Shown: positions 1 through 64,000, numbered from the stretch's first letter. The stretch: DNA of 64,000 nt from Candidatus Poribacteria bacterium (GCA_965232535.1 CBDDPW010000007.1:21420-85419); one strand, 5' to 3'. Notes: generated by a model from the letters alone, not told the origin. Made by a program: numbers and translations.

Positions 1-3000
1 CCGACGCGTCGGCAATCGTGCGAACCAGCCTGCCGGCGATAGAGTATATCTTGATGGTAACTTGCTCCGGGCTCTGGACGAAATTGTAGGTGAAGAAGGT
101 ACCGGTACGAATTGGATTGGGGACATTCCACACTTCGTTAATCTCCACAGCTTCGTCAAGCTGAAAGTGGAATAATTCTCCTTCGTGAGCATTGCCACTC
201 GTGTCACTGGCGTAAATCTGTATTTGGTAATCGCCGTTAGCCAGACTCGGCGCATAGACAATGGAGCCGACATCAGGCTGGGTTTCATCAAACACCAAGT
301 CGTACGCCCTACGTGGAACCGTGTCAAATTCGTCATCCGCTTTGCCAAACGAGAATTGTATGGTGGAAGAATCTAGTCCGTAATCATCGGCTAGTTCAAT
401 CTCAATCTTGGGCTGCTCACGCAGAATCATTCCATCCGTTAAAATCTCCTGATTTATGCGAATATCAACTTCCGGCGGTTCTACATCAGGTGGATCTGAC
501 ACAAGGAGAATGAACTCGCTATATCCGCCATCGTATCCAAGCTCATTCCCGTTCAAATCTTTTGCCCAGAGTCGATAGAGATAGCGGCCCACGGAAAGAA
601 CAGGGGCGTAGACAATCGTAACCGGTGTGACTTGTTCCGGATTAGTCATTGTAAATTCGGTGATTTCCTTAATTGGTCCTCCATTCTTGCTAACGACAAA
701 CCGGAATGCGTCCATATCTATCCCGTTCAAATCTTCAAGAATCACGGAGACCTGTGGCCGAGATGAAATCACGCTGTCGGAATTTAGCGGTTTGCCATCC
801 ACCCACAACTTGAGCATGGGCGCATCCGTGTCCGAATTTGCCATAAGAGCGAACGGAACGAGTTCAGACACCTCGGCGGATACTGTGCCGACCATTCTGG
901 TGCCGAACTTGAATTTGTCGCCATAAGCAAACGGAACGGCGCCAGACGTAATCAGCGCTTCAATACCAGGATCACTGATGAATAGCGGTTTATCAACCGA
1001 TCCGAGAAGTATCTCCTCGTTCTCCATGCCGTCAGAAAAGTCTGAACGCTCATGAATCTCAAATGTCTGGTCATCTCTGAAGAGAATCAACCAATCTCCG
1101 AATCGGAATTTGTCCTCAGATTCAATTGATAAGTTAAGTTCCGGCATCCCATCACCGCGGTTGCTATTCCTAATCTCGGACACATAAATGCGGTCAAACC
1201 GATCCATTCTGGTTTCAAAAGTTAGGACATCCCCATATTCAAATGGTCGGCTAATGTCAACCTCCTCTACCCTCTTTAATTCTAGCTGAATACCGAAGTC
1301 ATGATAAGCGAAAATCTGACCCGGCTTCCCAAACCTTCCAACCTGCTCGATGGCGTCACTATCCGTTTTACGAAGTCGAACGATGTAATGTTCCGAATCA
1401 ACAAAGAATATAATCCATTCGCCTATGGGAGTACGCTCTGAATCAATTCGAATCTGTGAATTCTTCAACTCGTAAAGATTTCTGTTTCTATTCTGTGCCG
1501 GTGTCAGAAATTTTTCCTTTAAAAGATCCCCGTTTTCCTGATAGTGGATTGTTGATGCCAACCGCTTCCATGTTTTTGTCCGTTCCCGCCAAGTATAGAC
1601 ACCCATGTTTCTCATGGAATCGTATGGGTTGTTGGCATCGCGTGGTTGCGCGCTAAGTGGGTCATTAAAGTAATCGCTATCAAATCGAAATCTAATTTCA
1701 ACCGGCCCGTCAAGTTGCATGACTGTTGAAGACAGGTTAATTTCATAAGCCTGAAGGGCGCCCGCGCCTTGGCCCATGAGGGCGTCTTGCACACTGGCAG
1801 GCTGGGGAATCGGCACGATTTTCAGGTCCGGCTGAGAGGAGACTGGAGCCTCAAGCGCATCGACGGACAGCGTTGTTGGTTTCAATGAACCCGCTGTGAA
1901 ATGAGCTTCGAATACTCGATCTAAACTGGTGCACATGAGGTCGCTCTCTGGTTGCAAGGTAAACTCGTTAACATCAAACGAATGTTTCCCCTTGTTGTCC
2001 GCGGAACGCACTTCATCAAGTGCTCCAAAAACCTTATTTTCCGGAGCATGGTCGGGCGGTGTAGGATCGACAAAAACATGTATATCGTGATGCCCTCGCG
2101 GTAGTGGTTCATTCAAAGACAAAACAGCGGTTACTTTCTGATGGACTGTGTCCCCTGGCTCCCAGTCATTTGTATCGACCACTACTTTTCCGATTACCCT
2201 GGCGTCCCGGTCAATTTGGTAATCCACGTTTCGGTCAGGATCTCCCTTCGTGAACCAAACTTCAACATCTACCGGAACATCATTGCCTCCATCGTTAATC
2301 AGATCTGCCATCAAGGCGGGCAAATTGTCGTCCTCCAGACGAACATAGCGAATAGAGGTTTTACCACGCGAATTCGGAGCAATAGCGAGATTGGCGTTTG
2401 CCGGTACTTGTATCGTTTTTCGTTCTGTTTTCGATGGGTAAAAAACAACATCGTCCCCTTGGTCCGTCGCGAGAATCTGGTAGTTTACCGACCGCCCAGC
2501 CCGTGGTAGTGGAATTGGGGATTGAAGTCGCCACCACTGTCCGCCGTTGATGACGGGAACCGAAAATTGGGGGTCAGGAACCATAGGGGTGGTGTGTGTC
2601 TTGAATTCACTTGTATCGTTCCAAACCACTTCGACGGACTTGATACCGCCCCGTCCCGTGTCATCCACAATCTGCACGTGAAGACTTAGCGCATTGGCTC
2701 CTTCTGCGTCCAAATTTTCTCGCACGTCATGGAATATCGCCTGTTTCGTCCAAAACTCCGCGCCGCCTATAGCCGTGTGCTTGCCATCGCTTGCGAAGAG
2801 TCGGACAACTCCTCGTCCAGCGGTCACATCAAGCGGCACATCAAATCGAATGGTACCAAAGTCGCCTTTCCAAACATTCAGATGGTCCTGCCGCATTGAC
2901 AGATCGTTGTACGGATCTTCGTCAAAACTATTTGCGTATAACACTGCCGCCGACAATCGATCTACACTGAAGTCGGTTGCTTTTACGAATCTACGCATAC

Positions 3001-6000
3001 CTGTGGCTAAGGTAATCCCATTGCGTCCAACTGAATTCTGTTTAACAACCAATTGCTTGCTAGAATTCAGCGCAGAGTCATCTAATTCAACTTTAATCTC
3101 CAGATCCGGTAGTGCCAACCGCGTCGCCGGATCTCCGAAGAGGGTGTACTGTTCGGCGCCCGGAATCCAAGCTAGTCTGTTATGGCTTATTGAGTTTCCA
3201 ATAAACTTAGTCTTGGCATCGGCAGTTATAGCGCCGAGGGTTGGTGGATCAACGCTGAATATGGAATTGAACAGATCTTCATCAAACGCGGCATTGGCCG
3301 TGGCAAAAGTAAGACGTGTTGCGCTCAACGTACCAATCGCTCCCTGGCTTCCCATCATAAATTCTTCACTCAAACTACGCGCGCCGAACCCGAGAGGTCT
3401 GTCAAATTGCCCATTGAGACAGGTTGTCGTCACGACAAAGGGAAGGTGTTCATTCTTTAATCTTGGAATATTCTCAATGCGAAAAATACCTTCATCTGCC
3501 CATGTTTCCGACCCGCCGTGTCCGGCGTATTCGAGAATTAGCAGACCTTCATTGATAGCTTGAATAATTAGCCCGTTTGTACGATCGGGACTCTCTATTC
3601 TTCTTAGATAAATTTTACGTGTGTCATAACCAATGGGAATGAATTCCTTGATGATGCGATCACGGCTCTCTTCGAAAATCCAGTCAATACTGTGACTCTT
3701 TTCGTCGTCTGAAACTTGGGCGAGAGTGCGCTGCCATACGCCGCGTTTTGGATCTTGTTCATAATCAATCAACTTCTTCACCATTGTGTCGAGCTCGCGT
3801 GAATACTGCACGGACAATCGTCCAATGAACATGTCAGGAAGTGTATCATCTCCACTCACGGTAACAAATCGGTGATCCATTGCAGTTTCACCGCTCACCG
3901 GTGACCATCCGTGGATTGTTGGGACATAGATGGGAGGAAGTCTAAAGGATTGGTTGGCAAGTCTCCAGAATTCGACAGTTGCTTTCTTATAATCGTAATG
4001 CGCATCGCCAACGAGTAGGACATAGGAAGGAGCCGGTTGTTGCCAACTTGTATAGGCGTAGCGTAGAAAGTGTTGGATGGCAAACGGGCTAAAGATGCCG
4101 TGATTGAACTGTTCATACACGTCGTCAATGTCCACTACAATAACAGAATGTCCCTGAGAACGTCGAAACTCCACCAATGGTTGTATGCTTTCAATAAAAT
4201 TTCTGTGGCTGATTACAATGTAATCGGCTTGATTGGCGGGGTCTCTGAGCGTCGCCGGCTTGGCTTGCACAATCCTGGTGACACTCTGGTAAGCACGGTT
4301 ATCAAGTGCAAAATAACTTGATGGCTGAGTCACAACATCCTCTAACGTGATTTCAAAATCATGGCTGGATGTGCGGCTAATTCTCCCGTTTTCAAGTTTT
4401 GCGACGATGCTGCCGTTATATATCTTATAGACATCAATTTCGTCGGTGCGTAGATTTTCGACACGATATCGCACAATTCCGTTAGCTTCAGGTTCGGTGT
4501 TGGAGCTAAACTCTAGCGCACCGGACACCGCCTTGAAACCATGCCAATAATCCAATTCAAACCAATCAACGTAAAATTCGACCGCGTCTGTAGACAATCG
4601 AGCATTTTCTTCAGCAATCACTGTTAATGTATTGGTCACATCATGGACGAGAAACTGACGCTGTTGAAATTCATGAATGGTCAAGAGATCGTCTTGCCTT
4701 CGCCAGTCTTGAGTTCTCGCGATCCATTTGTCGTTGAGGAGTATCCTTGCCCTATGAGTAAATAGGGAAACGCCCTGAAGTCTAACACGGATTGTTGCGG
4801 GACGATGGATCAATTGACGAGGAATGGCGCCCGGTGTGTTGATGGAAAATCGCTTGTTGTCTCCTGCCTTTATACCGACCCAAAAGTAGTGATCTGCATC
4901 TTCTAAACTGGAGTCACTCGACTCCAAAGAATTATGAAAAATGTCCTTCTCAAAGCGATCTGTCTTCAGGAATGCAACCGGAGTGTGTGCACCGCGTGTT
5001 TTTAATTGGGCGTCTTGAATCCCTATGCGCGAATTCCCAATACCATTCCAAGAGAGCCAATATACATTTGTCTCGGTAAATCTGTTTCCAACAATCTTTT
5101 GACCGTAGAAGATAATAGAGTCCCCGGGATCAAACCTACCGTTGTTATCCTCGTCGGATACAAAAGCACCGATCTTTCGTCCGTTATTCTCGATTTTTAT
5201 TGTATTTAAATCGATCCGTGTTGTGTCTGCGCCAGCTCGCTCAAGCCTCGAATACGGGATTCGATACATACCCGTTTGAGAGATCGAGAGTTTGAATCTT
5301 TGCTCGGTATTTCCTTGTGCATACGCGGAGGCTAGTTGAGCCTGTGACTGTCTTACTAATCGCCATGCCTTGGCTTGGTTATAATTGAGCAGCCTCGTTT
5401 GAAACAAGTCCTCGAACGCTCTTGACGGCTGGTAGGTCGTAAATACTTTAGAATCGGAGGACGCCGATTGATTGAAATCGATTCGGATCTGTAACTCCCG
5501 ACAGATTTTGAGTTTCGACAACTGGGGATTATATTGGACGGGATGAATCTGAAGTTGCGCTACACGCTGATCTCGGATAAATCCGACCGGAACAATCTCT
5601 GCCAATTGTGTTGGATAAAAACGATTCTTGCGATAGAATTCCGTATTTGGCTCATATCGAACCGTGGGCCGGATAGACGAATCTTCAGATTGGCGAACAG
5701 AATCGGACTGAACGGGCAGAATTTTCTTGGTAGAGCGAGTCTCAAACCGGGAGTTGATAATGGTGGCTTGAGGAACTTCGCCGACCGGTATACCAATTAA
5801 CTGTGAATAGGTAGGGAGTTTGGGATATCCAACTTTTAGCGTGTGTTGAGCGCCATTAAAGGATACTTTGGAATAGATTTGTCCATCAAAATTCTCGTCG
5901 CTAATCCGTAGCTCGGGCAACTTGAATTCCACGATGAGGCTCACCGAGTCGGCATAGACCTGACGGACAATCGGTTCTGACCAAGCCGGTCCGTTAAAGC

Positions 6001-6067
6001 AAACGAGGAATATGAATGGATAGAGTAAGTGAAATCTAGCGAGTTTGACGCGAAGCGGCGCGAACAT
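1..6067 (-). CDS. Large secreted C25 family (gingipain/PorU-like) cysteine peptidase with propeptide, Ig-like domains and C-terminal sorting-like domain; 3' end runs off the window
   Basis: ATG at 6067 after GGAGG. The same frame reads signal peptide and propeptide (GYPKLPTYSQLIGIP), catalytic His/Cys motifs YAGHGG (~3512-3529) and VTTTCLNGQFD, and NVPNP...VTIKIYSIAGRLVRTI at the window start. Absent from the ORF track, consistent with no stop codon inside the window. Confidence 0.85.
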   Translation of the reverse strand, partial: MFAPLRVKLARFHLLYPFIFLVCFNGPAWSEPIVRQVYADSVSLIVEFKLPELRISDENFDGQIYSKVSFNGAQHTLKVGYPKLPTYSQLIGIPVGEVPQATIINSRFETRSTKKILPVQSDSVRQSEDSSIRPTVRYEPNTEFYRKNRFYPTQLAEIVPVGFIRDQRVAQLQIHPVQYNPQLSKLKICRELQIRIDFNQSASSDSKVFTTYQPSRAFEDLFQTRLLNYNQAKAWRLVRQSQAQLASAYAQGNTEQRFKLSISQTGMYRIPYSRLERAGADTTRIDLNTIKIENNGRKIGAFVSDEDNNGRFDPGDSIIFYGQKIVGNRFTETNVYWLSWNGIGNSRIGIQDAQLKTRGAHTPVAFLKTDRFEKDIFHNSLESSDSSLEDADHYFWVGIKAGDNKRFSINTPGAIPRQLIHRPATIRVRLQGVSLFTHRARILLNDKWIARTQDWRRQDDLLTIHEFQQRQFLVHDVTNTLTVIAEENARLSTDAVEFYVDWFELDYWHGFKAVSGALEFSSNTEPEANGIVRYRVENLRTDEIDVYKIYNGSIVAKLENGRISRTSSHDFEITLEDVVTQPSSYFALDNRAYQSVTRIVQAKPATLRDPANQADYIVISHRNFIESIQPLVEFRRSQGHSVIVVDIDDVYEQFNHGIFSPFAIQHFLRYAYTSWQQPAPSYVLLVGDAHYDYKKATVEFWRLANQSFRLPPIYVPTIHGWSPVSGETAMDHRFVTVSGDDTLPDMFIGRLSVQYSRELDTMVKKLIDYEQDPKRGVWQRTLAQVSDDEKSHSIDWIFEESRDRIIKEFIPIGYDTRKIYLRRIESPDRTNGLIIQAINEGLLILEYAGHGGSETWADEGIFRIENIPRLKNEHLPFVVTTTCLNGQFDRPLGFGARSLSEEFMMGSQGAIGTLSATRLTFATANAAFDEDLFNSIFSVDPPTLGAITADAKTKFIGNSISHNRLAWIPGAEQYTLFGDPATRLALPDLEIKVELDDSALNSSKQLVVKQNSVGRNGITLATGMRRFVKATDFSVDRLSAAVLYANSFDEDPYNDLSMRQDHLNVWKGDFGTIRFDVPLDVTAGRGVVRLFASDGKHTAIGGAEFWTKQAIFHDVRENLDAEGANALSLHVQIVDDTGRGGIKSVEVVWNDTSEFKTHTTPMVPDPQFSVPVINGGQWWRLQSPIPLPRAGRSVNYQILATDQGDDVVFYPSKTERKTIQVPANANLAIAPNSRGKTSIRYVRLEDDNLPALMADLINDGGNDVPVDVEVWFTKGDPDRNVDYQIDRDARVIGKVVVDTNDWEPGDTVHQKVTAVLSLNEPLPRGHHDIHVFVDPTPPDHAPENKVFGALDEVRSADNKGKHSFDVNEFTLQPESDLMCTSLDRVFEAHFTAGSLKPTTLSVDALEAPVSSQPDLKIVPIPQPASVQDALMGQGAGALQAYEINLSSTVMQLDGPVEIRFRFDSDYFNDPLSAQPRDANNPYDSMRNMGVYTWRERTKTWKRLASTIHYQENGDLLKEKFLTPAQNRNRNLYELKNSQIRIDSERTPIGEWIIFFVDSEHYIVRLRKTDSDAIEQVGRFGKPGQIFAYHDFGIQLELKRVEEVDISRPFEYGDVLTFETRMDRFDRIYVSEIRNSNRGDGMPELNLSIESEDKFRFGDWLILFRDDQTFEIHERSDFSDGMENEEILLGSVDKPLFISDPGIEALITSGAVPFAYGDKFKFGTRMVGTVSAEVSELVPFALMANSDTDAPMLKLWVDGKPLNSDSVISSRPQVSVILEDLNGIDMDAFRFVVSKNGGPIKEITEFTMTNPEQVTPVTIVYAPVLSVGRYLYRLWAKDLNGNELGYDGGYSEFILLVSDPPDVEPPEVDIRINQEILTDGMILREQPKIEIELADDYGLDSSTIQFSFGKADDEFDTVPRRAYDLVFDETQPDVGSIVYAPSLANGDYQIQIYASDTSGNAHEGELFHFQLDEAVEINEVWNVPNPIRTGTFFTYNFVQSPEQVTIKIYSIAGRLVRTIADAS

Positions 6068-6126
6068 AGCCTCCTGCAAGTTGTACACTGCACCCGCCCT
6101 CATTTATCGCGTTGCGAGTCAAAGTG

Positions 6127-6148
6127 GTAGGCACACGCCGTGTGCCGT
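6127..6148 (+). repeat. GTAG-type REP-like hairpin (related copies at ~10681, 28119, 31256, 32667)
   Basis: GTAG followed by the imperfect palindrome GGCACACGCCGTGTGCC. Confidence 0.6.
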
Positions 6149-6161
6149 AAACCACCTTATA

Positions 6162-6331
6162 ACCTTTGGTGCTAGTTAATTGGTACATGATTTTCAATGA
6201 CATACTATATCTAGGTTGTTAGCAGGTCAGGTAGGCGCAACATTTGTCAACCGCGCATAATCGCACATCATCGTGTCAGTATATAGTATGTCATTTATGA
6301 TTTAAATACTACATATACTAGCACCATTGGT
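6162..6331. mobile_element. 170-bp MITE with IS982-type ends matching the IS at 48767-49739
   Basis: Ends ACCTTTGGTGCTAGT / ACTAGCACCATTGGT; 5-bp TSD TTATA on both sides; no ORF. Confidence 0.9.
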
Positions 6332-6372
6332 TTATATTCACTGGTGGGAAATCATAAAGTGCAATTAACTGA

Positions 6373-6409
6373 GATCAAGCGAACGGATAGTGAGCGCGAT
6401 AGAGATCCG
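6373..6409 (+). repeat. 37-nt GATCAA hairpin micro-element, copy 1
   Basis: GATCAA-GC-GA-AC-GGATA-GT-GA-GC-GCGATAGAGATCC; at least 7 full copies in the window. Confidence 0.85.
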
Positions 6410-6654
6410 GATACCGTCCGCGATAGAAATCTCTTTGCACAGGCGTATGTGGCTTCGAAGGGATCCCATCTCCAGTTCGAGAACTCCTTACAGACATCAA
6501 ACACTTACCAAGAATACTACTTAATGGTTCATTCGCTAAGTATTTAACGCATGTCGAAACCAAGTTTTTTCTTGAAAACTTGGTTTCTTCCCTGAATCCT
6601 AGTGACCTCAAGATAACGATCTAGCTGACTCATCACCGGAAACTAGTCATGGAC

Positions 6655-6698
6655 AATCAAGGCAATCACCTAAATCCCATAAATCACAGTTCAGACAA
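6655..6698 (+). repeat. AATC-periodic repeat ending TTCAGACAA (also 49890-49915, 49957-50035 on minus, 55124-55167)
   Basis: AATC recurs every ~9 nt and ends in TTCAGACAA in all copies. Confidence 0.65.
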
Positions 6699-6763
6699 TG
6701 TGAGCTACCGACACCCAACACTTATCATAAATACTTACCGAGAGAACCACTTAATATTTCGAT

Positions 6764-9700
6764 CTACTTAACAACTGCCATGCGCTTCACCGAAGTGAAG
6801 TCGCCCGCCCGAAGTTGATAAAAATACAACCCACTTGAGACCGGTTCTCCGCTAGCCGACTTTCCATCCCAATGCGCCGCGGTGGACTTTAGTATATATA
6901 TCCCTGCGCTCTGGTGTCCCAGATCCAATCGACGCACCAGTGTGCCCGAAATGTCATAAACCAAAATCTCAACATCGGCATCAGCAGCGAGCTGATAGGG
7001 AATCCAAGTTTCCGGATTAAAGGGATTAGGATAGTTGGACAACAGCTTTGTTTCTCTGACAGTTGGTGGCACATGTCCCAGCCAGCCCCTGAGAAATTCT
7101 CGAGCAATCATTACCCCCGGCGATGGATCCGGGAGCGCCTCTAAACTGCTTAGCGCCTCGCGCATATTGGAAAGTCGCTGTTCAGAGAAATGGGTCGTGA
7201 TGCCCGGTGCAGACGACCATGAGGTGCCTTCGCCAAGGTGCGAAGCTACGAGGACCAAATCTGAAACGTCCACCAAACCATCAAAGTTGACGTCAGGCGC
7301 GGCTTGACTAGGCGAAGTTTCACCAAATTCACTAGCCACGATTACAAAATCGAGAATATCAACTGCACCATCCGAATTTACGTCTTCAAGATTCCGAAAT
7401 CTTGATTGCCCCTCAAACCGATTTGCGGTCACCGCCCCTCGAAACCCACCCAGGTGGATTCGAAAATCGGGAACAGTCACGTAGTTGTCTCGATGAGCGC
7501 ACCGTGTAACATGTTTCTGATTCAACCAACACGCTCCACGTAACACACGATGTTTTCCTGTCGCTGGTCCCCTGGGATTTGACCACTTACGCGCAGTGAA
7601 GTAGTATCTCGGGTGATACCAATCGAACACCCACTCCCAAACATTTCCTACCATGTCGTATGCGCCGTAAGGACTGACACCCTTGGGATAACCTCCGACA
7701 GGCGTCGTTCTGTGTGGTCCTGCCTCCCATGAATTGAGACGGGTTGGATCCCATTGATTCCCCCACGGATATAGGCGGCCGTCTACGCCCCTGGCAGCCT
7801 TTTCCCACTCAGCTTCAGTCGGTAACCGTTTCCCCGCCCATTCTAGGTACGCCAATGCGTCATTATAGCTCACTTGGACGACAGGATGATTGTCCTTGCG
7901 CCGAATTGAGCTGCCTTGGCCATGCGGTGCGCGCCAGGACGCTCCTCGCGGGCGCGGCCAATTATTCGATCCGTCCCACAGATATCCCCAGCCCTGTTTC
8001 TCGGCATCCGTAACATATCCCGTGGCATCGGCGAATTTCTTGAATTGCTTATTTGTGACTTCGTACTTGTCGATGTAATACGAGTCGAGATACACTCTGT
8101 GCTGCGGCTGTTCATGTATAAAGATTTCCCTGAGCGCGTTGGCGTCTTTTCGTCCCTGAACGATTGTCTCAAGTTGTGATTGGCTTGTTCCCATGATGAA
8201 CTCGCCCGCCGGAACGAGCACCATTTTTCCATCATCTTTGGGGTGCGTGACCTCGGTTCCGGCAATTTCTCCTAATATCACCGTACTAAGTCCCTTTACT
8301 CGCGTCTCCACCCTTTCGCCCGTGTGCAATTGAATTGTCGTATCTATCGGAGTGCGCCGAAAATTTGCAACGACAATGCGATTTGAACCCCCGTCCCTGA
8401 ATGTGACTGCCTTGACGAAATCGTCGCCCGTCCTCAGCCAGTGAACTTCAGTCGCCGCAATCTTTCGCGTCGATGAAAAATCTGCGTTAAGAAGAAAATA
8501 GCCCTGGGATCGGATAACATCATTCTGTTTATATCGCCGTTGTCTCGAACCGGTCGCATAGGCAATTCGATCGCTAATCTCCCCGTTCCATATATTCCTT
8601 TTTCCGGCAAAGATTTGAAATTGACCGTTATCCGGAACACTGATGATTCCAAGTTTATTGTCAATATTGACCCAATTGGAATCCACGGTTACGAGATCTG
8701 TGCTTACTCCTCTAGTACCTCGCAAGCGTACGTTTCCCGAACCCCAATATACATGTCTAGCGCCGTTGTTGAAAATATCGTTTGGCAAGTAATACGATAA
8801 TCCTGACTGCTCTACTTCATGAATTGGTCTCTTTGCCACCAAGAGTTCCATCATTACAGCCATCTTGTTCGTCGGTAGCGCGGCAAAACTGATGTAGTGA
8901 TCTACTCCAAAACCAAGCTTGGATCTTCCTTCTTGAATGTGCCCGGTGGTAACGAAACCATCCTTGGTCAGCCGATTGTTATGACGTATGGTCGTTCGAG
9001 CCGTATCCGTGTTATCTATCACCAGATTTCCAATCAGATTGGCTTCTGCCCACTCCGACATATAGTCGTCTCCCGGAACAAACAAAGCCATCGGATACCG
9101 TCTGGACAAATGTTTCCAACTAAATGACGCAAACACATCCTTATTGCGGGCATACAGAAAGTCGCAGTACCTGCTGTAGAAGTTGCCTTTGACCTTTTCT
9201 TGAAAGTCATATGAGCTTTCCGCACGAATGAGAGGCGCAAAATGGTGAAGAAGGTACGCTAGTCCCAAGTTCGCGTAACAATCGGTTTCATAGATAACTG
9301 ACCAACCCCTGCGCTGATGCCCGAACCTCCTACTGAAAACGCTTCCCCTGCTGCTCTGTTGTTGTTCCCATTGAAACGCCCCGAATCGAAGTTGCTCGAT
9401 GAATCGAGCATCGGCATCGTGAAACTCATTTTGAAGCAATGCCAACATGGGCACGATAAAGTAAGGTCCATAGACGTGTCTAGCCCAATCTTTGCCTTGT
9501 GGGTAAGCAAATCGCCCCGAATAGAGATGGGTTTTCTTGAGACCGTTCCATACATCTAACACATGATGAAATAGTGATTGGGGTACGGGCTGACCGTTGC
9601 TAACAAACGCGTAGTACGCCCAAGCAAGAGAATGCAAAGGAACGGCAATGTAATCAAAATTGTAGCCACCGTGTCCCTCGATCGTGAAATCTGGATGAAC

Positions 9701-10501
9701 ATTGACAGTATAAACCCATTCATTTACACGCCTGCCATCAACAACGGTTGGGTCTCTTCTGTCCCGAGCCACCGAAAACGTGTTCATAAACATCTCTTGT
9801 GACTTTAACAACCAATTTCTTGCGTTCGGATGAGTTGGATATAGACTGGCAGCCCAAGCCAAAACTTCGGAATTAATGGCATTGAATTCGGCGTGCGTAT
9901 CTCCATACGCGCGGGAGGCAGCGCGCTGCTCTAGCTGGTAATTTGCTTCGTGAATCACAACGCGGCGAAGAGCATTCCGTTCGTCCAAACTCAAATCCTC
10001 CCAGATTAAGCGTGCCCCTGCTACTGCTCTGGAAATTACCCACGGCGCTATCCACTGATCCGGCTGTTTTCCCCACTTCCGTCCATCTACACAGAAGTTA
10101 GTTCCGGTGACATGCGTTTCCGTTAGAAAGCGGAGGGCCGCTCGTGTTTGGGTAAGAAGCCAATCTCGATCTATTCCGGAGATGGACGAATCGTAATTCT
10201 CGTCTGCTTTGAGCAGTGCGCACACAAAAATAAAGTTCGCGTGAGATCGCATTTGGTTGTGGTCGTGGGTACCGCTCCCAAAGTACCCAACCTGCGGATT
10301 CCTGCGATAGTTGCCTGTCCAATGCAACTTTGCGTAACTCGGAAACTTCTGTAGGAATGAGATATAATCGGATTTGTTTGGGTAGTCTTTGCCGTAATAC
10401 GTGTGCGGAAGGGGCGGAGCTGCGGACAAGCTGGAGACGTAAAAGAGTGAAAATGTGAACAGCACAAACAGGACGGTGTGCTTGAGTGTCTGTTGGTTCA
10501 T
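6764..10501 (-). CDS. Secreted multidomain protein: uncharacterised (possibly lyase-like) N-terminal region, SUMF1/FGE-sulfatase domain, dockerin-like repeat, C-terminal sorting-like domain
   Basis: Signal peptide; FGE-fold motifs YYIDKYEVTN, RLPTEAEWEKAARG, YDMVGNVWEW; DVNSDGAVDILD and DVNFDGLVDVSD; NYPNPFNPETWIPY. Confidence 0.85.
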   Translation of the reverse strand: MNQQTLKHTVLFVLFTFSLFYVSSLSAAPPLPHTYYGKDYPNKSDYISFLQKFPSYAKLHWTGNYRRNPQVGYFGSGTHDHNQMRSHANFIFVCALLKADENYDSSISGIDRDWLLTQTRAALRFLTETHVTGTNFCVDGRKWGKQPDQWIAPWVISRAVAGARLIWEDLSLDERNALRRVVIHEANYQLEQRAASRAYGDTHAEFNAINSEVLAWAASLYPTHPNARNWLLKSQEMFMNTFSVARDRRDPTVVDGRRVNEWVYTVNVHPDFTIEGHGGYNFDYIAVPLHSLAWAYYAFVSNGQPVPQSLFHHVLDVWNGLKKTHLYSGRFAYPQGKDWARHVYGPYFIVPMLALLQNEFHDADARFIEQLRFGAFQWEQQQSSRGSVFSRRFGHQRRGWSVIYETDCYANLGLAYLLHHFAPLIRAESSYDFQEKVKGNFYSRYCDFLYARNKDVFASFSWKHLSRRYPMALFVPGDDYMSEWAEANLIGNLVIDNTDTARTTIRHNNRLTKDGFVTTGHIQEGRSKLGFGVDHYISFAALPTNKMAVMMELLVAKRPIHEVEQSGLSYYLPNDIFNNGARHVYWGSGNVRLRGTRGVSTDLVTVDSNWVNIDNKLGIISVPDNGQFQIFAGKRNIWNGEISDRIAYATGSRQRRYKQNDVIRSQGYFLLNADFSSTRKIAATEVHWLRTGDDFVKAVTFRDGGSNRIVVANFRRTPIDTTIQLHTGERVETRVKGLSTVILGEIAGTEVTHPKDDGKMVLVPAGEFIMGTSQSQLETIVQGRKDANALREIFIHEQPQHRVYLDSYYIDKYEVTNKQFKKFADATGYVTDAEKQGWGYLWDGSNNWPRPRGASWRAPHGQGSSIRRKDNHPVVQVSYNDALAYLEWAGKRLPTEAEWEKAARGVDGRLYPWGNQWDPTRLNSWEAGPHRTTPVGGYPKGVSPYGAYDMVGNVWEWVFDWYHPRYYFTARKWSNPRGPATGKHRVLRGACWLNQKHVTRCAHRDNYVTVPDFRIHLGGFRGAVTANRFEGQSRFRNLEDVNSDGAVDILDFVIVASEFGETSPSQAAPDVNFDGLVDVSDLVLVASHLGEGTSWSSAPGITTHFSEQRLSNMREALSSLEALPDPSPGVMIAREFLRGWLGHVPPTVRETKLLSNYPNPFNPETWIPYQLAADADVEILVYDISGTLVRRLDLGHQSAGIYILKSTAAHWDGKSASGEPVSSGLYFYQLRAGDFTSVKRMAVVK

Positions 10502-10657
10502 CAGTTAGTTAGTGGAATCCCGTCGAGTTTTACTTCGGAATTGATATAGCGAAATCCGTATCTCTATTATTCGGTAACCGCCTGCAAACAAAAGTGTGTC
10601 TGCTATCGTTTATGTCGAATGAATCCTAAAATTCAACACCCCGAAGTCGGACATTAA

Positions 10658-10902
10658 GAACCTGTTTGAAAAGCACATTTGTAGGGTGTGCACTGCGCAC
10701 CAGCCTTTAAAAGCCTCAGCGGGGCGGAAGGTGTGTAGAAATGCCAGAACCCCGTGCACCTAAGCCCCAGCGGGGATCAAGCGAGTGGATAACGAGTGCG
10801 ATAGAGATCCCACAGGTATGTAGCAGCCAACATCAAATACATGAAGGAATTTCCTACAAATTACCAAAAAATGGCTTTGCTACCGATTATTCAAACAAGC
10901 CC
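10658..10902. mobile_element. MITE with IS5-like ends carrying REP hairpins
   Basis: Ends GAACCTGTTTGAA / TTCAAACAAGCCC; TAA duplicated on both sides; first ~120 bp homologous to 32643-32852. Confidence 0.8.
10775..10811 (+). repeat. 37-nt GATCAA hairpin micro-element inserted in a GCCCCAGCGGGGC REP
   Basis: GATCAAGCGAGTGGATAACGAGTGCGATAGAGATCCC interrupts GCCCCAGCGGGGCGACAGGT (intact at 42413-42432). Confidence 0.85.
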
Positions 10903-11091
10903 TAAGTATATTCGATTTCCGGGCAAATATCAATTTCTTTATCTATCTCACAAGTCAAGAAAGAGTTCGGCTCCCTGACACAAACGCTCCGTTAATCTAC
11001 TTCAAATACGTTAATAACGCCAACGCTCAGCGGAACATTATGGTCCTCAATACGCCTTTCAACATACTTAAATTTGACATCCTCATAGGGT

Positions 11092-11252
11092 CGTAGGTTG
11101 GGTTGAACGGGAATCCGTAAATGATCCTTAATTTTAGAGGAGTTTTCGAGTGTTCACTTTGCCTGAACGTATCAAATATTGAGTGAAACCCAACATAAAT
11201 CGTACGTCCTGCCGCGATGAGTCATTATCTATTTTTGGATGCGTTTCCCCTG
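11092..11252. repeat. Partial copy of the ISAs1-ended MITE at 59300-59535
   Basis: GTAGGTTGGGTTGAACGG...GAGTGAAACCCAACA...GATGCGTTTCCCCTG homologous to 59374-59535; left end unclear. Confidence 0.75.
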
Positions 11253-11270
11253 GTATTCACATGTCTAAAA

Positions 11271-11299
11271 TTGACATCCGCACAGTGTTGTAGTAATAT
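11271..11299 (+). promoter_or_regulatory. Candidate sigma70 promoter
   Basis: TTGACA-17-TAATAT upstream of the 11478 gene. Confidence 0.45.
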
Positions 11300-11477
11300 C
11301 CCGACTGACGAGAGACAATCGAAGATAACCTGGAACGCCTATACCCGACAAGAGGGTGCGAATTCTTCACTTTGACTTTGTGGGTGCTGCACGGTAATGT
11401 GTTTTGATGCGAACCGGCAACGACTATCTTCTTCAACGACTGAAATCTCATCAATTTCGCAGGCAGAGGAGAAACTG

Positions 11478-14400
11478 ATGTATCGCAATCTGTTGTTCTG
11501 TTTTCTTTACGCCATCGCCAATCTATCATACGCTAAACTCGGTGGAGCGGATTCAGCAGTCGACGCCCATTGGGGTTGCGGTACCCCGACGCTCATGTGC
11601 GAGCACGCTTCGCGACGACCGGTTGCCGCAGCACCGCAACAGCCGCACCTCCCCGCCGCGCCTGCCCCCAAAGTACACGTAGGAAAAACCGAACAATTCT
11701 TCACGCATATTCCGGAACAGCAAGTGGAAGGAACCTGTCTCGCCATCGGTGAGAACATCTATCTCTATATCGAAACCGCGTTCCAACACATGATGACTGC
11801 TGCCCAGGCGCGCGAGGTGGTCGCTGAATTTGATTCTCGGATTTATCCGCAAGTTCATCGCTGGATCGGTTTCGAATGGAGGCCCGGCCTGGATCTCGAC
11901 ACAAGGATAACCGTGCTAATGCACGATGTTGGCGCAAATAACTCGGGCAAGGATTTCGGAGGCTATTTCTCGTCGGTGGATCAAGATCCAACCGCACTTA
12001 ACAGCAACCACCGAGAAATGGTCTATATGGACATTTTCCAGTTTAGAGAGCGATCGCGCTTCACGTTCTATAACAGTTTAGCCCATGAATTGGCACATCT
12101 CGTCAACTGGTATCAGAACGGCGGAACGTCTGATGAACGTTGGATTGAAGAAGGGATTGCGTCGTTCGTCGAATGGGCAATATACAGAAATGTCCACGGT
12201 ATCTTCATCGACGGCTACTTTGAAGAGCCGGGAATCTCGCTGACCTCGGGGAATACGTTCGAAACATATTATGGCGCGTCCTTTACACTTCTGCTATATC
12301 TATTTGAACAGCACGGCGGCGAAAGGTTTATTCGCGAGTTCGCGCGCCAAGACCTCCTAGGCATACGTGGTATTGACGCAACATTAACATCATTGGGTAG
12401 AGCGGAGCGTTTCGCCGATGTTTTTCAGAATTGGGCGCTTGCGAATTTTGTTAACAACCTCTCGCGCGGAAAATCATTGGGTTACAAAAATCTACGGAAT
12501 CGACGGATTGTGGCGCCTATCCGCGAGGTATCAAGCTATCCGACTATCCGCTCCGCCGACGTAGAAAACTGGGGGGCACGGTACATCGTGTTTCGTAATC
12601 TGCCGAGCCGGATTGAAATCACTTTGGATGGCAGTGCAGATGGCAACTTACATGCCCAACTGGCCCTGTTACCGGTTCGAGGCGCCGCTTCCGTCCATTC
12701 GATAGTATTTGATGAGGATAACAACGGACGAATCGAGTTTAAGGACCTGAATTCCCGTGACCGAGTCGTTCTGATGGTAACCTCCACCGCTGCGCAATCG
12801 TTTCGTTACGCCGCTACTACAGATGGTACGTCCGGTATCGTTGTTGGCCCCCCTCGCGAACTGAATTCAATAATTGCAGTCCCAAAAGCAACTACCCACG
12901 CGCTCGGTAATCGATCCCAACCAAGCCACAAACGGACATTTGTAGATTTCAAACTAGAACCTGTATCACAAGTGCATTTGTCAAGCTATTACCAAGATCT
13001 CCTTGTCAATAAGGGATTGGCTTATGCAGTGAGCGACTGGGGATTGGAGATTTTCAATCTAGAGATCCCGAACCAGCCGCAATTGGTTGGCAAGATTCCA
13101 ACCCCGGGAAACGCGCAAGGCATCGCAATCAATGGCCCAATAGCTTACGTCGCGGACGGTGCGGCTGGTGTAACGCTCATTGATGTGCAGCGACCTGATA
13201 ATCCAATGTTGGTTAAGACTTTCGGAAGTTTCGAGAGCGCCCGCCGTATCAAGATTGCCAACGAAAAGGCATATGCGCTAGACATCAAAAAAGGGCTCCA
13301 AATCTACGAACTTGATGAAATTCATAATCAGCCAAATCCACAGCCAATTGGTTCCTTGCAAACAAGTGGATTTGCTTTGGATATAGAGGTAGATGGCGAC
13401 ACGGTATATTTTAGCGATGATAACCAAGGATTTCAGATTCTCGACTTCGAATTCATTAACATCCCTGCATTTGCGGGAATTGTTGACACACTCGCCCTCG
13501 ATTTCGAGGTTGTAGATGGATTCGCTTACCTCGCTTCGGGCGATATGCGGATTGTTGACGTGCGAGATCGCCTGAAACCGAAGGAAATCTCAACCATTAA
13601 AACGCCTGGATTTGCAACAAGTATTGAGTTTCTCGACGGGTATGCTTATCTCACCGACATCCAATCCGGGCTTTATGTGATTGACGTCCGTAATCGTCAT
13701 CAGCCGCGAACTGTTGCCATTCAACCAACTTCGGGAGACGCTATGGGCGTGAATCTATTCAAATCCGACGTGAATGAGACGTTTGGATACATCGCTGACG
13801 GAAATCGTGGTCTACAAGTGATTGACCTCAGCACACCCAATCGCCCTACGTGGTTGCATCGTTACGATGCCTCCGGCGAAGCCCACGGTATGGACATTGT
13901 GCACACGGAAGAGGGGGGTCGAATTGCCTACATCGCATGTGGGACGGGCGGGATAAAGATAGTGGAATTTGAGAATGCATTCGACGCCGTTTTTAGGCAT
14001 CGCGTACCAATTACGGGCACGGCAGTGGATGTTAGGGTTGAGAATGGACATGCCTACGTTACCGCGGGAGAAAGTGGTTTGATAATCATGGAAATCGGCA
14101 ACCCTGATAACCCACGAATGGTTTCACACATTCGGACGGCTGCGCCCGCTTGGGGGGTCGAAATCAGAGGTGGGTATGTATACTTGTGCGCTGACGATTT
14201 GATCGTAGTCGATAGCCGCGAACCGATGAACAGCCGCGTCGTCGCCCGGCGCTCTATGCCGGGAAGTGCCTATCGAATAGCAATCGTCGACAACCTCGGG
14301 TACGTGGCGGCTCTCGGCGGAGGGTTGCAAATCTTTGACGTTGAGAACCCTGCCAACCCCCGGGCGATAGGAAGTTACGAATCACAGGGGAACGCGACAA

Positions 14401-15092
14401 ATGTAACTGTCTTTGGTAATCGGGGTTATCTGTTGGACACGTTGGCAGGCGTACAAATCTTGGACTTGAGCAATCCTCGGCGTCCCGAATTCATTGCTGA
14501 ATATCAAACCGATGCGCTGCCGATTGCTGCGCAGATTCGTGGCGACTACCTCTTTCTGCTGGATCAGGAACGCGTACAGATTGTGGATGTACGAGACCGC
14601 AATCTGGTTTCGCGCCCGAACTTTCAAGCTGCGTTACGGTTCCCGTCCGACGTGGCTGTGGTCGGCGATGCCGTTTACGTCACGGATCGCCACGACCTTC
14701 GCATGTTCAAAATAAACGAACACCTCTTCGAACTTTCAGTAGAAGACCCCACCGTATTCCGCAAACCGCCAAGTATGGCAAGAAATTCCATCCCACTTTA
14801 CATAAACCGACTCGGACAGAACTTCCCGAATCCGTTCAATCCTGAAACATGGATACCTTACGAGATTGAATCAGACGCGCAAGTGACAATTCAGATCCTT
14901 GACACCCGCGGCTTATTGGTCCGCCAACTTGGTATAGGGCATCAAAAGGCTGGAGAATACCTCACGCGTGAAGACGCGGCGTATTGGGATGGTAAAAATG
15001 AAGAGGGAGAGTTGATCGCAAGCGGGGTATATTTTTATCAGATTTTAGCGGGTGATTTTGCTGCTACGCGAAAAATGGCAATCTTAAAATAG
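11478..15092 (+). CDS. Secreted Zn metallopeptidase (HEXXH) with LVIVD repeats and C-terminal sorting-like domain
   Basis: ATG 11478 after GAGGAG; AHELAHL...WIEEG; many AYVADGxxGLxIxD repeats; QNFPNPFNPETWIPY. Confidence 0.85.
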   Translation: MYRNLLFCFLYAIANLSYAKLGGADSAVDAHWGCGTPTLMCEHASRRPVAAAPQQPHLPAAPAPKVHVGKTEQFFTHIPEQQVEGTCLAIGENIYLYIETAFQHMMTAAQAREVVAEFDSRIYPQVHRWIGFEWRPGLDLDTRITVLMHDVGANNSGKDFGGYFSSVDQDPTALNSNHREMVYMDIFQFRERSRFTFYNSLAHELAHLVNWYQNGGTSDERWIEEGIASFVEWAIYRNVHGIFIDGYFEEPGISLTSGNTFETYYGASFTLLLYLFEQHGGERFIREFARQDLLGIRGIDATLTSLGRAERFADVFQNWALANFVNNLSRGKSLGYKNLRNRRIVAPIREVSSYPTIRSADVENWGARYIVFRNLPSRIEITLDGSADGNLHAQLALLPVRGAASVHSIVFDEDNNGRIEFKDLNSRDRVVLMVTSTAAQSFRYAATTDGTSGIVVGPPRELNSIIAVPKATTHALGNRSQPSHKRTFVDFKLEPVSQVHLSSYYQDLLVNKGLAYAVSDWGLEIFNLEIPNQPQLVGKIPTPGNAQGIAINGPIAYVADGAAGVTLIDVQRPDNPMLVKTFGSFESARRIKIANEKAYALDIKKGLQIYELDEIHNQPNPQPIGSLQTSGFALDIEVDGDTVYFSDDNQGFQILDFEFINIPAFAGIVDTLALDFEVVDGFAYLASGDMRIVDVRDRLKPKEISTIKTPGFATSIEFLDGYAYLTDIQSGLYVIDVRNRHQPRTVAIQPTSGDAMGVNLFKSDVNETFGYIADGNRGLQVIDLSTPNRPTWLHRYDASGEAHGMDIVHTEEGGRIAYIACGTGGIKIVEFENAFDAVFRHRVPITGTAVDVRVENGHAYVTAGESGLIIMEIGNPDNPRMVSHIRTAAPAWGVEIRGGYVYLCADDLIVVDSREPMNSRVVARRSMPGSAYRIAIVDNLGYVAALGGGLQIFDVENPANPRAIGSYESQGNATNVTVFGNRGYLLDTLAGVQILDLSNPRRPEFIAEYQTDALPIAAQIRGDYLFLLDQERVQIVDVRDRNLVSRPNFQAALRFPSDVAVVGDAVYVTDRHDLRMFKINEHLFELSVEDPTVFRKPPSMARNSIPLYINRLGQNFPNPFNPETWIPYEIESDAQVTIQILDTRGLLVRQLGIGHQKAGEYLTREDAAYWDGKNEEGELIASGVYFYQILAGDFAATRKMAILK

Positions 15093-15198
15093 TATCCGAC
15101 GAGGGGTTGGTTTTTAGATTCTTTTTGTACTGAGTTCGCCTCTCCTTTCAGAGTCCAACTATCTGGCGTAGGGCAGCAGCGATTGGTATATCCCAGAT

Positions 15199-16077
15199 TT
15201 ACCGCCCCGATTCCTTTACCTCTGAATCAGGTGTCAGGTCCCACAACAGAATCGTGCCATCCAGACTACCGCTCGCAAGTACGGACCCGTCATGGGAAAA
15301 CGCGAGAGAATAAACTGGCCACGTGTGTCCTTTTAGTACACGTAGACCTTCGCCAGAGTGGGCGTCCCACAAGCGAACTGTGATGACCTGAAATGCTCCA
15401 CCACTGGCTAGTATTTTCCCATCGTAAGAAAATGCCACGGAAACAACAGCATCTGCATGCCCCTTCAGTGTCTGAAGGTATTTTCCAGTATCAGCGTTCC
15501 ATAAACGTACAGTGTTGTCCTCAAGTCCCGCGGCAATTACACGTGCAGACTCATCGGGGGAAAAAGTGAGACAGTAAACAGCGACCGCGTGTTCTTCAAA
15601 CGCCCGGAAACTTTCTCTCGTTTGTATGTCCCAAATATGAATCCCACCCTCCAGACCGCCGCATGCGAGAACATCCCCTGTAGGGGAAAACTCTAGACAT
15701 GAAATAAAACCTTTGAATTCCTCAAGAATCTTCAGATTTTCGCCGGTACGAGAGTCCCACAGACGAACTGTCCTGTCCCAACTCCCACTGGCAAGAGTTA
15801 GTCCATCGGGAGAAAATGCAAGTTCAGAAACTTCGCCAGTGTGCCCCTTCATTGTGAATAAGTTCTCACCTGTGTGAAAGTCCCATATCCGAATCGCATT
15901 ATCTCGAGCCGTGCTTGCCAGCATGTTAATATCTGGGGAGATCGCCATAGATCCGTACCGTGATCGATGTATTTCAAATCGTCGTAACATTTTCCCCGCG
16001 CGATGATCCCAAAGATAAACCACACCATCGCGGCCTCCGGCAACTAACTTATCCCCATCCGCAGAGAAAATAGACAT
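15199..16077 (-). pseudogene. WD40 repeat protein, 5'-truncated by IS; current ATG lies inside the IS terminal repeat
   Basis: GH...FSPDG...LASGS.D..VRLWD repeats; frame begins mid-repeat exactly at the IS end. Confidence 0.75.
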
Positions 16078-17054
16078 CTTTCCAAAATAGATTCATGTAG
16101 TTACAGTAATCTTAGAGATTAGAATAACTACACCGTTTGGCAACTTGTCGAGCAATATCTCAGGTTCACAATGGCAGCAATCACATTCCACGTTTTCCCA
16201 TAGTTGCGATGTTTGCCTCGATAGATGTCTTTGGTAATGCGAAAAATCTTACACCGTCTAACGATGTGCTCAATGGCAACTCTTTGGGTTGCCAACCGTC
16301 GGTTGAATTGCTTCGCCTCCCGAGTCAAAGGCTTGCTCTGATATGCCTTGATGGGCGTTGAACTGTTGGCATACCGTTTGGCTATCCCCTGATAACCACT
16401 GTCAGCCAACTTCTCAGTGTCAGGAGAAATCGCTACACGGCTTTCCTTCAGGATTCTAAAATCGTGTACACTCCCTTTGCGGCAAACAACCGATAATAGT
16501 TCTAACATCGCCAAACATGCAATCAATTGAACTTTTATGGGTTTTTTTTACCGCTGTAGTAGGCACGCTGTCTTCTTGTTGGACGTTCAATCGGTTGCTC
16601 GGTGGCATCAATGATGATGGTTTGGAGATTGCTCTCTAATAAGTGCTTTCGGTTCTTCAGCGAAAGCACCTTAACTAACACATCAAGTATCTGATGATAG
16701 AGTTTGTTTGCATAAGATTCACTGATACCAAACTCCATGCCTAATCTGGCAAAGGTTGGATAGTGGCGCATATAGGTGAATGTCAACAGAAGGCGATCGG
16801 TCAATGCCACCTCCGATTTCTTTCCTCGTTTCTTCATCGGTCGTTCTTCTCGAAGGTTTTCGAGGTAAGCAGCCACACGCTCCAAAATAAGGTTGAAAGC
16901 TGCCTTGTCAATACCAACCGCTCGCAGAAATTGATCATCTGACAACTTTACTGCTTTTTCAAATTGACTCATGGGTATCCTTTCTACAACAGAAGATGTT
17001 GAAAGGATATAACGGAGAATCAAGCCAAATGGGTGCTTATTTTGGAAAGATGTC
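16073..17054 (-). mobile_element. IS5-family insertion sequence (ISL2-like)
   Basis: TIR GACATCTTTCCAAAATA at both ends, flanked by TA. Confidence 0.9.
16128..16972 (-). CDS. IS5-family DDE transposase split over two frames (-1 shift at A8 run 16542-16549)
   Basis: IIDATEQPIERP, YYSGKK, ADSGYQG, RVAIEH motifs. The junction reads GKKKPIKVQ, apparently missing the usual His, so it may be defective. Confidence 0.85.
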
Positions 17055-18119
17055 TATTACACAAAGTCAAAGAAGGCAACTTTTTATGGTGATTTTGTGC
17101 CCTTAACTGATGTGGAAATGGAAGAACAATTTCCTGATATAGACGAAAATAGACGCCGGTACAATACCGACGTACCCATTTTTCGTGCACCCTCGATGGG
17201 CGATCGCCCTAACCTCTGTTATGAATACAAAGGGGTTACGAACCCGCATCCGTCAGGTTGGCGTGTAGAACGAGCAAAATTACAAGCGATGGACGATGCT
17301 GGTGATATTATTTGGAGAACCGGCAAGACACCTTTACGGAAGTCTTACGCTGACGAATACAAAGGAAAGCCTGTCGGCTCTTTATGGACTGATATACCAC
17401 CTGCTGCAGGTGCAGAATATCTTGGTTATCAAACTCAAAAACCCCTTGCGTTGTTAAATCGTATCGTAAAAGCAAGTAGTAACCCTGGTGATGTTGTGTT
17501 TGATCCGTTCTGCGGGTGCGGCACTACGGTTTACTCTGCGCACCTCAACGATCGGCAATGGATAGGTTGTGACATTGCGGTGTTGTCTTTGCATTTAATG
17601 CGTGATGTGCTTTACAAGCGGTACGATCTTCAAGAAAACATCCATTATCAAGTGTCTGGCGTTCCCACCAGCATCGACGGGGCACACGAATTGTCCAAGC
17701 GAGACCCGCACCAGTTTCAGATTTGGGCGATAACCCTAGCGGGCGGTTTCTGTTCGTCCAAAAAGAGTGACGACAAAGGTGTGGACGGGCGCATATATTT
17801 TGTGCCAGACCTTGAAATGCAGAATATGGTCATATCGGTAAAGGGCGGCAAAACTGTTAATCCCGCACAAATCAGAGAACTACGGGGCACACTAGAACGT
17901 GAAAACTGCTTGATGGCAGGTTTCATTTGTTTGTCCAATCCCACAAAAGGAATGATACGAGAAGCCAACGAAGCCGGAGAAATAGAGCTTGAAGGAATCC
18001 AATATCCACGTTTGCAAATACGAACTATTCAGCAATTATTAGACGGCACTGGATTCGATACTCCAGTCCATGCAACTACATTGAATTGGGGAGACCAACT
18101 GAATTTGTTTTCCCAATAA
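17055..18119 (+). pseudogene. DNA methyltransferase / PD-(D/E)XK restriction endonuclease fusion, 5'-truncated at the IS
   Basis: GYQTQKPLALL, DPFCGCGTT (motif I), DKGVDG...ISVKGG; the frame starts at YYTKS at the IS end and has no DPPY/F catalytic motif. Confidence 0.8.
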
Positions 18120-18187
18120 TACCTCTTTTTCTCTTGTATGTCAAGTCAAAAACTTGTAATTCCGTTGATTTATACCTGCTACCCATC

Positions 18188-19921
18188 CTAATTCTCCGCT
18201 TCAAGGCTTTCCAAACCTTTTCCCTCTGTTGCTATCAGGAACCGGTTGCTCCGAACATCTTTATAGTGTTCAATCAAACCGCTAGGCCAGCGGATTTCAA
18301 CATATTCAGCCGCAGCGGACTCGCCTAGTCCGAAATGCAAGCGCATGTCACTATGGGAAGGATAGCTTCCGCCGCTCTTGACCTCGCGCATCTGCACGCT
18401 TCCGCCCGCGGATACCTTGATGCGCGTTCCGATTCCGCTTCGGTTGCTCCTCGTGCCAACGGCAGTAAAAACGAGCCAGCGGTTATTGTTCGCTGTGTCG
18501 TTCCGCAGGAGGTCGGGAGTTTGATTGGAGTTGGTGATAAGAATATCAACATCACCGTCGTTGTCAAAATCTCCAAAAGCCGCGCCGCGGCTTACTCTTT
18601 TCAGCAGCAACCCGTCGCCCGACAAATCGGACACATCGTCGAATGTACGATCGCCTCGGTTCAAAAAAAGCTGATTTTGCTGCGAGTATGTAGTCGTTGG
18701 GTTTAGGAGCTGCACATTTTCTTCCAAGTGTCCCGTTGCTACAAAGAGATCCAGCCAACCGTCACTATCTAAATCGGCGAAGTCCGCGCCCCAAGCGAGG
18801 CGTGTTAAGCTTGGACCGCCGATGCCCGAGCGATAGGTGATATCGGAGAAAAAGCCGTCCCCATCATTGTAATAGACGCTGTTGGGTTCGTCCTGAAAGT
18901 TGGTTATCGCCAGATCGAACCATCCGTTGTTGTCGATATCTCCAAAGACCGGCGCCATGCTAGAGTAGGGAGCCCCCATCTCGTTAAGCGCAACCCCGCT
19001 CGTGAGTCCGACGTCTTTGAATGTGCCATCCCCTTCGTTGCGGTATAACCAGTCTTCGACCTTATCGTTGGCAACAAAGAGGTCAAGATCGGCGTCGTTG
19101 TCGTAATCGCACCAAATCACTCCCATCCCTTTGCCGTTCGGATTCCATACTCCCGATTTCTCGGTAACATCGGTAAAGGTGCCATCTCCACTATTTCGAT
19201 ACAACACACTTGCCGTCCCTTGGAAGGCTCCGGGACCACAGTGTGTTCGTACACCTATCGTGCCGCACTCCGGATTGCTGTCAACCTCGAACTGAACGTA
19301 GTTTGCTACAAATAGGTCCAAGTATCCATCATTATCATAGTCCGCAAAGGCGGACGACGCTCCCCACAATGAATCTCCAACCCCTGCTTGCGCCGTAACA
19401 TCGGAGAAGGTACCGTTGCCATTGTTTTGATACAGAACGTTCGCTCCGAAATTCGTAATGTAAAGATCGGGAAATCCGTTGTTATCGTAATCTCCCACGG
19501 CACAACTGAAACCGTAACCCGAGTCTCCCACGCCCGCGTCATCGGTTACATTCGTAAACGTGCCGTCGCCATTATTCCGGAAAAGGGCATTTGTTGGCGG
19601 AACGTCGGATTTCATGCCCGGCAGGTCTGCTCCGTTGACAAAGTAGATATCAATATCGCCGTCTTGATCGTAATCGAACCATGCGGCACCTGATCCGAGC
19701 GTTTCGAGAAAGTAATGCGCGCCGCTTCTGCCGTCTTCGTGGTGAAAGCGGATACCTGTCGTCGCGGTAACATCTGTGAATCGCAATTGTGCGTCTGCGA
19801 TAGCACTCGAAAAAGATAGAATTACAATTACGGCGGCGGAAATCTTTAAATATGGAGAGTGGAAGACGAAGAACACCGAATGATGTTGAATGGATAGAGT
19901 CGCTCGACTTCGACAGCTCAC
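18188..19921 (-). CDS. CRTAC1 / ASPIC-UnbV family protein with FG-GAP repeats
   Basis: Repeated DYDNDGxLDLFVAN; C-terminal GGSYPSHSDMRLHFGLG. Confidence 0.9.
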   Translation of the reverse strand: MSCRSRATLSIQHHSVFFVFHSPYLKISAAVIVILSFSSAIADAQLRFTDVTATTGIRFHHEDGRSGAHYFLETLGSGAAWFDYDQDGDIDIYFVNGADLPGMKSDVPPTNALFRNNGDGTFTNVTDDAGVGDSGYGFSCAVGDYDNNGFPDLYITNFGANVLYQNNGNGTFSDVTAQAGVGDSLWGASSAFADYDNDGYLDLFVANYVQFEVDSNPECGTIGVRTHCGPGAFQGTASVLYRNSGDGTFTDVTEKSGVWNPNGKGMGVIWCDYDNDADLDLFVANDKVEDWLYRNEGDGTFKDVGLTSGVALNEMGAPYSSMAPVFGDIDNNGWFDLAITNFQDEPNSVYYNDGDGFFSDITYRSGIGGPSLTRLAWGADFADLDSDGWLDLFVATGHLEENVQLLNPTTTYSQQNQLFLNRGDRTFDDVSDLSGDGLLLKRVSRGAAFGDFDNDGDVDILITNSNQTPDLLRNDTANNNRWLVFTAVGTRSNRSGIGTRIKVSAGGSVQMREVKSGGSYPSHSDMRLHFGLGESAAAEYVEIRWPSGLIEHYKDVRSNRFLIATEGKGLESLEAEN

Positions 19922-21654
19922 TTTCCGACCTTTTTTCCACCGTCTTCGGACTGTTTGGCTTTCCGGATAACTTTCAGCCCTTCACTATAAAGTTGATTGT
20001 CAGGATCCAGTGTTAACGCTTTTATTACCGATGTTTCCGCTTTTTCGTAGTCTTTGCCGAGGAAATGGAGCCATGAGAGCGTGTTGTAGTACACTGCGGA
20101 ATCGGGCTTGAGGTCAATTGCTTTTTCTGCATATTGAATTGCTTTTTCAAGAAGAATTCCACGCGATCCATACAGATGTGCAAGTCGCTCGTAGGCATTG
20201 GCCGAAGACGGTTCTAGCTCAATAACGCGAAGGTAGGCGCTCTCTGCCTTCTCATATTCATGCCGAGCATAGTGGACAGCCCCCAAGTAGAAGTATGCGT
20301 CGCTGAAGTTAGCGTCAGCCTTGAGAATCTCCTCGAATTGACGGCTCGCCCGGGTGAGATTGCCTTCTTGGAAGTAAGCCTTTCCGATGGCAACGCGGAT
20401 AACGATTGGAACTGGTAGCTTGGGGTTTAGTTCGATTCCTCTGCGGCAGGATGAAACAGCACGCTCATAGTCGGATCTGTCGCCTGAACTGTCAGCGCGA
20501 GTAAGTAAGATTAACCCTTTGGTAATGTAAGCCTCCGCCATATTCGGTTCTAACTCAATTGCCTTTCCTAGTACTTCAAGTGCGTCATCGAGACGCCCCA
20601 GCCCGACATAGGCGCGACCCAACCCACTATACGCCTTTGCAAGGCGCGGATTATGCCAGAGCGCCTTTTGAAACTCTCGACTGGCTTCGGCATACTTTTC
20701 CTCTTGCATATATTTTCTCGCCAGTCCAAATAGGGTAATTGCTGCGTCCGGTGCCTCTCTGATCATGGTATGTCGTGCACCCAACCGGGCATAGGCAGTT
20801 TTCATACGTTGGAATTCCTCCAATTCTCTAGTGGCTTCCGTCGTTTTGCCCAACTTGAGATACCCTCGTGCCAATTGATAGTGTGCCGCCGGCATCTCGG
20901 GCCTTAGCCGGATTGCTTCACGCAGAACGCGTACCGATTCTTCCCATCGCTTGTCTTTATTGTACGCGACCCCGAGTTCGAAATATACCTCGGCTAGAGG
21001 AGGACCTGTTTCGATAGCTTGGCGCCAGAATTCCTGGGCTGTATCAAGACTCCCCCGCTGTGATTCGATAAGACCGAGAAAATAAAAGACATTGGCTGCA
21101 GACGGCTTAAGATTCCATCCGTAACCCCCTGTTCCGTACGAAGGTACTAGCACGTCGTATCTGTAAGATTGCGGCTTCTGCATCAGATTCAGCGCTTTAT
21201 TGAAGGCAATCTCGGCAGCATCAAGATTGTGACGTTCGAAATGTGACATCCCCAAAACATGGTGCGCCGCACTCCAGCCCGGTAACTGTTCAAGCGCTCG
21301 CTGAAAGACCTCGATGGCTTCTTCGTATCTTGCTTGCAGGAAATATACTCCCCCTAGCCAATAGTATCCACTTGGGGCATGTGGATCGAGACGCACTACA
21401 TTCTTAAACTCAGCTTCAGCCTGCTGCATGGAACCAAGTTCCAAATAAGCGAATCCGAGATTCAGGTGCGCGGATGTCGATGTAGGATTCTCATCAACTG
21501 ATTGCTTGGCTTGTGTTACCGTCTCTATGAGATCAACCTCAAGTTTTTCTTGTGCGGCACTTAAACAAGAGGAACCTAGGATTCCGATTAGAATCAGCCG
21601 TAAGGTCCAAACGAAATTCGGAGTTCTGATGTGCGCGTGGTAATATGAGTACAT
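19918..21654 (-). CDS. Tetratricopeptide repeat protein
   Basis: Multiple TPR units (AHLNLGFAY, AYFYLGAVH); overlaps the CRTAC1 start by 4 nt. Confidence 0.9.
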   Translation of the reverse strand: MYSYYHAHIRTPNFVWTLRLILIGILGSSCLSAAQEKLEVDLIETVTQAKQSVDENPTSTSAHLNLGFAYLELGSMQQAEAEFKNVVRLDPHAPSGYYWLGGVYFLQARYEEAIEVFQRALEQLPGWSAAHHVLGMSHFERHNLDAAEIAFNKALNLMQKPQSYRYDVLVPSYGTGGYGWNLKPSAANVFYFLGLIESQRGSLDTAQEFWRQAIETGPPLAEVYFELGVAYNKDKRWEESVRVLREAIRLRPEMPAAHYQLARGYLKLGKTTEATRELEEFQRMKTAYARLGARHTMIREAPDAAITLFGLARKYMQEEKYAEASREFQKALWHNPRLAKAYSGLGRAYVGLGRLDDALEVLGKAIELEPNMAEAYITKGLILLTRADSSGDRSDYERAVSSCRRGIELNPKLPVPIVIRVAIGKAYFQEGNLTRASRQFEEILKADANFSDAYFYLGAVHYARHEYEKAESAYLRVIELEPSSANAYERLAHLYGSRGILLEKAIQYAEKAIDLKPDSAVYYNTLSWLHFLGKDYEKAETSVIKALTLDPDNQLYSEGLKVIRKAKQSEDGGKKVGK

Positions 21655-22022
21655 GGTACGCTCTATTGTAATATTTGGAACTTACGTCATTGAATGCTAA
21701 AATGTAGCAATGCGTCGATTTGGTCGACCGTCGACTATTGCGGAGTCTCGAGAAAACGCACCTGTTTTTCTAGCCCTTTGCAGCTTGGGTTGAACAGCGT
21801 CAACCAAAAAAATCGAACACGCCACATCGTTGCCGATGTTTGATTCCGCACGAAATCTGCCGGAATCCAGTGAAACCCAACTTGAAAATTTCCGAATGGG
21901 TTGAGATTTTGGGTTTCATTCCATCTTGCCACACCGCGCGATTGTCAAAAGTCCTTCCTGCGGTGCATGTTAGATAGCGTTTCGCATTGCCTCATTCTTC
22001 TTGTTGCGAAGTCGTTGACCCA

Positions 22023-22051
22023 TTGAAATAGTCCGTTAGTTGTGATATAAC
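22023..22051 (+). promoter_or_regulatory. Candidate sigma70 promoter with extended -10
   Basis: TTGAAA-17-TATAAC preceded by TGn. Confidence 0.5.
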
Positions 22052-22419
22052 CTGTGTGATCGGAAAAAGATTTCAACCGAAAAAATTGTATCCTGTGGCG
22101 TTCGGGCATCCACTGATTTTGATGTGTCTATCTTCATTGAAAAGGATGAACTCGGTGATTTGATGGTCGTTGATGTAGTTTATTTGTTTCCCGGATAATG
22201 GTTTATTATGTTATTCCTGAGATTCTCGCTGAGAGCATCATTAGGGATCTAGGAATGTCTGATTGCGTCATTAGGATGGTAATGACGGTGAGTCAAATCG
22301 AGGCGATTAGGAATTAAACTTAACGCCTCGCTGTAAAGTATTTTACACATTTTCAATGTTCGTGTCTAGGTACTGCGGAAGTCTCAGTCCAATTGAAGCT
22401 TAAGAAAGGGGACTTTGTA

Positions 22420-23256
22420 ATGCGAAAATACACGATGATTTTAATACTTTGGAGTTTCACACTGATTTTCACGACGTTACCATTCTCCCAAGGCGCCATC
22501 AAGCGGGAAGACGTTCTAATGGCATTCACCTTTACGGCGGGAGATAGTAAAATCGGCGAAGTTGCCGACGGCGTTTTAAAGGATGTTTCCGGCAATGGTC
22601 ATGACGGGGAGTTTAGACAGAAACCGAAATGGGTAAACGGAGTTTGGGGCGCAGGGCTTCAAGTAGGACAGGCACGGGAAGGTTGGCATGCCGTAACGGT
22701 TCCACACGCCGACGAAATGGATCTTGAAGAGTTTGCCATTGGTGCGTGGGTAAAAACTGAAAAACTCATCGGCGACTGTTGCAACATGATAGTTAGTAAG
22801 GAGAGCTGGGGTGGGGGTCTATCTCGGAACTATTCAATGTGGATGCGGGAACAGGTGACCGTTGGATTCACAACAACGAACCCATTTGATGATGTTCAAG
22901 CGCGCGGCATAGTGATAACCGATGGCAAATGGCATCACGCAGTAGGCACTTACGACGGCAGGAATCTTATACAGTACGTGGACGGAGTAGCGTACGGTAA
23001 GAACCCGGCAGGAGGACACACTCCCTCTTTTGATCCCTCCCAGCGATTATACATTGGAGCTACATGGCTCGGTGGCTTGAGTCTCGGCATGGATGGAGTT
23101 GTCGATGATGTCGTAGTTTTCAATCGGGGTTTAACAGAAGAGGAAGTCAACACCCTTATGGATCAGGGACTTGAAAATGTGCTGGGATTTCAAGCTGTCA
23201 ATCCCGAAGGCAAAATGGCGACTACATGGGCTGCACTCAAATCCGTCGAGAATTAA
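22420..23256 (+). CDS. Secreted LamG-like jellyroll domain protein
   Basis: Signal peptide; DVSGNGHDG, DGKWHHAVGTYDG, GVVDDVVVFNRGLT; C-terminus AVNPEGKMATTWAALK. Confidence 0.85.
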   Translation: MRKYTMILILWSFTLIFTTLPFSQGAIKREDVLMAFTFTAGDSKIGEVADGVLKDVSGNGHDGEFRQKPKWVNGVWGAGLQVGQAREGWHAVTVPHADEMDLEEFAIGAWVKTEKLIGDCCNMIVSKESWGGGLSRNYSMWMREQVTVGFTTTNPFDDVQARGIVITDGKWHHAVGTYDGRNLIQYVDGVAYGKNPAGGHTPSFDPSQRLYIGATWLGGLSLGMDGVVDDVVVFNRGLTEEEVNTLMDQGLENVLGFQAVNPEGKMATTWAALKSVEN

Positions 23257-23554
23257 TGGAGGGAAGGGCACAATTATTGCCTGAATCAGGAGTCCAGCTG
23301 ACTACGCGAAATACCCCGGTAAGTAAACAGTGCAGTCGCCGAACTGCCTGGTCTTCAGCAGCCAAATTCAAACACCTCAACGGCCTGAAGAATGCGTTGG
23401 ATCCAGAGGAGTCGCATAGCAATAGAGTGCCGACGCGCCAAATGTCCGCGCTCCGGCGGAGCGCAATGTATACCTGCGGCAATAAGGTTAATCTGCCCGG
23501 ATTATTCGATTTTGATCAAGGTATCTATGTATTCAAAGTACCCAAATCCCTCAA

Positions 23555-25033
23555 TCAATTGCCACTTGATTTCGTTTTGGAAGGCGCAGCGAAGAACTTG
23601 CGGAGGATGTGGACCTCCGGCGGCTTCGTCAGGAGCGATACAATAACCATCGCTAGGGCTGAAGCGGCAAATACGACGGTTACCGGCATGATGCCGGAAT
23701 CGCCTATCGTGTATCCGGGAGTTTGCCAGCCTCTGAAGAAAAAGAATGTCCATAGAACCACAACACTGACGATTGAAGCAAACGCACCGTGTTTAGTGCT
23801 TCGCTTCCAAAAGAGAGCCGCCAGCAGAACTGGAAAAAGAGACGCGAATCCGGTAAACGACCACACCGCGAGTTTGAAGATACTCCGATTGGAAATCAAG
23901 GATAGAACGTAGATCACGGCAAGCAATCCCACAACAAAGAGTCGTCCGACCAATACCTGATGCTTCTCGCTCATCTGGTTATGGAACCCGTAGTGCCGCA
24001 CGATATCGTGCGTGAACATACTCCCGATGGCAAGTGTTTGTGAGTCGAGTGAGGACATGATCGCCGCAAACACACCGGCTGCCAAAAATCCCGCCAGAAT
24101 CCCGGGGGCGTATCGCGAGATTAGTTGAACCAAGATCGAGTTGGCTTCTGGTCCCTTTAACCCAGCGATATCGCCGCTTCCCAACACACCTAGCAAGACA
24201 CTAGGAATCCATACAATCGCGATGCATACCGGATAAAATATGATCGGATAGCGAAATGTCCGCGCGCTTTTTGCCGTGAGCCAGTGCATGAATATGTGCG
24301 GGAACATCCCCACCGCGGCGGGAATAAAGATGTATGTCATCAACTCCAGTGGTCTTATTCGGTTGGCTTGCATCAGCAGATCTCGGTCAACTCTCGCCAT
24401 GGCATTCGACAAACCGCCCATCTTCCCAACGATGATAAAAAAGGTCACGGCGCCCAAGGTCATGAAAACGAGCGTTTGAAGCGTGTTCGCCCACACGGTG
24501 CCGCGCATTCCGCCAAAACAGACGTAGATAACAACCACGCCGCAAACAAGCAATCCGCCTACCCATTTGGGAATTTGACCGTCAGTAATGACTGCAAGAG
24601 TGTCCCCGCCTCCCATTACGCCAATCAGAAGATACGGTACAACGAGCGCGACCAGAACGGCGAAAAACAGCAATCCCAAATTGTCGGAGTTCCATCGTTC
24701 TCGGATATATTGAACTTGCGTGAGATAGCCGTGTCTTTTCCCAATCGCCCACAATCTGGTGCCCACGAAGAAGAAGATGGTCGGAATAATGAGCGCTGAA
24801 GACGAACCCATTAAGGCGAACACTCCGATTCCCTTGTGGTAGGCTTCGCCGGAAGCGCCAAGGATGGAAAATGCGGTCATGTTTGTCCCGAAGAGGGACA
24901 TCAACAGGACAAATGGTCCGATGGTGCGGCTGGCAACGAAATAGTCTTCGCCGGTACCGCGAAAGAATCTGTGACTTACGGTGCCGACGATTAACACCAA
25001 GGCAAGATACGTGAAAATTACAAAAACGGTCAT
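23555..25033 (-). CDS. Sodium:solute symporter (SSS) family transporter
   Basis: EDYFVASRTIG, GGMRGTVWANTLQ, FAAIMSSLDS; polytopic membrane protein. Confidence 0.9.
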   Translation of the reverse strand: MTVFVIFTYLALVLIVGTVSHRFFRGTGEDYFVASRTIGPFVLLMSLFGTNMTAFSILGASGEAYHKGIGVFALMGSSSALIIPTIFFFVGTRLWAIGKRHGYLTQVQYIRERWNSDNLGLLFFAVLVALVVPYLLIGVMGGGDTLAVITDGQIPKWVGGLLVCGVVVIYVCFGGMRGTVWANTLQTLVFMTLGAVTFFIIVGKMGGLSNAMARVDRDLLMQANRIRPLELMTYIFIPAAVGMFPHIFMHWLTAKSARTFRYPIIFYPVCIAIVWIPSVLLGVLGSGDIAGLKGPEANSILVQLISRYAPGILAGFLAAGVFAAIMSSLDSQTLAIGSMFTHDIVRHYGFHNQMSEKHQVLVGRLFVVGLLAVIYVLSLISNRSIFKLAVWSFTGFASLFPVLLAALFWKRSTKHGAFASIVSVVVLWTFFFFRGWQTPGYTIGDSGIMPVTVVFAASALAMVIVSLLTKPPEVHILRKFFAAPSKTKSSGN

Positions 25034-25272
25034 TTATCTACCGAGTCATCCTCTTCAATCTCCAATTGGGAGGGCCAAGCGTATTTGACGAGCAGCGCCA
25101 TCAAAACAGCCATCGCAACGCAGAATGCAATATGGTAGGTCAATCCGACAGGTAATCCGATCACCGAGGCCGGATTGCCCCAAAACCAAACATCTTTGTG
25201 GAGCAGATACATGGCAATGAGTGCTAGATAAAGTATCCAACGAACACGCGAGTTCTTCATTTTTTTATCCAA
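25030..25272 (-). CDS. Small two-TM SSS partner protein (DUF3311-like)
   Basis: HKDVWFW...IGLPVGLTYH; stop overlaps the SSS start. Confidence 0.75.
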   Translation of the reverse strand: MDKKMKNSRVRWILYLALIAMYLLHKDVWFWGNPASVIGLPVGLTYHIAFCVAMAVLMALLVKYAWPSQLEIEEDDSVDK

Positions 25273-25465
25273 TCACCAAATGCGACGGCGCCGTTTGCCA
25301 ACTTCATGCATCTGTGTTTCTATATCGAAATTAGCCGTTATCTTATCAGCTTTTTTCGCGGGGCGTCAACCCAAATTCATCCTTGAATCTACCTGTTAAA
25401 CTGACATATAATGGGGCCAGCCGCGGTTCTGCGGGGACACCGAAAACACGGAGGAGAATTTTTCA

Positions 25466-26935
25466 ATGAGAGTTGTTACGGGTACAATCTGTCACGAAAC
25501 CAGCACGTTCACCCCGGTCGCCACAACGTGGGAAAGCTATCGCAATGAACACTTTGGCTACTTGCGAGGTAAGGAAATTCTCGAAAAGTTTCGCGGCACG
25601 AACACCCCGATTGGCGGTTTCCTCGACGGCGCGGAAAAACACGGTTTCGAACTCATTCCCACGGTCTATGCAAACGCTCACCCCAGCGGTCCAAACCCCA
25701 GGCATATTTTCGATACGATCCTCGGCGATATGGTGGACGGGATTGCCGCGGCAGGGGAGATCGACGGGGTGCTCCTGGAGCTGCACGGAGCAATGGTGGC
25801 AGAAGGAATTGATGATGGAGAAGGGCATATCCTAAGTGCGGTGCGGGAGTCGGTTGGTCCGGACGTGCCGATTCTCGCACAGTTGGACATTCACAGCAAT
25901 GTTTCACGTCGTATGGTCGAGATGGCTGATGTGCTAATCGGACGGGAAACTTACCCGGAGATCGATCAGGCGGCAAGAAGCCGAGAGTGCGCGGATGTTC
26001 TGGCGCGCGTACAACGCGGCGGCGTACGTCCAACGATGGCTCTTTATCAGATTCCGCTCATTTGGGGCGTGAATCAGGTCACAGCCCACTCTCCTATGCA
26101 AGAAGCAATCGCCGAGTTGCACAGAATTGAGGCGCAGCCGGGAGTGATTTGCGGCTCAATTGCGACCTGCTATCCATTGGCTGATATCCCGGATCTAGGT
26201 GCATCGGTTTATATTGTTACCGATAACGATCTAGGTTTGGCACAGCGGTACGCCGATGAATTGGGAGAATGGATTTGGGAACGCCGGGCAGATTGGCACA
26301 TACCGATGCCTTCAACCCGCGAGATGCTGGTTGAAGCCGAGTCTCATGGTAAATACCCGGTGATGTTTGCCGACAGAAACGACAATACCGGCGGCGGTAC
26401 GCCCGGTGACAGTACCGGCATGTTGGGGGCATTCATTGATGCCGAACTGGAAGACGCGTGTATCCTTTATATGGTCGATCCTGAAGCCGTGGAGGCGTGT
26501 AAACAGGCAGGGGTTGGAGCACAACTGACTCTTGATGTTGGCGGGAAGTCGTCCCCGCTTCAAGGGAAACCCGTAACCATGAGCGTCGAAGTCGCCGCCC
26601 TCTCCGACGGCCGCTTCCGTTATGATGGACCTATGAAGGCGGGATTGGAAGGTGACATGGGGCCGTCCGCCTACATCAGGCAGGGCGGGATCCATGTGTT
26701 GCTGGTCACCGAACGAGAACAGCCGTTTGATACTGCGTTCGCACGGACGCTTGGTTTGGATCCCCGGAAAATGCGTTACCTCGGGATTAAATCTACTGCC
26801 CATTTTAGACAGGGTTTTGAATCGTGGTCGGGCGCAATCTATGTGGTGTCCGAACCAAGCGTGCATGACCCCGCTGGAGGGGAGATTCAGTTCCGCAAAC
26901 AGGACCGCAAACTGTATCCGCTACACGACGTTTAA
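25466..26935 (+). CDS. M81 family metallopeptidase (MlrC-like)
   Basis: HETSTF, LELHGAMV, LDIHSN, TYPEID, DNTGGG, IKSTAHF. Confidence 0.9.
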   Translation: MRVVTGTICHETSTFTPVATTWESYRNEHFGYLRGKEILEKFRGTNTPIGGFLDGAEKHGFELIPTVYANAHPSGPNPRHIFDTILGDMVDGIAAAGEIDGVLLELHGAMVAEGIDDGEGHILSAVRESVGPDVPILAQLDIHSNVSRRMVEMADVLIGRETYPEIDQAARSRECADVLARVQRGGVRPTMALYQIPLIWGVNQVTAHSPMQEAIAELHRIEAQPGVICGSIATCYPLADIPDLGASVYIVTDNDLGLAQRYADELGEWIWERRADWHIPMPSTREMLVEAESHGKYPVMFADRNDNTGGGTPGDSTGMLGAFIDAELEDACILYMVDPEAVEACKQAGVGAQLTLDVGGKSSPLQGKPVTMSVEVAALSDGRFRYDGPMKAGLEGDMGPSAYIRQGGIHVLLVTEREQPFDTAFARTLGLDPRKMRYLGIKSTAHFRQGFESWSGAIYVVSEPSVHDPAGGEIQFRKQDRKLYPLHDV

Positions 26936-27039
26936 GTAGGCCCAAGATGAGTGAATTACTTCTTTGGCACCTCTTTTCCCATTCCACGAGCGCCCCGCGA
27001 GTAGCGTTCGGACGATGTCAGCGAACCTTGTGCCTGACG

Positions 27040-28083
27040 CTACCATCTCCCCAAGTATAAGCCTCTGTTCTGCATCGGCATTGACACCCGTGCCCCCTTC
27101 TGCCGCTGTGAATCCACGATTCCGAAGGTGATTTCGGTACTGATTCGAGCCAGACGGATGTTGCCTTGAGTTTCTCTACCCGTATCAATGGCATCAACGA
27201 TGTCCTCAATACACCCCACAGTGCCGCTTTTCCGCTCATAATCCGGAAAATCAACCTCCTCTAATTGATCAAGTTCCCCCGAGCGTTTTCGCAGTTGGAA
27301 TTGATTACCGTTATTCAAAGACCGCACCACGCCGTCAGTGCATTCGACCTCAAATTCGTAAGCGCTGCCGGGAATACTCACGCCGTGTGTCCCGTTCTTG
27401 AATTTCACGTAACCCATGACGACAGTCGGATCGATTTCTGTCCGGTTGTCCCCAAAGTCGGAATCTTCCACATCGACATTTCCCTGTACATACTCTACCT
27501 CGGAATCACCGGAAAAGAAGAGCAGCATATCCGCTGCGTGTGTGAATCCCCAAAGGGCGCCGCCGGATGCGCGGGCGATTACCGACCGCCGCTCTCCAAT
27601 CTCCCCGCTTTCAACAATTTCACGCATCTTAATATATCCCGGCGTGTATCGTCGTTGCGTACCCAGATTGAATTTTACCCGATTCTTCCCGCAGACGTCG
27701 ACCATTGCATCGGCTTCCTTCATTGACGCACAGAGGGGTTTATCGCAGTAGATGCCCTTCACGCCATGCTCTGCGGCAAAGGCGGTGATTTCGGCGTGAT
27801 TTCCCGGACGGGTTGCGACGCTTATAATGTCCGGTGCCTCTTTCTCGATCATCTCCCGATAGTCTGTGTATCTCGCGGGGATGTTCCATTTTGAGCAGAC
27901 GCGATCCAGATTCTCCTCAACAACATCCGCAGCGGCAACGATTGTCGTCCGATCGCACGCCGTATAACCCGCCGCATGAGAGTAGGGCAGAAGAACCGCA
28001 TTCGGTCCGCGTCTTACCTCCTCGTCAATGGTGCCGCCCATTCGACCGCATCCAACTATGCATGCGCGATATTGTCGTTTCAT
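27040..28083 (-). CDS. Gfo/Idh/MocA family oxidoreductase
   Basis: VGCGRMG; YCDKPL motif. Confidence 0.85.
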   Translation of the reverse strand: MKRQYRACIVGCGRMGGTIDEEVRRGPNAVLLPYSHAAGYTACDRTTIVAAADVVEENLDRVCSKWNIPARYTDYREMIEKEAPDIISVATRPGNHAEITAFAAEHGVKGIYCDKPLCASMKEADAMVDVCGKNRVKFNLGTQRRYTPGYIKMREIVESGEIGERRSVIARASGGALWGFTHAADMLLFFSGDSEVEYVQGNVDVEDSDFGDNRTEIDPTVVMGYVKFKNGTHGVSIPGSAYEFEVECTDGVVRSLNNGNQFQLRKRSGELDQLEEVDFPDYERKSGTVGCIEDIVDAIDTGRETQGNIRLARISTEITFGIVDSQRQKGARVSMPMQNRGLYLGRW

Positions 28084-28286
28084 TGATTTTCACCGTTGTG
28101 CAACGAACTCATGAGCCTGTAGGGTGGGCACTGCCCACCAGCCCTTTCCCCTTGAAACACACTTTGTAGTAGTAATCCTCTGTCATAAGATCGAAAACAA
28201 AAAACCAATTTCGGCTGATGATGTAAACTCGCTCACGACTAAGAAGAGAATTCAATCCACGTTGCACTTGATTGTTCCGGTACCCC

Positions 28287-29138
28287 TTAAGTCACTTGCC
28301 GACTAATGCCCACTTCCCGGAAGGCGTTTTCCAACGTACGATACGTCAATTCTGCCGAACCCAGTGGGTCGTAATCCGGCCGCCCCTGCACCTGCATACT
28401 GACTTCGGCGGTGACATAACCATCATATCCTGCCTTTTGCATCAGTTTGAGGTACACCGCGAAATCGAAAGGTCCTTCGCCCGGTATGAGAAACTCATAA
28501 TCCGGTACCAATCCCCGCTGGTCTTTCACGTGAGTATGGGCGGAGTGCGGCGCCAGAAGTCGTACGACTTCGGCGGTGGGCATGCCCTGAATCTCGAAGT
28601 GGCTAATGTCAAAGTTTAGTTTGAGATAGGGTGAATCGATTTCTTCAAGCAGCCACAAGGATCTTTCTGGAGAGTTCAATCCATCTCCGACATGCGGCTC
28701 TATAGCAAGAACAACCTCGCGCGTGCTGCAGTGATCCACTAATGTGCCAACTCGCTCAAGAATTAAATCTTGCTGTGAATTCCACCCGTTCGGGTCGATT
28801 CCCAATGTAGTATTCAGTACCGGTACGCCATCTGTGCCGGCAAGGTCCGAGCATAGCTCTGCGCTCGCGGTGAGGCGCCGCCAGTTCTCGGCATGTACGT
28901 CCTCCTCCGTAGCAAGCAGGGGCTGGTGTGCAGCCACGGCTGGAAGACCCAACCCGTGTTGATTCAATAGCTGGCGGATCCGCCTTCGCTCCGCGGAATC
29001 TAACGTATCGAGTTCCGTGCTAAAGCCTGGAATAACGGTGAGTTCGACGCCATCGAACCCCAGCCGAGCAAGATATGCTAGGGCGGTATCAACGGGCAGC
29101 TTGGGCATTCCCCAAGTTGAATAACCGATTTTCATCAA
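28287..29138 (-). CDS. Sugar phosphate isomerase/epimerase (xylose-isomerase-like TIM barrel)
   Basis: GFDGVEL, AIEPH, FDISHF, HTHVKD, AEVS. Confidence 0.85.
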   Translation of the reverse strand: MMKIGYSTWGMPKLPVDTALAYLARLGFDGVELTVIPGFSTELDTLDSAERRRIRQLLNQHGLGLPAVAAHQPLLATEEDVHAENWRRLTASAELCSDLAGTDGVPVLNTTLGIDPNGWNSQQDLILERVGTLVDHCSTREVVLAIEPHVGDGLNSPERSLWLLEEIDSPYLKLNFDISHFEIQGMPTAEVVRLLAPHSAHTHVKDQRGLVPDYEFLIPGEGPFDFAVYLKLMQKAGYDGYVTAEVSMQVQGRPDYDPLGSAELTYRTLENAFREVGISRQVT

Positions 29139-29310
29139 ACCTTCTTTCTTGATGTTGGACGGAACCTAATTACGATGCGCATTGAATCATCCGGACTGAA
29201 CCTACGCGGCGGATTGAGACAGCATATACCCTTTCACCACTCCGGAAGACTCGCCAATCGCGCTGGGGTAATAGTACTCATATATGTTGTTGCCTTGCTG
29301 TCGGTGCACA

Positions 29311-30303
29311 TCAGAGCAGAGAATCAACTTTCTGGGGCAATCCGGTTTGAATTGACGCGATGATTTTTTCGACCAGCAGGGTGGAAAGGATACCAGTGCG
29401 AGCCGGCACGTAGGGTTCAGTATCGTTACGAATGGCTTCCACGAGCCTCGGTAAACGCTCGAGCGGGGGCGGCGAAAGTGTTTCACCATCGCCGAAAGTG
29501 ACCTTCTTGAAATGCTCATGGAGCACCGCCGACTCTTCTCCATCAAAGAACTCGAAGAACCATTTGGAAACCATAGAATTTCTGCCGGCATCACTCATCA
29601 AAAATGTCGCCACTGAACCGTTCGCAAACCGGAGCGTCGCCGCAGCGGTGTCCACTATGTCGGTGCCTTCCAATTCGTCAGGATGGGTCACGATTCCTCC
29701 CGTGGCATGGACTTCAATCGGGGCTGAATCGTGCATCCAACAGAGCAAATCCAAAGCGTGAACCCCAACATCGAAAAGCGGGCCTCCACCTTCTTTGGAA
29801 TCCCATTGCCATCGGCTCAAATCGCCTTTGGCTACCATACATTGAGCGTGGCTCACCTTTGAGGCATTCAGTCGGTGCTTGATGGCTCGTGCCGCCCCGC
29901 TGAAACGTATCGTAAAGTCCATCATCAGTTTCGTGCCGGCAACCCTCATCGCCTCATAAATGCGGAGGCAATCAGCGGTGGACATCGCCATGGGCTTTTC
30001 CAAGAAGAGGTGCTTCTTCGCGTTCAATGCAGCCACCGCCAAATCGGCATGGGAGCCATGCGAGCTTGCAATCGACACAATATCCACTTCGGTATCGGCA
30101 AAGATTCGCTCCGAGTTTGTGGTGTGGTACTCGCCGCCGTATTCTCCGTGAAAACGTTTCGCGGCATCAGGCCGGGTGTCGCAGAAGCCGTGTATCACGA
30201 CATCCGGCGTGGACGACGCCCACCGTGCGTGCGACCTGCCGGCACCTCCGCAGCCGATCAGCGCCCATCTCATGGCGTGATTTATGCTGGCATTTTCTTT
30301 CAT
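29311..30303 (-). CDS. Gfo/Idh/MocA family oxidoreductase (start uncertain)
   Basis: IGCGGAG; FLEKPMA; GGGPLFDVGVHALD. Confidence 0.85.
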   Translation of the reverse strand: MKENASINHAMRWALIGCGGAGRSHARWASSTPDVVIHGFCDTRPDAAKRFHGEYGGEYHTTNSERIFADTEVDIVSIASSHGSHADLAVAALNAKKHLFLEKPMAMSTADCLRIYEAMRVAGTKLMMDFTIRFSGAARAIKHRLNASKVSHAQCMVAKGDLSRWQWDSKEGGGPLFDVGVHALDLLCWMHDSAPIEVHATGGIVTHPDELEGTDIVDTAAATLRFANGSVATFLMSDAGRNSMVSKWFFEFFDGEESAVLHEHFKKVTFGDGETLSPPPLERLPRLVEAIRNDTEPYVPARTGILSTLLVEKIIASIQTGLPQKVDSLL

Positions 30304-30418
30304 TTTCTGCTGCAACCCGCTTTCGATTGATTGGGAGAGTAATGTTGCATTAGGTGGAATTGGAGAAACTCCCAGTCCCCAATCCATTACCACAACTTTC
30401 TGTTGAACTCATTGTGTC

Positions 30419-31180
30419 TTAATGCCATTTCGATATGACTGCCCCGAACACCGTGCTCGCGGCGACGAGCAGGAGTATGATGTCAACTATCAGACGATGG
30501 CGCCTCTTGCGCATTCGATTCCCTATGGGGAGACCTACGCCGTACCCCAACAAAGCGACCGGGAAAAACGCAATGCCGATGGCGACATACTTGAAAAGTC
30601 CCACGCCAAATGTCAGACCTAATAGAAGGATATGAATCGGGGTTGATATGGCAAGAACCGCGAAAAGGAATCCCCGAATCTTGTTCGTGGGCCAGTTTTG
30701 CAGCGTAGACCAAATCACTAACGGCGGCCCGCCTATACCGCATATACCGGAGAGCAATCCGCTTATAACGAATGCGAATCCCGCCCAGCTCCAGTGCGCT
30801 TTCTCCGCAGGTTTAGGCTGGCAGAGAAGTTTAGCTATGACTATCAGACCTACGATGCTGCCTACGACTAGCTTAATATAGTTTACATCCAGACTGACAA
30901 TCTTCTTGAGAAGGTACAAACCGATGACCATTGAGACTAATCGAACCGCAGTTGCAGTCCAGGTCAAGCGCCACGGCACCGAGGCACTGAGATGTCGGGC
31001 GCCGAGCGCCGCTTGCAGGGTAGAGCACGTCGACACGAGCATGACCACGGCAGGCAACGGGAAACCAAGCCACAGAATTAGAGGAGTGGCAAACACTAGG
31101 AACCCGAATCCTACGGCGCTCTGTATCAACGCAGCCAAACCGATGACAACTCCTACCGTTAGGATGTCTAAGAGTTCCAT
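30419..31180 (-). CDS. TauE/SafE (TSUP) family membrane transporter
   Basis: QSAVGFGF; SGICGIGGPPL. Confidence 0.85.
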   Translation of the reverse strand: MELLDILTVGVVIGLAALIQSAVGFGFLVFATPLILWLGFPLPAVVMLVSTCSTLQAALGARHLSASVPWRLTWTATAVRLVSMVIGLYLLKKIVSLDVNYIKLVVGSIVGLIVIAKLLCQPKPAEKAHWSWAGFAFVISGLLSGICGIGGPPLVIWSTLQNWPTNKIRGFLFAVLAISTPIHILLLGLTFGVGLFKYVAIGIAFFPVALLGYGVGLPIGNRMRKRRHRLIVDIILLLVAASTVFGAVISKWH

Positions 31181-31423
31181 TGCTTACTGTTGTTGTCTTC
31201 CCTGCCTTCAGAGAGTGTTGACCTACAAAGAAACTGGTGATCTTCGCTTCCGGGTGTAGGAGCGATTTCCAAATCGCGACATCTATCAAGGGCATTGCTT
31301 GACCCTGCAGATTAAACGCAACAAGAGGATTTCATCGTCGCTAACCGCCATCTTACTCGGACTGTGCAATCCGAATACGGTTAATCCTCAGTCGCAATAG
31401 CCTTACGGTTCATACTACGATTC

Positions 31424-32248
31424 TCAATCGTCAAATTTCCACAGCTTTAAAGCGGTTTTGTGGAATAACCATTCCTTGTCTTCCCCAGTCAAGAAATCAA
31501 GATGTGACTGGAAAAGTTCCAACGCGCGGGAGTAACCAATGTTCCGAAGGACCCCAGGAAAATCCGTACCCCACATCAAGCGCTCGGGACCAAAGGCGTC
31601 GTATATCCGACAGTATGTCTGAAACGTATCCTCATGCGGGTACGCCAAGGTCGACTTGTGCACTTGCGGCGTGAATTTCACGTAAACATTGGGGCATTCC
31701 GCCAGTCGAAGTACGTTGCTCAGATGTGGATAGGGTTCAGTTTCGTCAATCGGCGCTCCACCAATATGGTCAAGAATCACAGGAACGCTTGGATACCTGC
31801 GAATCATCGGTTCGAGGGCGGGCAAATGGGAGGCGGGTCCAAGCACGATAAAGAGCGAGCCTAGGTCTTCAGCCCGTTCCCAAGTGGCGTGCTGTTTAGG
31901 CGCCGCCCATTCTGAAGGGTCATCGGGCCTAGCGAGGTGTATCCGCAGTCCGCTGAACCCGTCCTCCACGACCAATCGTTCAAGTTGATCCGGCGCACCC
32001 GGTGCGTTCCGATCAACCAATCCGATAGCCTCGAATTTCCCCGGAAACCGGCGCAGACAGTCGGCAACGTATCGGTTGTCATATAGATAGTAAATCGGTT
32101 GAACGATAACCGCCTTATCCACCCCCGTTTCAGCCATGGTTTGATTTAGCAATTCGACCGAGCCATCTTCAATATCCGTTCTGCCATCGGCAAACGGATA
32201 GCGCGAGAAGTCGTCGCTCCATACGTGTAGATGTGTGTCGATAATCAT
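31424..32248 (-). CDS. Amidohydrolase family protein (sugar-lactonase-like)
   Basis: IDTHLHVW, ILDHIG, FGPERLMWGTDFP. Confidence 0.85.
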   Translation of the reverse strand: MIIDTHLHVWSDDFSRYPFADGRTDIEDGSVELLNQTMAETGVDKAVIVQPIYYLYDNRYVADCLRRFPGKFEAIGLVDRNAPGAPDQLERLVVEDGFSGLRIHLARPDDPSEWAAPKQHATWERAEDLGSLFIVLGPASHLPALEPMIRRYPSVPVILDHIGGAPIDETEPYPHLSNVLRLAECPNVYVKFTPQVHKSTLAYPHEDTFQTYCRIYDAFGPERLMWGTDFPGVLRNIGYSRALELFQSHLDFLTGEDKEWLFHKTALKLWKFDD

Positions 32249-32406
32249 CTATAATGCCCTCCATTTTATTCCAGCGAAGTCTGGATTATGTTAGTAGAGC
32301 GCCATTATCCCTGTCGGAATAATTCTTTCAGCAAGTAACACTCATTTTTCGCTCTATAACACGTTTTGAAAAAGCGTTCCTTCGTCGAATGCTTTTCACT
32401 CCAGTG

Positions 32407-32444
32407 GATCAAGCGACTGAATAGGGAGCGCGATAGTAAATCCT
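32407..32444 (+). repeat. 37-nt GATCAA hairpin micro-element inserted into an array REP hairpin
   Basis: Interrupts CACTCCAGCGGAGTGAGATGTC; absent from sister units. Confidence 0.85.
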
Positions 32445-32642
32445 GTGAGATGTCAATAGAACACGATTCCTCCCTGCGTCTGCACTCCAGCGGAGTGCAA
32501 TGTCGAGTGTTACTTGGTAGCCCCCCATTATCCCTGTCGGCATAATTCATTCTGCAAGTAACACCGGTTTTTCGCTCAATGACTAGCCGCGAAAAGTGTT
32601 CCGTCGTGGTCTGGTTTTCACTCCAGCGGAGTGAGATGTTAA

Positions 32643-32852
32643 GAGGTTGTTTGAAAAGTACATTTGTAGGGTGCGCACGGCGCACCAGTCTTTAAAAGCC
32701 CCAGAGGGGCGGAAGGTGTGTAGAAACGCCACAATCCCGCGAACCCAAGCCCCAGAGGGGTGGAAGGTGTAGAAGAGGCGACAATGCATTCAAAAAAAAA
32801 ACCTTCTTCATGAGTCCAAAATCGCTTTGGCTCCAATTTTTCAAACAGGCTC
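32643..32852. mobile_element. MITE with IS5-like ends inserted in array unit 2
   Basis: GAGGTTGTTTGAAAA / TTTTCAAACAGGCTC; TAA TSD; empty site visible in sister units (GAGATGTCAATAGAA). Confidence 0.88.
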
Positions 32853-33409
32853 TAATAGAACATGATTCCTCTCCGCGTCAGCACTCCAGCGGAGTGAAAT
32901 GTCGAGTGTTACTTGGTAGCGCGCCATTATCCCTGTCGGAATAATTCATTCAGCACGTAACACTCATTTTTCGATCTATGACAGGCATTGAGGAGGTGCT
33001 GTTTCGAATAATGCTTTTCACTCCAGCGGAGTGAGATGTCAATAGAATACGATTCCTCCCTGCGTCTGCACTCTAGCGGAGTGCAATGTGGAATGTTACT
33101 TGATAGCGCGCCATTATCCCTGGCGGTATAGTTCCTTCAGCAAGTAACACTGGTTTTTCGGACCTTGGCTAGCTATTAAAAAGCATCCCTTGATAGAGAT
33201 TTTCCTCGTTTCGCACTCCAGCGGAGTGCGATGTCAATAGAATTGTGATCCGTCCAATCTCCGCACTCCAGAGGAGTGCAATGTCTGTAGATGGCGACGA
33301 ACCTAATGCCTGCGTTTCAGCGGGGCGCAATGTTGAGTGTTACTTGGTAGTATCCGAGGCCCGAAACCGATGTTTTTGCCGGATCCTCTCGCCACTGTCC
33401 ATTCGTGAA

Positions 33410-34192
33410 TTACTCTGCCGCAAGGATTGTGTTTTTCGCCGGCAGACGCCGAACGTCGGCATAGTCGGGCACTGAACTAACACCGGAGGCATCATCCACC
33501 GAAATGGGAACGCGCAGGATAAATTCCGCCAAATCAAACGTGTTGTAGCAGACAAAGGCAATTGAAAAGCATTCGATTTGTCGTTCCACCGTGAGGGAGA
33601 GATCCGGGAAAAGCAGCGGACCCGTATCCACTTGAAACCGTTTCCGTTCCGGATGGATGTTCATCGTCTTGACCGGATATTCCACCATGGCGCTCATCCC
33701 CTGATCATCGTCCCATATCTCGGTTCGCCCCATGAGTATTAGATTATTTAGCGTGGCATCAATGATTTCTTCGTCATTCTCGAGAACTCGGGCGGACGGA
33801 AAAGGCGTTGTGGTAACTCGATAGTCCGAGAAGTTGTCCTTGATGTATTGGGGCACGCCGCTTCCCCGTCTACGGTGCTGGGCGCCGCCAAGCCCAATGA
33901 ACTCACTCTGGGACCAGACGCCGCAATATTCGTAGTTCGGGGTCTGGAATAAGGTGTCGGAGCGGTACATCCACTCGGTTCGACACGGCGTGATGAGGAA
34001 ATATTCCTCCCTCTCGCCCAATCTGCTGTTGGACAACTCGCACCGTGCATCAAATTGGATGCGTGCGCTGTTGCCCCAAGGCATGTGTCCCGGCTTCCGG
34101 TCGTCGTTGGGATTGTAAGGCGCATCCCACATCATAAAGGAACGACTGTAGTCCAATGCATCTGTGACGCTAGGATTCTCACTTGTGGGCAT
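33410..34192 (-). CDS. Hypothetical protein
   Basis: 260-aa ORF with AAGGAG RBS, co-oriented with the cluster; no motif recognised. Confidence 0.75.
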   Translation of the reverse strand: MPTSENPSVTDALDYSRSFMMWDAPYNPNDDRKPGHMPWGNSARIQFDARCELSNSRLGEREEYFLITPCRTEWMYRSDTLFQTPNYEYCGVWSQSEFIGLGGAQHRRRGSGVPQYIKDNFSDYRVTTTPFPSARVLENDEEIIDATLNNLILMGRTEIWDDDQGMSAMVEYPVKTMNIHPERKRFQVDTGPLLFPDLSLTVERQIECFSIAFVCYNTFDLAEFILRVPISVDDASGVSSVPDYADVRRLPAKNTILAAE

Positions 34193-34318
34193 TTTATTCT
34201 CCTTACTAGATTGTCCTCACCACAAAATCTTGCTTGCCATTGACAATCGCGATCGACACCATCAACTTCGAGATTATAGCGATCGGTTCTATCGGCGATT
34301 TTGAACAGTAGACAGTCC

Positions 34319-35374
34319 TTATTTAGCCTGCTCGGGGAACGGCTTGCGAATATCGTATCGTCCCTCTTCAAGCACGGGAAGTGTGCCATCCGCCACCATC
34401 AGCTCAAGAGGCGACTCCCTTGTTTCCAGTGGCATGGTGACGACGTTCTTGATTCGCAGCGACTCGTAAATCGCCATCATGATTTCTAGGGTATATCGCG
34501 CTTGCCGCCCGGTACTGCGATGTTCGGGAATCCGACCCTCCATCCAATCCAACATTTCTTGATATTGGTTTGTTTCCGCCGGCCCCGGTTGAATTTCTTG
34601 CCATCCGCTCGCCTTGGAATTTTGAAGTAGGATGACACCTTTTTCGCCAGTTGAGATTTGGCCGTCCGTGCCGTAGATGCGCGGCATCTGCACTACTGGT
34701 TCCGGCAGGTCGCCCTCGTAAATGCCGCGGGTACCTCCTTCAAAGCAAACCAATCCCATGCACAGGTCTTCGCAACGGCTGCGGCGTTCCCATCTATCGC
34801 TCTCTCGCCCTGTTTGTCCGATGACCCAGAGTGTTTCCGGATCGGACAGCATATAACGCCATCCGTCTAGCGCGTGCGTACCGGTATTGAGTAACCCCGC
34901 CATGGGCTTGGCACGCGTGTAGACCATCGTAGGCTCTCCGATTGCACCGTCGGCGACTAATCTACGGATTTCCGTGTTGGTTGCGTCGAACCTGCCCTGA
35001 TGCCCAATGACCAGCTTGGCGCCATTCCTTTCACAGGCTTCAATCATATCGTTGGCGCCGCCCATGGATGCAGCCATCGGCTTCTCGCCGATGATGCCCT
35101 TAATTCCGGCATTAGCCGCCGCTACGGTGATTTCCGCCCGAACTCCCTGCCACGTCGGGATGCTCACGATATCAAGATCCATCTTCGCGAACATCTCGTT
35201 ATAGTCGGTAAAGACCTCCGGAATCGAGAACTGTTCAGCAAGATTCTGTAATTGTGTTTCGCTGATATCCGCGGCGGCAACCACCTCTGCCGCCGGATGA
35301 TCTGTCCATGCGCCCGTATGGGAACGTCCCATTCCGCCGCACCCGACAACTCCTACTCTGTACGTTTTTGCCAT
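34319..35374 (-). CDS. Gfo/Idh/MocA family oxidoreductase
   Basis: VGCGGMG; GEKPMA. Confidence 0.85.
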   Translation of the reverse strand: MAKTYRVGVVGCGGMGRSHTGAWTDHPAAEVVAAADISETQLQNLAEQFSIPEVFTDYNEMFAKMDLDIVSIPTWQGVRAEITVAAANAGIKGIIGEKPMAASMGGANDMIEACERNGAKLVIGHQGRFDATNTEIRRLVADGAIGEPTMVYTRAKPMAGLLNTGTHALDGWRYMLSDPETLWVIGQTGRESDRWERRSRCEDLCMGLVCFEGGTRGIYEGDLPEPVVQMPRIYGTDGQISTGEKGVILLQNSKASGWQEIQPGPAETNQYQEMLDWMEGRIPEHRSTGRQARYTLEIMMAIYESLRIKNVVTMPLETRESPLELMVADGTLPVLEEGRYDIRKPFPEQAK

Positions 35375-35578
35375 GCTTGCAACCTCTTATTCGTGAGCGC
35401 CCATGATGCACACATCTAACTTTCTTTTTGGTGATTTACTTTATAGCTTTTCAGGTCCACATTCACACAAACTTGCTTGCGATCTGACGATTTAAGATTG
35501 TAAGAAAAAAGACACCTAATAAATTGCGCCACTACAAACCGAACCGGGTACCCGATCACCGACCTAACCTCAACATCG

Positions 35579-36436
35579 CTACGCAACGCGTAAGGCCTGC
35601 TCTACCTCTGCGGCACTCGCGAATGCCACCAAAACGCTGCTGACGTCCCTATTCTTCAACACCCACTGCACCGCCCGCTCTGTCCTAGGAATCTCCTCTC
35701 CCGAATCGGCCAGTTCATGCCAGGGACCGGCAATGATGGGATAAGCAAGCTCTAAGTCGTTGCGCATCGCCTCGCCGCGTGCAGAAAGTTTGACGATGGT
35801 TTCTTTGGGGGCTTTACCCCAGTCGGTGCGCGTTTTGTCTTCCCAGCTTAACCACTGGCTGCCAAGCGCTTTCATGATGAGCACCCCTTTGCCTGCTTTT
35901 GCCGAAAGTTCGATTCCCGGTGCTTGCCAACGGCAAACGTAGTTGTAAATGACCAAGTCGGCATCCGCTTCCGGTTCCGAACCTCGTTCGGCGTAGGCTT
36001 CTTGATCCGCGCGATGATGGCGAATCAGGCAGAGCGATCTCACCTTGCCGGCGCATTTCAACTCACGTATGCGTTCCGCAAGTTGCTCGTCCCTTGTGAA
36101 GGCGGAGTGATGCACTCGGAGAATGTCGATTGCCTCGCGGTGGAGGTTCTTTAACTGTGCGTCGATTAATCCCTCCAAGTCTTCGGCTCGCGGTGCCCCC
36201 ACTTTGAAGGAAAAGTAACGATCCTCGCTGGCCCCTTTCAGTTCCTTCGGGATATGCACTTCGTCGCCGTAACCCATATCAAACAGATTAATTCCCAATT
36301 CCGCCGAGCGGAGGTATATTCGCCGTTTCTCGTCGGGTGGTGGATGGCCGTGCACGCCTTCGTAGTGCGCAAGCAATCCGCCCAAAGCGATGGCGCTCAG
36401 TTTCATGTCAGTTTGCCCGAAGCTACGATATTCCAT
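35579..36436 (-). CDS. Divergent aldo/keto reductase family protein
   Basis: MEYRSFGQTDMKLSAIALG, LGINLFD, IDILRVH, IMKAL. Confidence 0.7.
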   Translation of the reverse strand: MEYRSFGQTDMKLSAIALGGLLAHYEGVHGHPPPDEKRRIYLRSAELGINLFDMGYGDEVHIPKELKGASEDRYFSFKVGAPRAEDLEGLIDAQLKNLHREAIDILRVHHSAFTRDEQLAERIRELKCAGKVRSLCLIRHHRADQEAYAERGSEPEADADLVIYNYVCRWQAPGIELSAKAGKGVLIMKALGSQWLSWEDKTRTDWGKAPKETIVKLSARGEAMRNDLELAYPIIAGPWHELADSGEEIPRTERAVQWVLKNRDVSSVLVAFASAAEVEQALRVA

Positions 36437-36482
36437 GATAATTATCTCTTGAGCATCGTTAAGCGGTCTTCTCGAATTCCCG

Positions 36483-37721
36483 TTAGTCGATTCCTAAGGC
36501 TTCGTCAATTTCCGACTGATAGTCGTAAACCTGACAGGATTCAACCTCGCTCATTTTCACAACGCGTCCCAACTTGGAAGACTCGAAGATGGCGTAAACT
36601 GCGGCGACATCCTTCATTCCCGAAATTCCATCTACCTCTATGCGGCGTCCATGAAGGATTGCCTCTGCCAGTTCGTAATACTCCAGCGCAATCAGTTTCC
36701 AATCGACCGCGTTATCGCTGGCGGCAATCCGTGATGGGAAGAAGTGCCCCGCCAACGGCTCTAACGTGAAACCGTCAGTCGTTTCCAAAATCTCTTCAAA
36801 GCTTTTCTCCGCCTCCGATCTCCGTTTCAGGCTGATTCTGCCGCCACGAGTTCCAAATCCTTCAATGCTTCCGCTTGTTCCCAAGATCCGCTCACCGCCG
36901 CAACTCCCGTGCCCGCCGAGCCCGACAATCCAGTTGACGGTCGCCCCGCTCTCCATTTGGAAGATTGCGACTGACGTATCTTCCGCGGTTGCCGGAACTT
37001 CGGTCTCCATCGCTTCGAACCGATTTCGGTAGAATGTGTACGTGTCGTGTATTCTCTCCGGCTTCCTTCTTGTCGGCTCGACCAGTCTTACATTCCCATA
37101 GACCTCTTCGACATCTCCCAGTTGATAACGAATCATGTCGGTAAAGTGAACGCCCAGGTCAATGATGGGACCTCCGCTCAACTTGAGGTGCCGCCACGGC
37201 GTGATGAAAATGGCGTCACTCGGGCTTAGCGTGTGAAACAAACCCAAGTAAGGCTCGCCTATTTCGTTCGTCTCCAAGAGATACCGCACTAATCGTGCGG
37301 AAACGTCCCGGCGGTAGTTCTCGGCGATTGACAGCAGGCGGTTATTCCGTTCGGAGGCTTCAATCATTTTCCGGCAGGCTTTGACGGTAATCGCCATCGG
37401 TTTCTCGACCATGACATGCAGACCGAGGTCCATGGCGTCGCAGGCAACACTGTGGTGCACCGAGGGATCGGTCACAACATCGACCGCCGCCAAGTCGGGT
37501 ACTTGACGTACCATCTCCGCCAAATCCGTGAAAATTAAAGGTCGAACCCCCAAAAGACTCTCGGCTTCCGAGGCGGCAAGTTCGGCATTCTCGCGCCGAA
37601 CATCACAGAGTGCGACCAATTCGACATTACAGAACGGCGTTTGCGAGAGTTCCCGCAGCCCGTAAAGATGCCGAGTGCCCATGCCGCCGCAGCCGACTAT
37701 GGCAAGCCTGATCTTGTCCAT
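36483..37721 (-). CDS. Gfo/Idh/MocA family oxidoreductase
   Basis: VGCGGMG; VEKPMA; AENYRRD; DLGVHFTD. Confidence 0.88.
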   Translation of the reverse strand: MDKIRLAIVGCGGMGTRHLYGLRELSQTPFCNVELVALCDVRRENAELAASEAESLLGVRPLIFTDLAEMVRQVPDLAAVDVVTDPSVHHSVACDAMDLGLHVMVEKPMAITVKACRKMIEASERNNRLLSIAENYRRDVSARLVRYLLETNEIGEPYLGLFHTLSPSDAIFITPWRHLKLSGGPIIDLGVHFTDMIRYQLGDVEEVYGNVRLVEPTRRKPERIHDTYTFYRNRFEAMETEVPATAEDTSVAIFQMESGATVNWIVGLGGHGSCGGERILGTSGSIEGFGTRGGRISLKRRSEAEKSFEEILETTDGFTLEPLAGHFFPSRIAASDNAVDWKLIALEYYELAEAILHGRRIEVDGISGMKDVAAVYAIFESSKLGRVVKMSEVESCQVYDYQSEIDEALGID

Positions 37722-37816
37722 ATTGTCTTATTGAATCGTCTCGATCTTGGACTCCGGTTGGTCCATATTGGCTTAGATTTATCGAACTTTGAATCAACAC
37801 CTCACCCAATTAGGTA

Positions 37817-39298
37817 TCAACTCAAACCGCTCACAGCAAGAAATCGCTCATAAGCGCTATCCCACTGTTCCGAATCTTCCGGTTCGTAAGTCTCCAATTC
37901 GAATGACCGACGGATGATTGCGCGTGCGTCGGAAATCGAGTCGATTAACCCCGTCGAAATAGCCTGTACCATGATATTGCCGACCGCAGTCGCTTCCGTA
38001 GGTCCGGCTACCACCGGCACACCCGTTGCATTGGCAGCAAATTGGCACAACAGCCTGTTCTTGGCACCACCACCGACGATATGGATAACATCGATTGGGC
38101 TTCCACTGACAAGCCCAAGTTTTTCCGTGACCCATCGGTACTTTAGTGCGAGGCTCTCCAGTATGCATCTAACGATTTCGCCTTCATCTTTTGGAGGTGT
38201 TTGTCCGGTGCGCTTGCAATACTCGATGATACGCGACGGCATGTCACCGGCGCTCAGGAAGGCTTCATCATCCGGCTCAACCAACGTTTTGAAAGGCGCG
38301 GCATCCCCGGCAAGCTGCATGAGCTGATCGTAGGACATCTCTCGGCCTCGCCGCGCCCATGTTCGACGACATTCTTGAAGCAGCCACAACCCCATGACAT
38401 TCTTCAGAAACCGGATGGTGTCCGCTACTCCACCCTCGTTGGTGAAATTCAGACTAAGTACCTGATCGGAAATTATCGGATTGGGGGCTTCAATTCCCAT
38501 CAGTGACCACGTGCCGGAACTGATGTAAGCCCAATTTTCAGTCTGCGCCGGCACCGCTGCAACAGCGGAGGCTGTGTCGTGACTCCCTGGGGCGATCACT
38601 GGTATTTCACCCAACCCGGTTTCATCTGACACGGAGGGGCGGAGCGTCCCAATTTGTGTGCCGGGTTGAACGACTTCCGGAAGAAGGTGATACGGTATGT
38701 CAAATGCGCTGCATATCTCTCGTGACCAACATTTTTGGCGCGGGTCATAAAATTGCGTTGTAGTTGCGTTCGTAAATTCGCACACCACCCGTCCGGTCAG
38801 CCAAAAATTGAACAGGTCAGGTAACATCAAGAGTGCGTCGGCGAGTTTCAGCAGCGGCGAATCGCGAATCACCATAGAGTACAACTGATAGAGCGTATTT
38901 ATTGGCATAAACTGCGCGCCGCTGTGCGCGAAAATTTCTTCCCGCGAAAGACGATCGAACGCTTTATCCAACATTCCGTCCGTCCGCAAATCGCGGTAGT
39001 GGTACGGAAGTCCCAAGAGCGAATCGTCTTTTCCGATAAGCGCGAAATCAACGCCCCACGTGTCAACCCCGATCCCCTTGAGTTCATCCTTTCGGCGTGC
39101 GCAGAGCGAGAGGGCATTATTCATTTCGCTCCACAGGCCCAGCACATCCCAGTGAAGGCTATCCAACACATGCACGCCGCCGTTGGGGAACCGATGCAGT
39201 TCTTCCAACGCGATTTTCTCGCCATCGAATCGTCCGAGCACGCCTCGCCCGCTTTCGGCGCCGAGATCGAATGCCAAGAATGATTGTGTTTCTGCCAT
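37817..39298 (-). CDS. rhaB: Rhamnulokinase / FGGY family sugar kinase
   Basis: FDLGAESGR, DTWGVDF, GSHDTASA, YISSGTWSLMG, FTNEGG. Confidence 0.8.
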   Translation of the reverse strand: MAETQSFLAFDLGAESGRGVLGRFDGEKIALEELHRFPNGGVHVLDSLHWDVLGLWSEMNNALSLCARRKDELKGIGVDTWGVDFALIGKDDSLLGLPYHYRDLRTDGMLDKAFDRLSREEIFAHSGAQFMPINTLYQLYSMVIRDSPLLKLADALLMLPDLFNFWLTGRVVCEFTNATTTQFYDPRQKCWSREICSAFDIPYHLLPEVVQPGTQIGTLRPSVSDETGLGEIPVIAPGSHDTASAVAAVPAQTENWAYISSGTWSLMGIEAPNPIISDQVLSLNFTNEGGVADTIRFLKNVMGLWLLQECRRTWARRGREMSYDQLMQLAGDAAPFKTLVEPDDEAFLSAGDMPSRIIEYCKRTGQTPPKDEGEIVRCILESLALKYRWVTEKLGLVSGSPIDVIHIVGGGAKNRLLCQFAANATGVPVVAGPTEATAVGNIMVQAISTGLIDSISDARAIIRRSFELETYEPEDSEQWDSAYERFLAVSGLS

Positions 39299-39539
39299 CA
39301 GGATTTTCCTTGTAGTCTAGGATTCATCCTAAAAATCTGGAGGAGAATTGTCATAGTCAGACCGATGTGAACTCCTTATGACTATGCTGCACTCAGTTTG
39401 TATCTCCAAACCTTTGCTGACCGTCCGACTCGTGAACGCTATGAGTGCATTAGCCGTTGCGGTGGCAGGCGCAGTATAACAACACCACATTCTGGACGCA
39501 CCGGAGGAGAAATTAGAAAAAATTCACTATCCTATGTTT

Positions 39540-41108
39540 TTACACTTTGGGTGGGATGCTCTCCAGTTCTAGCCCTTCTGGACGAACGAAATCTTTGTAT
39601 CGCGTTTGTATCTCGACTCCGTTGACGCTGCGCTTAAACCCCGCCTTCGTATCAAACTTTTGGGTCTCAATTTCAAGCGTATTGTTGCCCCTTTTGAGGT
39701 CCTCCAGCTCCAGCTTATATCGGAACCAATGCGCGGACATTCCCAGCGGTGCCTGAATATGCATATATCCCGGGAGATTGACTTGCATTGTCAAAGTCCG
39801 TTCGTCGGTAATCTCGGCATCCTCCCATGGTAACACTCTGCCGTTGAAACGGAGTTCGATCTCGTCTTTTATGCAGAAAAAAGAGAAACGAACGGTGAGT
39901 ATAGGCTTTCTCATCTCTCCGTCCTGCTTTGCGCTCTCAATGTCATCAGCAACCCAGATGTTGAGTGTTTCGGTTCTTCCTTCGGCAAGGGGGACCGGTA
40001 ATTGCCGCTTTGGTGTTGTTGTAGGTGCGCCCTCCTCTCCCTCTCGTGGCTGAAGTAGATATCGCTTGGGACTTCGCGCATGGACTTCGGGGTAGGCCAC
40101 TTCGCGCAAAATCTGGTACTCTCGTTCGCTGAATGGCCAAGACAAATATCCGTCATACATGCCGGCCCATCCATCCCAATGCAGAGTCTGCGCCAACGCG
40201 TTGTACATCTCAATACTTGGCATGCCAACCCGCTCGTCATAAACGCGCCTTGGAGGACGGTAATACGCGGCACCACCGACTGCATTTGCGGCGTCGGGGA
40301 GCCAGCGAGGCTTCGGCTGTGTTTCGGTCAGGACAACCTCGTCCTGACCGACGACGAAATCGATACTTCCCTCCCGGATCCAGGTTTCCACATCAAGCCC
40401 AATTCTGAGATTATCCTCTCTGTTAAGGCATACACGCGCCATGATCGGAATTTGCCTGTCCTGTTGGTTACCGATCTGCGATGCCATCTCTCGGATTTCG
40501 CCCATGAAACTGTTCATTAACGGGATGTTGTTTTCGATTTCTGACTGTTTGAAGTAGAAAGGATCAAACATGAAATCGAGTTCAATGCCGTCCGCCTCAT
40601 AGTCCTCTAACATCTCTCGCAGCACCGCAAGTTTGTCTAGCCTAACGAGTTCATGGGCAAAGTCGTAGCACCACTCCGCGCGTCCCTCCTCGCCGATACA
40701 AACCTCTGCGCCGTGCTCCCATTTCAGTAAGCCGCATCGCTCGCTCCCAGGCAGATTACTTGCCTGAAGCTTCAGTGACGGAAATACGGTAAGCCCCATT
40801 TGGGTGCCGCGCTTTATCACCTCGCGTACCTGGTCAGTTCCCAACTTTTCAGCTTCCGCAACCATGCGCATAATCCGCCAGTCGATGTAGTTTTCCCACA
40901 CCTCCTTCATTTGTCCTACCACCCGTCCAACTTTGCTATTGTGGAAGTAGACATCAGCGTAGCCAAGCCCGAGCACCAAAAGGTCCACGCCTGTGCCAAG
41001 GACTTCGTCTACGGGCCATTGCAGCATGTGGATTGAAGCAGGGGGTTCTATCCGCTTGCCGTGAAAATGGTGTGCATCGTTGTAATAAATCAATCGAGGC
41101 TTCTTCAT
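39540..41108 (-). CDS. Glycoside hydrolase-like TIM-barrel protein (GHL10-like)
   Basis: Start after AAGGAG; LIYYND, YDFAHELVR, YEADGIELDF. Confidence 0.6.
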   Translation of the reverse strand: MKKPRLIYYNDAHHFHGKRIEPPASIHMLQWPVDEVLGTGVDLLVLGLGYADVYFHNSKVGRVVGQMKEVWENYIDWRIMRMVAEAEKLGTDQVREVIKRGTQMGLTVFPSLKLQASNLPGSERCGLLKWEHGAEVCIGEEGRAEWCYDFAHELVRLDKLAVLREMLEDYEADGIELDFMFDPFYFKQSEIENNIPLMNSFMGEIREMASQIGNQQDRQIPIMARVCLNREDNLRIGLDVETWIREGSIDFVVGQDEVVLTETQPKPRWLPDAANAVGGAAYYRPPRRVYDERVGMPSIEMYNALAQTLHWDGWAGMYDGYLSWPFSEREYQILREVAYPEVHARSPKRYLLQPREGEEGAPTTTPKRQLPVPLAEGRTETLNIWVADDIESAKQDGEMRKPILTVRFSFFCIKDEIELRFNGRVLPWEDAEITDERTLTMQVNLPGYMHIQAPLGMSAHWFRYKLELEDLKRGNNTLEIETQKFDTKAGFKRSVNGVEIQTRYKDFVRPEGLELESIPPKV

Positions 41109-41266
41109 CAGATTCTCCTTAGCGGGCATCGTCCGCCGTACCCTTGTGTGCCTCTGACCAAAGGCGTGTGCATGTCAAAGATTACAGCAGGCAGAAATTC
41201 ATCAAGTTCTCTGTCCCAAATTTCTTGGTCAAAGTCCCTGTAATCAGATAGATCCCACAGGCTCAT
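41108..41266 (-). pseudogene. N-terminal stub of an amidohydrolase
   Basis: FDQEIWDRELDEFLPAVIFDMHT then abrupt loss of similarity. Confidence 0.55.
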
Positions 41267-41404
41267 CCTTCCCAAGGATAGCGTATAATCTCTAAATGTT
41301 GATGTGTTTTCGCGGTGAAGCATTATTCCAAACTATCGTCGAACGTGGTACAGATACACGGTAACGGCTTCATTATTTGCCACATTACATGACTTCAGTG
41401 ACAA

Positions 41405-42208
41405 TTACCATGCCGTCCACCCGCCATCCACCAGGTAGTTCTGCCCGGTAATGTAGCTGCCGGCATCGCTTGCCAGAAGTACCACGATTCCCTTCAACTC
41501 ATCCGGTCTGCCCATGCGTCCGAGCGGTACTTTTTCCGCAAGCCGATCAACGAACCCTTCTGCTTTTGCTATCATCGCCGGCTTTGGGAATGGCCCCGGG
41601 CTGAGTGTATTGACGCGAATATTGTACTTCGCCCAATAAGCCGCCAAATGCCGCGTCAAGTGCACCAGACCCCCCTTTAGGGCATGGTAATTTGGAGCGC
41701 TGTTGAGGAGCAGCCCTTCGTACAATGACGGGTAACTTCCTATAACACCGTACATGCTCCCGATGTTGATTATCGATCCCGGCGCTTGGCGCTGGCGCAT
41801 GTGCAGCATCACATCGCGGGCAAGTATGAAATATCCCGTTACACCAACGTGATAGGCGTAATCGAAATCGTCGGCGGTCGCAGTGTCAATCTCCGGCGCG
41901 GTGGCACCATAGGCGTTGTTCACGAGCACGTCAATTTTGCCCATCCGCTCATCCACTTGGGAAACAAAATCAGGGATGGTATCCGTCTCAGCTTGGCTGA
42001 ATCCGAGCCCGACATGACCTTCGCCGGGGAGTGTTTTTGCGAATTCTTCGGCAAGCGCGGACTCCCGGCTCGTGACGACGAGGCGGGCGCCAGCCTCTGC
42101 AAGCCCTCGACTCATGGCAGTGCCGAGCCAACCACATGCTCCCGTTACGATGGCAACCCTGTCCTTCAGGCTGAGCAAATCCATTAGATGTCGTTCATCG
42201 GTGTCCAT
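41405..42208 (-). CDS. SDR family oxidoreductase
   Basis: TGACGWLG, VLVNNA, YHALKGG, YITGQNYLVDGG. Confidence 0.9.
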   Translation of the reverse strand: MDTDERHLMDLLSLKDRVAIVTGACGWLGTAMSRGLAEAGARLVVTSRESALAEEFAKTLPGEGHVGLGFSQAETDTIPDFVSQVDERMGKIDVLVNNAYGATAPEIDTATADDFDYAYHVGVTGYFILARDVMLHMRQRQAPGSIINIGSMYGVIGSYPSLYEGLLLNSAPNYHALKGGLVHLTRHLAAYWAKYNIRVNTLSPGPFPKPAMIAKAEGFVDRLAEKVPLGRMGRPDELKGIVVLLASDAGSYITGQNYLVDGGWTAW

Positions 42209-42299
42209 TTATGTCTCCAATCGTTACTACTGCGAGAGTTGCCGATACTATAGATTCAAGGTGATGATTTTTCGGAAAATCATAATAGTAATATTACCA

Positions 42300-42749
42300 A
42301 CACTCCGCACCTCATGAGGGGCATTTAGGAATATTTATGATTTTCTTCTCTGGTAATCATGGCACTAGCACACCTTGTATTTGAATCATAAATAACATTC
42401 TACAAGTTTTTAGCCCCAGCGGGGCGACAGGTGTATAGAAATGTGAGTTGGCCACACACTCAAGCCCCAGAGGGGCGACACTTGGACTACGCTTCAATCG
42501 AAAACGCTAACAGGCAACAACTCAGCATCCTTTTTAATTCGGTTGATATACCCCATACATAATTCACCTGTCGCCCCGCTGGGGCTTTGATGGAGGGCTG
42601 TCTGATGCTGCTATACACCTATCGCTCCTCTGGGGCTTGGCGTGTAAATAATCCTCAATTGGATTTCCAAGAATTGAAAAATTCAGTAACCACACGGATT
42701 TATAGGATTTCAATAAATTCTGTAAACCCCTAAAATGGGTGCGGAGAGT
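42300..42749. mobile_element. Inverted-repeat-bounded non-coding element containing a REP doublet pair (REPIN-like)
   Basis: ACACTCCGCACC / GGTGCGGAGAGT ends; GCCCCAG(C/A)GGGGCGACA twice, then two inverted copies (42412-42637); no clear TSD. Confidence 0.6.
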
Positions 42750-42803
42750 AGGATATTAGGTAACAACCAACGGTATCTCCGAAAAAGTACCTTCAACCCT
42801 AAT

Positions 42804-44144
42804 TCACCTCACTTGCCGTCTAAACGGATCCTGCTTGATTTCGCATTCTAAAAGGCTATCCACGTTGCCCGCATCTAATCCGCGTTTAATTACGCGTAAA
42901 GCTTCTGTCGCGGCTTCTGTCGTCTGCTGAATCTCCACGTCCGTATGCGCGAGAGTTAGGACGAAACTCGTAGGGCAGTGGATGCGGCGTTTCGCCATTT
43001 CTTGGATGAACAGCGTGTTCACCTTTCGGCGTAAAGTCTCGTCCGGAAGTTCAATTGCCAGCACCGGGTGAGTAGGCAAGCCGGTACAAGCGCCGGCAAG
43101 TCCGGAGGTTACAATGGCATCGGTCAATCCGGCTCGCAGTTTCTCGCCAATCTCCCGGAACCGAGCTTCCGAATCTCGCCGCTTTAACTCCCGAATGGTT
43201 GTCAATGCCGCAACGAGTCCGATGTTATCACTCCAATAGGAGCTTGAGACAAACATGCGGCTCGCAGGTTCCATCACTTCCCGGGAACCAACGACGGCTC
43301 CCATAGGATAGCCGTTTGACATGGCTTTGGCAACAACCGTCATGTCCGGCGTTATTCCCAGATGCTTTTGCACACCGCCAATAGAGAGTCTCCAGCCACA
43401 GGAAACCTCGTCGAAAATGAGTATCGCATCGTGATTGCGTGCTAACGTCTTGACCGCGCTGAGGTAGCCCGGCGCTGGGAATTCGGATCGCAGAGGTTCC
43501 ATCATAATCGCCGCCACTTCCCCACGATTCACCTCCAATAATTCCTCCAAGCCTTCCAAATCGCCGTAGGTAAAGGGGGCGACCGTGTCCGCTAACACTT
43601 TCGGTACGCCGATAGGTTCAATCCCGGCGAATGGGTATTCGCCGCTCTCCGGATCTACGAGGTGGTTCGCGGCTTGATACCAATCGTGCCAACCGTGATA
43701 GCCGCAAAACAGGATTTTGTCACGTCCTGTTGTTCCGCGAGCAATGCGCGCCGCAACCGCGCACGCTTCCCCGCCGCCCTTCGTATATCGCACCATCTCC
43801 GAGGATGGAATAGTGTCATTCAATTCCTCTGCCAAGGTTACCTCCAGCGGATTTGACATGGTATAGATGCTGCCACGGTCGATTTGAGACTTTACGGCAG
43901 AATCTACTACATCATCGGCGTGTCCCAGTATGATTGCACCGACGGCGTTGGCCCAGTCAATATACTCGGCTCCATCAAGGTCGATGAATCGGGCGCCCTT
44001 GGCGCTTCTCGCATAGATAGGACTGACGCCGTAGGCGAATTGGCTGGCGCGTCGACTGATAAGTTGCGTCCATCCTGGAATTAATTCGCCTGCTCGATTA
44101 TAAGTTTCCACGGAACGCGAAACGCTCGGCACCGGTCCAACCAT
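42804..44144 (-). CDS. Class III PLP aminotransferase (GSA-aminomutase-like)
   Basis: GYHGWHDW, LIFDEV, AKAMSNGYP. Confidence 0.85.
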   Translation of the reverse strand: MVGPVPSVSRSVETYNRAGELIPGWTQLISRRASQFAYGVSPIYARSAKGARFIDLDGAEYIDWANAVGAIILGHADDVVDSAVKSQIDRGSIYTMSNPLEVTLAEELNDTIPSSEMVRYTKGGGEACAVAARIARGTTGRDKILFCGYHGWHDWYQAANHLVDPESGEYPFAGIEPIGVPKVLADTVAPFTYGDLEGLEELLEVNRGEVAAIMMEPLRSEFPAPGYLSAVKTLARNHDAILIFDEVSCGWRLSIGGVQKHLGITPDMTVVAKAMSNGYPMGAVVGSREVMEPASRMFVSSSYWSDNIGLVAALTTIRELKRRDSEARFREIGEKLRAGLTDAIVTSGLAGACTGLPTHPVLAIELPDETLRRKVNTLFIQEMAKRRIHCPTSFVLTLAHTDVEIQQTTEAATEALRVIKRGLDAGNVDSLLECEIKQDPFRRQVR

Positions 44145-44192
44145 AATCCCTTCCTCCGATCTCAGTGATTCTTGACTCTATGTATACCGGTA

Positions 44193-45293
44193 TTAACTGC
44201 TAGAAATAACAATTGGCTTTAAGCATACCGGCGTAGGAACTTCGGCTATGTGCCCGGTTGGATTAAGTTCGCCTGTTTCCGCGTCAATCCAAAATGTTAC
44301 GACAGTATCGCTCATCTGGTTTGCCGCTAGTAAGAGCGTTCCTGTAGGGTCAATGGCAAAGTTACGCGGAATCTCACCCTGTGTTGACTCATGTCCGACA
44401 AGCGTAAGCTGCCCGGTTTGCTCGTCAATTGCGAAAATTACAATGCTGTCGTGCCCGCGATTGGATCCGTATACAAACTTCCCAGATGGAGAAACGTGTA
44501 CATCGGCGCAATGGCTCGTTCCATCAAAATCATCAGGTAGAGTGGGGACCGATTCGATTTCGTTGAGAGCACCTCGGGAACTATCATAATTAAAGGCTGT
44601 CATGGTGGAATCCAACTCATTGATTGCGTATGCCCATTTGCCGTTGGGGTGAAAATCAAAGTGGCGGGGACCGGCGCCGGCATGTACCTGAACCCACGGC
44701 TGGCTGTTCGGCTTTAACTTGCCTTGAGTCATATCCAGTTCGTAAATCATGATTTTATCAATTCCGAGATCCGGTGCGAATGCGTACCGGTTGCCGGAAT
44801 CGATGTTGATGGAATGTGCATGGGGACCTTCCTGTCTGTCAGGGTTAACGCTCGATCCGACATGTTGAACAAAATCGGAGGCTTCGCCAAGACTTCCATC
44901 CGCCTTGATGGGAAGCATAGCCACGCTGCCGCCCGCGTAATTCGCGACTAGAACATACCGTCCGGTGAAATCGACACTTAGATGACAAGGTCCGGGACCG
45001 CCAGAAAGTTGATGATTTAAGAAGGTCAACTCTCCAGTATCGGAATCGATGCGGAATGCGCTCACCCGTCCATTCGGTATTCCGTCGACCTCTCGAACGG
45101 CGTTGACGGCGTACAGATACCGATGTTCGGGATGAAGCGCAAGGAACGAAGGGCTCTCTACACCCGTTGCTTTACTCTCGTATACCAGTTCACCGGATGA
45201 CACATTCAATCGGTATACGTAAATTCCCTCACTGTCGCCCTGCGTGTAGGTGCCAATGTACACGCGGACTTCACCTCTATTCTGTTCACTCAC
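44193..45293 (-). CDS. pgl: 6-phosphogluconolactonase-like lactonase (beta-propeller)
   Basis: YIGTYT, RQEGPHAH, GAGPRH, YGSNRGHDSI, PRNF. Confidence 0.8.
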   Translation of the reverse strand: MSEQNRGEVRVYIGTYTQGDSEGIYVYRLNVSSGELVYESKATGVESPSFLALHPEHRYLYAVNAVREVDGIPNGRVSAFRIDSDTGELTFLNHQLSGGPGPCHLSVDFTGRYVLVANYAGGSVAMLPIKADGSLGEASDFVQHVGSSVNPDRQEGPHAHSINIDSGNRYAFAPDLGIDKIMIYELDMTQGKLKPNSQPWVQVHAGAGPRHFDFHPNGKWAYAINELDSTMTAFNYDSSRGALNEIESVPTLPDDFDGTSHCADVHVSPSGKFVYGSNRGHDSIVIFAIDEQTGQLTLVGHESTQGEIPRNFAIDPTGTLLLAANQMSDTVVTFWIDAETGELNPTGHIAEVPTPVCLKPIVISSS

Positions 45294-45344
45294 GAATCGT
45301 ACCTCATGGAAAAGATTCTATTGTAGTTCAGCCTTCATGACGGA

Positions 45345-46124
45345 TTATTCAACAGGTTTTCTAGCTTGAACGCTATACATGGGCCAAGCGAAATACAGCT
45401 CGTCGCCGTCGCGGCGGATGTCATAAATCGCGCCCTCTTGCGCCGACAGCCCCTTGAAGGCTGACCGAATTTGTCTCACTAACTCCGGCGACTTGGTCTC
45501 CCGCTGCGTCCACCATGAAAATTGAATCTCGGCGTTCTTGGATTGGGATTCCCTTTCAATTTTGAATCCGGTTTCACCAATCATCTTCCGCCACTGCGAA
45601 GGAGGGTACGCCCAAACGTGGGATGCATCCCGAAGTTTTTCCACCCGATTTTGCCATTGGATTAATCGTTCCGACTCGGGACAGACTGTGTCTATCATGC
45701 AGAACGAACCTGAAGGTCGCAGCACGCGATAGGCTTCCGAAAGAAAAGCGGGCACATCTTGAAAGTGGTGTGGCGCGATTCGGCAGGTTACGATGTCGAA
45801 CGATCCCGACGCAAACGGCAGTGCCTCCGCAGCCGCTACCTGAAAATCGACGTTTGACATACCGCGCTCGGCTGCAAGCTCTCTCGCCTTGGCGAGCATC
45901 TCATAGGTGAGATCGGTTGCTGTAACGTGAGCAACTTTCGGAGCGACGGCAAAGGCGGCAAACCCAGTTCCCGTCGCGATGTCCAACACTCGCTCGGTTC
46001 CTGTGGGCTGTGCGAATTCAACAATCACTGCCAGTGTATCGCCTTCGGCGTGAACCGGACTCAGGGCGTAATATTCCGGACTGTTGCCGAATCGGGTTTG
46101 TACTTCATTATGTATGTGGTTCAT
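45345..46124 (-). CDS. Class I SAM-dependent methyltransferase
   Basis: VLDIATGTG; FDIVTCRIAPHHF. Confidence 0.88.
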   Translation of the reverse strand: MNHIHNEVQTRFGNSPEYYALSPVHAEGDTLAVIVEFAQPTGTERVLDIATGTGFAAFAVAPKVAHVTATDLTYEMLAKARELAAERGMSNVDFQVAAAEALPFASGSFDIVTCRIAPHHFQDVPAFLSEAYRVLRPSGSFCMIDTVCPESERLIQWQNRVEKLRDASHVWAYPPSQWRKMIGETGFKIERESQSKNAEIQFSWWTQRETKSPELVRQIRSAFKGLSAQEGAIYDIRRDGDELYFAWPMYSVQARKPVE

Positions 46125-46494
46125 TCGGTCCCCGACAGATTGTCTTTCACTAGATTTTTCAGTATATCAAAGATGCCGAGAGAAGTCACTTGGTTTTTTG
46201 TTTTACGGCAATATTGAGAACGCCGGCGGCACTAACGGTAATTATCAATTTAGCCGAAATACACCGAACAATAAATTGCAAATCGCGAACTTAGATGATA
46301 ACCTTTATTCAAAGAGAATTTGAAATCTCAGGATTTTCAGAGTAAACGCGGCTATCTCATCAATACAAGAGAGCGGCGAAACCCGCATAGGGCGTGACTT
46401 CAGCGGGTTACGGCGGCTTCTTAAGTTGGGTAATACTCTGAAACTGTATTAGCAAGTATCAATCCATTCTGTGCGCCTGATAATCAACAGTGTT

Positions 46495-46628
46495 AGTATA
46501 TGTAGTATTTCAATGACAAGGGACATACTATATCTAGGCGATGCTCACGAGTCTCAGAGGCCAGTGTCGGCAGCAACAGAAAGCACAATATATGGTATGT
46601 GTAATACAATGTTAATACAATATATGCA
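46495..46628. promoter_or_regulatory. Two tandem pairs of NrdR-box-like operators within a decayed MITE copy
   Basis: AGTATATGTAGT 46495 / ACTATATCTAGG 46527 and ACAATATATGGT 46585 / ACAATATATGCA 46617; both pairs are 32 bp apart. Confidence 0.65.
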
Positions 46629-46652
46629 CTTATGACTTGATAAGGAGGGGCC

Positions 46653-47606
46653 ATGGCTGCAGAAAGATCGAAGATTTCACTTCGTGACGCGTTGCAAGGG
46701 GATTTACCGGAAAAGGGGGATGATGAATTATGGTCGGATTTAAACGAGTTGTTCAAGGAATTGAAGGGTCTTGAACTCGTTGAAGGAGTTATTGAACGGG
46801 TGCAGCGTCATGCGCTACAAGCAGCCGGTATCACCGTAAGAGGCGATCTTGGGGATTTGAATGAGGAGGAAGTAGACGAGATCGAGGGTGACGCGGTTAG
46901 AATTGAAAGTACGATCCGTGAGGCGTTAAGTCAGTGTGTAAGGTACTTCATATCGGATTCACATCGCGAGCGTGTTGTTCGCTGTCATGCACGAGGGCTA
47001 TCCACTTCCGATGCGGTCTGGGAGTTAATGTATCGGGATGAGATAATGAATCGGTTGGGACTAGAGGATGCACTGGGTTGGAAAAAGCTTAAAGAAATCC
47101 TGGTTCACCGGCTATCTTACCTGAAACCCGGCACAGCCCGATGGCCAGAAGGAAAGTACGGTGAATTGTGGCGTGAAACACGGGAAAATCACAGGCAGGC
47201 GGTGAGTGATATCCCGTTTACATCGCCGGAGGAGCAAATTGCAGTGCTAGCCAAACATGCCGATCGAATTAACAGCGAGTTGGAGTCAAAAACGCATTCC
47301 GCGAAGGATTTGCAGTTGTTGACCAATTCGTTGACGAAGACGACGGAGAGCCTGCGGCGGTTATCAGTGGCTGAACAGCCGATTCCGGTGAATTTTTCTG
47401 GCACACAGATTGTCGGCGTATTGGAGCGATTGACGCTTGCATTGAAGGCACCAGGGAAGCAAATGATTGGCGGTGAGGCGGAGGAACTCCTTTCGGTGCT
47501 TGAGCGACTGACGCTTGCGTTGAAGGCGCCCGGACAGAAGGGGGATGGCAATGGGAGGAAAGCGCTGCCTGCAGATACAAATAACGGCGCAGGCGGGACA
47601 GAGTGA
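46653..47606 (+). CDS. Hypothetical protein with DUF2280-like (phage-related) central domain
   Basis: Strong RBS TAAGGAGG; KYGELWRETRENHRQAVSDIPFT resembles the DUF2280 segment; VLERLTLALKAPG occurs twice. Confidence 0.6.
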   Translation: MAAERSKISLRDALQGDLPEKGDDELWSDLNELFKELKGLELVEGVIERVQRHALQAAGITVRGDLGDLNEEEVDEIEGDAVRIESTIREALSQCVRYFISDSHRERVVRCHARGLSTSDAVWELMYRDEIMNRLGLEDALGWKKLKEILVHRLSYLKPGTARWPEGKYGELWRETRENHRQAVSDIPFTSPEEQIAVLAKHADRINSELESKTHSAKDLQLLTNSLTKTTESLRRLSVAEQPIPVNFSGTQIVGVLERLTLALKAPGKQMIGGEAEELLSVLERLTLALKAPGQKGDGNGRKALPADTNNGAGGTE

Positions 47607-47740
47607 AGGGCTGGGATCTTGGGAGTGGGGAAGCAGAGGCCGGTGTTTGTTTCATTGCGGACCTTATACAAATGCGTATAATAAGAGGTATTGACAGTTC
47701 AAAGGTTTTCACGGATTGTACAAAGCATCGAGGAAAGGAA

Positions 47741-48349
47741 ATGATTATGCGAAGAAAAGAGAGTTTGTACGCGGTAATCGGCGGTGTTGTGGGGGCCATT
47801 CTCGCCATGGCAGCTAGTTACGTCATGCCAATCGGAGCGCAGAGCGGAGCGGATGCAAACTTTGGGAAGATAAGCTGTGAAGAGCTGGAAGTAGTATCCG
47901 TAATCGGCAGAGCAACAATATCTGACGCCATGATTGATGTAAAAAGCGAATTTCCGAGCGATATTGTTCGTGGCAGCGTTTTGGAAGGCACTTCGGGAGC
48001 GACCCTTATAGCTGGCGGGAGCATTATGATATCTGGAGATGATGGCACAGCATTGGTGGACATCCGCAACGATGGACAAGTTGGGAGCGTTTCCGTGACA
48101 CGCACGGAAGTGGACCATCTGGCGGCGACTATGGGTGTAAACGAGAACGGCGGATACGTTTCGGTCCATGACTTCGAAAAACACGGCAGGGCCCAGGCGA
48201 TGATGGGTCTCAGTAAACAAGGGGGACTGGTGGCTGTTACTGGTAAGGGTGATTCAAACGGACGAGCCGCTATGGGCGTGAGTGAATACGGGAGCGCCGT
48301 GGTAAACACTTGGGACAAGAACGGCTATCGTTTGGCAACGCTTAAGTGA
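47741..48349 (+). CDS. Secreted or membrane-anchored Gly-rich beta-strand hypothetical protein
   Basis: RBS before ATG 47741; N-terminal hydrophobic helix; repeated A.MGV.E.GG.V.V units. Confidence 0.7.
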   Translation: MIMRRKESLYAVIGGVVGAILAMAASYVMPIGAQSGADANFGKISCEELEVVSVIGRATISDAMIDVKSEFPSDIVRGSVLEGTSGATLIAGGSIMISGDDGTALVDIRNDGQVGSVSVTRTEVDHLAATMGVNENGGYVSVHDFEKHGRAQAMMGLSKQGGLVAVTGKGDSNGRAAMGVSEYGSAVVNTWDKNGYRLATLK

Positions 48350-48377
48350 AGCGCACCAACTTAAGGGAAAAACAAGA

Positions 48378-48728
48378 GTGCAAGAAAACCCAAAAGGGTG
48401 GTCGGAAATGGAGTGGTGGAGGAAAGTCATAATCATCGGCGGCGTGTTCCTATTTGGCATCTACGCCTATATCACGGAGACCCATAAAGCAGTCCACGAG
48501 GTCGTCATCAAACCGTGGATAGAAAGGCGGAGTGCGTGTGCGGAGTGGCAAGAGTCTTTCCAGGACAGGCGATTGATGGAGATCGTCAGGAAGGATGTTG
48601 ACGGGCAGACGTTTGAAGAGATAGGCGATTTCTACGGGGTTTCGGGGGAATGTGTAGAAAAGCGAGTCAACGAAGACCGCGAATTGTTTGACCGGCTTAA
48701 AGCCGAGTATATCTCCAGAAGTTACTGA
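48378..48728 (+). CDS. Small membrane protein with sigma70-region-4-like HTH
   Basis: TM segment VIIIGGVFLFGIYAYI; GQTFEEIGDFYGVSGECVEKR. Confidence 0.55.
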   Translation: MQENPKGWSEMEWWRKVIIIGGVFLFGIYAYITETHKAVHEVVIKPWIERRSACAEWQESFQDRRLMEIVRKDVDGQTFEEIGDFYGVSGECVEKRVNEDRELFDRLKAEYISRSY

Positions 48729-48766
48729 CTCAGCAAGGGCGAATAGGGAGGGTGATAGAGATATTA

Positions 48767-49739
48767 ACCAATGGTGCTAGTTTAGAGGCTGAATTGAGCG
48801 ATTGATAAAGGGACAAAGCCATCATCTTCAATCGACAGGCCGTCCCACTGCACCAAGATATTAAACAAAGCCATTGTAAAGCCGACTCGCGTTTTGAAGT
48901 AGCTCCAACGACGATGCATGACTTTCTTAAAATGACAAACGAGCGTCAACATTGATAAAATCGTCTCTACCAGCATTCGAGAATTCCACTCGCCACGTCG
49001 GCACAGACGCAAGTTGGAAGGGAACCAATCTGCTTTGGCAAAACCTTCATCGGCAAACACAACCATCTGGTCATTGACCCCATCAACGAGGTGTTGAAAA
49101 GCAGTTCCATCATATACATTGGCAGTGTCGCAATCCCAATTGACAATCAGCCCGAGGTGATTGTGTAGCAGGCAAAGTTTTCCACCTACAATCCATCGTT
49201 GATTGGAAATACCTTTGCGTCCGATTTGACGCTTAGAACGTCCTTCTCGACGCGGGTGAATCAATTCAATGCCGTAAGTGTCAATTACGCCGATGAGCGA
49301 AGGCTCTGCCATGAACACGTCAATAAGATGTCGATACCCCTCAAACAAGCGAAACAATCGAGTGCGATGGGGTAATCTTGGGAATACGTGTTTGAAATTG
49401 TTTGCTATCCAGCGATAGAAGGCTCGATTGCTCACGCCTTTGAGCGCAAAGAGCATGGCAATGGTAACCACTTCGGACGGATAGAGTTTGGCTTGGCTAT
49501 GCTTACGATTCTTGCCGCGCTGTGAGAGTTTATCATCAACACAACAAAACAATTCTGTGGTAAAATCTTCTATGGTCATGAGTCTAGATTTCCTTCCGTT
49601 ATTTGATAACTACTGGTACTCAAATTAACGGTAGAATTGAGGAAATCGTCTCATGACCATGATATATTTTGTACCAAAACAAAGCCAAAATGGAGTGTTA
49701 TGCCTATTTACCTCCAAATTTCAAACTAGCACCATTGGT
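48767..49739 (-). mobile_element. IS982-family insertion sequence, apparently intact
   Basis: Perfect TIR ACCAATGGTGCTAGTTT; 5-bp TSD TATTA. Confidence 0.92.
48782..49579 (-). CDS. IS982-family DDE transposase
   Basis: LFCCVDD, SEVVTI, FPRLPHRTR, VIDTYG, FADEGF, RMLVET. Confidence 0.88.
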   Translation of the reverse strand: MTIEDFTTELFCCVDDKLSQRGKNRKHSQAKLYPSEVVTIAMLFALKGVSNRAFYRWIANNFKHVFPRLPHRTRLFRLFEGYRHLIDVFMAEPSLIGVIDTYGIELIHPRREGRSKRQIGRKGISNQRWIVGGKLCLLHNHLGLIVNWDCDTANVYDGTAFQHLVDGVNDQMVVFADEGFAKADWFPSNLRLCRRGEWNSRMLVETILSMLTLVCHFKKVMHRRWSYFKTRVGFTMALFNILVQWDGLSIEDDGFVPLSIAQFSL

Positions 49740-49966
49740 TATTATACGGGACCAACTGCGGACGACTGGGAAGGCGAAGCTCGCCGTTTGGGGCGCAGGA
49801 AGAATTTGATTGGCCGCGGCGTTTTGGATGACACGCTCTAAGCGTATCGCCCTTACTGTCGGTTCGGTTGATTTCAGTTAATTGATAGGAATCCCTTAAT
49901 CCGCGATTCAGACAAATGTCTGAGAGATTTAGATTTTTGCGAGAATGCTAGAAAAACTGTCTGAAT

Positions 49967-50003
49967 GGGATCTCTATCGCCTTCACTATTCGTTCAGTTG
50001 ATC
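49967..50003 (-). repeat. 37-nt GATCAA hairpin micro-element inserted in an AATC/TTCAGACAA repeat
   Basis: Reverse complement GATCAACTGAACGAATAGTGAAGGCGATAGAGATCCC. Confidence 0.85.
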
Positions 50004-50141
50004 TGATTAAACAGATTTCGCAGATTACACGGATTTTAAGCAGTGTATTCTATCGCATAAATTTCATCTGTACAATCTTGTGTTTGAGGCACTTTGCGTT
50101 TTGGAAAAGTAGCCGAAAAATGTCATTATCGAGGAAAGATC

Positions 50142-51457
50142 GTGAGTATTCCAGATGTGTCCGTCCCCGAAAGTTACTATCTCGACGAATTGTCCGAGAT
50201 CACGCGCGAAATAGTGGAGAGGTCAGCTAACGGTAACTATATCTACCGTGGCGAACCTGAACATTATGAAGAAGAACCCTACTTTGGTAAAGTCTCCTCG
50301 GCCCTCTACCGGATTGTGCCGAAGAATATGACTCAGGTCGATTTGATCTAGATCGTGTCGAGGAAGAAATACTAGAAGAGGCCAGAAACCACATTCGCGA
50401 GGGCGCCAAAATATACTTTGAAATCTTAACGGAACTCCAACACTTCGGAAGTCCAACCAATCTATTAGACTTTACCACCGACTACCATATAGCCCTTTTC
50501 TTCGCATGCGACGGATCTCATGACAAAGATGGCAGGATTATCTTACTGAAAAGAACCGATGAGATTAACAAAAAATACCGAATCAATGAGTCTCAAAATC
50601 CACTGAACCGCGTCATTGCCCAGAAAAGTATTTTTGCACACCCGCCCAACGGTTTTATTGACTCCAAAGATATTAGCATTATTCCTGTGGCGGCGAACCT
50701 AAAACAGTGGATACTAATTCATCTGCGGAAATTTCAAGACATATCTACCCAGAGCATCTACAACGACCTTCACGGATTTATCAGACATAGAAATTTGCGT
50801 TCTTCAAGAGAAGCGATTTATCCCCGTATTTTTGCAGATCGTGCATTAGACAGCCCTGCGGACGAAAACCAGACCATCGAAGAACGAAAAGACCAGTTGC
50901 AGAGAGCAATTGGATTTTATACTACAGCGATACAATATTCACCGTATGACGCTACAACCTATGTGAAACAGGGCTGGTGTTACCAAGGAATAAACGAGTT
51001 TGAGCGCGCCATTGAAACTTTTAGCAAAGCCATACTGCTTGATCCCAGTAATGCCAACGCTTACTTCAATCGCGGCCTAAACTATAAGAGTAAAGGCGCG
51101 AATGACCTTGCCATAGCAGACTTTACCAAAACTATAGAACTAGAACCCAATTACGCCCCGAGTTATACCAGTCGTGGTCTCGCATACCTCAGCAATAAAA
51201 ATTATGACCGTACTATCGAAGACTATACTACAGCGATAAAGCTCAACCCCGACGATGCGAGCGCCTATTGTTTTCGAGGTATGGTGTGGTTGCGCTTGGA
51301 GAAATGGAAAGAGGGCAAAGCCGACCTGATAACAGCTAAGGACAAAGGACATGACATCAGCGTTTCATTTCGTAAAATATTCCCACGCGCTGGCGACTTC
51401 AAGAGTTTACATGGATCGAATTTGCCCGAAGACATAGTCGCCCTGTTGACGCCTTAG
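50142..51457 (+). pseudogene. FRG-domain / TPR protein with a single-base frameshift at ~50320 (or sequencing error)
   Basis: YIYRGE...SSALYR in one frame; LQHFGSPTNLLDFTTDYHIALFFAC, NRVIAQKSIF and TPRs continue in the frame of ORF 50687-51457. Confidence 0.82.
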
Positions 51458-51478
51458 AGGATTGTTCAGCAAAAGAAA

Positions 51479-51745
51479 GAGCGACAAAAACAAGCTATCG
51501 CGCTAATCGAATAACTCTCCTCAGAAGAATTGGAAATGGTCGTTGATTTTCTCACGGATTTTCAGCATAGACGAGTGCGGGACACGGCTCACGCAATAGA
51601 CTCCGATAAAAAATATTGACGAGTGTGGAAGATACTAACAAAAATTTAAGGAAGCGGTACCAGGCGGATGAAGTTGAGCGCATTGAATATAGGATACTCT
51701 TTTACCCGAATATAAACCGCTAAATCCGTTGAAGTTCAACCTGCG
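51479..51745 (+). pseudogene. Possible decayed type II toxin-antitoxin pair
   Basis: RQKQAIALIE*LSSEELEMVVDFL (antitoxin-like) then EYRILFTRI*TAKSVEV (RelE-like). Confidence 0.35.
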
Positions 51746-51884
51746 AAAATCCTCGATTCAGACGATCACCAAAAGGATTGCTATTGTAGAACTCTCAATT
51801 GAAAATCGATATGGAAACATCGCATAGCACACATTGAGTGCCTTCGAACAGGTAATCAATGACGAATCTTGGAAGGACGCTATC

Positions 51885-53810
51885 ATGCCAAATAACTTCC
51901 ACCAAAAACTAATCAACCTCCTCAAAACCGACGAAAGCCTCCTAGACGAGGAAGGCGAACTCATTACTGCCGCCATCCATCGCCGCGCGCGACAACTCGA
52001 CCACGCCCTCGTACGGTTGCTGCTCTCGGACGACGAAATCAAAGCTGAATTCTTTGAAGAAATCGACGGACACTGGATCTTCAATGTCCATGCCTTCACT
52101 CACTATCTGTCCAGCAAAAATTTCCTCGCCAACTCCTACACCCGCTTCCGCAACAAAATCGGCTTGAACATAGACGACAAATACCTACGCGAACGCGGCG
52201 AGGTGTCTCTCGTTTGGCCCTACAAAGATTGCGTCCTAGAGGGCGGACAGACAAGAGAGGAAGAAAAACGCACAGAAATTTTCTTCAATGAGCTTCTGGC
52301 GCAAGACGAGATTAACCGCCTCCTCGACCCGAAGGTGCTGACCAACTGGAAACGCTACACGGCGGAAGGTGAGGAGAACCCAAGCGAGATTCGACGCGAC
52401 GAGGACGGTGTAATACGCGAAAACCTGGTTATCAAAGGCAACAACCTCGTAGCGTTACACACGCTCAAGGGTCAGTTTCGTGGGCAGGTCAAATTAATCT
52501 ACATCGATCCACCCTACAACCCCGATAGTCAAGCGAATACATTTACTTATAACAACAGTTTTAATCACTCGAGTTGGTTGACATTCATGAAAAATCGCTT
52601 GGAAGTAGCGAAGGAGTTGCTTACCAAGGATGGGGTACTCATAGTTGCTATCGACGAAAACGAACAAGCTTATCTCAGCGTCCTGCTCAGTGAACTATTT
52701 GCCGAATATGAAATACACTGTATTACTATCGTACATAACCCTCGTGGTGTTCAGGGGACAAATTTCTCATACACGCATGAGTATGCCTTTTTCGTCATTC
52801 CTCAAGGAAAAAAGGTTATCGGAAACCGGAGAATTCCGTCTGATGAGATTACTTGGTCCAACTTCAGGAATTGGGGTGGAGAATCGAGACGGGAAAATGC
52901 CAAGAATTGCTTTTACCCGGTTATCGTTGAGAATGATGAGGTTGTAGGATTTGGCGACGTGGCTGAAGACCACGAACATCCTCTGACTCAAACTGTTTCT
53001 CACGGGGAAAGGGACTTTGTTTATCCAATTGATGCCAATATGGTTGAACGTAAATGGAGATATGCGCGTCAAAGTGTCGATGAAGTTAAGCATCTTCTGA
53101 GAGCTAAGCGGACGAACACAGGTTATCAAATTGAAATAGGCAAAGATTTCGAAGTACATCGCACGGTTTGGCAAGATAGCAGATACGATGCCAATATCTA
53201 TGGCACACAACTCGTTAAAGCACTTGTGCCCAATTGTAATTTTGCCTTCCCAAAATCTCTCTGGAATGTTTACGACTGCTTATACTCCGTCGTAGCAAAT
53301 GACAAGGACGCCATTGTCTTAGATTTTTTCGGCGGAAGCGGGACTACCGCCCATGCCGTGTTAGAATTGAACAAAGACGGAGGCAACCGAAAATTTATCA
53401 TCTGTGAACAAATGCACTACGTTGAAACCGTAACGATAGAGCGTGTAAGGAAGGTAATCGAACTGAATAATCAAGATGATTTCATTTACTGGGAACTTAT
53501 GCAATACAACGAAGCCTATATGGATAAAATCCAAGCCTCACAATCATCCGAGGAACTCGTCGCACTGTGGGTGGAAATCGCCGAAAACTCTTTCCTGAAC
53601 TACTATGTCAATCCAAAAACGCCGGAAGATGCGGTAGAGGCGTTCAAAGCAATTGGGCTTACCGAGAACGGATTGGAAAAACAAAAGAAGTGCTTGGCAG
53701 AACAACTCGACAAAAACCAACTGTACATTCACCTCTCCGAAATCGACGACCATGACTTTGATATCAACGAAAACGACAAGACGTTAAATCGGTCCTTTTA
53801 TGGTGATTGA
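51885..53810 (+). CDS. mod: Type III restriction-modification methyltransferase
   Basis: ENLVIKGNNL, IYIDPPYN, LDFFGGSGTTAHAVL. Confidence 0.9.
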   Translation: MPNNFHQKLINLLKTDESLLDEEGELITAAIHRRARQLDHALVRLLLSDDEIKAEFFEEIDGHWIFNVHAFTHYLSSKNFLANSYTRFRNKIGLNIDDKYLRERGEVSLVWPYKDCVLEGGQTREEEKRTEIFFNELLAQDEINRLLDPKVLTNWKRYTAEGEENPSEIRRDEDGVIRENLVIKGNNLVALHTLKGQFRGQVKLIYIDPPYNPDSQANTFTYNNSFNHSSWLTFMKNRLEVAKELLTKDGVLIVAIDENEQAYLSVLLSELFAEYEIHCITIVHNPRGVQGTNFSYTHEYAFFVIPQGKKVIGNRRIPSDEITWSNFRNWGGESRRENAKNCFYPVIVENDEVVGFGDVAEDHEHPLTQTVSHGERDFVYPIDANMVERKWRYARQSVDEVKHLLRAKRTNTGYQIEIGKDFEVHRTVWQDSRYDANIYGTQLVKALVPNCNFAFPKSLWNVYDCLYSVVANDKDAIVLDFFGGSGTTAHAVLELNKDGGNRKFIICEQMHYVETVTIERVRKVIELNNQDDFIYWELMQYNEAYMDKIQASQSSEELVALWVEIAENSFLNYYVNPKTPEDAVEAFKAIGLTENGLEKQKKCLAEQLDKNQLYIHLSEIDDHDFDINENDKTLNRSFYGD

Positions 53811-53836
53811 CCGGTTGTCTCGCGTTGCAAAAATTG

Positions 53837-54053
53837 TAACTGTTTAGTTCGATCCAAAAAGAGAAAAAATTGGTCTGGCATTTGTGTGAACCTGATCGAC
53901 AGCAGGCGGAGCGTTCCTCTGTGGAAGAGGCACCTCTTTGCGGGAGAGGATCAAGCGACTGGATAAGGAGCGATCAAATGAGATCAAGCGAGTGGATGGC
54001 GAGCGCAATAGAACTCTTGTAAAAAGTCTGCTAGAGATCCACTAAACACTTAC
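53837..54053. mobile_element. Probable MITE containing stuttered micro-element copies (53949-54018)
   Basis: GTAACTGTTTAGT / ACTAAACACTTAC inverted ends; a similar end at ~54795. Confidence 0.55.
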
Positions 54054-54123
54054 CATTTGGCTATGCCCTGATAACCACTGAAAGAAAATTTCCCTTGCTT
54101 CCCGCAACTCGTCAATTTTTAAC

Positions 54124-54152
54124 TTGATAACTTAACATGTATATAGTATAAT
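54124..54152 (+). promoter_or_regulatory. Near-consensus sigma70 promoter between mod and res
   Basis: TTGATA-17-TATAAT. Confidence 0.6.
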
Positions 54153-54721
54153 CAAATGCAGATACATTGTTAACGCCAAAAAACGCGAACCACTACTAAC
54201 TCAACTCGGCGTTCGCAATGTGATGAATTGGCGCCATCGTCAAAAAAAAGCGAAAAAGTGTCGGGTTTCGTCAAGTTTCGTCAAGTTTATACCCCGTCAT
54301 TGACTGGAATGGCGTGATTTTTCGGAATCAGTCTGCGCTTTTGTCCGACAGAGCGCAGATACCGAGTTTTTTCCACGTGGAAGCATGAGATTGACGAAAA
54401 TGAGATCAATTTATCCATAGTGTAGCAAACGCGAACCAAAAACTCGGTTTCTTTCTAATAGGTAGCAACTTGCGTAGATAGAAAAATTACCAATGCCGAA
54501 ACATATTGAGCACAGCAAATTTATAGACGCATCATTACTTTCTAACCCTCTATCCAAGTGCTCCCCAAAAAAGTGGGGTCAAATATACGAGCGCACTTTA
54601 GCGCACTTTGGTGAAGTGTGTCGCGCATGGCTTCAAGTCGCGCCCGGTAAGGCTTCAAGCGCAATTTCAGAGCGTGTCGAAAGAGTGCGCTCTAATCTCG
54701 ACAACATCACTGTAAACGAAC

Positions 54722-54781
54722 GATTAAGGAAGCGAATAGCGACCGATCAAACGAATGAATAATGACTGCGATTGAGTTCCC
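54722..54781 (+). repeat. Micro-element: 23-nt partial copy abutting a full copy
   Basis: GATTAA-GG-AA-GC-GAATA-GC-GA-CC then GATCAAACGAATGAATAATGACTGCGATTGAGTTCCC. Confidence 0.75.
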
Positions 54782-54905
54782 ATAAAGATTCATAGCAACT
54801 GTTTAGTCCATTGATTTCTGGGGTCGAGCCTTATGAATTTAGACGGTCTTTTTTGCTTTTTTTGGCGTACCCGCTGCGGATGCCCATTTTCCCGGTTCGT
54901 AGTAG

Positions 54906-54942
54906 GATCAACTGAGCGGATAGCGAAGGCGATAAGGATCCC
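54906..54942 (+). repeat. 37-nt micro-element inserted in a GTAG REP
   Basis: GATCAACTGAGCGGATAGCGAAGGCGATAAGGATCCC between GTAG and ATTCCCAATCCCGAT; uninterrupted sister REP at ~54979-55003. Confidence 0.85.
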
Positions 54943-55235
54943 ATTCCCAATCCCGATTTGTGAGAGAGACACTCCTCTGTGGGAGGGATTTCCCAATCCC
55001 GATTAAGGAAATCCCAAGGCGATAGAAAGTTTTGCTAGCAAATCCTGATAGAGATCCCCGCATGCCGTCCGTTCGCACTTGCCGTCATCATACTTACAGC
55101 AAGAAAACCGTCCCGGCGAATATAATCCGTGAAATCCTTTGATCCGTGTAATCTGTGATTCAGACAATCACTAACGTCCCATAAGCGCTATCCATTTAGA
55201 AAATAAACCACACATCTACGCTAAACTGGATATTA

Positions 55236-57818
55236 ATGCCTGATAATTTCCTATATCAAGACCTCAACTCTGCGATTCAATTGGGATTCTTGAACGTCGA
55301 AATTCCCGATTGGCTCAGAGAGAACCTTAACCCCAAATTCGACCGGCGTTCCTACCAAGAAGAGGCATTTGCCCGGTTCTTTCACTGTCTGGACAATGAC
55401 TTTCCGGGAAAAGAGCATCCCCTGCATCTTCTCTTCAACATGGCAACCGGCAGCGGCAAAACCCTCATTATGGCGGGGTTAATCCTCTACCTCTACGACA
55501 AAGGTTATCGCAACTTCCTCTTCTTTGTCAATTCCACCAACATCATCGAAAAGACAAAGGACAACTTCCTCAATCCCCTCTCATCCAAATATCTGTTCAA
55601 CGCCCCCATCCGTTTCGGCAGCCATCAGGTTTCCGTGACGCCGGTCGCTAACTTCGAAGGCGCCAACGACAAAGACATCAACATCTGTTTCACCACCATC
55701 CAAAAACTCCACTCCGACCTGACGACGCAAAGAGAGAACGCTATCACCTTCGAAGACTTCCGAAAGCATCGCGTCATCCTGATAGCCGACGAATCCCATC
55801 ACATGAATGTAAACACCAGATCCGAGAGAGAGTTGTTTGACAGTTGGGAGAACACCGTCGAGCGCATCTTTCACCAGAACCGGGACAACCTGCTGCTGGA
55901 ATTTACCGCAACCCACGACTACGAAACACCCGCGATGGTGGAGAAATACAGGAACAAGGTTATCAACCGTTACGACCTGCTCCAATTCCGCAACGATGGC
56001 TTTTCGAAAGATGTCGTCATCGTCCAATCCGATTTCGATTTGAACCGGCGCATCCTCCAGGCGCTTATTCTCAGTCAATACAAACACGAGGTGGCGGCAA
56101 AGAACGAATATCGAATTAACCTCAAACCGGTAATCCTTTTCAAAGCGCATCGTACCATTGAACAGTCAAAAGAGAACAAAGCCAACTTTCATCGCCTGAT
56201 TGATGAACTCACGGCTGAGCACGTGGAGGCAATCCGTCAATCAAACATTCCTGCTGTTCAACGCGCGTTTGAATTCTTCGACACGGAGGGCACCGGCAAC
56301 AACGAGTTGGCGGAACGTTTGAAATGGGAATTTCAAGAGGACTACTGCCTCTCGGTCAATAATGAAAACGAAAAAGAAACCTATCAAATTCTGGTCAACA
56401 CCCTTGAAGACCGAAACAACCGTATTCGCGCAATCTTTGCCGTCCAGAAACTCAACGAAGGTTGGGATGTGCTAAACCTATTCGATATCGTTCGCTGCTA
56501 TGAAGCGCGCGATTCGGGAAGTAACAGAATCGGAAAAACGACAATATCCGAAGCCCAACTCATTGGCCGTGGCGCTCGCTATTTTCCCTTTGTCCTCCCG
56601 GACAACGATGAGCGTTACCGTCGAAAATTTGATGGAGACCTTGACCACGAACTCCGCGCCATTGAGGAGTTGCATTACCACAGCATCAACGATTCCCGTT
56701 ATATCTCGGAACTTCGCACCGCACTAATCGAAGAAGGCGTAATCGACAGCAGAGAGGTTACCCGCGAGGTGAAACTCAAGCAACCGTTCAAGCGCACCGA
56801 CTTCTACAAATACGGCGTCATCTGGCTGAACGACCGCCTTCCCAAAGATTACCGGTACGTGAATTCGTTTAACGATTTGGGTGTCACGCGAAGGAACTAC
56901 GTTCATCGGATCGCCACAGGTCAAGGCGAAGCACAAGCCGTCTTCGATGCGGATGGTCAGACGCCCGTGGTTCACGACGAGAATCGCAGAGATGTGAAGA
57001 TAACAAATCTTGGGCGAAACATAGTCCAAGCCGCAATTGCCCGCAATCCCTTTTTCACCTTCGCATCACTCAAACGCTATTTTCCCCATCTTACTTCAAT
57101 CCGCGAATTCATAACTTCCGAAGCCTATCTCGGCGGTTTGGAAATCACTTTTGAAGGCAATCTGTACGGATTGGACGAGAACCCCGACGAAAAACGCGCC
57201 GCGGTGTCGGGCTTATTAAGCGAAATTGAATCCGAAGTGCGCGAGCAAACAACGGATTACGAAGGCACTAAGGAATTCCAGCGGCGATGCTGGGTGCGCG
57301 AGGTATTCAAAGACAAAGTCCTGAAATTTGACGCCAACAACACCCGTGCCGAAGACGACGCACAATTTGAGCACTTCGTTTCCTCCAAGGACTGGTTCGC
57401 CAACAACACCATCTACGGCACGAGCGAAGAAAAAGCCTTCGTGCGTATGCTTGACAGGTTCATCATTCAGCTAGAAGAACAGTGCGACGAAATCTACCTC
57501 CTGCGCAACGAGGGACATTTCGCCATTTATAGCTTCTCCGATGGGAGTGCTTTCCAACCCGACTTTGCCCTCTTCCTGCGAGAGAAAAACGGAGAGATGT
57601 CCGTCTACCAACTCTTTGTCGAACCGAAAGGAGCGCACCTCAAGGAGCACGATAAATGGAAGGAATCATTCCTCGCTGAAATTACGTCCGAATTTGAGGA
57701 CAGACGATTGGAGTTTAACAATAAGAAATTCCGCTTGATCGGCGTGCCGTTCTACGACTACGAAGGCGAGAACGAGTTCAAGGAAGCACTTGAATCCGTT
57801 TTATCACGGGGAGATTGA
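55236..57818 (+). CDS. res: Type III restriction endonuclease subunit
   Basis: MATGSGKT, ADESHH, EGWDV, QLIGRGAR, FQPDF...FVEPKG. Confidence 0.9.
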   Translation: MPDNFLYQDLNSAIQLGFLNVEIPDWLRENLNPKFDRRSYQEEAFARFFHCLDNDFPGKEHPLHLLFNMATGSGKTLIMAGLILYLYDKGYRNFLFFVNSTNIIEKTKDNFLNPLSSKYLFNAPIRFGSHQVSVTPVANFEGANDKDINICFTTIQKLHSDLTTQRENAITFEDFRKHRVILIADESHHMNVNTRSERELFDSWENTVERIFHQNRDNLLLEFTATHDYETPAMVEKYRNKVINRYDLLQFRNDGFSKDVVIVQSDFDLNRRILQALILSQYKHEVAAKNEYRINLKPVILFKAHRTIEQSKENKANFHRLIDELTAEHVEAIRQSNIPAVQRAFEFFDTEGTGNNELAERLKWEFQEDYCLSVNNENEKETYQILVNTLEDRNNRIRAIFAVQKLNEGWDVLNLFDIVRCYEARDSGSNRIGKTTISEAQLIGRGARYFPFVLPDNDERYRRKFDGDLDHELRAIEELHYHSINDSRYISELRTALIEEGVIDSREVTREVKLKQPFKRTDFYKYGVIWLNDRLPKDYRYVNSFNDLGVTRRNYVHRIATGQGEAQAVFDADGQTPVVHDENRRDVKITNLGRNIVQAAIARNPFFTFASLKRYFPHLTSIREFITSEAYLGGLEITFEGNLYGLDENPDEKRAAVSGLLSEIESEVREQTTDYEGTKEFQRRCWVREVFKDKVLKFDANNTRAEDDAQFEHFVSSKDWFANNTIYGTSEEKAFVRMLDRFIIQLEEQCDEIYLLRNEGHFAIYSFSDGSAFQPDFALFLREKNGEMSVYQLFVEPKGAHLKEHDKWKESFLAEITSEFEDRRLEFNNKKFRLIGVPFYDYEGENEFKEALESVLSRGD

Positions 57819-57828
57819 AATTGATTTA

Positions 57829-57857
57829 TTGACACCATAAGGAAGATTTATTATGAT
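57829..57857 (+). promoter_or_regulatory. Candidate sigma70 promoter
   Basis: TTGACA-17-TATGAT. Confidence 0.55.
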
Positions 57858-57990
57858 ATTTGAAATTGGCTGGTGTGGCGACTAGCGTTAACTTAATCCA
57901 AGTAGTTTCGTATTAAAATCTCTAGATTTTGTTAGCGCTGAGGAGTTCACTCTACTTTAACTTTACTAGCAGAATAAACGGAGGAAACAG

Positions 57991-59043
57991 ATGATTAAGT
58001 CATCAATGCTAAATCCTGAAAATTCTTACAGATGTTTAGTTGCTCTGGTTGCCTTGACGTTTACATTTTCCCTCGGCTCCGCATCAGCGGAGATTAAGTT
58101 GACCGATGATTTATCCATCTCGGGCTTCCTAGACATGTCGAGCACCACGACAAGCGGCGGTGATGAAACGGAGATTGGCCTGTCATTCGACCAGTTCGAG
58201 CTGGATTTCCACCTTGACCAAGGTTCGGTCACCGGGCGTGTTGATGTACATAGCAGCCCTGGTGAACACGGGAATACGGGGATCAAGCTTGAGCAAGCCT
58301 ATGTCACGTACGCGCTCCCCGAGTCGACCGTGTCCGGTGTGAGCATTAAAGCCGGCAGGTTTCTCAGTGCAATGGGATTTGAATCCGATGAGCCAACGGG
58401 ACTCTATCAATACTCCTTTTCCGAGGGGATTCCCTATCCCGGTTATCAGAACGGAATCGGAGTTGATATAAATCCCACAAAGCAACTTGGGATTTATGTT
58501 GCTCTCCTGTCCGGGGTGTGGGACGTGAATGATACGAATCTGAAGGATCCGGGTATCGAAGCCCAGTTGGCGCTAACTCCAACCGAGCAGATTACCGCCA
58601 AGGTCGGTTATGCCATGGACAAGCTAGAGGACTATTCGCAAAGCGAATTGAACGCATGGGCGCAATTCACGCAGGGACCGCTGACGCTCGCCGGTGAGAT
58701 CGATCTGTTGCAGAACTGGGGCCACGAAGGCGATAACGGAATGCACTTTTTGGGGATGGCGAACATCTCGCTGGAGGACATGATAGGCGCACCCGTCGGG
58801 GTGACTCTGCGCTTTAGCGGTATCAATCTGGATGAGGGTGGCGACCACGCGGATGAAGAAGACGATGGTCACGGGCACGCCCCTCCTAGTGCGGACGAGG
58901 GCGGCGAATCTTCTACCTCAACAGAGTTCACGCTCAGTCCCTCCTATTCGGTTACGGATAACTGGTTAATACTCGCGGAGTTTAAGCAACGTATTGACGC
59001 CGAGGAGACCATCATAGCGCTTGAGTCGCTCTTCACGTTCTAA
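57991..59043 (+). CDS. Outer-membrane beta-barrel porin
   Basis: Signal peptide; ISGFLDMS, LEQAYVTY, GRFLSAMGFE; C-terminal Phe. Confidence 0.8.
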   Translation: MIKSSMLNPENSYRCLVALVALTFTFSLGSASAEIKLTDDLSISGFLDMSSTTTSGGDETEIGLSFDQFELDFHLDQGSVTGRVDVHSSPGEHGNTGIKLEQAYVTYALPESTVSGVSIKAGRFLSAMGFESDEPTGLYQYSFSEGIPYPGYQNGIGVDINPTKQLGIYVALLSGVWDVNDTNLKDPGIEAQLALTPTEQITAKVGYAMDKLEDYSQSELNAWAQFTQGPLTLAGEIDLLQNWGHEGDNGMHFLGMANISLEDMIGAPVGVTLRFSGINLDEGGDHADEEDDGHGHAPPSADEGGESSTSTEFTLSPSYSVTDNWLILAEFKQRIDAEETIIALESLFTF

Positions 59044-59100
59044 AATGCTGGCATCCGTACGCTGGATATCAGTATAACGGGTTTGAGTTTCCCTTAACTG

Positions 59101-59196
59101 AGAAACCGAGTTTTTGGATTGAGGTTCGCTTATATATGGGTAAATCAATCTAAATTTCTTCAATCTCGTGATTCCACGTTGAAAAAACTCGGTTTC
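59101..59196. repeat. AGAAACCGAGTTTTT inverted pair (related at 6556-6589 and 54361-54451)
   Basis: AGAAACCGAGTTTTT ... AAAAACTCGGTTTCT. Confidence 0.65.
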
Positions 59197-59299
59197 TGTG
59201 CTCTTGTTTAACGAAGGTGACAACTTACGTCATTTAAGTGTCGAATGTGTCTTCGATTGACGATAAGATCAAGAGATTGGCGGAAGCGCATCACCGTAC

Positions 59300-59535
59300 C
59301 AGGGGAAACGCATCTAAATTTTCTGCATCATAAGAAAGAAAAACAGGCTAAGTTTGTGACACTATTTTGGGATTCGTAGGTTGGGTTGAACGGAAATTCG
59401 TTAGTAATCGCTAATCTTGTAACAGTTTTCGAGTGCCTATTTCGCTTGAACGCGCCAAAATTTGAGTGAAACCCAACATGAATCGTACGGCCTACCACCA
59501 TGAGACCTCATCTGCAATTAGATGCGTTTCTCCTG
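59300..59535. mobile_element. MITE with ISAs1-like ends
   Basis: CAGGGGAAACGCATCTAA / TTAGATGCGTTTCTCCTG; 10-bp TSD ATCACCGTAC / ATCGCCGCAC (8/10). Confidence 0.8.
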
Positions 59536-59554
59536 ATCGCCGCACTAAAACAGC

Positions 59555-59583
59555 TTGACACCCTGCGCAGTTTCGTTTAGAAT
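59555..59583 (+). promoter_or_regulatory. Candidate sigma70 promoter
   Basis: TTGACA-17-TAGAAT. Confidence 0.6.
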
Positions 59584-59654
59584 CTAACAACGGTTTTGTT
59601 GGAACGTATAATTTGATGTGTAGGCATACCTAGCAACTCGAAGGACAGCGAACA

Positions 59655-60056
59655 ATGAAAATAGCGTATGTATTCGCACTGCCTAGAACGGCAAGTTACA
59701 AATTGGCTCAGATGATTTTGCCTCAACTTGAAGCCGGTACGCACGGTGTTGAAGTCGTCGGAATGTTCTTTTTCGATGACAACAACTTTGTTTTGAAAAA
59801 AGGCGATCCGATAGGAGAGCGGCTAGCGAAAGTCGCCAAAGAGAGTGGAATGCTCCTGATGATGTGTGATATGTGCGCTTTGGAACGCAATCTGGCTGAA
59901 GGTGAGCCAAGATGGTGCGATGCAGAGGGAACGGGCCGAACCGAGCCGGGAGAAATTCGTACTGTTGGCACTGTAGAAGGCGTTCAGGTGGGCTGTTTTC
60001 CGGATCTGTATGGCGCGCTTTCCGGTAATCCGCCGGACCAAGTAATTACGCTATGA
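59655..60056 (+). CDS. DsrE-related protein, SaoD-like
   Basis: MILPQLE..HGVEVVGMFFFDDN, CDMCALER, GCFPDLY, DQVITL. Confidence 0.75.
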   Translation: MKIAYVFALPRTASYKLAQMILPQLEAGTHGVEVVGMFFFDDNNFVLKKGDPIGERLAKVAKESGMLLMMCDMCALERNLAEGEPRWCDAEGTGRTEPGEIRTVGTVEGVQVGCFPDLYGALSGNPPDQVITL

Positions 60057-60279
60057 GTTGTGCTCGCATTTTCTTTGAAACCGTTATCCGGATGGAAAAA
60101 TCCGGCTCGTTGACGCATATTTAACACAGAATTGTCGCGCCGTTAATACATTTTTTGATTAAATTCCTACCTATCGCTCCGCAAATAGTGAAAGCAGCGA
60201 TGGTGGCATCTTATTTGCTCCTTGCAGCCTTCAGAAGCAGTGCCAGCGCTTCTGAATCCAACAAGAAAGGAGTGAAACG

Positions 60280-61101
60280 ATGATGTATCGAGAATTTTGG
60301 AAGTCGATTCCCCTTTTCCTGATTGCAGGCTTTCTGGCGGCGTGCGCTGCAAAGCCGCGCGTTGATATCTACATAGAGCCAGTGGTAGGACGAGAGGGAA
60401 CACAGGTTGATGAGCGTACCGGAGCATTAACAACTGAGCAACATGGCGTGGAGATTACGGTGGAGCCTTTGGACGAAGTAGAACTGTTCGAGCTGACAAA
60501 ACGTCCGGAGATTAACCCTTATATTGGAGTGAGTCGTTGGGGAAACGTCGAACCGCTGTACACCGTTTTTGAAATTACTGTCCGAAACTCGGACAACAAG
60601 CGTGTGGAGGTAGGCGAGACTGCGATACTGATTGATGAGCATGGCGAGCAGTACGGTTCCCTACCCTACGATTTTTTCAAAGATCTGTACCAAGACGAAC
60701 ACCCGCGTGCAGCCATTTATTACGACATTGACTACGCGTACAACTACCCCTATCCGCGCTCGTACTATCGGAGTCCGTATCGCTACTACTTCCGACGACC
60801 GTTTTATCCCCGTCGTTACTATCCCTACTATAGGTCGCCGCTCCACGTGTACCACGCCCATCCGGATACGCGTGTATTGGATAACACCCGCATGTTTACG
60901 CGCGCCAGCATATTTGACGGAAGTAAGCTTTTTCCCGGGGCGAAGCGGATGGGGCTACTAGTGTTTGACCGGCTTGATATGGACACGACAGATATGAGGG
61001 TCGTCGTTCCCGAGGTCCGAATTACAGATAATGAAGGAAGTCGCCGCAAAGTTAATTTCGAGTTTGATTTTCGGCAGGTTGTTGCCCTTGAAGAAAGATG
61101 A
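60280..61101 (+). CDS. Lipoprotein with Tyr/Arg/Pro-rich low-complexity insert
   Basis: Lipobox LAAC; YYRSPYRYYFRRPFYPRRYYPYY. Confidence 0.75.
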   Translation: MMYREFWKSIPLFLIAGFLAACAAKPRVDIYIEPVVGREGTQVDERTGALTTEQHGVEITVEPLDEVELFELTKRPEINPYIGVSRWGNVEPLYTVFEITVRNSDNKRVEVGETAILIDEHGEQYGSLPYDFFKDLYQDEHPRAAIYYDIDYAYNYPYPRSYYRSPYRYYFRRPFYPRRYYPYYRSPLHVYHAHPDTRVLDNTRMFTRASIFDGSKLFPGAKRMGLLVFDRLDMDTTDMRVVVPEVRITDNEGSRRKVNFEFDFRQVVALEER

Positions 61102-61368
61102 CTTGACCCTAGTCATCGCACCGGGTGAATTCTTTAATGCCTGCCTCAGTGTGTACGGCCGAGATTAACATTGCGGGAAGTGAAGCGTAATAGGGTGCAT
61201 TTCCCGAATGTCATCCGCGAGGCAATATGGCTTATTTTATCCGGAGTTTTCAGATTGTTCGAAAATCGTCGAACCCTCTTTTTCATTGCCAGTATGAGCG
61301 ATAAACACCATCGTTTATGCTGGCAATTTTATTGAACTGCGAAAAATCTAAATTGCAGGAGGAAGAAT

Positions 61369-62986
61369 ATGGAAAGCAGTAGTTCATCGTCTTTTGTTAA
61401 AGCGTTAGTTGTGGCTTTACTGTTGTTGACAATACCGAGTTTGACCCCCGCGTGGGCAGCAGATTCGGACGAAGACCTCTCACTCCTTTCCAGCGCGAAT
61501 GAAGTCGTCGCAGCAGTCCTGTTTTTTGATCTTGCGTTCGGCTCCGTTCAGATAGATGTAGTCAATCGAGATGGATCGCCAGTTTACGATGAAGACGGCA
61601 ACCCAAAGAAAAGAGTCGTCGCTGTTCCATTTCTCGTGATGCTCCTCATACTTGGAGGGATCTTTTTTACCTTCTGGTATCGCTGGATTACTATACGAGG
61701 GTTCAAACATTCGATTGACGTGATCCGCGGCAAATTCGATAGACCGGAGGACACCGGGGAGATTTCGCATTTCCGCGCACTCACGAGCGCACTGTCTGCA
61801 ACGGTAGGCTTGGGAAATATCGCCGGTGTCGCTATCGCGATTCAGTTGGGCGGTCCCGGAGCGGTGTTCTGGATGATCTTTGCCGCTATCTTCGGCATGG
61901 GCGAAAAGTTCTGCACCTGTGTTATGTCTCAGATGTATCGCAAGGTGAACAGTGATGGCTCGATTTCGGGTGGCGCCATGTATTATGTCGATCTCGGTCT
62001 GAAGCAGATGGGCGGTTATTGGAAACCTATCGGGAAAGTTCTTGCCGTGATGTACGGGCTAATGATTATGGGTGGCGCAATCGGCGGTGGAAACATGTTC
62101 CAGGTTAACCAAACTGCCGAAGCCTTCAGGAGTACCTTCGGAATTCCTGAAAGTTATAACTGGCTTATTGGTGTCGCCATGGCGGTGCTGGTCGGAATTG
62201 TTATTATCGGCGGTATCAAACGCATTGGCGCCGCAACGTCAAAGATTGTCCCTGCGCATGTGCGGCATTTACGTGGTCGCGTCGCTCTTCATAATCCTCA
62301 CAAATATCACGAAGATTCCCGAAACTATCGCTCTGATCTTCAGTATGGCGTTCACCGACAATGCTTTCTATGGCGGATTTGTAGGAGTCTTTGTTTGGGG
62401 TATCAGGCGTGCCGCATTCTCCAACGAAGCAGGACTTGGCAGCGCTGCTATCGCTCATGCCGCGGCTAAGACCGATGAACCCGTTCGGGAAGGTATCATC
62501 GGCATGATTGGTCCATTCATTGATACTGTCATTGTATGCTCCATGACAGCTATAGTGGTGATTATCACCGGGGCTTGGATCGATCCTAACATTCCCCAGA
62601 AAGCTGGCGTCGCCCTGACCACGGCAGCATATGGGAGTGTTATTGGCTGGTTCCCCTACATTCTCACGATCAGCATAGGGCTTTTCGCCTATTCTACAAT
62701 GATCTCTTGGTGTTACTACGGGGAGAGGGGTTGGGTTTATCTGTTGGATCATTTCAACGGTATAGGCTTAAAAACCGTCATCGTCTTCAGGGTCATTTTC
62801 GTAGGCTGCATCCTGTTTGGTGCAATCAACACGTTGGCAGATGTACTTGATTTTTCAGACCTTCTGATTCTCAGCATGGCTTTCCCGAACATTGTGGGAA
62901 GCATCATCCTGGCACCTAGGGTTCTGGAAAAAGTGCGAGACTATTGGGGACGCTACACATCCGGTGAAATGAAGCCAGTTCAATAG
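61369..62986 (+). pseudogene. Alanine/glycine:cation symporter (AGCS), frameshifted by one extra base at 62257 (or sequencing error)
   Basis: ALSATVGLGNIAGVA in ORF1, FSNEAGLGSA in ORF2; removing C62257 gives KIVPAMCGIY. Confidence 0.82.
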
Positions 62987-63015
62987 TCGGTTTAATATAA
63001 GTTGGGAGGTTACTT

Positions 63016-63537
63016 GTGGGCACCGTCGAAGTCCAAGGGAGGCGTTTCGAACTTGCTTCTCTATGAGATAGGATTGTCGGTCAGTTCCTTGATGGATTGA
63101 TATATGTGGCTATTTTCGTGATAGGCCTCTTGGCGGGCCTCCCGACCGATATAGCCATTCTAACCATTCTCGGGGTAATTGGAGCTATTCTATACGAGCT
63201 TTTTCAGGATGGCTTAACGAATGGTCAAAGCTTGGGCAAAAAGGCGGTGCAAACAAAGGTAATTGATTCAAGAACTGCCTCTCCTTGCACTTTCGGTCAG
63301 TCCTTCCTCCGGAACCTTCTACTCGCAATACTCGGCTTTATTGACTGGGTGTTCATTTTTGGTGAAAAGAAGCAGCGCCTTGGTGACAGGGCTGCACACA
63401 CGTATGTAGTTAAGCTGCACGAATTGCCAAAAATGTCCCCGGAGAAGCTTGCCGGCGAGTAGAACTGCCCACAATGCGGCGAAAGAAACTCCGATGCAAT
63501 CCTTACCTGCCAACATTGTGGTTCTCGTCTGCGATAG
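63016..63537 (+). pseudogene. RDD family protein with C-terminal zinc ribbon, two in-frame stops
   Basis: GTG 63016 after GGAGG; LASL*DRIVGQFLD (TGA 63064); GQSLGKK, QRLGD; GE*NCPQCGERN...CQHCG (TAG 63460). Confidence 0.75.
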
Positions 63538-63705
63538 TGCCTGTCCATTTGTCGCAGTTCACTGCGGGACCTTGGACCCAAAAAGAGTTGATGGATTCTT
63601 CCGTTGGGGCGGATATAGCCAAGCTGGTATTTCTCCACGCGGGTTTTCAAAATCGTGGAGAATAGTGTCTGCCCCGACCCTTCCTCCAATTGATTCCTTA
63701 TTACC

Positions 63706-64000
63706 ATGCGAGACAAACTATCGCCCAAGACAGCCATCTTTGTGGTCATTGCGATCCTTTTGCCATTGCTGACCCACGGGATGGATCTCTTTCTCCAATG
63801 GCTATCGACGCGCGGGATTTACGTGCCGCTTCCGTTCGGCAGCAGCAGTCTGCTGCGAGTGCTGACGGAACTGTATCTCTATATGTTACTGGCTGTCGGC
63901 TTAAACATTGTGATGGGGAGTTTTCGTCGTCCGGACGTTGGTTTTGCCGCATTCTATCTCATCGGCGGGTATACGGCGGGACTATTGATGACGAAATTGG
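63706..64000 (+). CDS. Branched-chain amino acid ABC permease (LivM-like), partial
   Basis: LAVGLNIVMG...VGFAAFYLIGGYTAG in frame with ATG 63706; runs off the window. Confidence 0.7.
   Translation, partial: MRDKLSPKTAIFVVIAILLPLLTHGMDLFLQWLSTRGIYVPLPFGSSSLLRVLTELYLYMLLAVGLNIVMGSFRRPDVGFAAFYLIGGYTAGLLMTKL

Follow-up and report, generated by a model that had tools for sequence, protein, structure and literature searches.

A 37-nt non-autonomous mobile DNA element, with a structure selected on one strand, is the most likely explanation for a family of very small repeats in a bacterial sponge symbiont belonging to Candidatus Poribacteria. Nearly a thousand element sites are present in the genome of this bacterium (G000), with 678 full copies and 982 heads being detected, as compared to 4 for a reversed control. 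An initial annotation of one 64,000-nt stretch of this genome, termed here the window, had listed seven full copies and two partial copies, all of which were present. The pattern given in that annotation produced 5 matches at up to 3 mismatches over the window and none in 100 shuffles. A covariance model derived from 76 copies of nine genomes, and applied unfiltered to the whole window, produced 8 matches at an E value of ≤0.1, consisting of the seven full copies and the partial copy at 53949; the partial copy at 54722 had no match with this model at the same threshold, though it is plain in the sequence. These two partial copies had been described as ending at the end of the hairpin and restarting with GATCAA, and proved to be host copies split by a nested copy, the tails of the hosts lying 3′ of the guest (Table 1). 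A single stem mismatch reported for copy 54745 was also seen, and the window contained no mobilising gene, as had been stated. A comparison with Rfam at the gathering score detected no family match over the window; at an E value of ≤1, the lone match for positions 53900 to 55000 was IS009, which is unrelated, scored 15 bits (gathering score, 117) and lay off the element.

Table 1. Copies of the element in the window, with their immediate contexts
Feature	Position	Strand	Context
Full 37-nt copy	6373..6409	+	Inserted 3′ of position 10 in a decayed host copy; host head 6363-6372, remainder 6410-6432
Full copy	10775..10811	+	Replaces GCG at second GCCCCAGCGGGGC hairpin of a TIR-bounded miniature element; first hairpin, near 10715-10730, empty
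Long-tail variant (GCGATAGTAAATCC)	32407..32444	+	Tail one base longer; inside CACTCC...GGAGTG + ATGTCAATAG REP; empty sister REP at ~32476-32500
Full copy	49967..50003	-	In AATCCG..ATTCAGACA-type repeat
Head, positions 1-23	53949..53971	+	Outermost copy of triple nest; likely tail remnant GCTAGAGATCC at 54030-54040
Head, positions 1-10	53972..53981	+	Middle copy of triple nest; absent from the initial list
Innermost full copy of triple nest	53982..54018	+	Degenerate tail
Host head, positions 1-23	54722..54744	+	Tail remnant ATAAAGATTC after guest, 54782-54791
Full guest copy	54745..54781	+	Nested after position 23 of host 54722; one stem mismatch, C8 versus C22
Full copy	54906..54942	+	Directly 3′ of GTAGTAG (GTAG-tagged REP context)

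The element is composed of R-ATCAA followed by a 17-nt hairpin and then GCGATAGAGATCC(C/T). Within the hairpin, two 2-bp stems are separated by tandem G-A/A-G pairs and closed by a G...A pentaloop, with ∼97% fixation of the tandem G-A pairs and of the G and A that end the loop. For the 678 copies of G000, stem pairs 7-23, 8-22, 11-19 and 12-18 were paired in 91 to 95% of copies, as compared to 48 to 81% with independent columns. In the 76 copies from nine genomes, these four variable pairs were paired in 94.7% of cases versus 62.8% after shuffling (none of 500 shuffles reached the observed value), cells changed on both sides numbered 118 versus 27 in shuffles, and slid controls exhibited only 24 to 62% pairing. 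The covariation initially noted for the window copies was upheld in both data sets. The pair lists of the 678 copies contained far more G-T cells (∼310) than A-C cells (∼55), indicating that the fold is selected on the G-A strand only, so that the earlier claim of a structure-selected motif is borne out, by covariation, for one strand. DNA energy parameters did not predict the hairpin, and RNA parameters gave z-scores near 0 (range, −0.6 to +1.0) and, hence, no thermodynamic support for the fold.

The element behaves as a mobile unit. Nesting was observed for 204 of the 678 copies, and guests were located exclusively after host positions 23 (119 copies), 17 (59 copies) and 10 (26 copies). Each nested insertion costs the host copy 3 bases, with the host sequence resuming 4 positions on in 64 of the 77 two-sided nests listed. 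There were no insertions after position 6, no cases in which the GCG was kept and no head-to-tail tandems, and the same was found in other genomes. A G-Y-G at positions 7 to 9, present in 54% of copies, was never a target. In nests at the loop site, the guest's own GCG was kept in 57 of 59 cases, including all 16 with a GTG host triplet. Nests were co-oriented, and the guests were of variants unlike those of their hosts.

Comparisons of filled and empty paralogues extended this rule to other repeats. Paralogous sites were found as 42 empty, 12 single, 8 double and 1 triple in one case and as 40, 11 and 7 in another, while REP sites were 54 empty versus 17 single and 59 empty versus 12 single. 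For the four host repeats, each with 40 to 59 empty paralogues, insertion produced length steps of 34 (33 at one site). A G-Y-R triplet (GCG, GCA or GTG) is replaced at insertion, without target duplication, and the first base of the element matches base 3 of the triplet that is lost. The extent of the loss varies, with 2, 5 or 6 bases missing at certain REPs and a single young copy resembling a clean 35-nt insertion. The information content of the left flank was low (≤0.36 bits per position). Insertion into unrelated repeats without target duplication, as initially claimed, was thus confirmed by both paralogues and nests and found to include insertion into the element itself; what had gone unnoticed was the loss of 2 to 6 target bases per insertion, most often 3. 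With no duplication of the target and with bases being lost from it, a DDE route is unlikely, in agreement with the earlier proposal of a non-DDE route. A tree of 31 host elements required 9 changes to account for the filled state, at least 3 of them being forced, and one variant was present as 11 identical copies in 8 contexts, across different host copies and REP families. A separate observation was that all 11 older copies in the GTAGGCGGG REP have a common A start and junction, yet have nine stem types.

A number of other insertion schemes were considered and rejected. Bipartite insertion, with the head before a target GCG and the tail after it, conflicts with guests keeping GCG even at GTG hosts and GCA targets. 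A 31-nt unit that targets GATC and is cut after each of its two GATC sites is inconsistent with 42 and 40 empty sites that lack GATC. Clean insertion between G and C fits one young GTAGGCGGG REP copy (+35) but fails for the nests and the other sites (+34). A role for stem bases as flank guides was not supported, as the mutual information of positions 11, 12, 18 and 19 with the flanks was near null; the signal at positions 1, 8, 22 and 36 was due to host families. Template-switch and IS608-like circle schemes were worked by hand, and none yielded loss of G-Y with retention of R.

The element is confined to Candidatus Poribacteria lineages and persists throughout the genus. Copy numbers among relatives ranged from 2 to 787. 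In low-copy genomes, the element was present solely inside the TIR-bounded miniature element. Viral contigs contained no element matches. Recent movement was sought by comparing G000 with the 95%-identical genome G004 over ∼234 kb, in which 24 of 30 copies were anchored and 9 were shared; no clean presence/absence difference of a solo element was detected. Three further loci compared in five genomes likewise had no such difference, all differences being larger indels. These comparisons thus gave no direct sign of recent activity. One identical "young" copy reached both G000 and G004 within a 170-nt TIR element that is absent from four relatives.

The element exhibits strand polarity with respect to both REPs and replication. 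For 159 of 456 non-nested copies, a same-strand GTAG was located no more than 14 nt upstream, and CTAC was found downstream of only 18; this GTAG belongs to the host REP, the element itself being without GTAG. In regions with a clear GC skew, the G-A strand was on the C-rich strand in 254 clusters and on the G-rich strand in 146, regardless of gene orientation. IS608-type elements have their active strand on the lagging-strand template, and the bias of the element is opposite to theirs. At least five Y1_Tnp (RAYT-like) genes were detected in G000, among them those at C21:413619-413963, C21:411386-411730, C20:457634-457966, C4:314544-314873 and C12:9689-10018, and Y1 was found in each of the 10 genomes of the genus. 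The five best G000 Y1 genes each have flanking REPs of their own family, and the element is present there solely inside those REPs. Covariance-model matches were observed at 4 of 8 Y1 loci of G000 and at 15 of 20 Y1 loci of four other genomes; two of these matches were inspected, and both were insertions in REPs. Y1 was also found in genera without the element (8 of 10 for g3 and 7 of 7 for g6) and, since it is equally present in these genera, there is no specific phyletic link between Y1 and the element. An IS110 element had 13 matches, of which 12 were near-identical, and was not inserted in element copies. The HUH/RAYT-type strand transfer suggested by the initial annotation is thus plausible in view of the Y1 genes and the co-orientation with GTAG REPs but is weakened by no Y1 gene being flanked by bare copies; the sought-after copy beside a HUH/RAYT gene was found only within that gene's own REPs.

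A RAYT-type HUH enzyme acting in trans on single-stranded DNA is tentatively favored as the most likely route. The single-stranded DNA and the enzyme are what we infer, while the structural constraint on the family, the site rule, nesting, strand polarity and the phyletic range were observed. The available passages of one study describe RAYT as acting on single-stranded REP DNA and cutting on both sides of one hairpin, guided by a tetranucleotide 5′ of the hairpin and requiring conserved stem mismatches (PMC8266576). By this route, the copying machinery would read the hairpin by shape, and the flanks, G-A pairs and loop by sequence, leaving stem bases free to vary while paired. A single-stranded DNA form of the G-A strand, produced by excision or copying, would be joined to a single-stranded target at the replication fork by a Y1 HUH transposase of the RAYT/IS200 kind, with ATCAA, just 5′ of the hairpin, perhaps having the role of GTAG in REPs. 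Insertion is strand specific, replaces a G-Y-R triplet in or beside hairpin-forming repeats and takes place at GTAG REPs, hairpins of the miniature TIR element and the three sites in the element itself; copies are also carried passively when host repeats move. By the proposed route, the element would be a parasite of the REP-RAYT system. A more specific form of this proposal is an undescribed "cut-and-replace" reaction on single-stranded DNA, in which a hijacked RAYT-type enzyme swaps a 35- to 37-nt single-hairpin unit for G-Y-R in hairpin-prone DNA, with the target dictating or matching the first base. We regard this form as possible but rather doubtful. Against an HUH route in general, HUH transposition involves, to our knowledge, no deletion of target bases, and we found no HUH scheme explaining both the G-Y loss and the match between first and third bases; the missing GTAG, the strand bias opposite to that of IS608-type elements, the DNA hairpin not predicted by energy parameters, the uneven number of lost bases and the lack of a clean solo-element difference are further points against it.

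The lack of a known transposase scheme for the replacement rule and the first-base match favors instead a non-HUH DNA enzyme, or repair at hairpins, that cuts and replaces the triplet, the RAYT link being coincidental. Examples would be a structure-specific nuclease coupled to templated synthesis or a recombinase that, like integron integrases, uses folded single strands. Such an activity would also accommodate the failure of Y1 genes to track the element phyletically and the unused G-Y-G at positions 7 to 9, which points to a structural rule. This explanation is considered unlikely, as no candidate gene was found and the GTAG REP polarity and replication-strand bias are what an HUH route would be expected to produce. 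RNA-mediated mobility is less likely again. The unit would be transcribed, form an RNA hairpin and return by reverse transcription or RNA-templated repair, as proposed for cyanobacterial small dispersed repeats. Consistent with this, G-T (as G-U) but not A-C is tolerated on the G-A strand, and for 5 of 6 window copies the RNA minimum-energy fold comprised the covarying hairpin together with a 2-4:26-28 helix; G-R-A-U-A fits a GNR(N)A pentaloop, and target-primed reverse transcription (e.g., that of R2 elements) typically produces small deletions of the target, both of which we count in its favor. The reverse transcriptase gene that was to be looked for beside the family was, however, not found in G000, G006 and G009, which had no RVT_1 match despite hundreds of copies being present in each; only 3 of 10 genomes of the genus had RVT_1 over the cut-off (G007 and, marginally, G005 and G008). 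Co-orientation with genes was weak (198 clusters with versus 155 opposed), with the replication-strand bias being present in both contexts. Further points against an RNA route are the lack of an Rfam family match and of any excess of 5′-truncated copies, the 311 tails without an in-register head being mostly host tails of nests.

Two other explanations dispense with movement by the unit itself or give the repeat a host function. Copy numbers could result from the spread of carrier MITEs and REPs, with the element being a passenger module and gene conversion shuffling the stems. The restriction to the miniature element in low-copy genomes, the arrival of the young copy in G000 and G004 within a TIR element, the preponderance of larger indels among the G000/G004 differences and the older GTAGGCGGG REP copies with one junction and nine stem types would all be accounted for. 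Transfer as a passenger does not explain 204 nests at three exact positions with guests unlike their hosts, length increments of +34 at each of four host sites that are unrelated, the scattering of the filled state on the host tree or identical copies in different host copies and REP families, and is viewed as very unlikely. The remaining explanation is a motif selected by the host, such as a hairpin bound by a protein, in DNA or in transcripts, with a role in nucleoid structure, transcript stability or the control of methylation, whose function would keep the fold. While a conserved structure, two GATC sites per unit in the 678-copy table, the location of 643 of 678 copies outside ORF proxies and persistence through the whole genus are in line with such a function, guests disrupt the host hairpins in 30% of copies, the position and orientation relative to genes are not fixed, intergenic sites are not conserved between species, and relatives differ from 2 to 787 copies. 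A host function is accordingly regarded as very unlikely as the cause of this family.

The element is among the smallest mobile elements seen and represents a rare second case of its type. The one detailed description of mobile elements this short, of a few tens of nucleotides, comes from Nostocaceae; the present family is a second, unrelated-looking one in a distant, uncultured phylum, with nearly a thousand heads per genome. Its insertion record is unusually clean, comprising three self-insertion sites, length steps at sites with dozens of empty paralogues and a rule relating the target triplet to the first base of the element, and provides testable constraints on the mechanism together with a short list of enzymes for trial in vitro. 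Should cut-and-replace be correct, the element would be a hyperparasite of REP-RAYT and a phenomenon akin to the unexplained small dispersed repeats of cyanobacteria. Copies of the element and the layers of REPs and MITEs shape the intergenic regions of Poribacteria and will break short-read assemblies of sponge symbionts.

Several known systems resemble the element in part. Like MITEs, it is small, non-autonomous and intergenic with a short TIR (GGATC...GATCC), and many copies ride inside true MITEs; unlike these, it has no target site duplication, is far smaller and has a covarying internal hairpin and strict polarity. IS200/IS605 elements and PATEs share the absence of target duplication, strand specificity, hairpin dependence and a replication-strand bias, and a tetranucleotide located 5′ of the hairpin might serve as a guide, as in IS200/IS605. 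The element differs from IS200/IS605 in having one central hairpin rather than a left-end/right-end pair, in the loss of target bases, in having no fixed tetranucleotide 5′ of the insertion, in the absence of TnpB (no matches in the genome) and in a bias to the opposite strand. With REPs and REPINs, it shares a single short hairpin, conserved single-stranded flanks and non-Watson-Crick stem positions, hundreds of intergenic copies, strand-specific behavior, vertical persistence and RAYT genes in the genome, and the RAYT properties in the available passages of PMC8266576 fit. No report on RAYT or REPINs was found in the available Poribacteria literature. In contrast to REPs and REPINs, the 678 copies have no GTAG or CGTC tag but GATCAA 5′ and GCGATAGAGATCC 3′ of the hairpin, are not organized as inverted doublets (both orientations were present in 9 of 93 multi-copy clusters) and do not constitute the repeat flanking any RAYT gene; the stems vary freely rather than being family specific, and the element inserts into REPs and itself.

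The closest resemblance is to the small dispersed repeats (SDRs) of Nostocaceae, as judged by description. The initial annotation did not recognise a described element, and this holds for the sequence family, which was not found in print, but not for the kind, very small covarying-hairpin repeats with nested self-insertion being already known. Elhai et al. reportedly described, in 2008, eight named families of 21 to 27 nt with a covarying hairpin and nested self-insertion. No match to the element motif was found in print, and the available passages of the Poribacteria mobile-element literature contained no report of such repeats. SDR4, SDR5 and SDR6 of Nostocaceae are cited in passages of PMC5861425, PMC4390886 and PMC3116915; SDR5 sits, according to a citing passage, between bases 3 and 4 of GCGATCGC, and a passage of PMC5861425 states that no SDR-like repeat is known outside Nostocaceae. 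SDRs and the element are alike in being tens of nucleotides in length and highly repeated, in having a hairpin with compensatory changes, in being located inside other repeats and nested in their own copies and in having no known enzyme, and SDR5 shares with the element a precise insertion beside a GCG. The element differs in its length of 37 nt rather than 21 to 27 nt, in its phylum, Candidatus Poribacteria, in a genome that is HIP1-poor (128 sites), in its tandem G-A motif and in replacing a target triplet, whereas the target of SDR5 is split.

The family is strand-specific and structure-constrained. When the window was scanned, with filters off, with a covariance model made from 76 copies, all seven full copies reported in the initial annotation and one of its two 23-nt partials were recovered (8 matches at E <= 0.1), while the other partial was plain in the sequence. 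Allowing up to 3 mismatches, the pattern proposed in that annotation detected 5 window copies, whereas 100 shuffles that preserved dinucleotides contained none. An additional 10-nt partial was read in the sequence, making the cluster at 53949 a triple nest, in which guest copies are inserted in host copies. Every window copy sits between the long ORFs.

Coordinates of the element copies and of associated features (window positions unless a contig is named)
Feature	Position	Remarks
Full copy	6373	matched by model
Full copy	10775	matched by model
Full copy	32407	matched by model
Full copy	49967(-)	matched by model
Full copy	53982	matched by model
Full copy	54745	matched by model
Full copy	54906	matched by model
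23-nt partial	53949	matched by model
23-nt partial	54722	unreported by model
10-nt partial	53972-53981	
Spacer between two conserved large genes	6104-6763	orthologues ~190 to ~660 nt in the nine congeneric genomes, unalignable between most; different element nests in 4/9
Miniature element, ends CTGTTTGAAAAGT / ACTTTTCAAACAG	about 10640-10900; loci L072, L073, L001	holds a GTAG REP and two GCCCCAGCGGGGC hairpins; >60 copies in G000
990-bp insertion sequence	16069-17059	two ORFs (HTH_Tnp_4, DDE_Tnp_4) that probably represent a single transposase with a frameshift; in G000, 25 or more near-identical copies, many in relatives
Second N6_N4 methylase	17097-18119	fused to inactive endonuclease domain
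Type III restriction-modification, Mod	51834-53810	1.4-kb repeat-packed spacer to Res, five element copies or partials among the repeats
Type III restriction-modification, Res	55236-57818	
170-nt TIR element, ends ACCATTTCTC / GAGAAATGGT	L151:898-1070 (G000:C22:539898-540070)	inserted in G000 and G004
IS110-family element, 1.8 kb, ends CTTGAGAGCG...GTTACTTGGTAG	G000:C7:14471-14905 and 11 other places (outside the window); loci L143-L147	12 near-identical copies
Two tandem RAYT genes	G000:C21:411386-413963; loci L055, L056	one common REP family, CACTCC-NNNN-GGAGTG then ATGTCAATAGA

The assembly containing the window (G000; 5.6 Mb, 23 contigs, 88.7% complete) held 678 copies at up to 4 substitutions over 23 fixed positions, 98 of them with zero substitutions, amounting by arithmetic to ~36 kb or ~0.65% of the genome. 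Positions 1-21 alone gave 982 matches at up to 1 mismatch, the reversed control giving 4. Many copies are related through descent of their host repeats; hence, these counts overstate the number of independent events. Only 35 of the 678 were inside a gene according to a crude ORF proxy, which also served as the gene map (ORFs without overlap, 150 aa or longer, that together span 78% of G000).

Among the 678 copies, positions 1-6 (GATCAA), G9 A10, G13, A17, G20 A21 and 24-30 (GCGATAG) were each ~93-99% fixed, except for G1 (76%), and wide variation was observed at positions 7, 8, 11, 12, 18, 19, 22 and 23. The variable positions were paired in 90.7% (7-23), 92.8% (8-22), 95.3% (11-19; GC 305, CG 169, AT 157) and 94.4% (12-18) of copies, the values expected with independent columns being 58.6%, 62.2%, 48.2% and 80.5%, respectively. 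In 76 distinct copies from nine genomes, 94.7% of cells were paired versus 62.8 +/- 1.9% in shuffles, both sides had changed in 118 cells versus 27, and 0 of 500 shuffles matched the observed values, in agreement with the covarying stems and near-fixed G-A positions described initially. Sliding the partner by 1-3 columns reduced pairing to 24-62%. Outer (ab) and inner (cd) stem types were widely combined. G-T cells outnumbered A-C cells (~310 versus ~55 among the ten commonest types per pair), indicating that the fold is selected on the written strand and not on its complement. With RNA parameters the covarying hairpin and a 2-4:26-28 helix were predicted in 5 of 6 window copies (-4.2 to -6.1 kcal/mol), shuffles being equally good, and DNA parameters did not produce the fold for window copies; the structural case therefore rests on covariation. 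The G-A/A-G step is presumably a sheared tandem pair, and we take G-R-A-T-A to be a GNR(N)A-type loop.

Insertion of the element into itself was confined to three sites. A host head, the 5' part of an interrupted copy, directly preceded 204 of the 678 copies and ended at position 23 (119 copies), 17 (59) or 10 (26). An unbiased scan of all host positions returned the same three sites (115, 70 and 24), the remainder being weakly informative noise. The host resumed exactly four positions on in 64 of 77 two-sided assignments among the listed classes (end and restart 23,27 in 33; 17,21 in 26; 10,14 in 5), so that bases 24-26, 18-20 or 11-13 are lost. Exact patterns for the three sites gave 96, 42 and 18 nests in G000 but none after position 6, none with GCG retained and no head-to-tail tandems; G-Y-G is present at positions 7-9 in 54% of copies, yet no insertion followed position 6. 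Counts in other Poribacteria genomes were 12/3/2 and 22/4/3, with 0 in the forbidden classes. Hosts interrupted in the loop had mostly GC or AC as cd, and never CT, indicating that the lost triplet was GCG or GTG. The guest's own GCG was retained in 57 of 59 loop-site cases, including all 16 with a host GTG, indicating that the triplet was replaced rather than straddled.

The same rule, replacement of G-Y-R without duplication, was observed in other repeats. As the initial annotation had proposed, unrelated repeats were hit, empty sister sites were present (40-59 per host site) and target site duplication was found at none of the four host sites with many empty paralogues.

Occupancy of four host sites by the element (number of host copies; empty form taken as ancestral)
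Host site	Empty	One	Two	Three
Miniature TIR element, hairpin 1	42 (G-GCG-G)	12 (39 nt)	8 (73 nt)	1 (108 nt)
Miniature TIR element, hairpin 2	40	11	7	
GTAGGGTGG...TGCCCACC REP	54 (GCAC)	17 (38-39 nt)		
GTAGGCGGG...TTGCCCCGCC REP	59 (52 exactly GCATC)	12		

Each inserted element added 34 nt at three of these sites, 37 bases being gained and 3 lost, and 33 nt at the remaining one. Elements whose empty paralogue had GCG began with G in 92 cases and with A in 3; for a GCA paralogue, across four or more different host sites, the first base was A in 23 and G in 3. The replaced stretch was 2, 5 or 6 bases at some REPs (GA, GAGTG, GTGCGG), and in a single young copy 35 nt seemed to have been inserted cleanly between G and C.

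Insertion was also polar. GTAG preceded 159 of 456 dereplicated non-nested copies by no more than 14 nt on the same strand, whereas the downstream 14 nt contained CTAC in 18 and GTAG in 27, and CTAC was upstream in 6, indicating that the element enters GTAG REPs in one orientation despite their palindromic stems. In regions with a clear GC skew and flanking gene proxies, the G-A strand was on the C-rich strand in 254 merged clusters and on the G-rich strand in 146, clusters of the same composite repeat not being fully independent. This bias held whether the flanking genes were on the G-rich (103 versus 73) or C-rich strand (63 versus 25), the gene proxies themselves being commoner on the G-rich strand (1676 versus 983). 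Taken alone, orientation with respect to genes was weak (198 co-oriented, 155 opposed). A replication-strand bias with weak transcriptional polarity favors a DNA-level process at the fork.

Both mobility of the element itself and hitch-hiking on other repeats occur. Own mobility is supported by the nests, by one variant whose 11 identical copies occupy 8 contexts, spread over different host copies and two REP families, and by the stem types, ab = GT being commonest in guests (70) and GC in hosts (68), which reflects the age order of subfamilies. In a tree relating 31 host miniature elements, made with element columns removed from a short 206-column alignment and with 12 of 28 inner branches unsupported, the filled state of hairpin 1 needed 9 changes, at least 3 forced by well-supported branches, and was unclustered (183 of 500 shuffles as low). 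Such scatter of the filled state could also arise through recombination among host copies. Hitch-hiking is supported by low-copy genomes, which hold the element solely inside the miniature element with CTGTTTGAAAAGT ends, and by an identical "young" copy in the 170-nt TIR element common to G000 and G004. The latter host is absent at the same site in G001, G002, G008 and G003, a clean host-repeat insertion difference. Across ~234 kb of G000-G004 synteny (blocks roughly 84-96% identical), 24 of 30 copies could be anchored, 9 were shared and each difference was a larger insertion, deletion or rearrangement. As no clean orthologous site differing by the unit alone was found there or at further loci in relatives, recent transposition is inferred rather than seen.

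The phyletic range is narrow. A 30-nt pattern had 316-787 matches in every one of the 10 genomes representing the genus, two in another genus from the same family and 15-26 in all four genomes of g4, a genus of another family; there were no matches in the other 26 relatives searched, and the reversed control gave 0 everywhere. In a class-wide sample the covariance model matched 17 of 151 genomes, G000 included, all Candidatus Poribacteria: 9/9 in family f1, 7/25 in f3 (genera g4 4/4, g6 2/19, g12 1/1), 0/98 in f2 and 0/18 in other families. Viral contigs gave no match. Three public sequencing runs contained at least half of the window, and those labelled as sponge or marine metagenomes contained 6-8% of its words. 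Genomes from other genera and from another family also carry the CTGTTTGAAAAGT-ended miniature element, suggesting that it has spread horizontally.

The initial annotation had suggested looking for a copy beside an HUH/RAYT gene (RAYT, REP-associated Y1 transposase). Such copies were frequent, at 4 of 8 Y1 loci in G000 and 15 of 20 in four other genomes, but at the loci whose sequence was read they lay inside that gene's own REPs. Of 9 Y1_Tnp matches in G000, 5 or more were good, every good one being flanked by its own REP family; TnpB was not found in G000. The 3' motif ATAGA of the tandem-RAYT REP resembles the element tail GCGATAGAGA, a likeness that may be chance or a shared recognition motif. 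The IS110-family element was ruled out as targeting the 37-nt element, no copy being inserted there; several of its copies adjoin GAGTGTTA at the tail of the CACTCC REP family.

We tentatively favor movement as single-stranded DNA through an HUH Y1 enzyme, quite possible if short of probable, in which a one-hairpin unit would be cut on both sides. In published work, RAYTs have single-stranded REP DNA as their substrate, which they cut at a dinucleotide on the 5' or 3' side of one hairpin; they are guided by a tetranucleotide 5' of the hairpin and require conserved stem mismatches (PMC8266576; PMC3733652), properties that fit such a unit. Against Y1 movement are the lost target bases, the unexplained first-base rule, the lack of a cognate gene arrangement and the absence of phyletic specificity, Y1 genes being present not only in 10/10 genomes of the genus and 4/4 of g4 but in genera that lack the element as well. 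The element's strand bias is also opposite to that of IS608. An unknown DNA enzyme or repair route is unlikely though worth weighing.

An RNA route is somewhat less likely again, the polarity data favoring DNA. Among the 10 genomes of the genus, RVT_1 exceeded the cut-off in just three, G007 and, marginally, G005 and G008, and gave no hit in G000, G006 or G009. In G001-G005 and G008 there were 620-695-aa ORFs whose similarity to RVT_1 was weak and mostly below threshold (24-28 bits), with none in G000, G006 or G009. Pure hitch-hiking with gene conversion would suit the host-borne copies but not the nests and seems improbable; a host function is equally doubtful.

Class tests for a REP, a MITE or an IS200/IS605 derivative failed, and no Rfam family was matched. 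No paper linking Poribacteria with RAYT or REPIN was found in the literature search; Poribacteria and "repetitive extragenic palindromic" co-occurred there in one marine-biodiscovery review alone. The view that the element was not a described one held in part: its core string was absent from the literature searched, but its kind has been described. Small dispersed repeats (SDRs) of Nostocaceae reportedly are 21-27 nt long, with a common hairpin, compensatory changes and nested self-insertion (Elhai et al., 2008). SDR5 sits precisely after GCG of GCGATCGC (PMC5861425, PMC4390886, PMC3116915), and according to the first of these, SDR-like repeats had not been known beyond Nostocaceae. Compared by description, these SDRs are the nearest described kind to the element.
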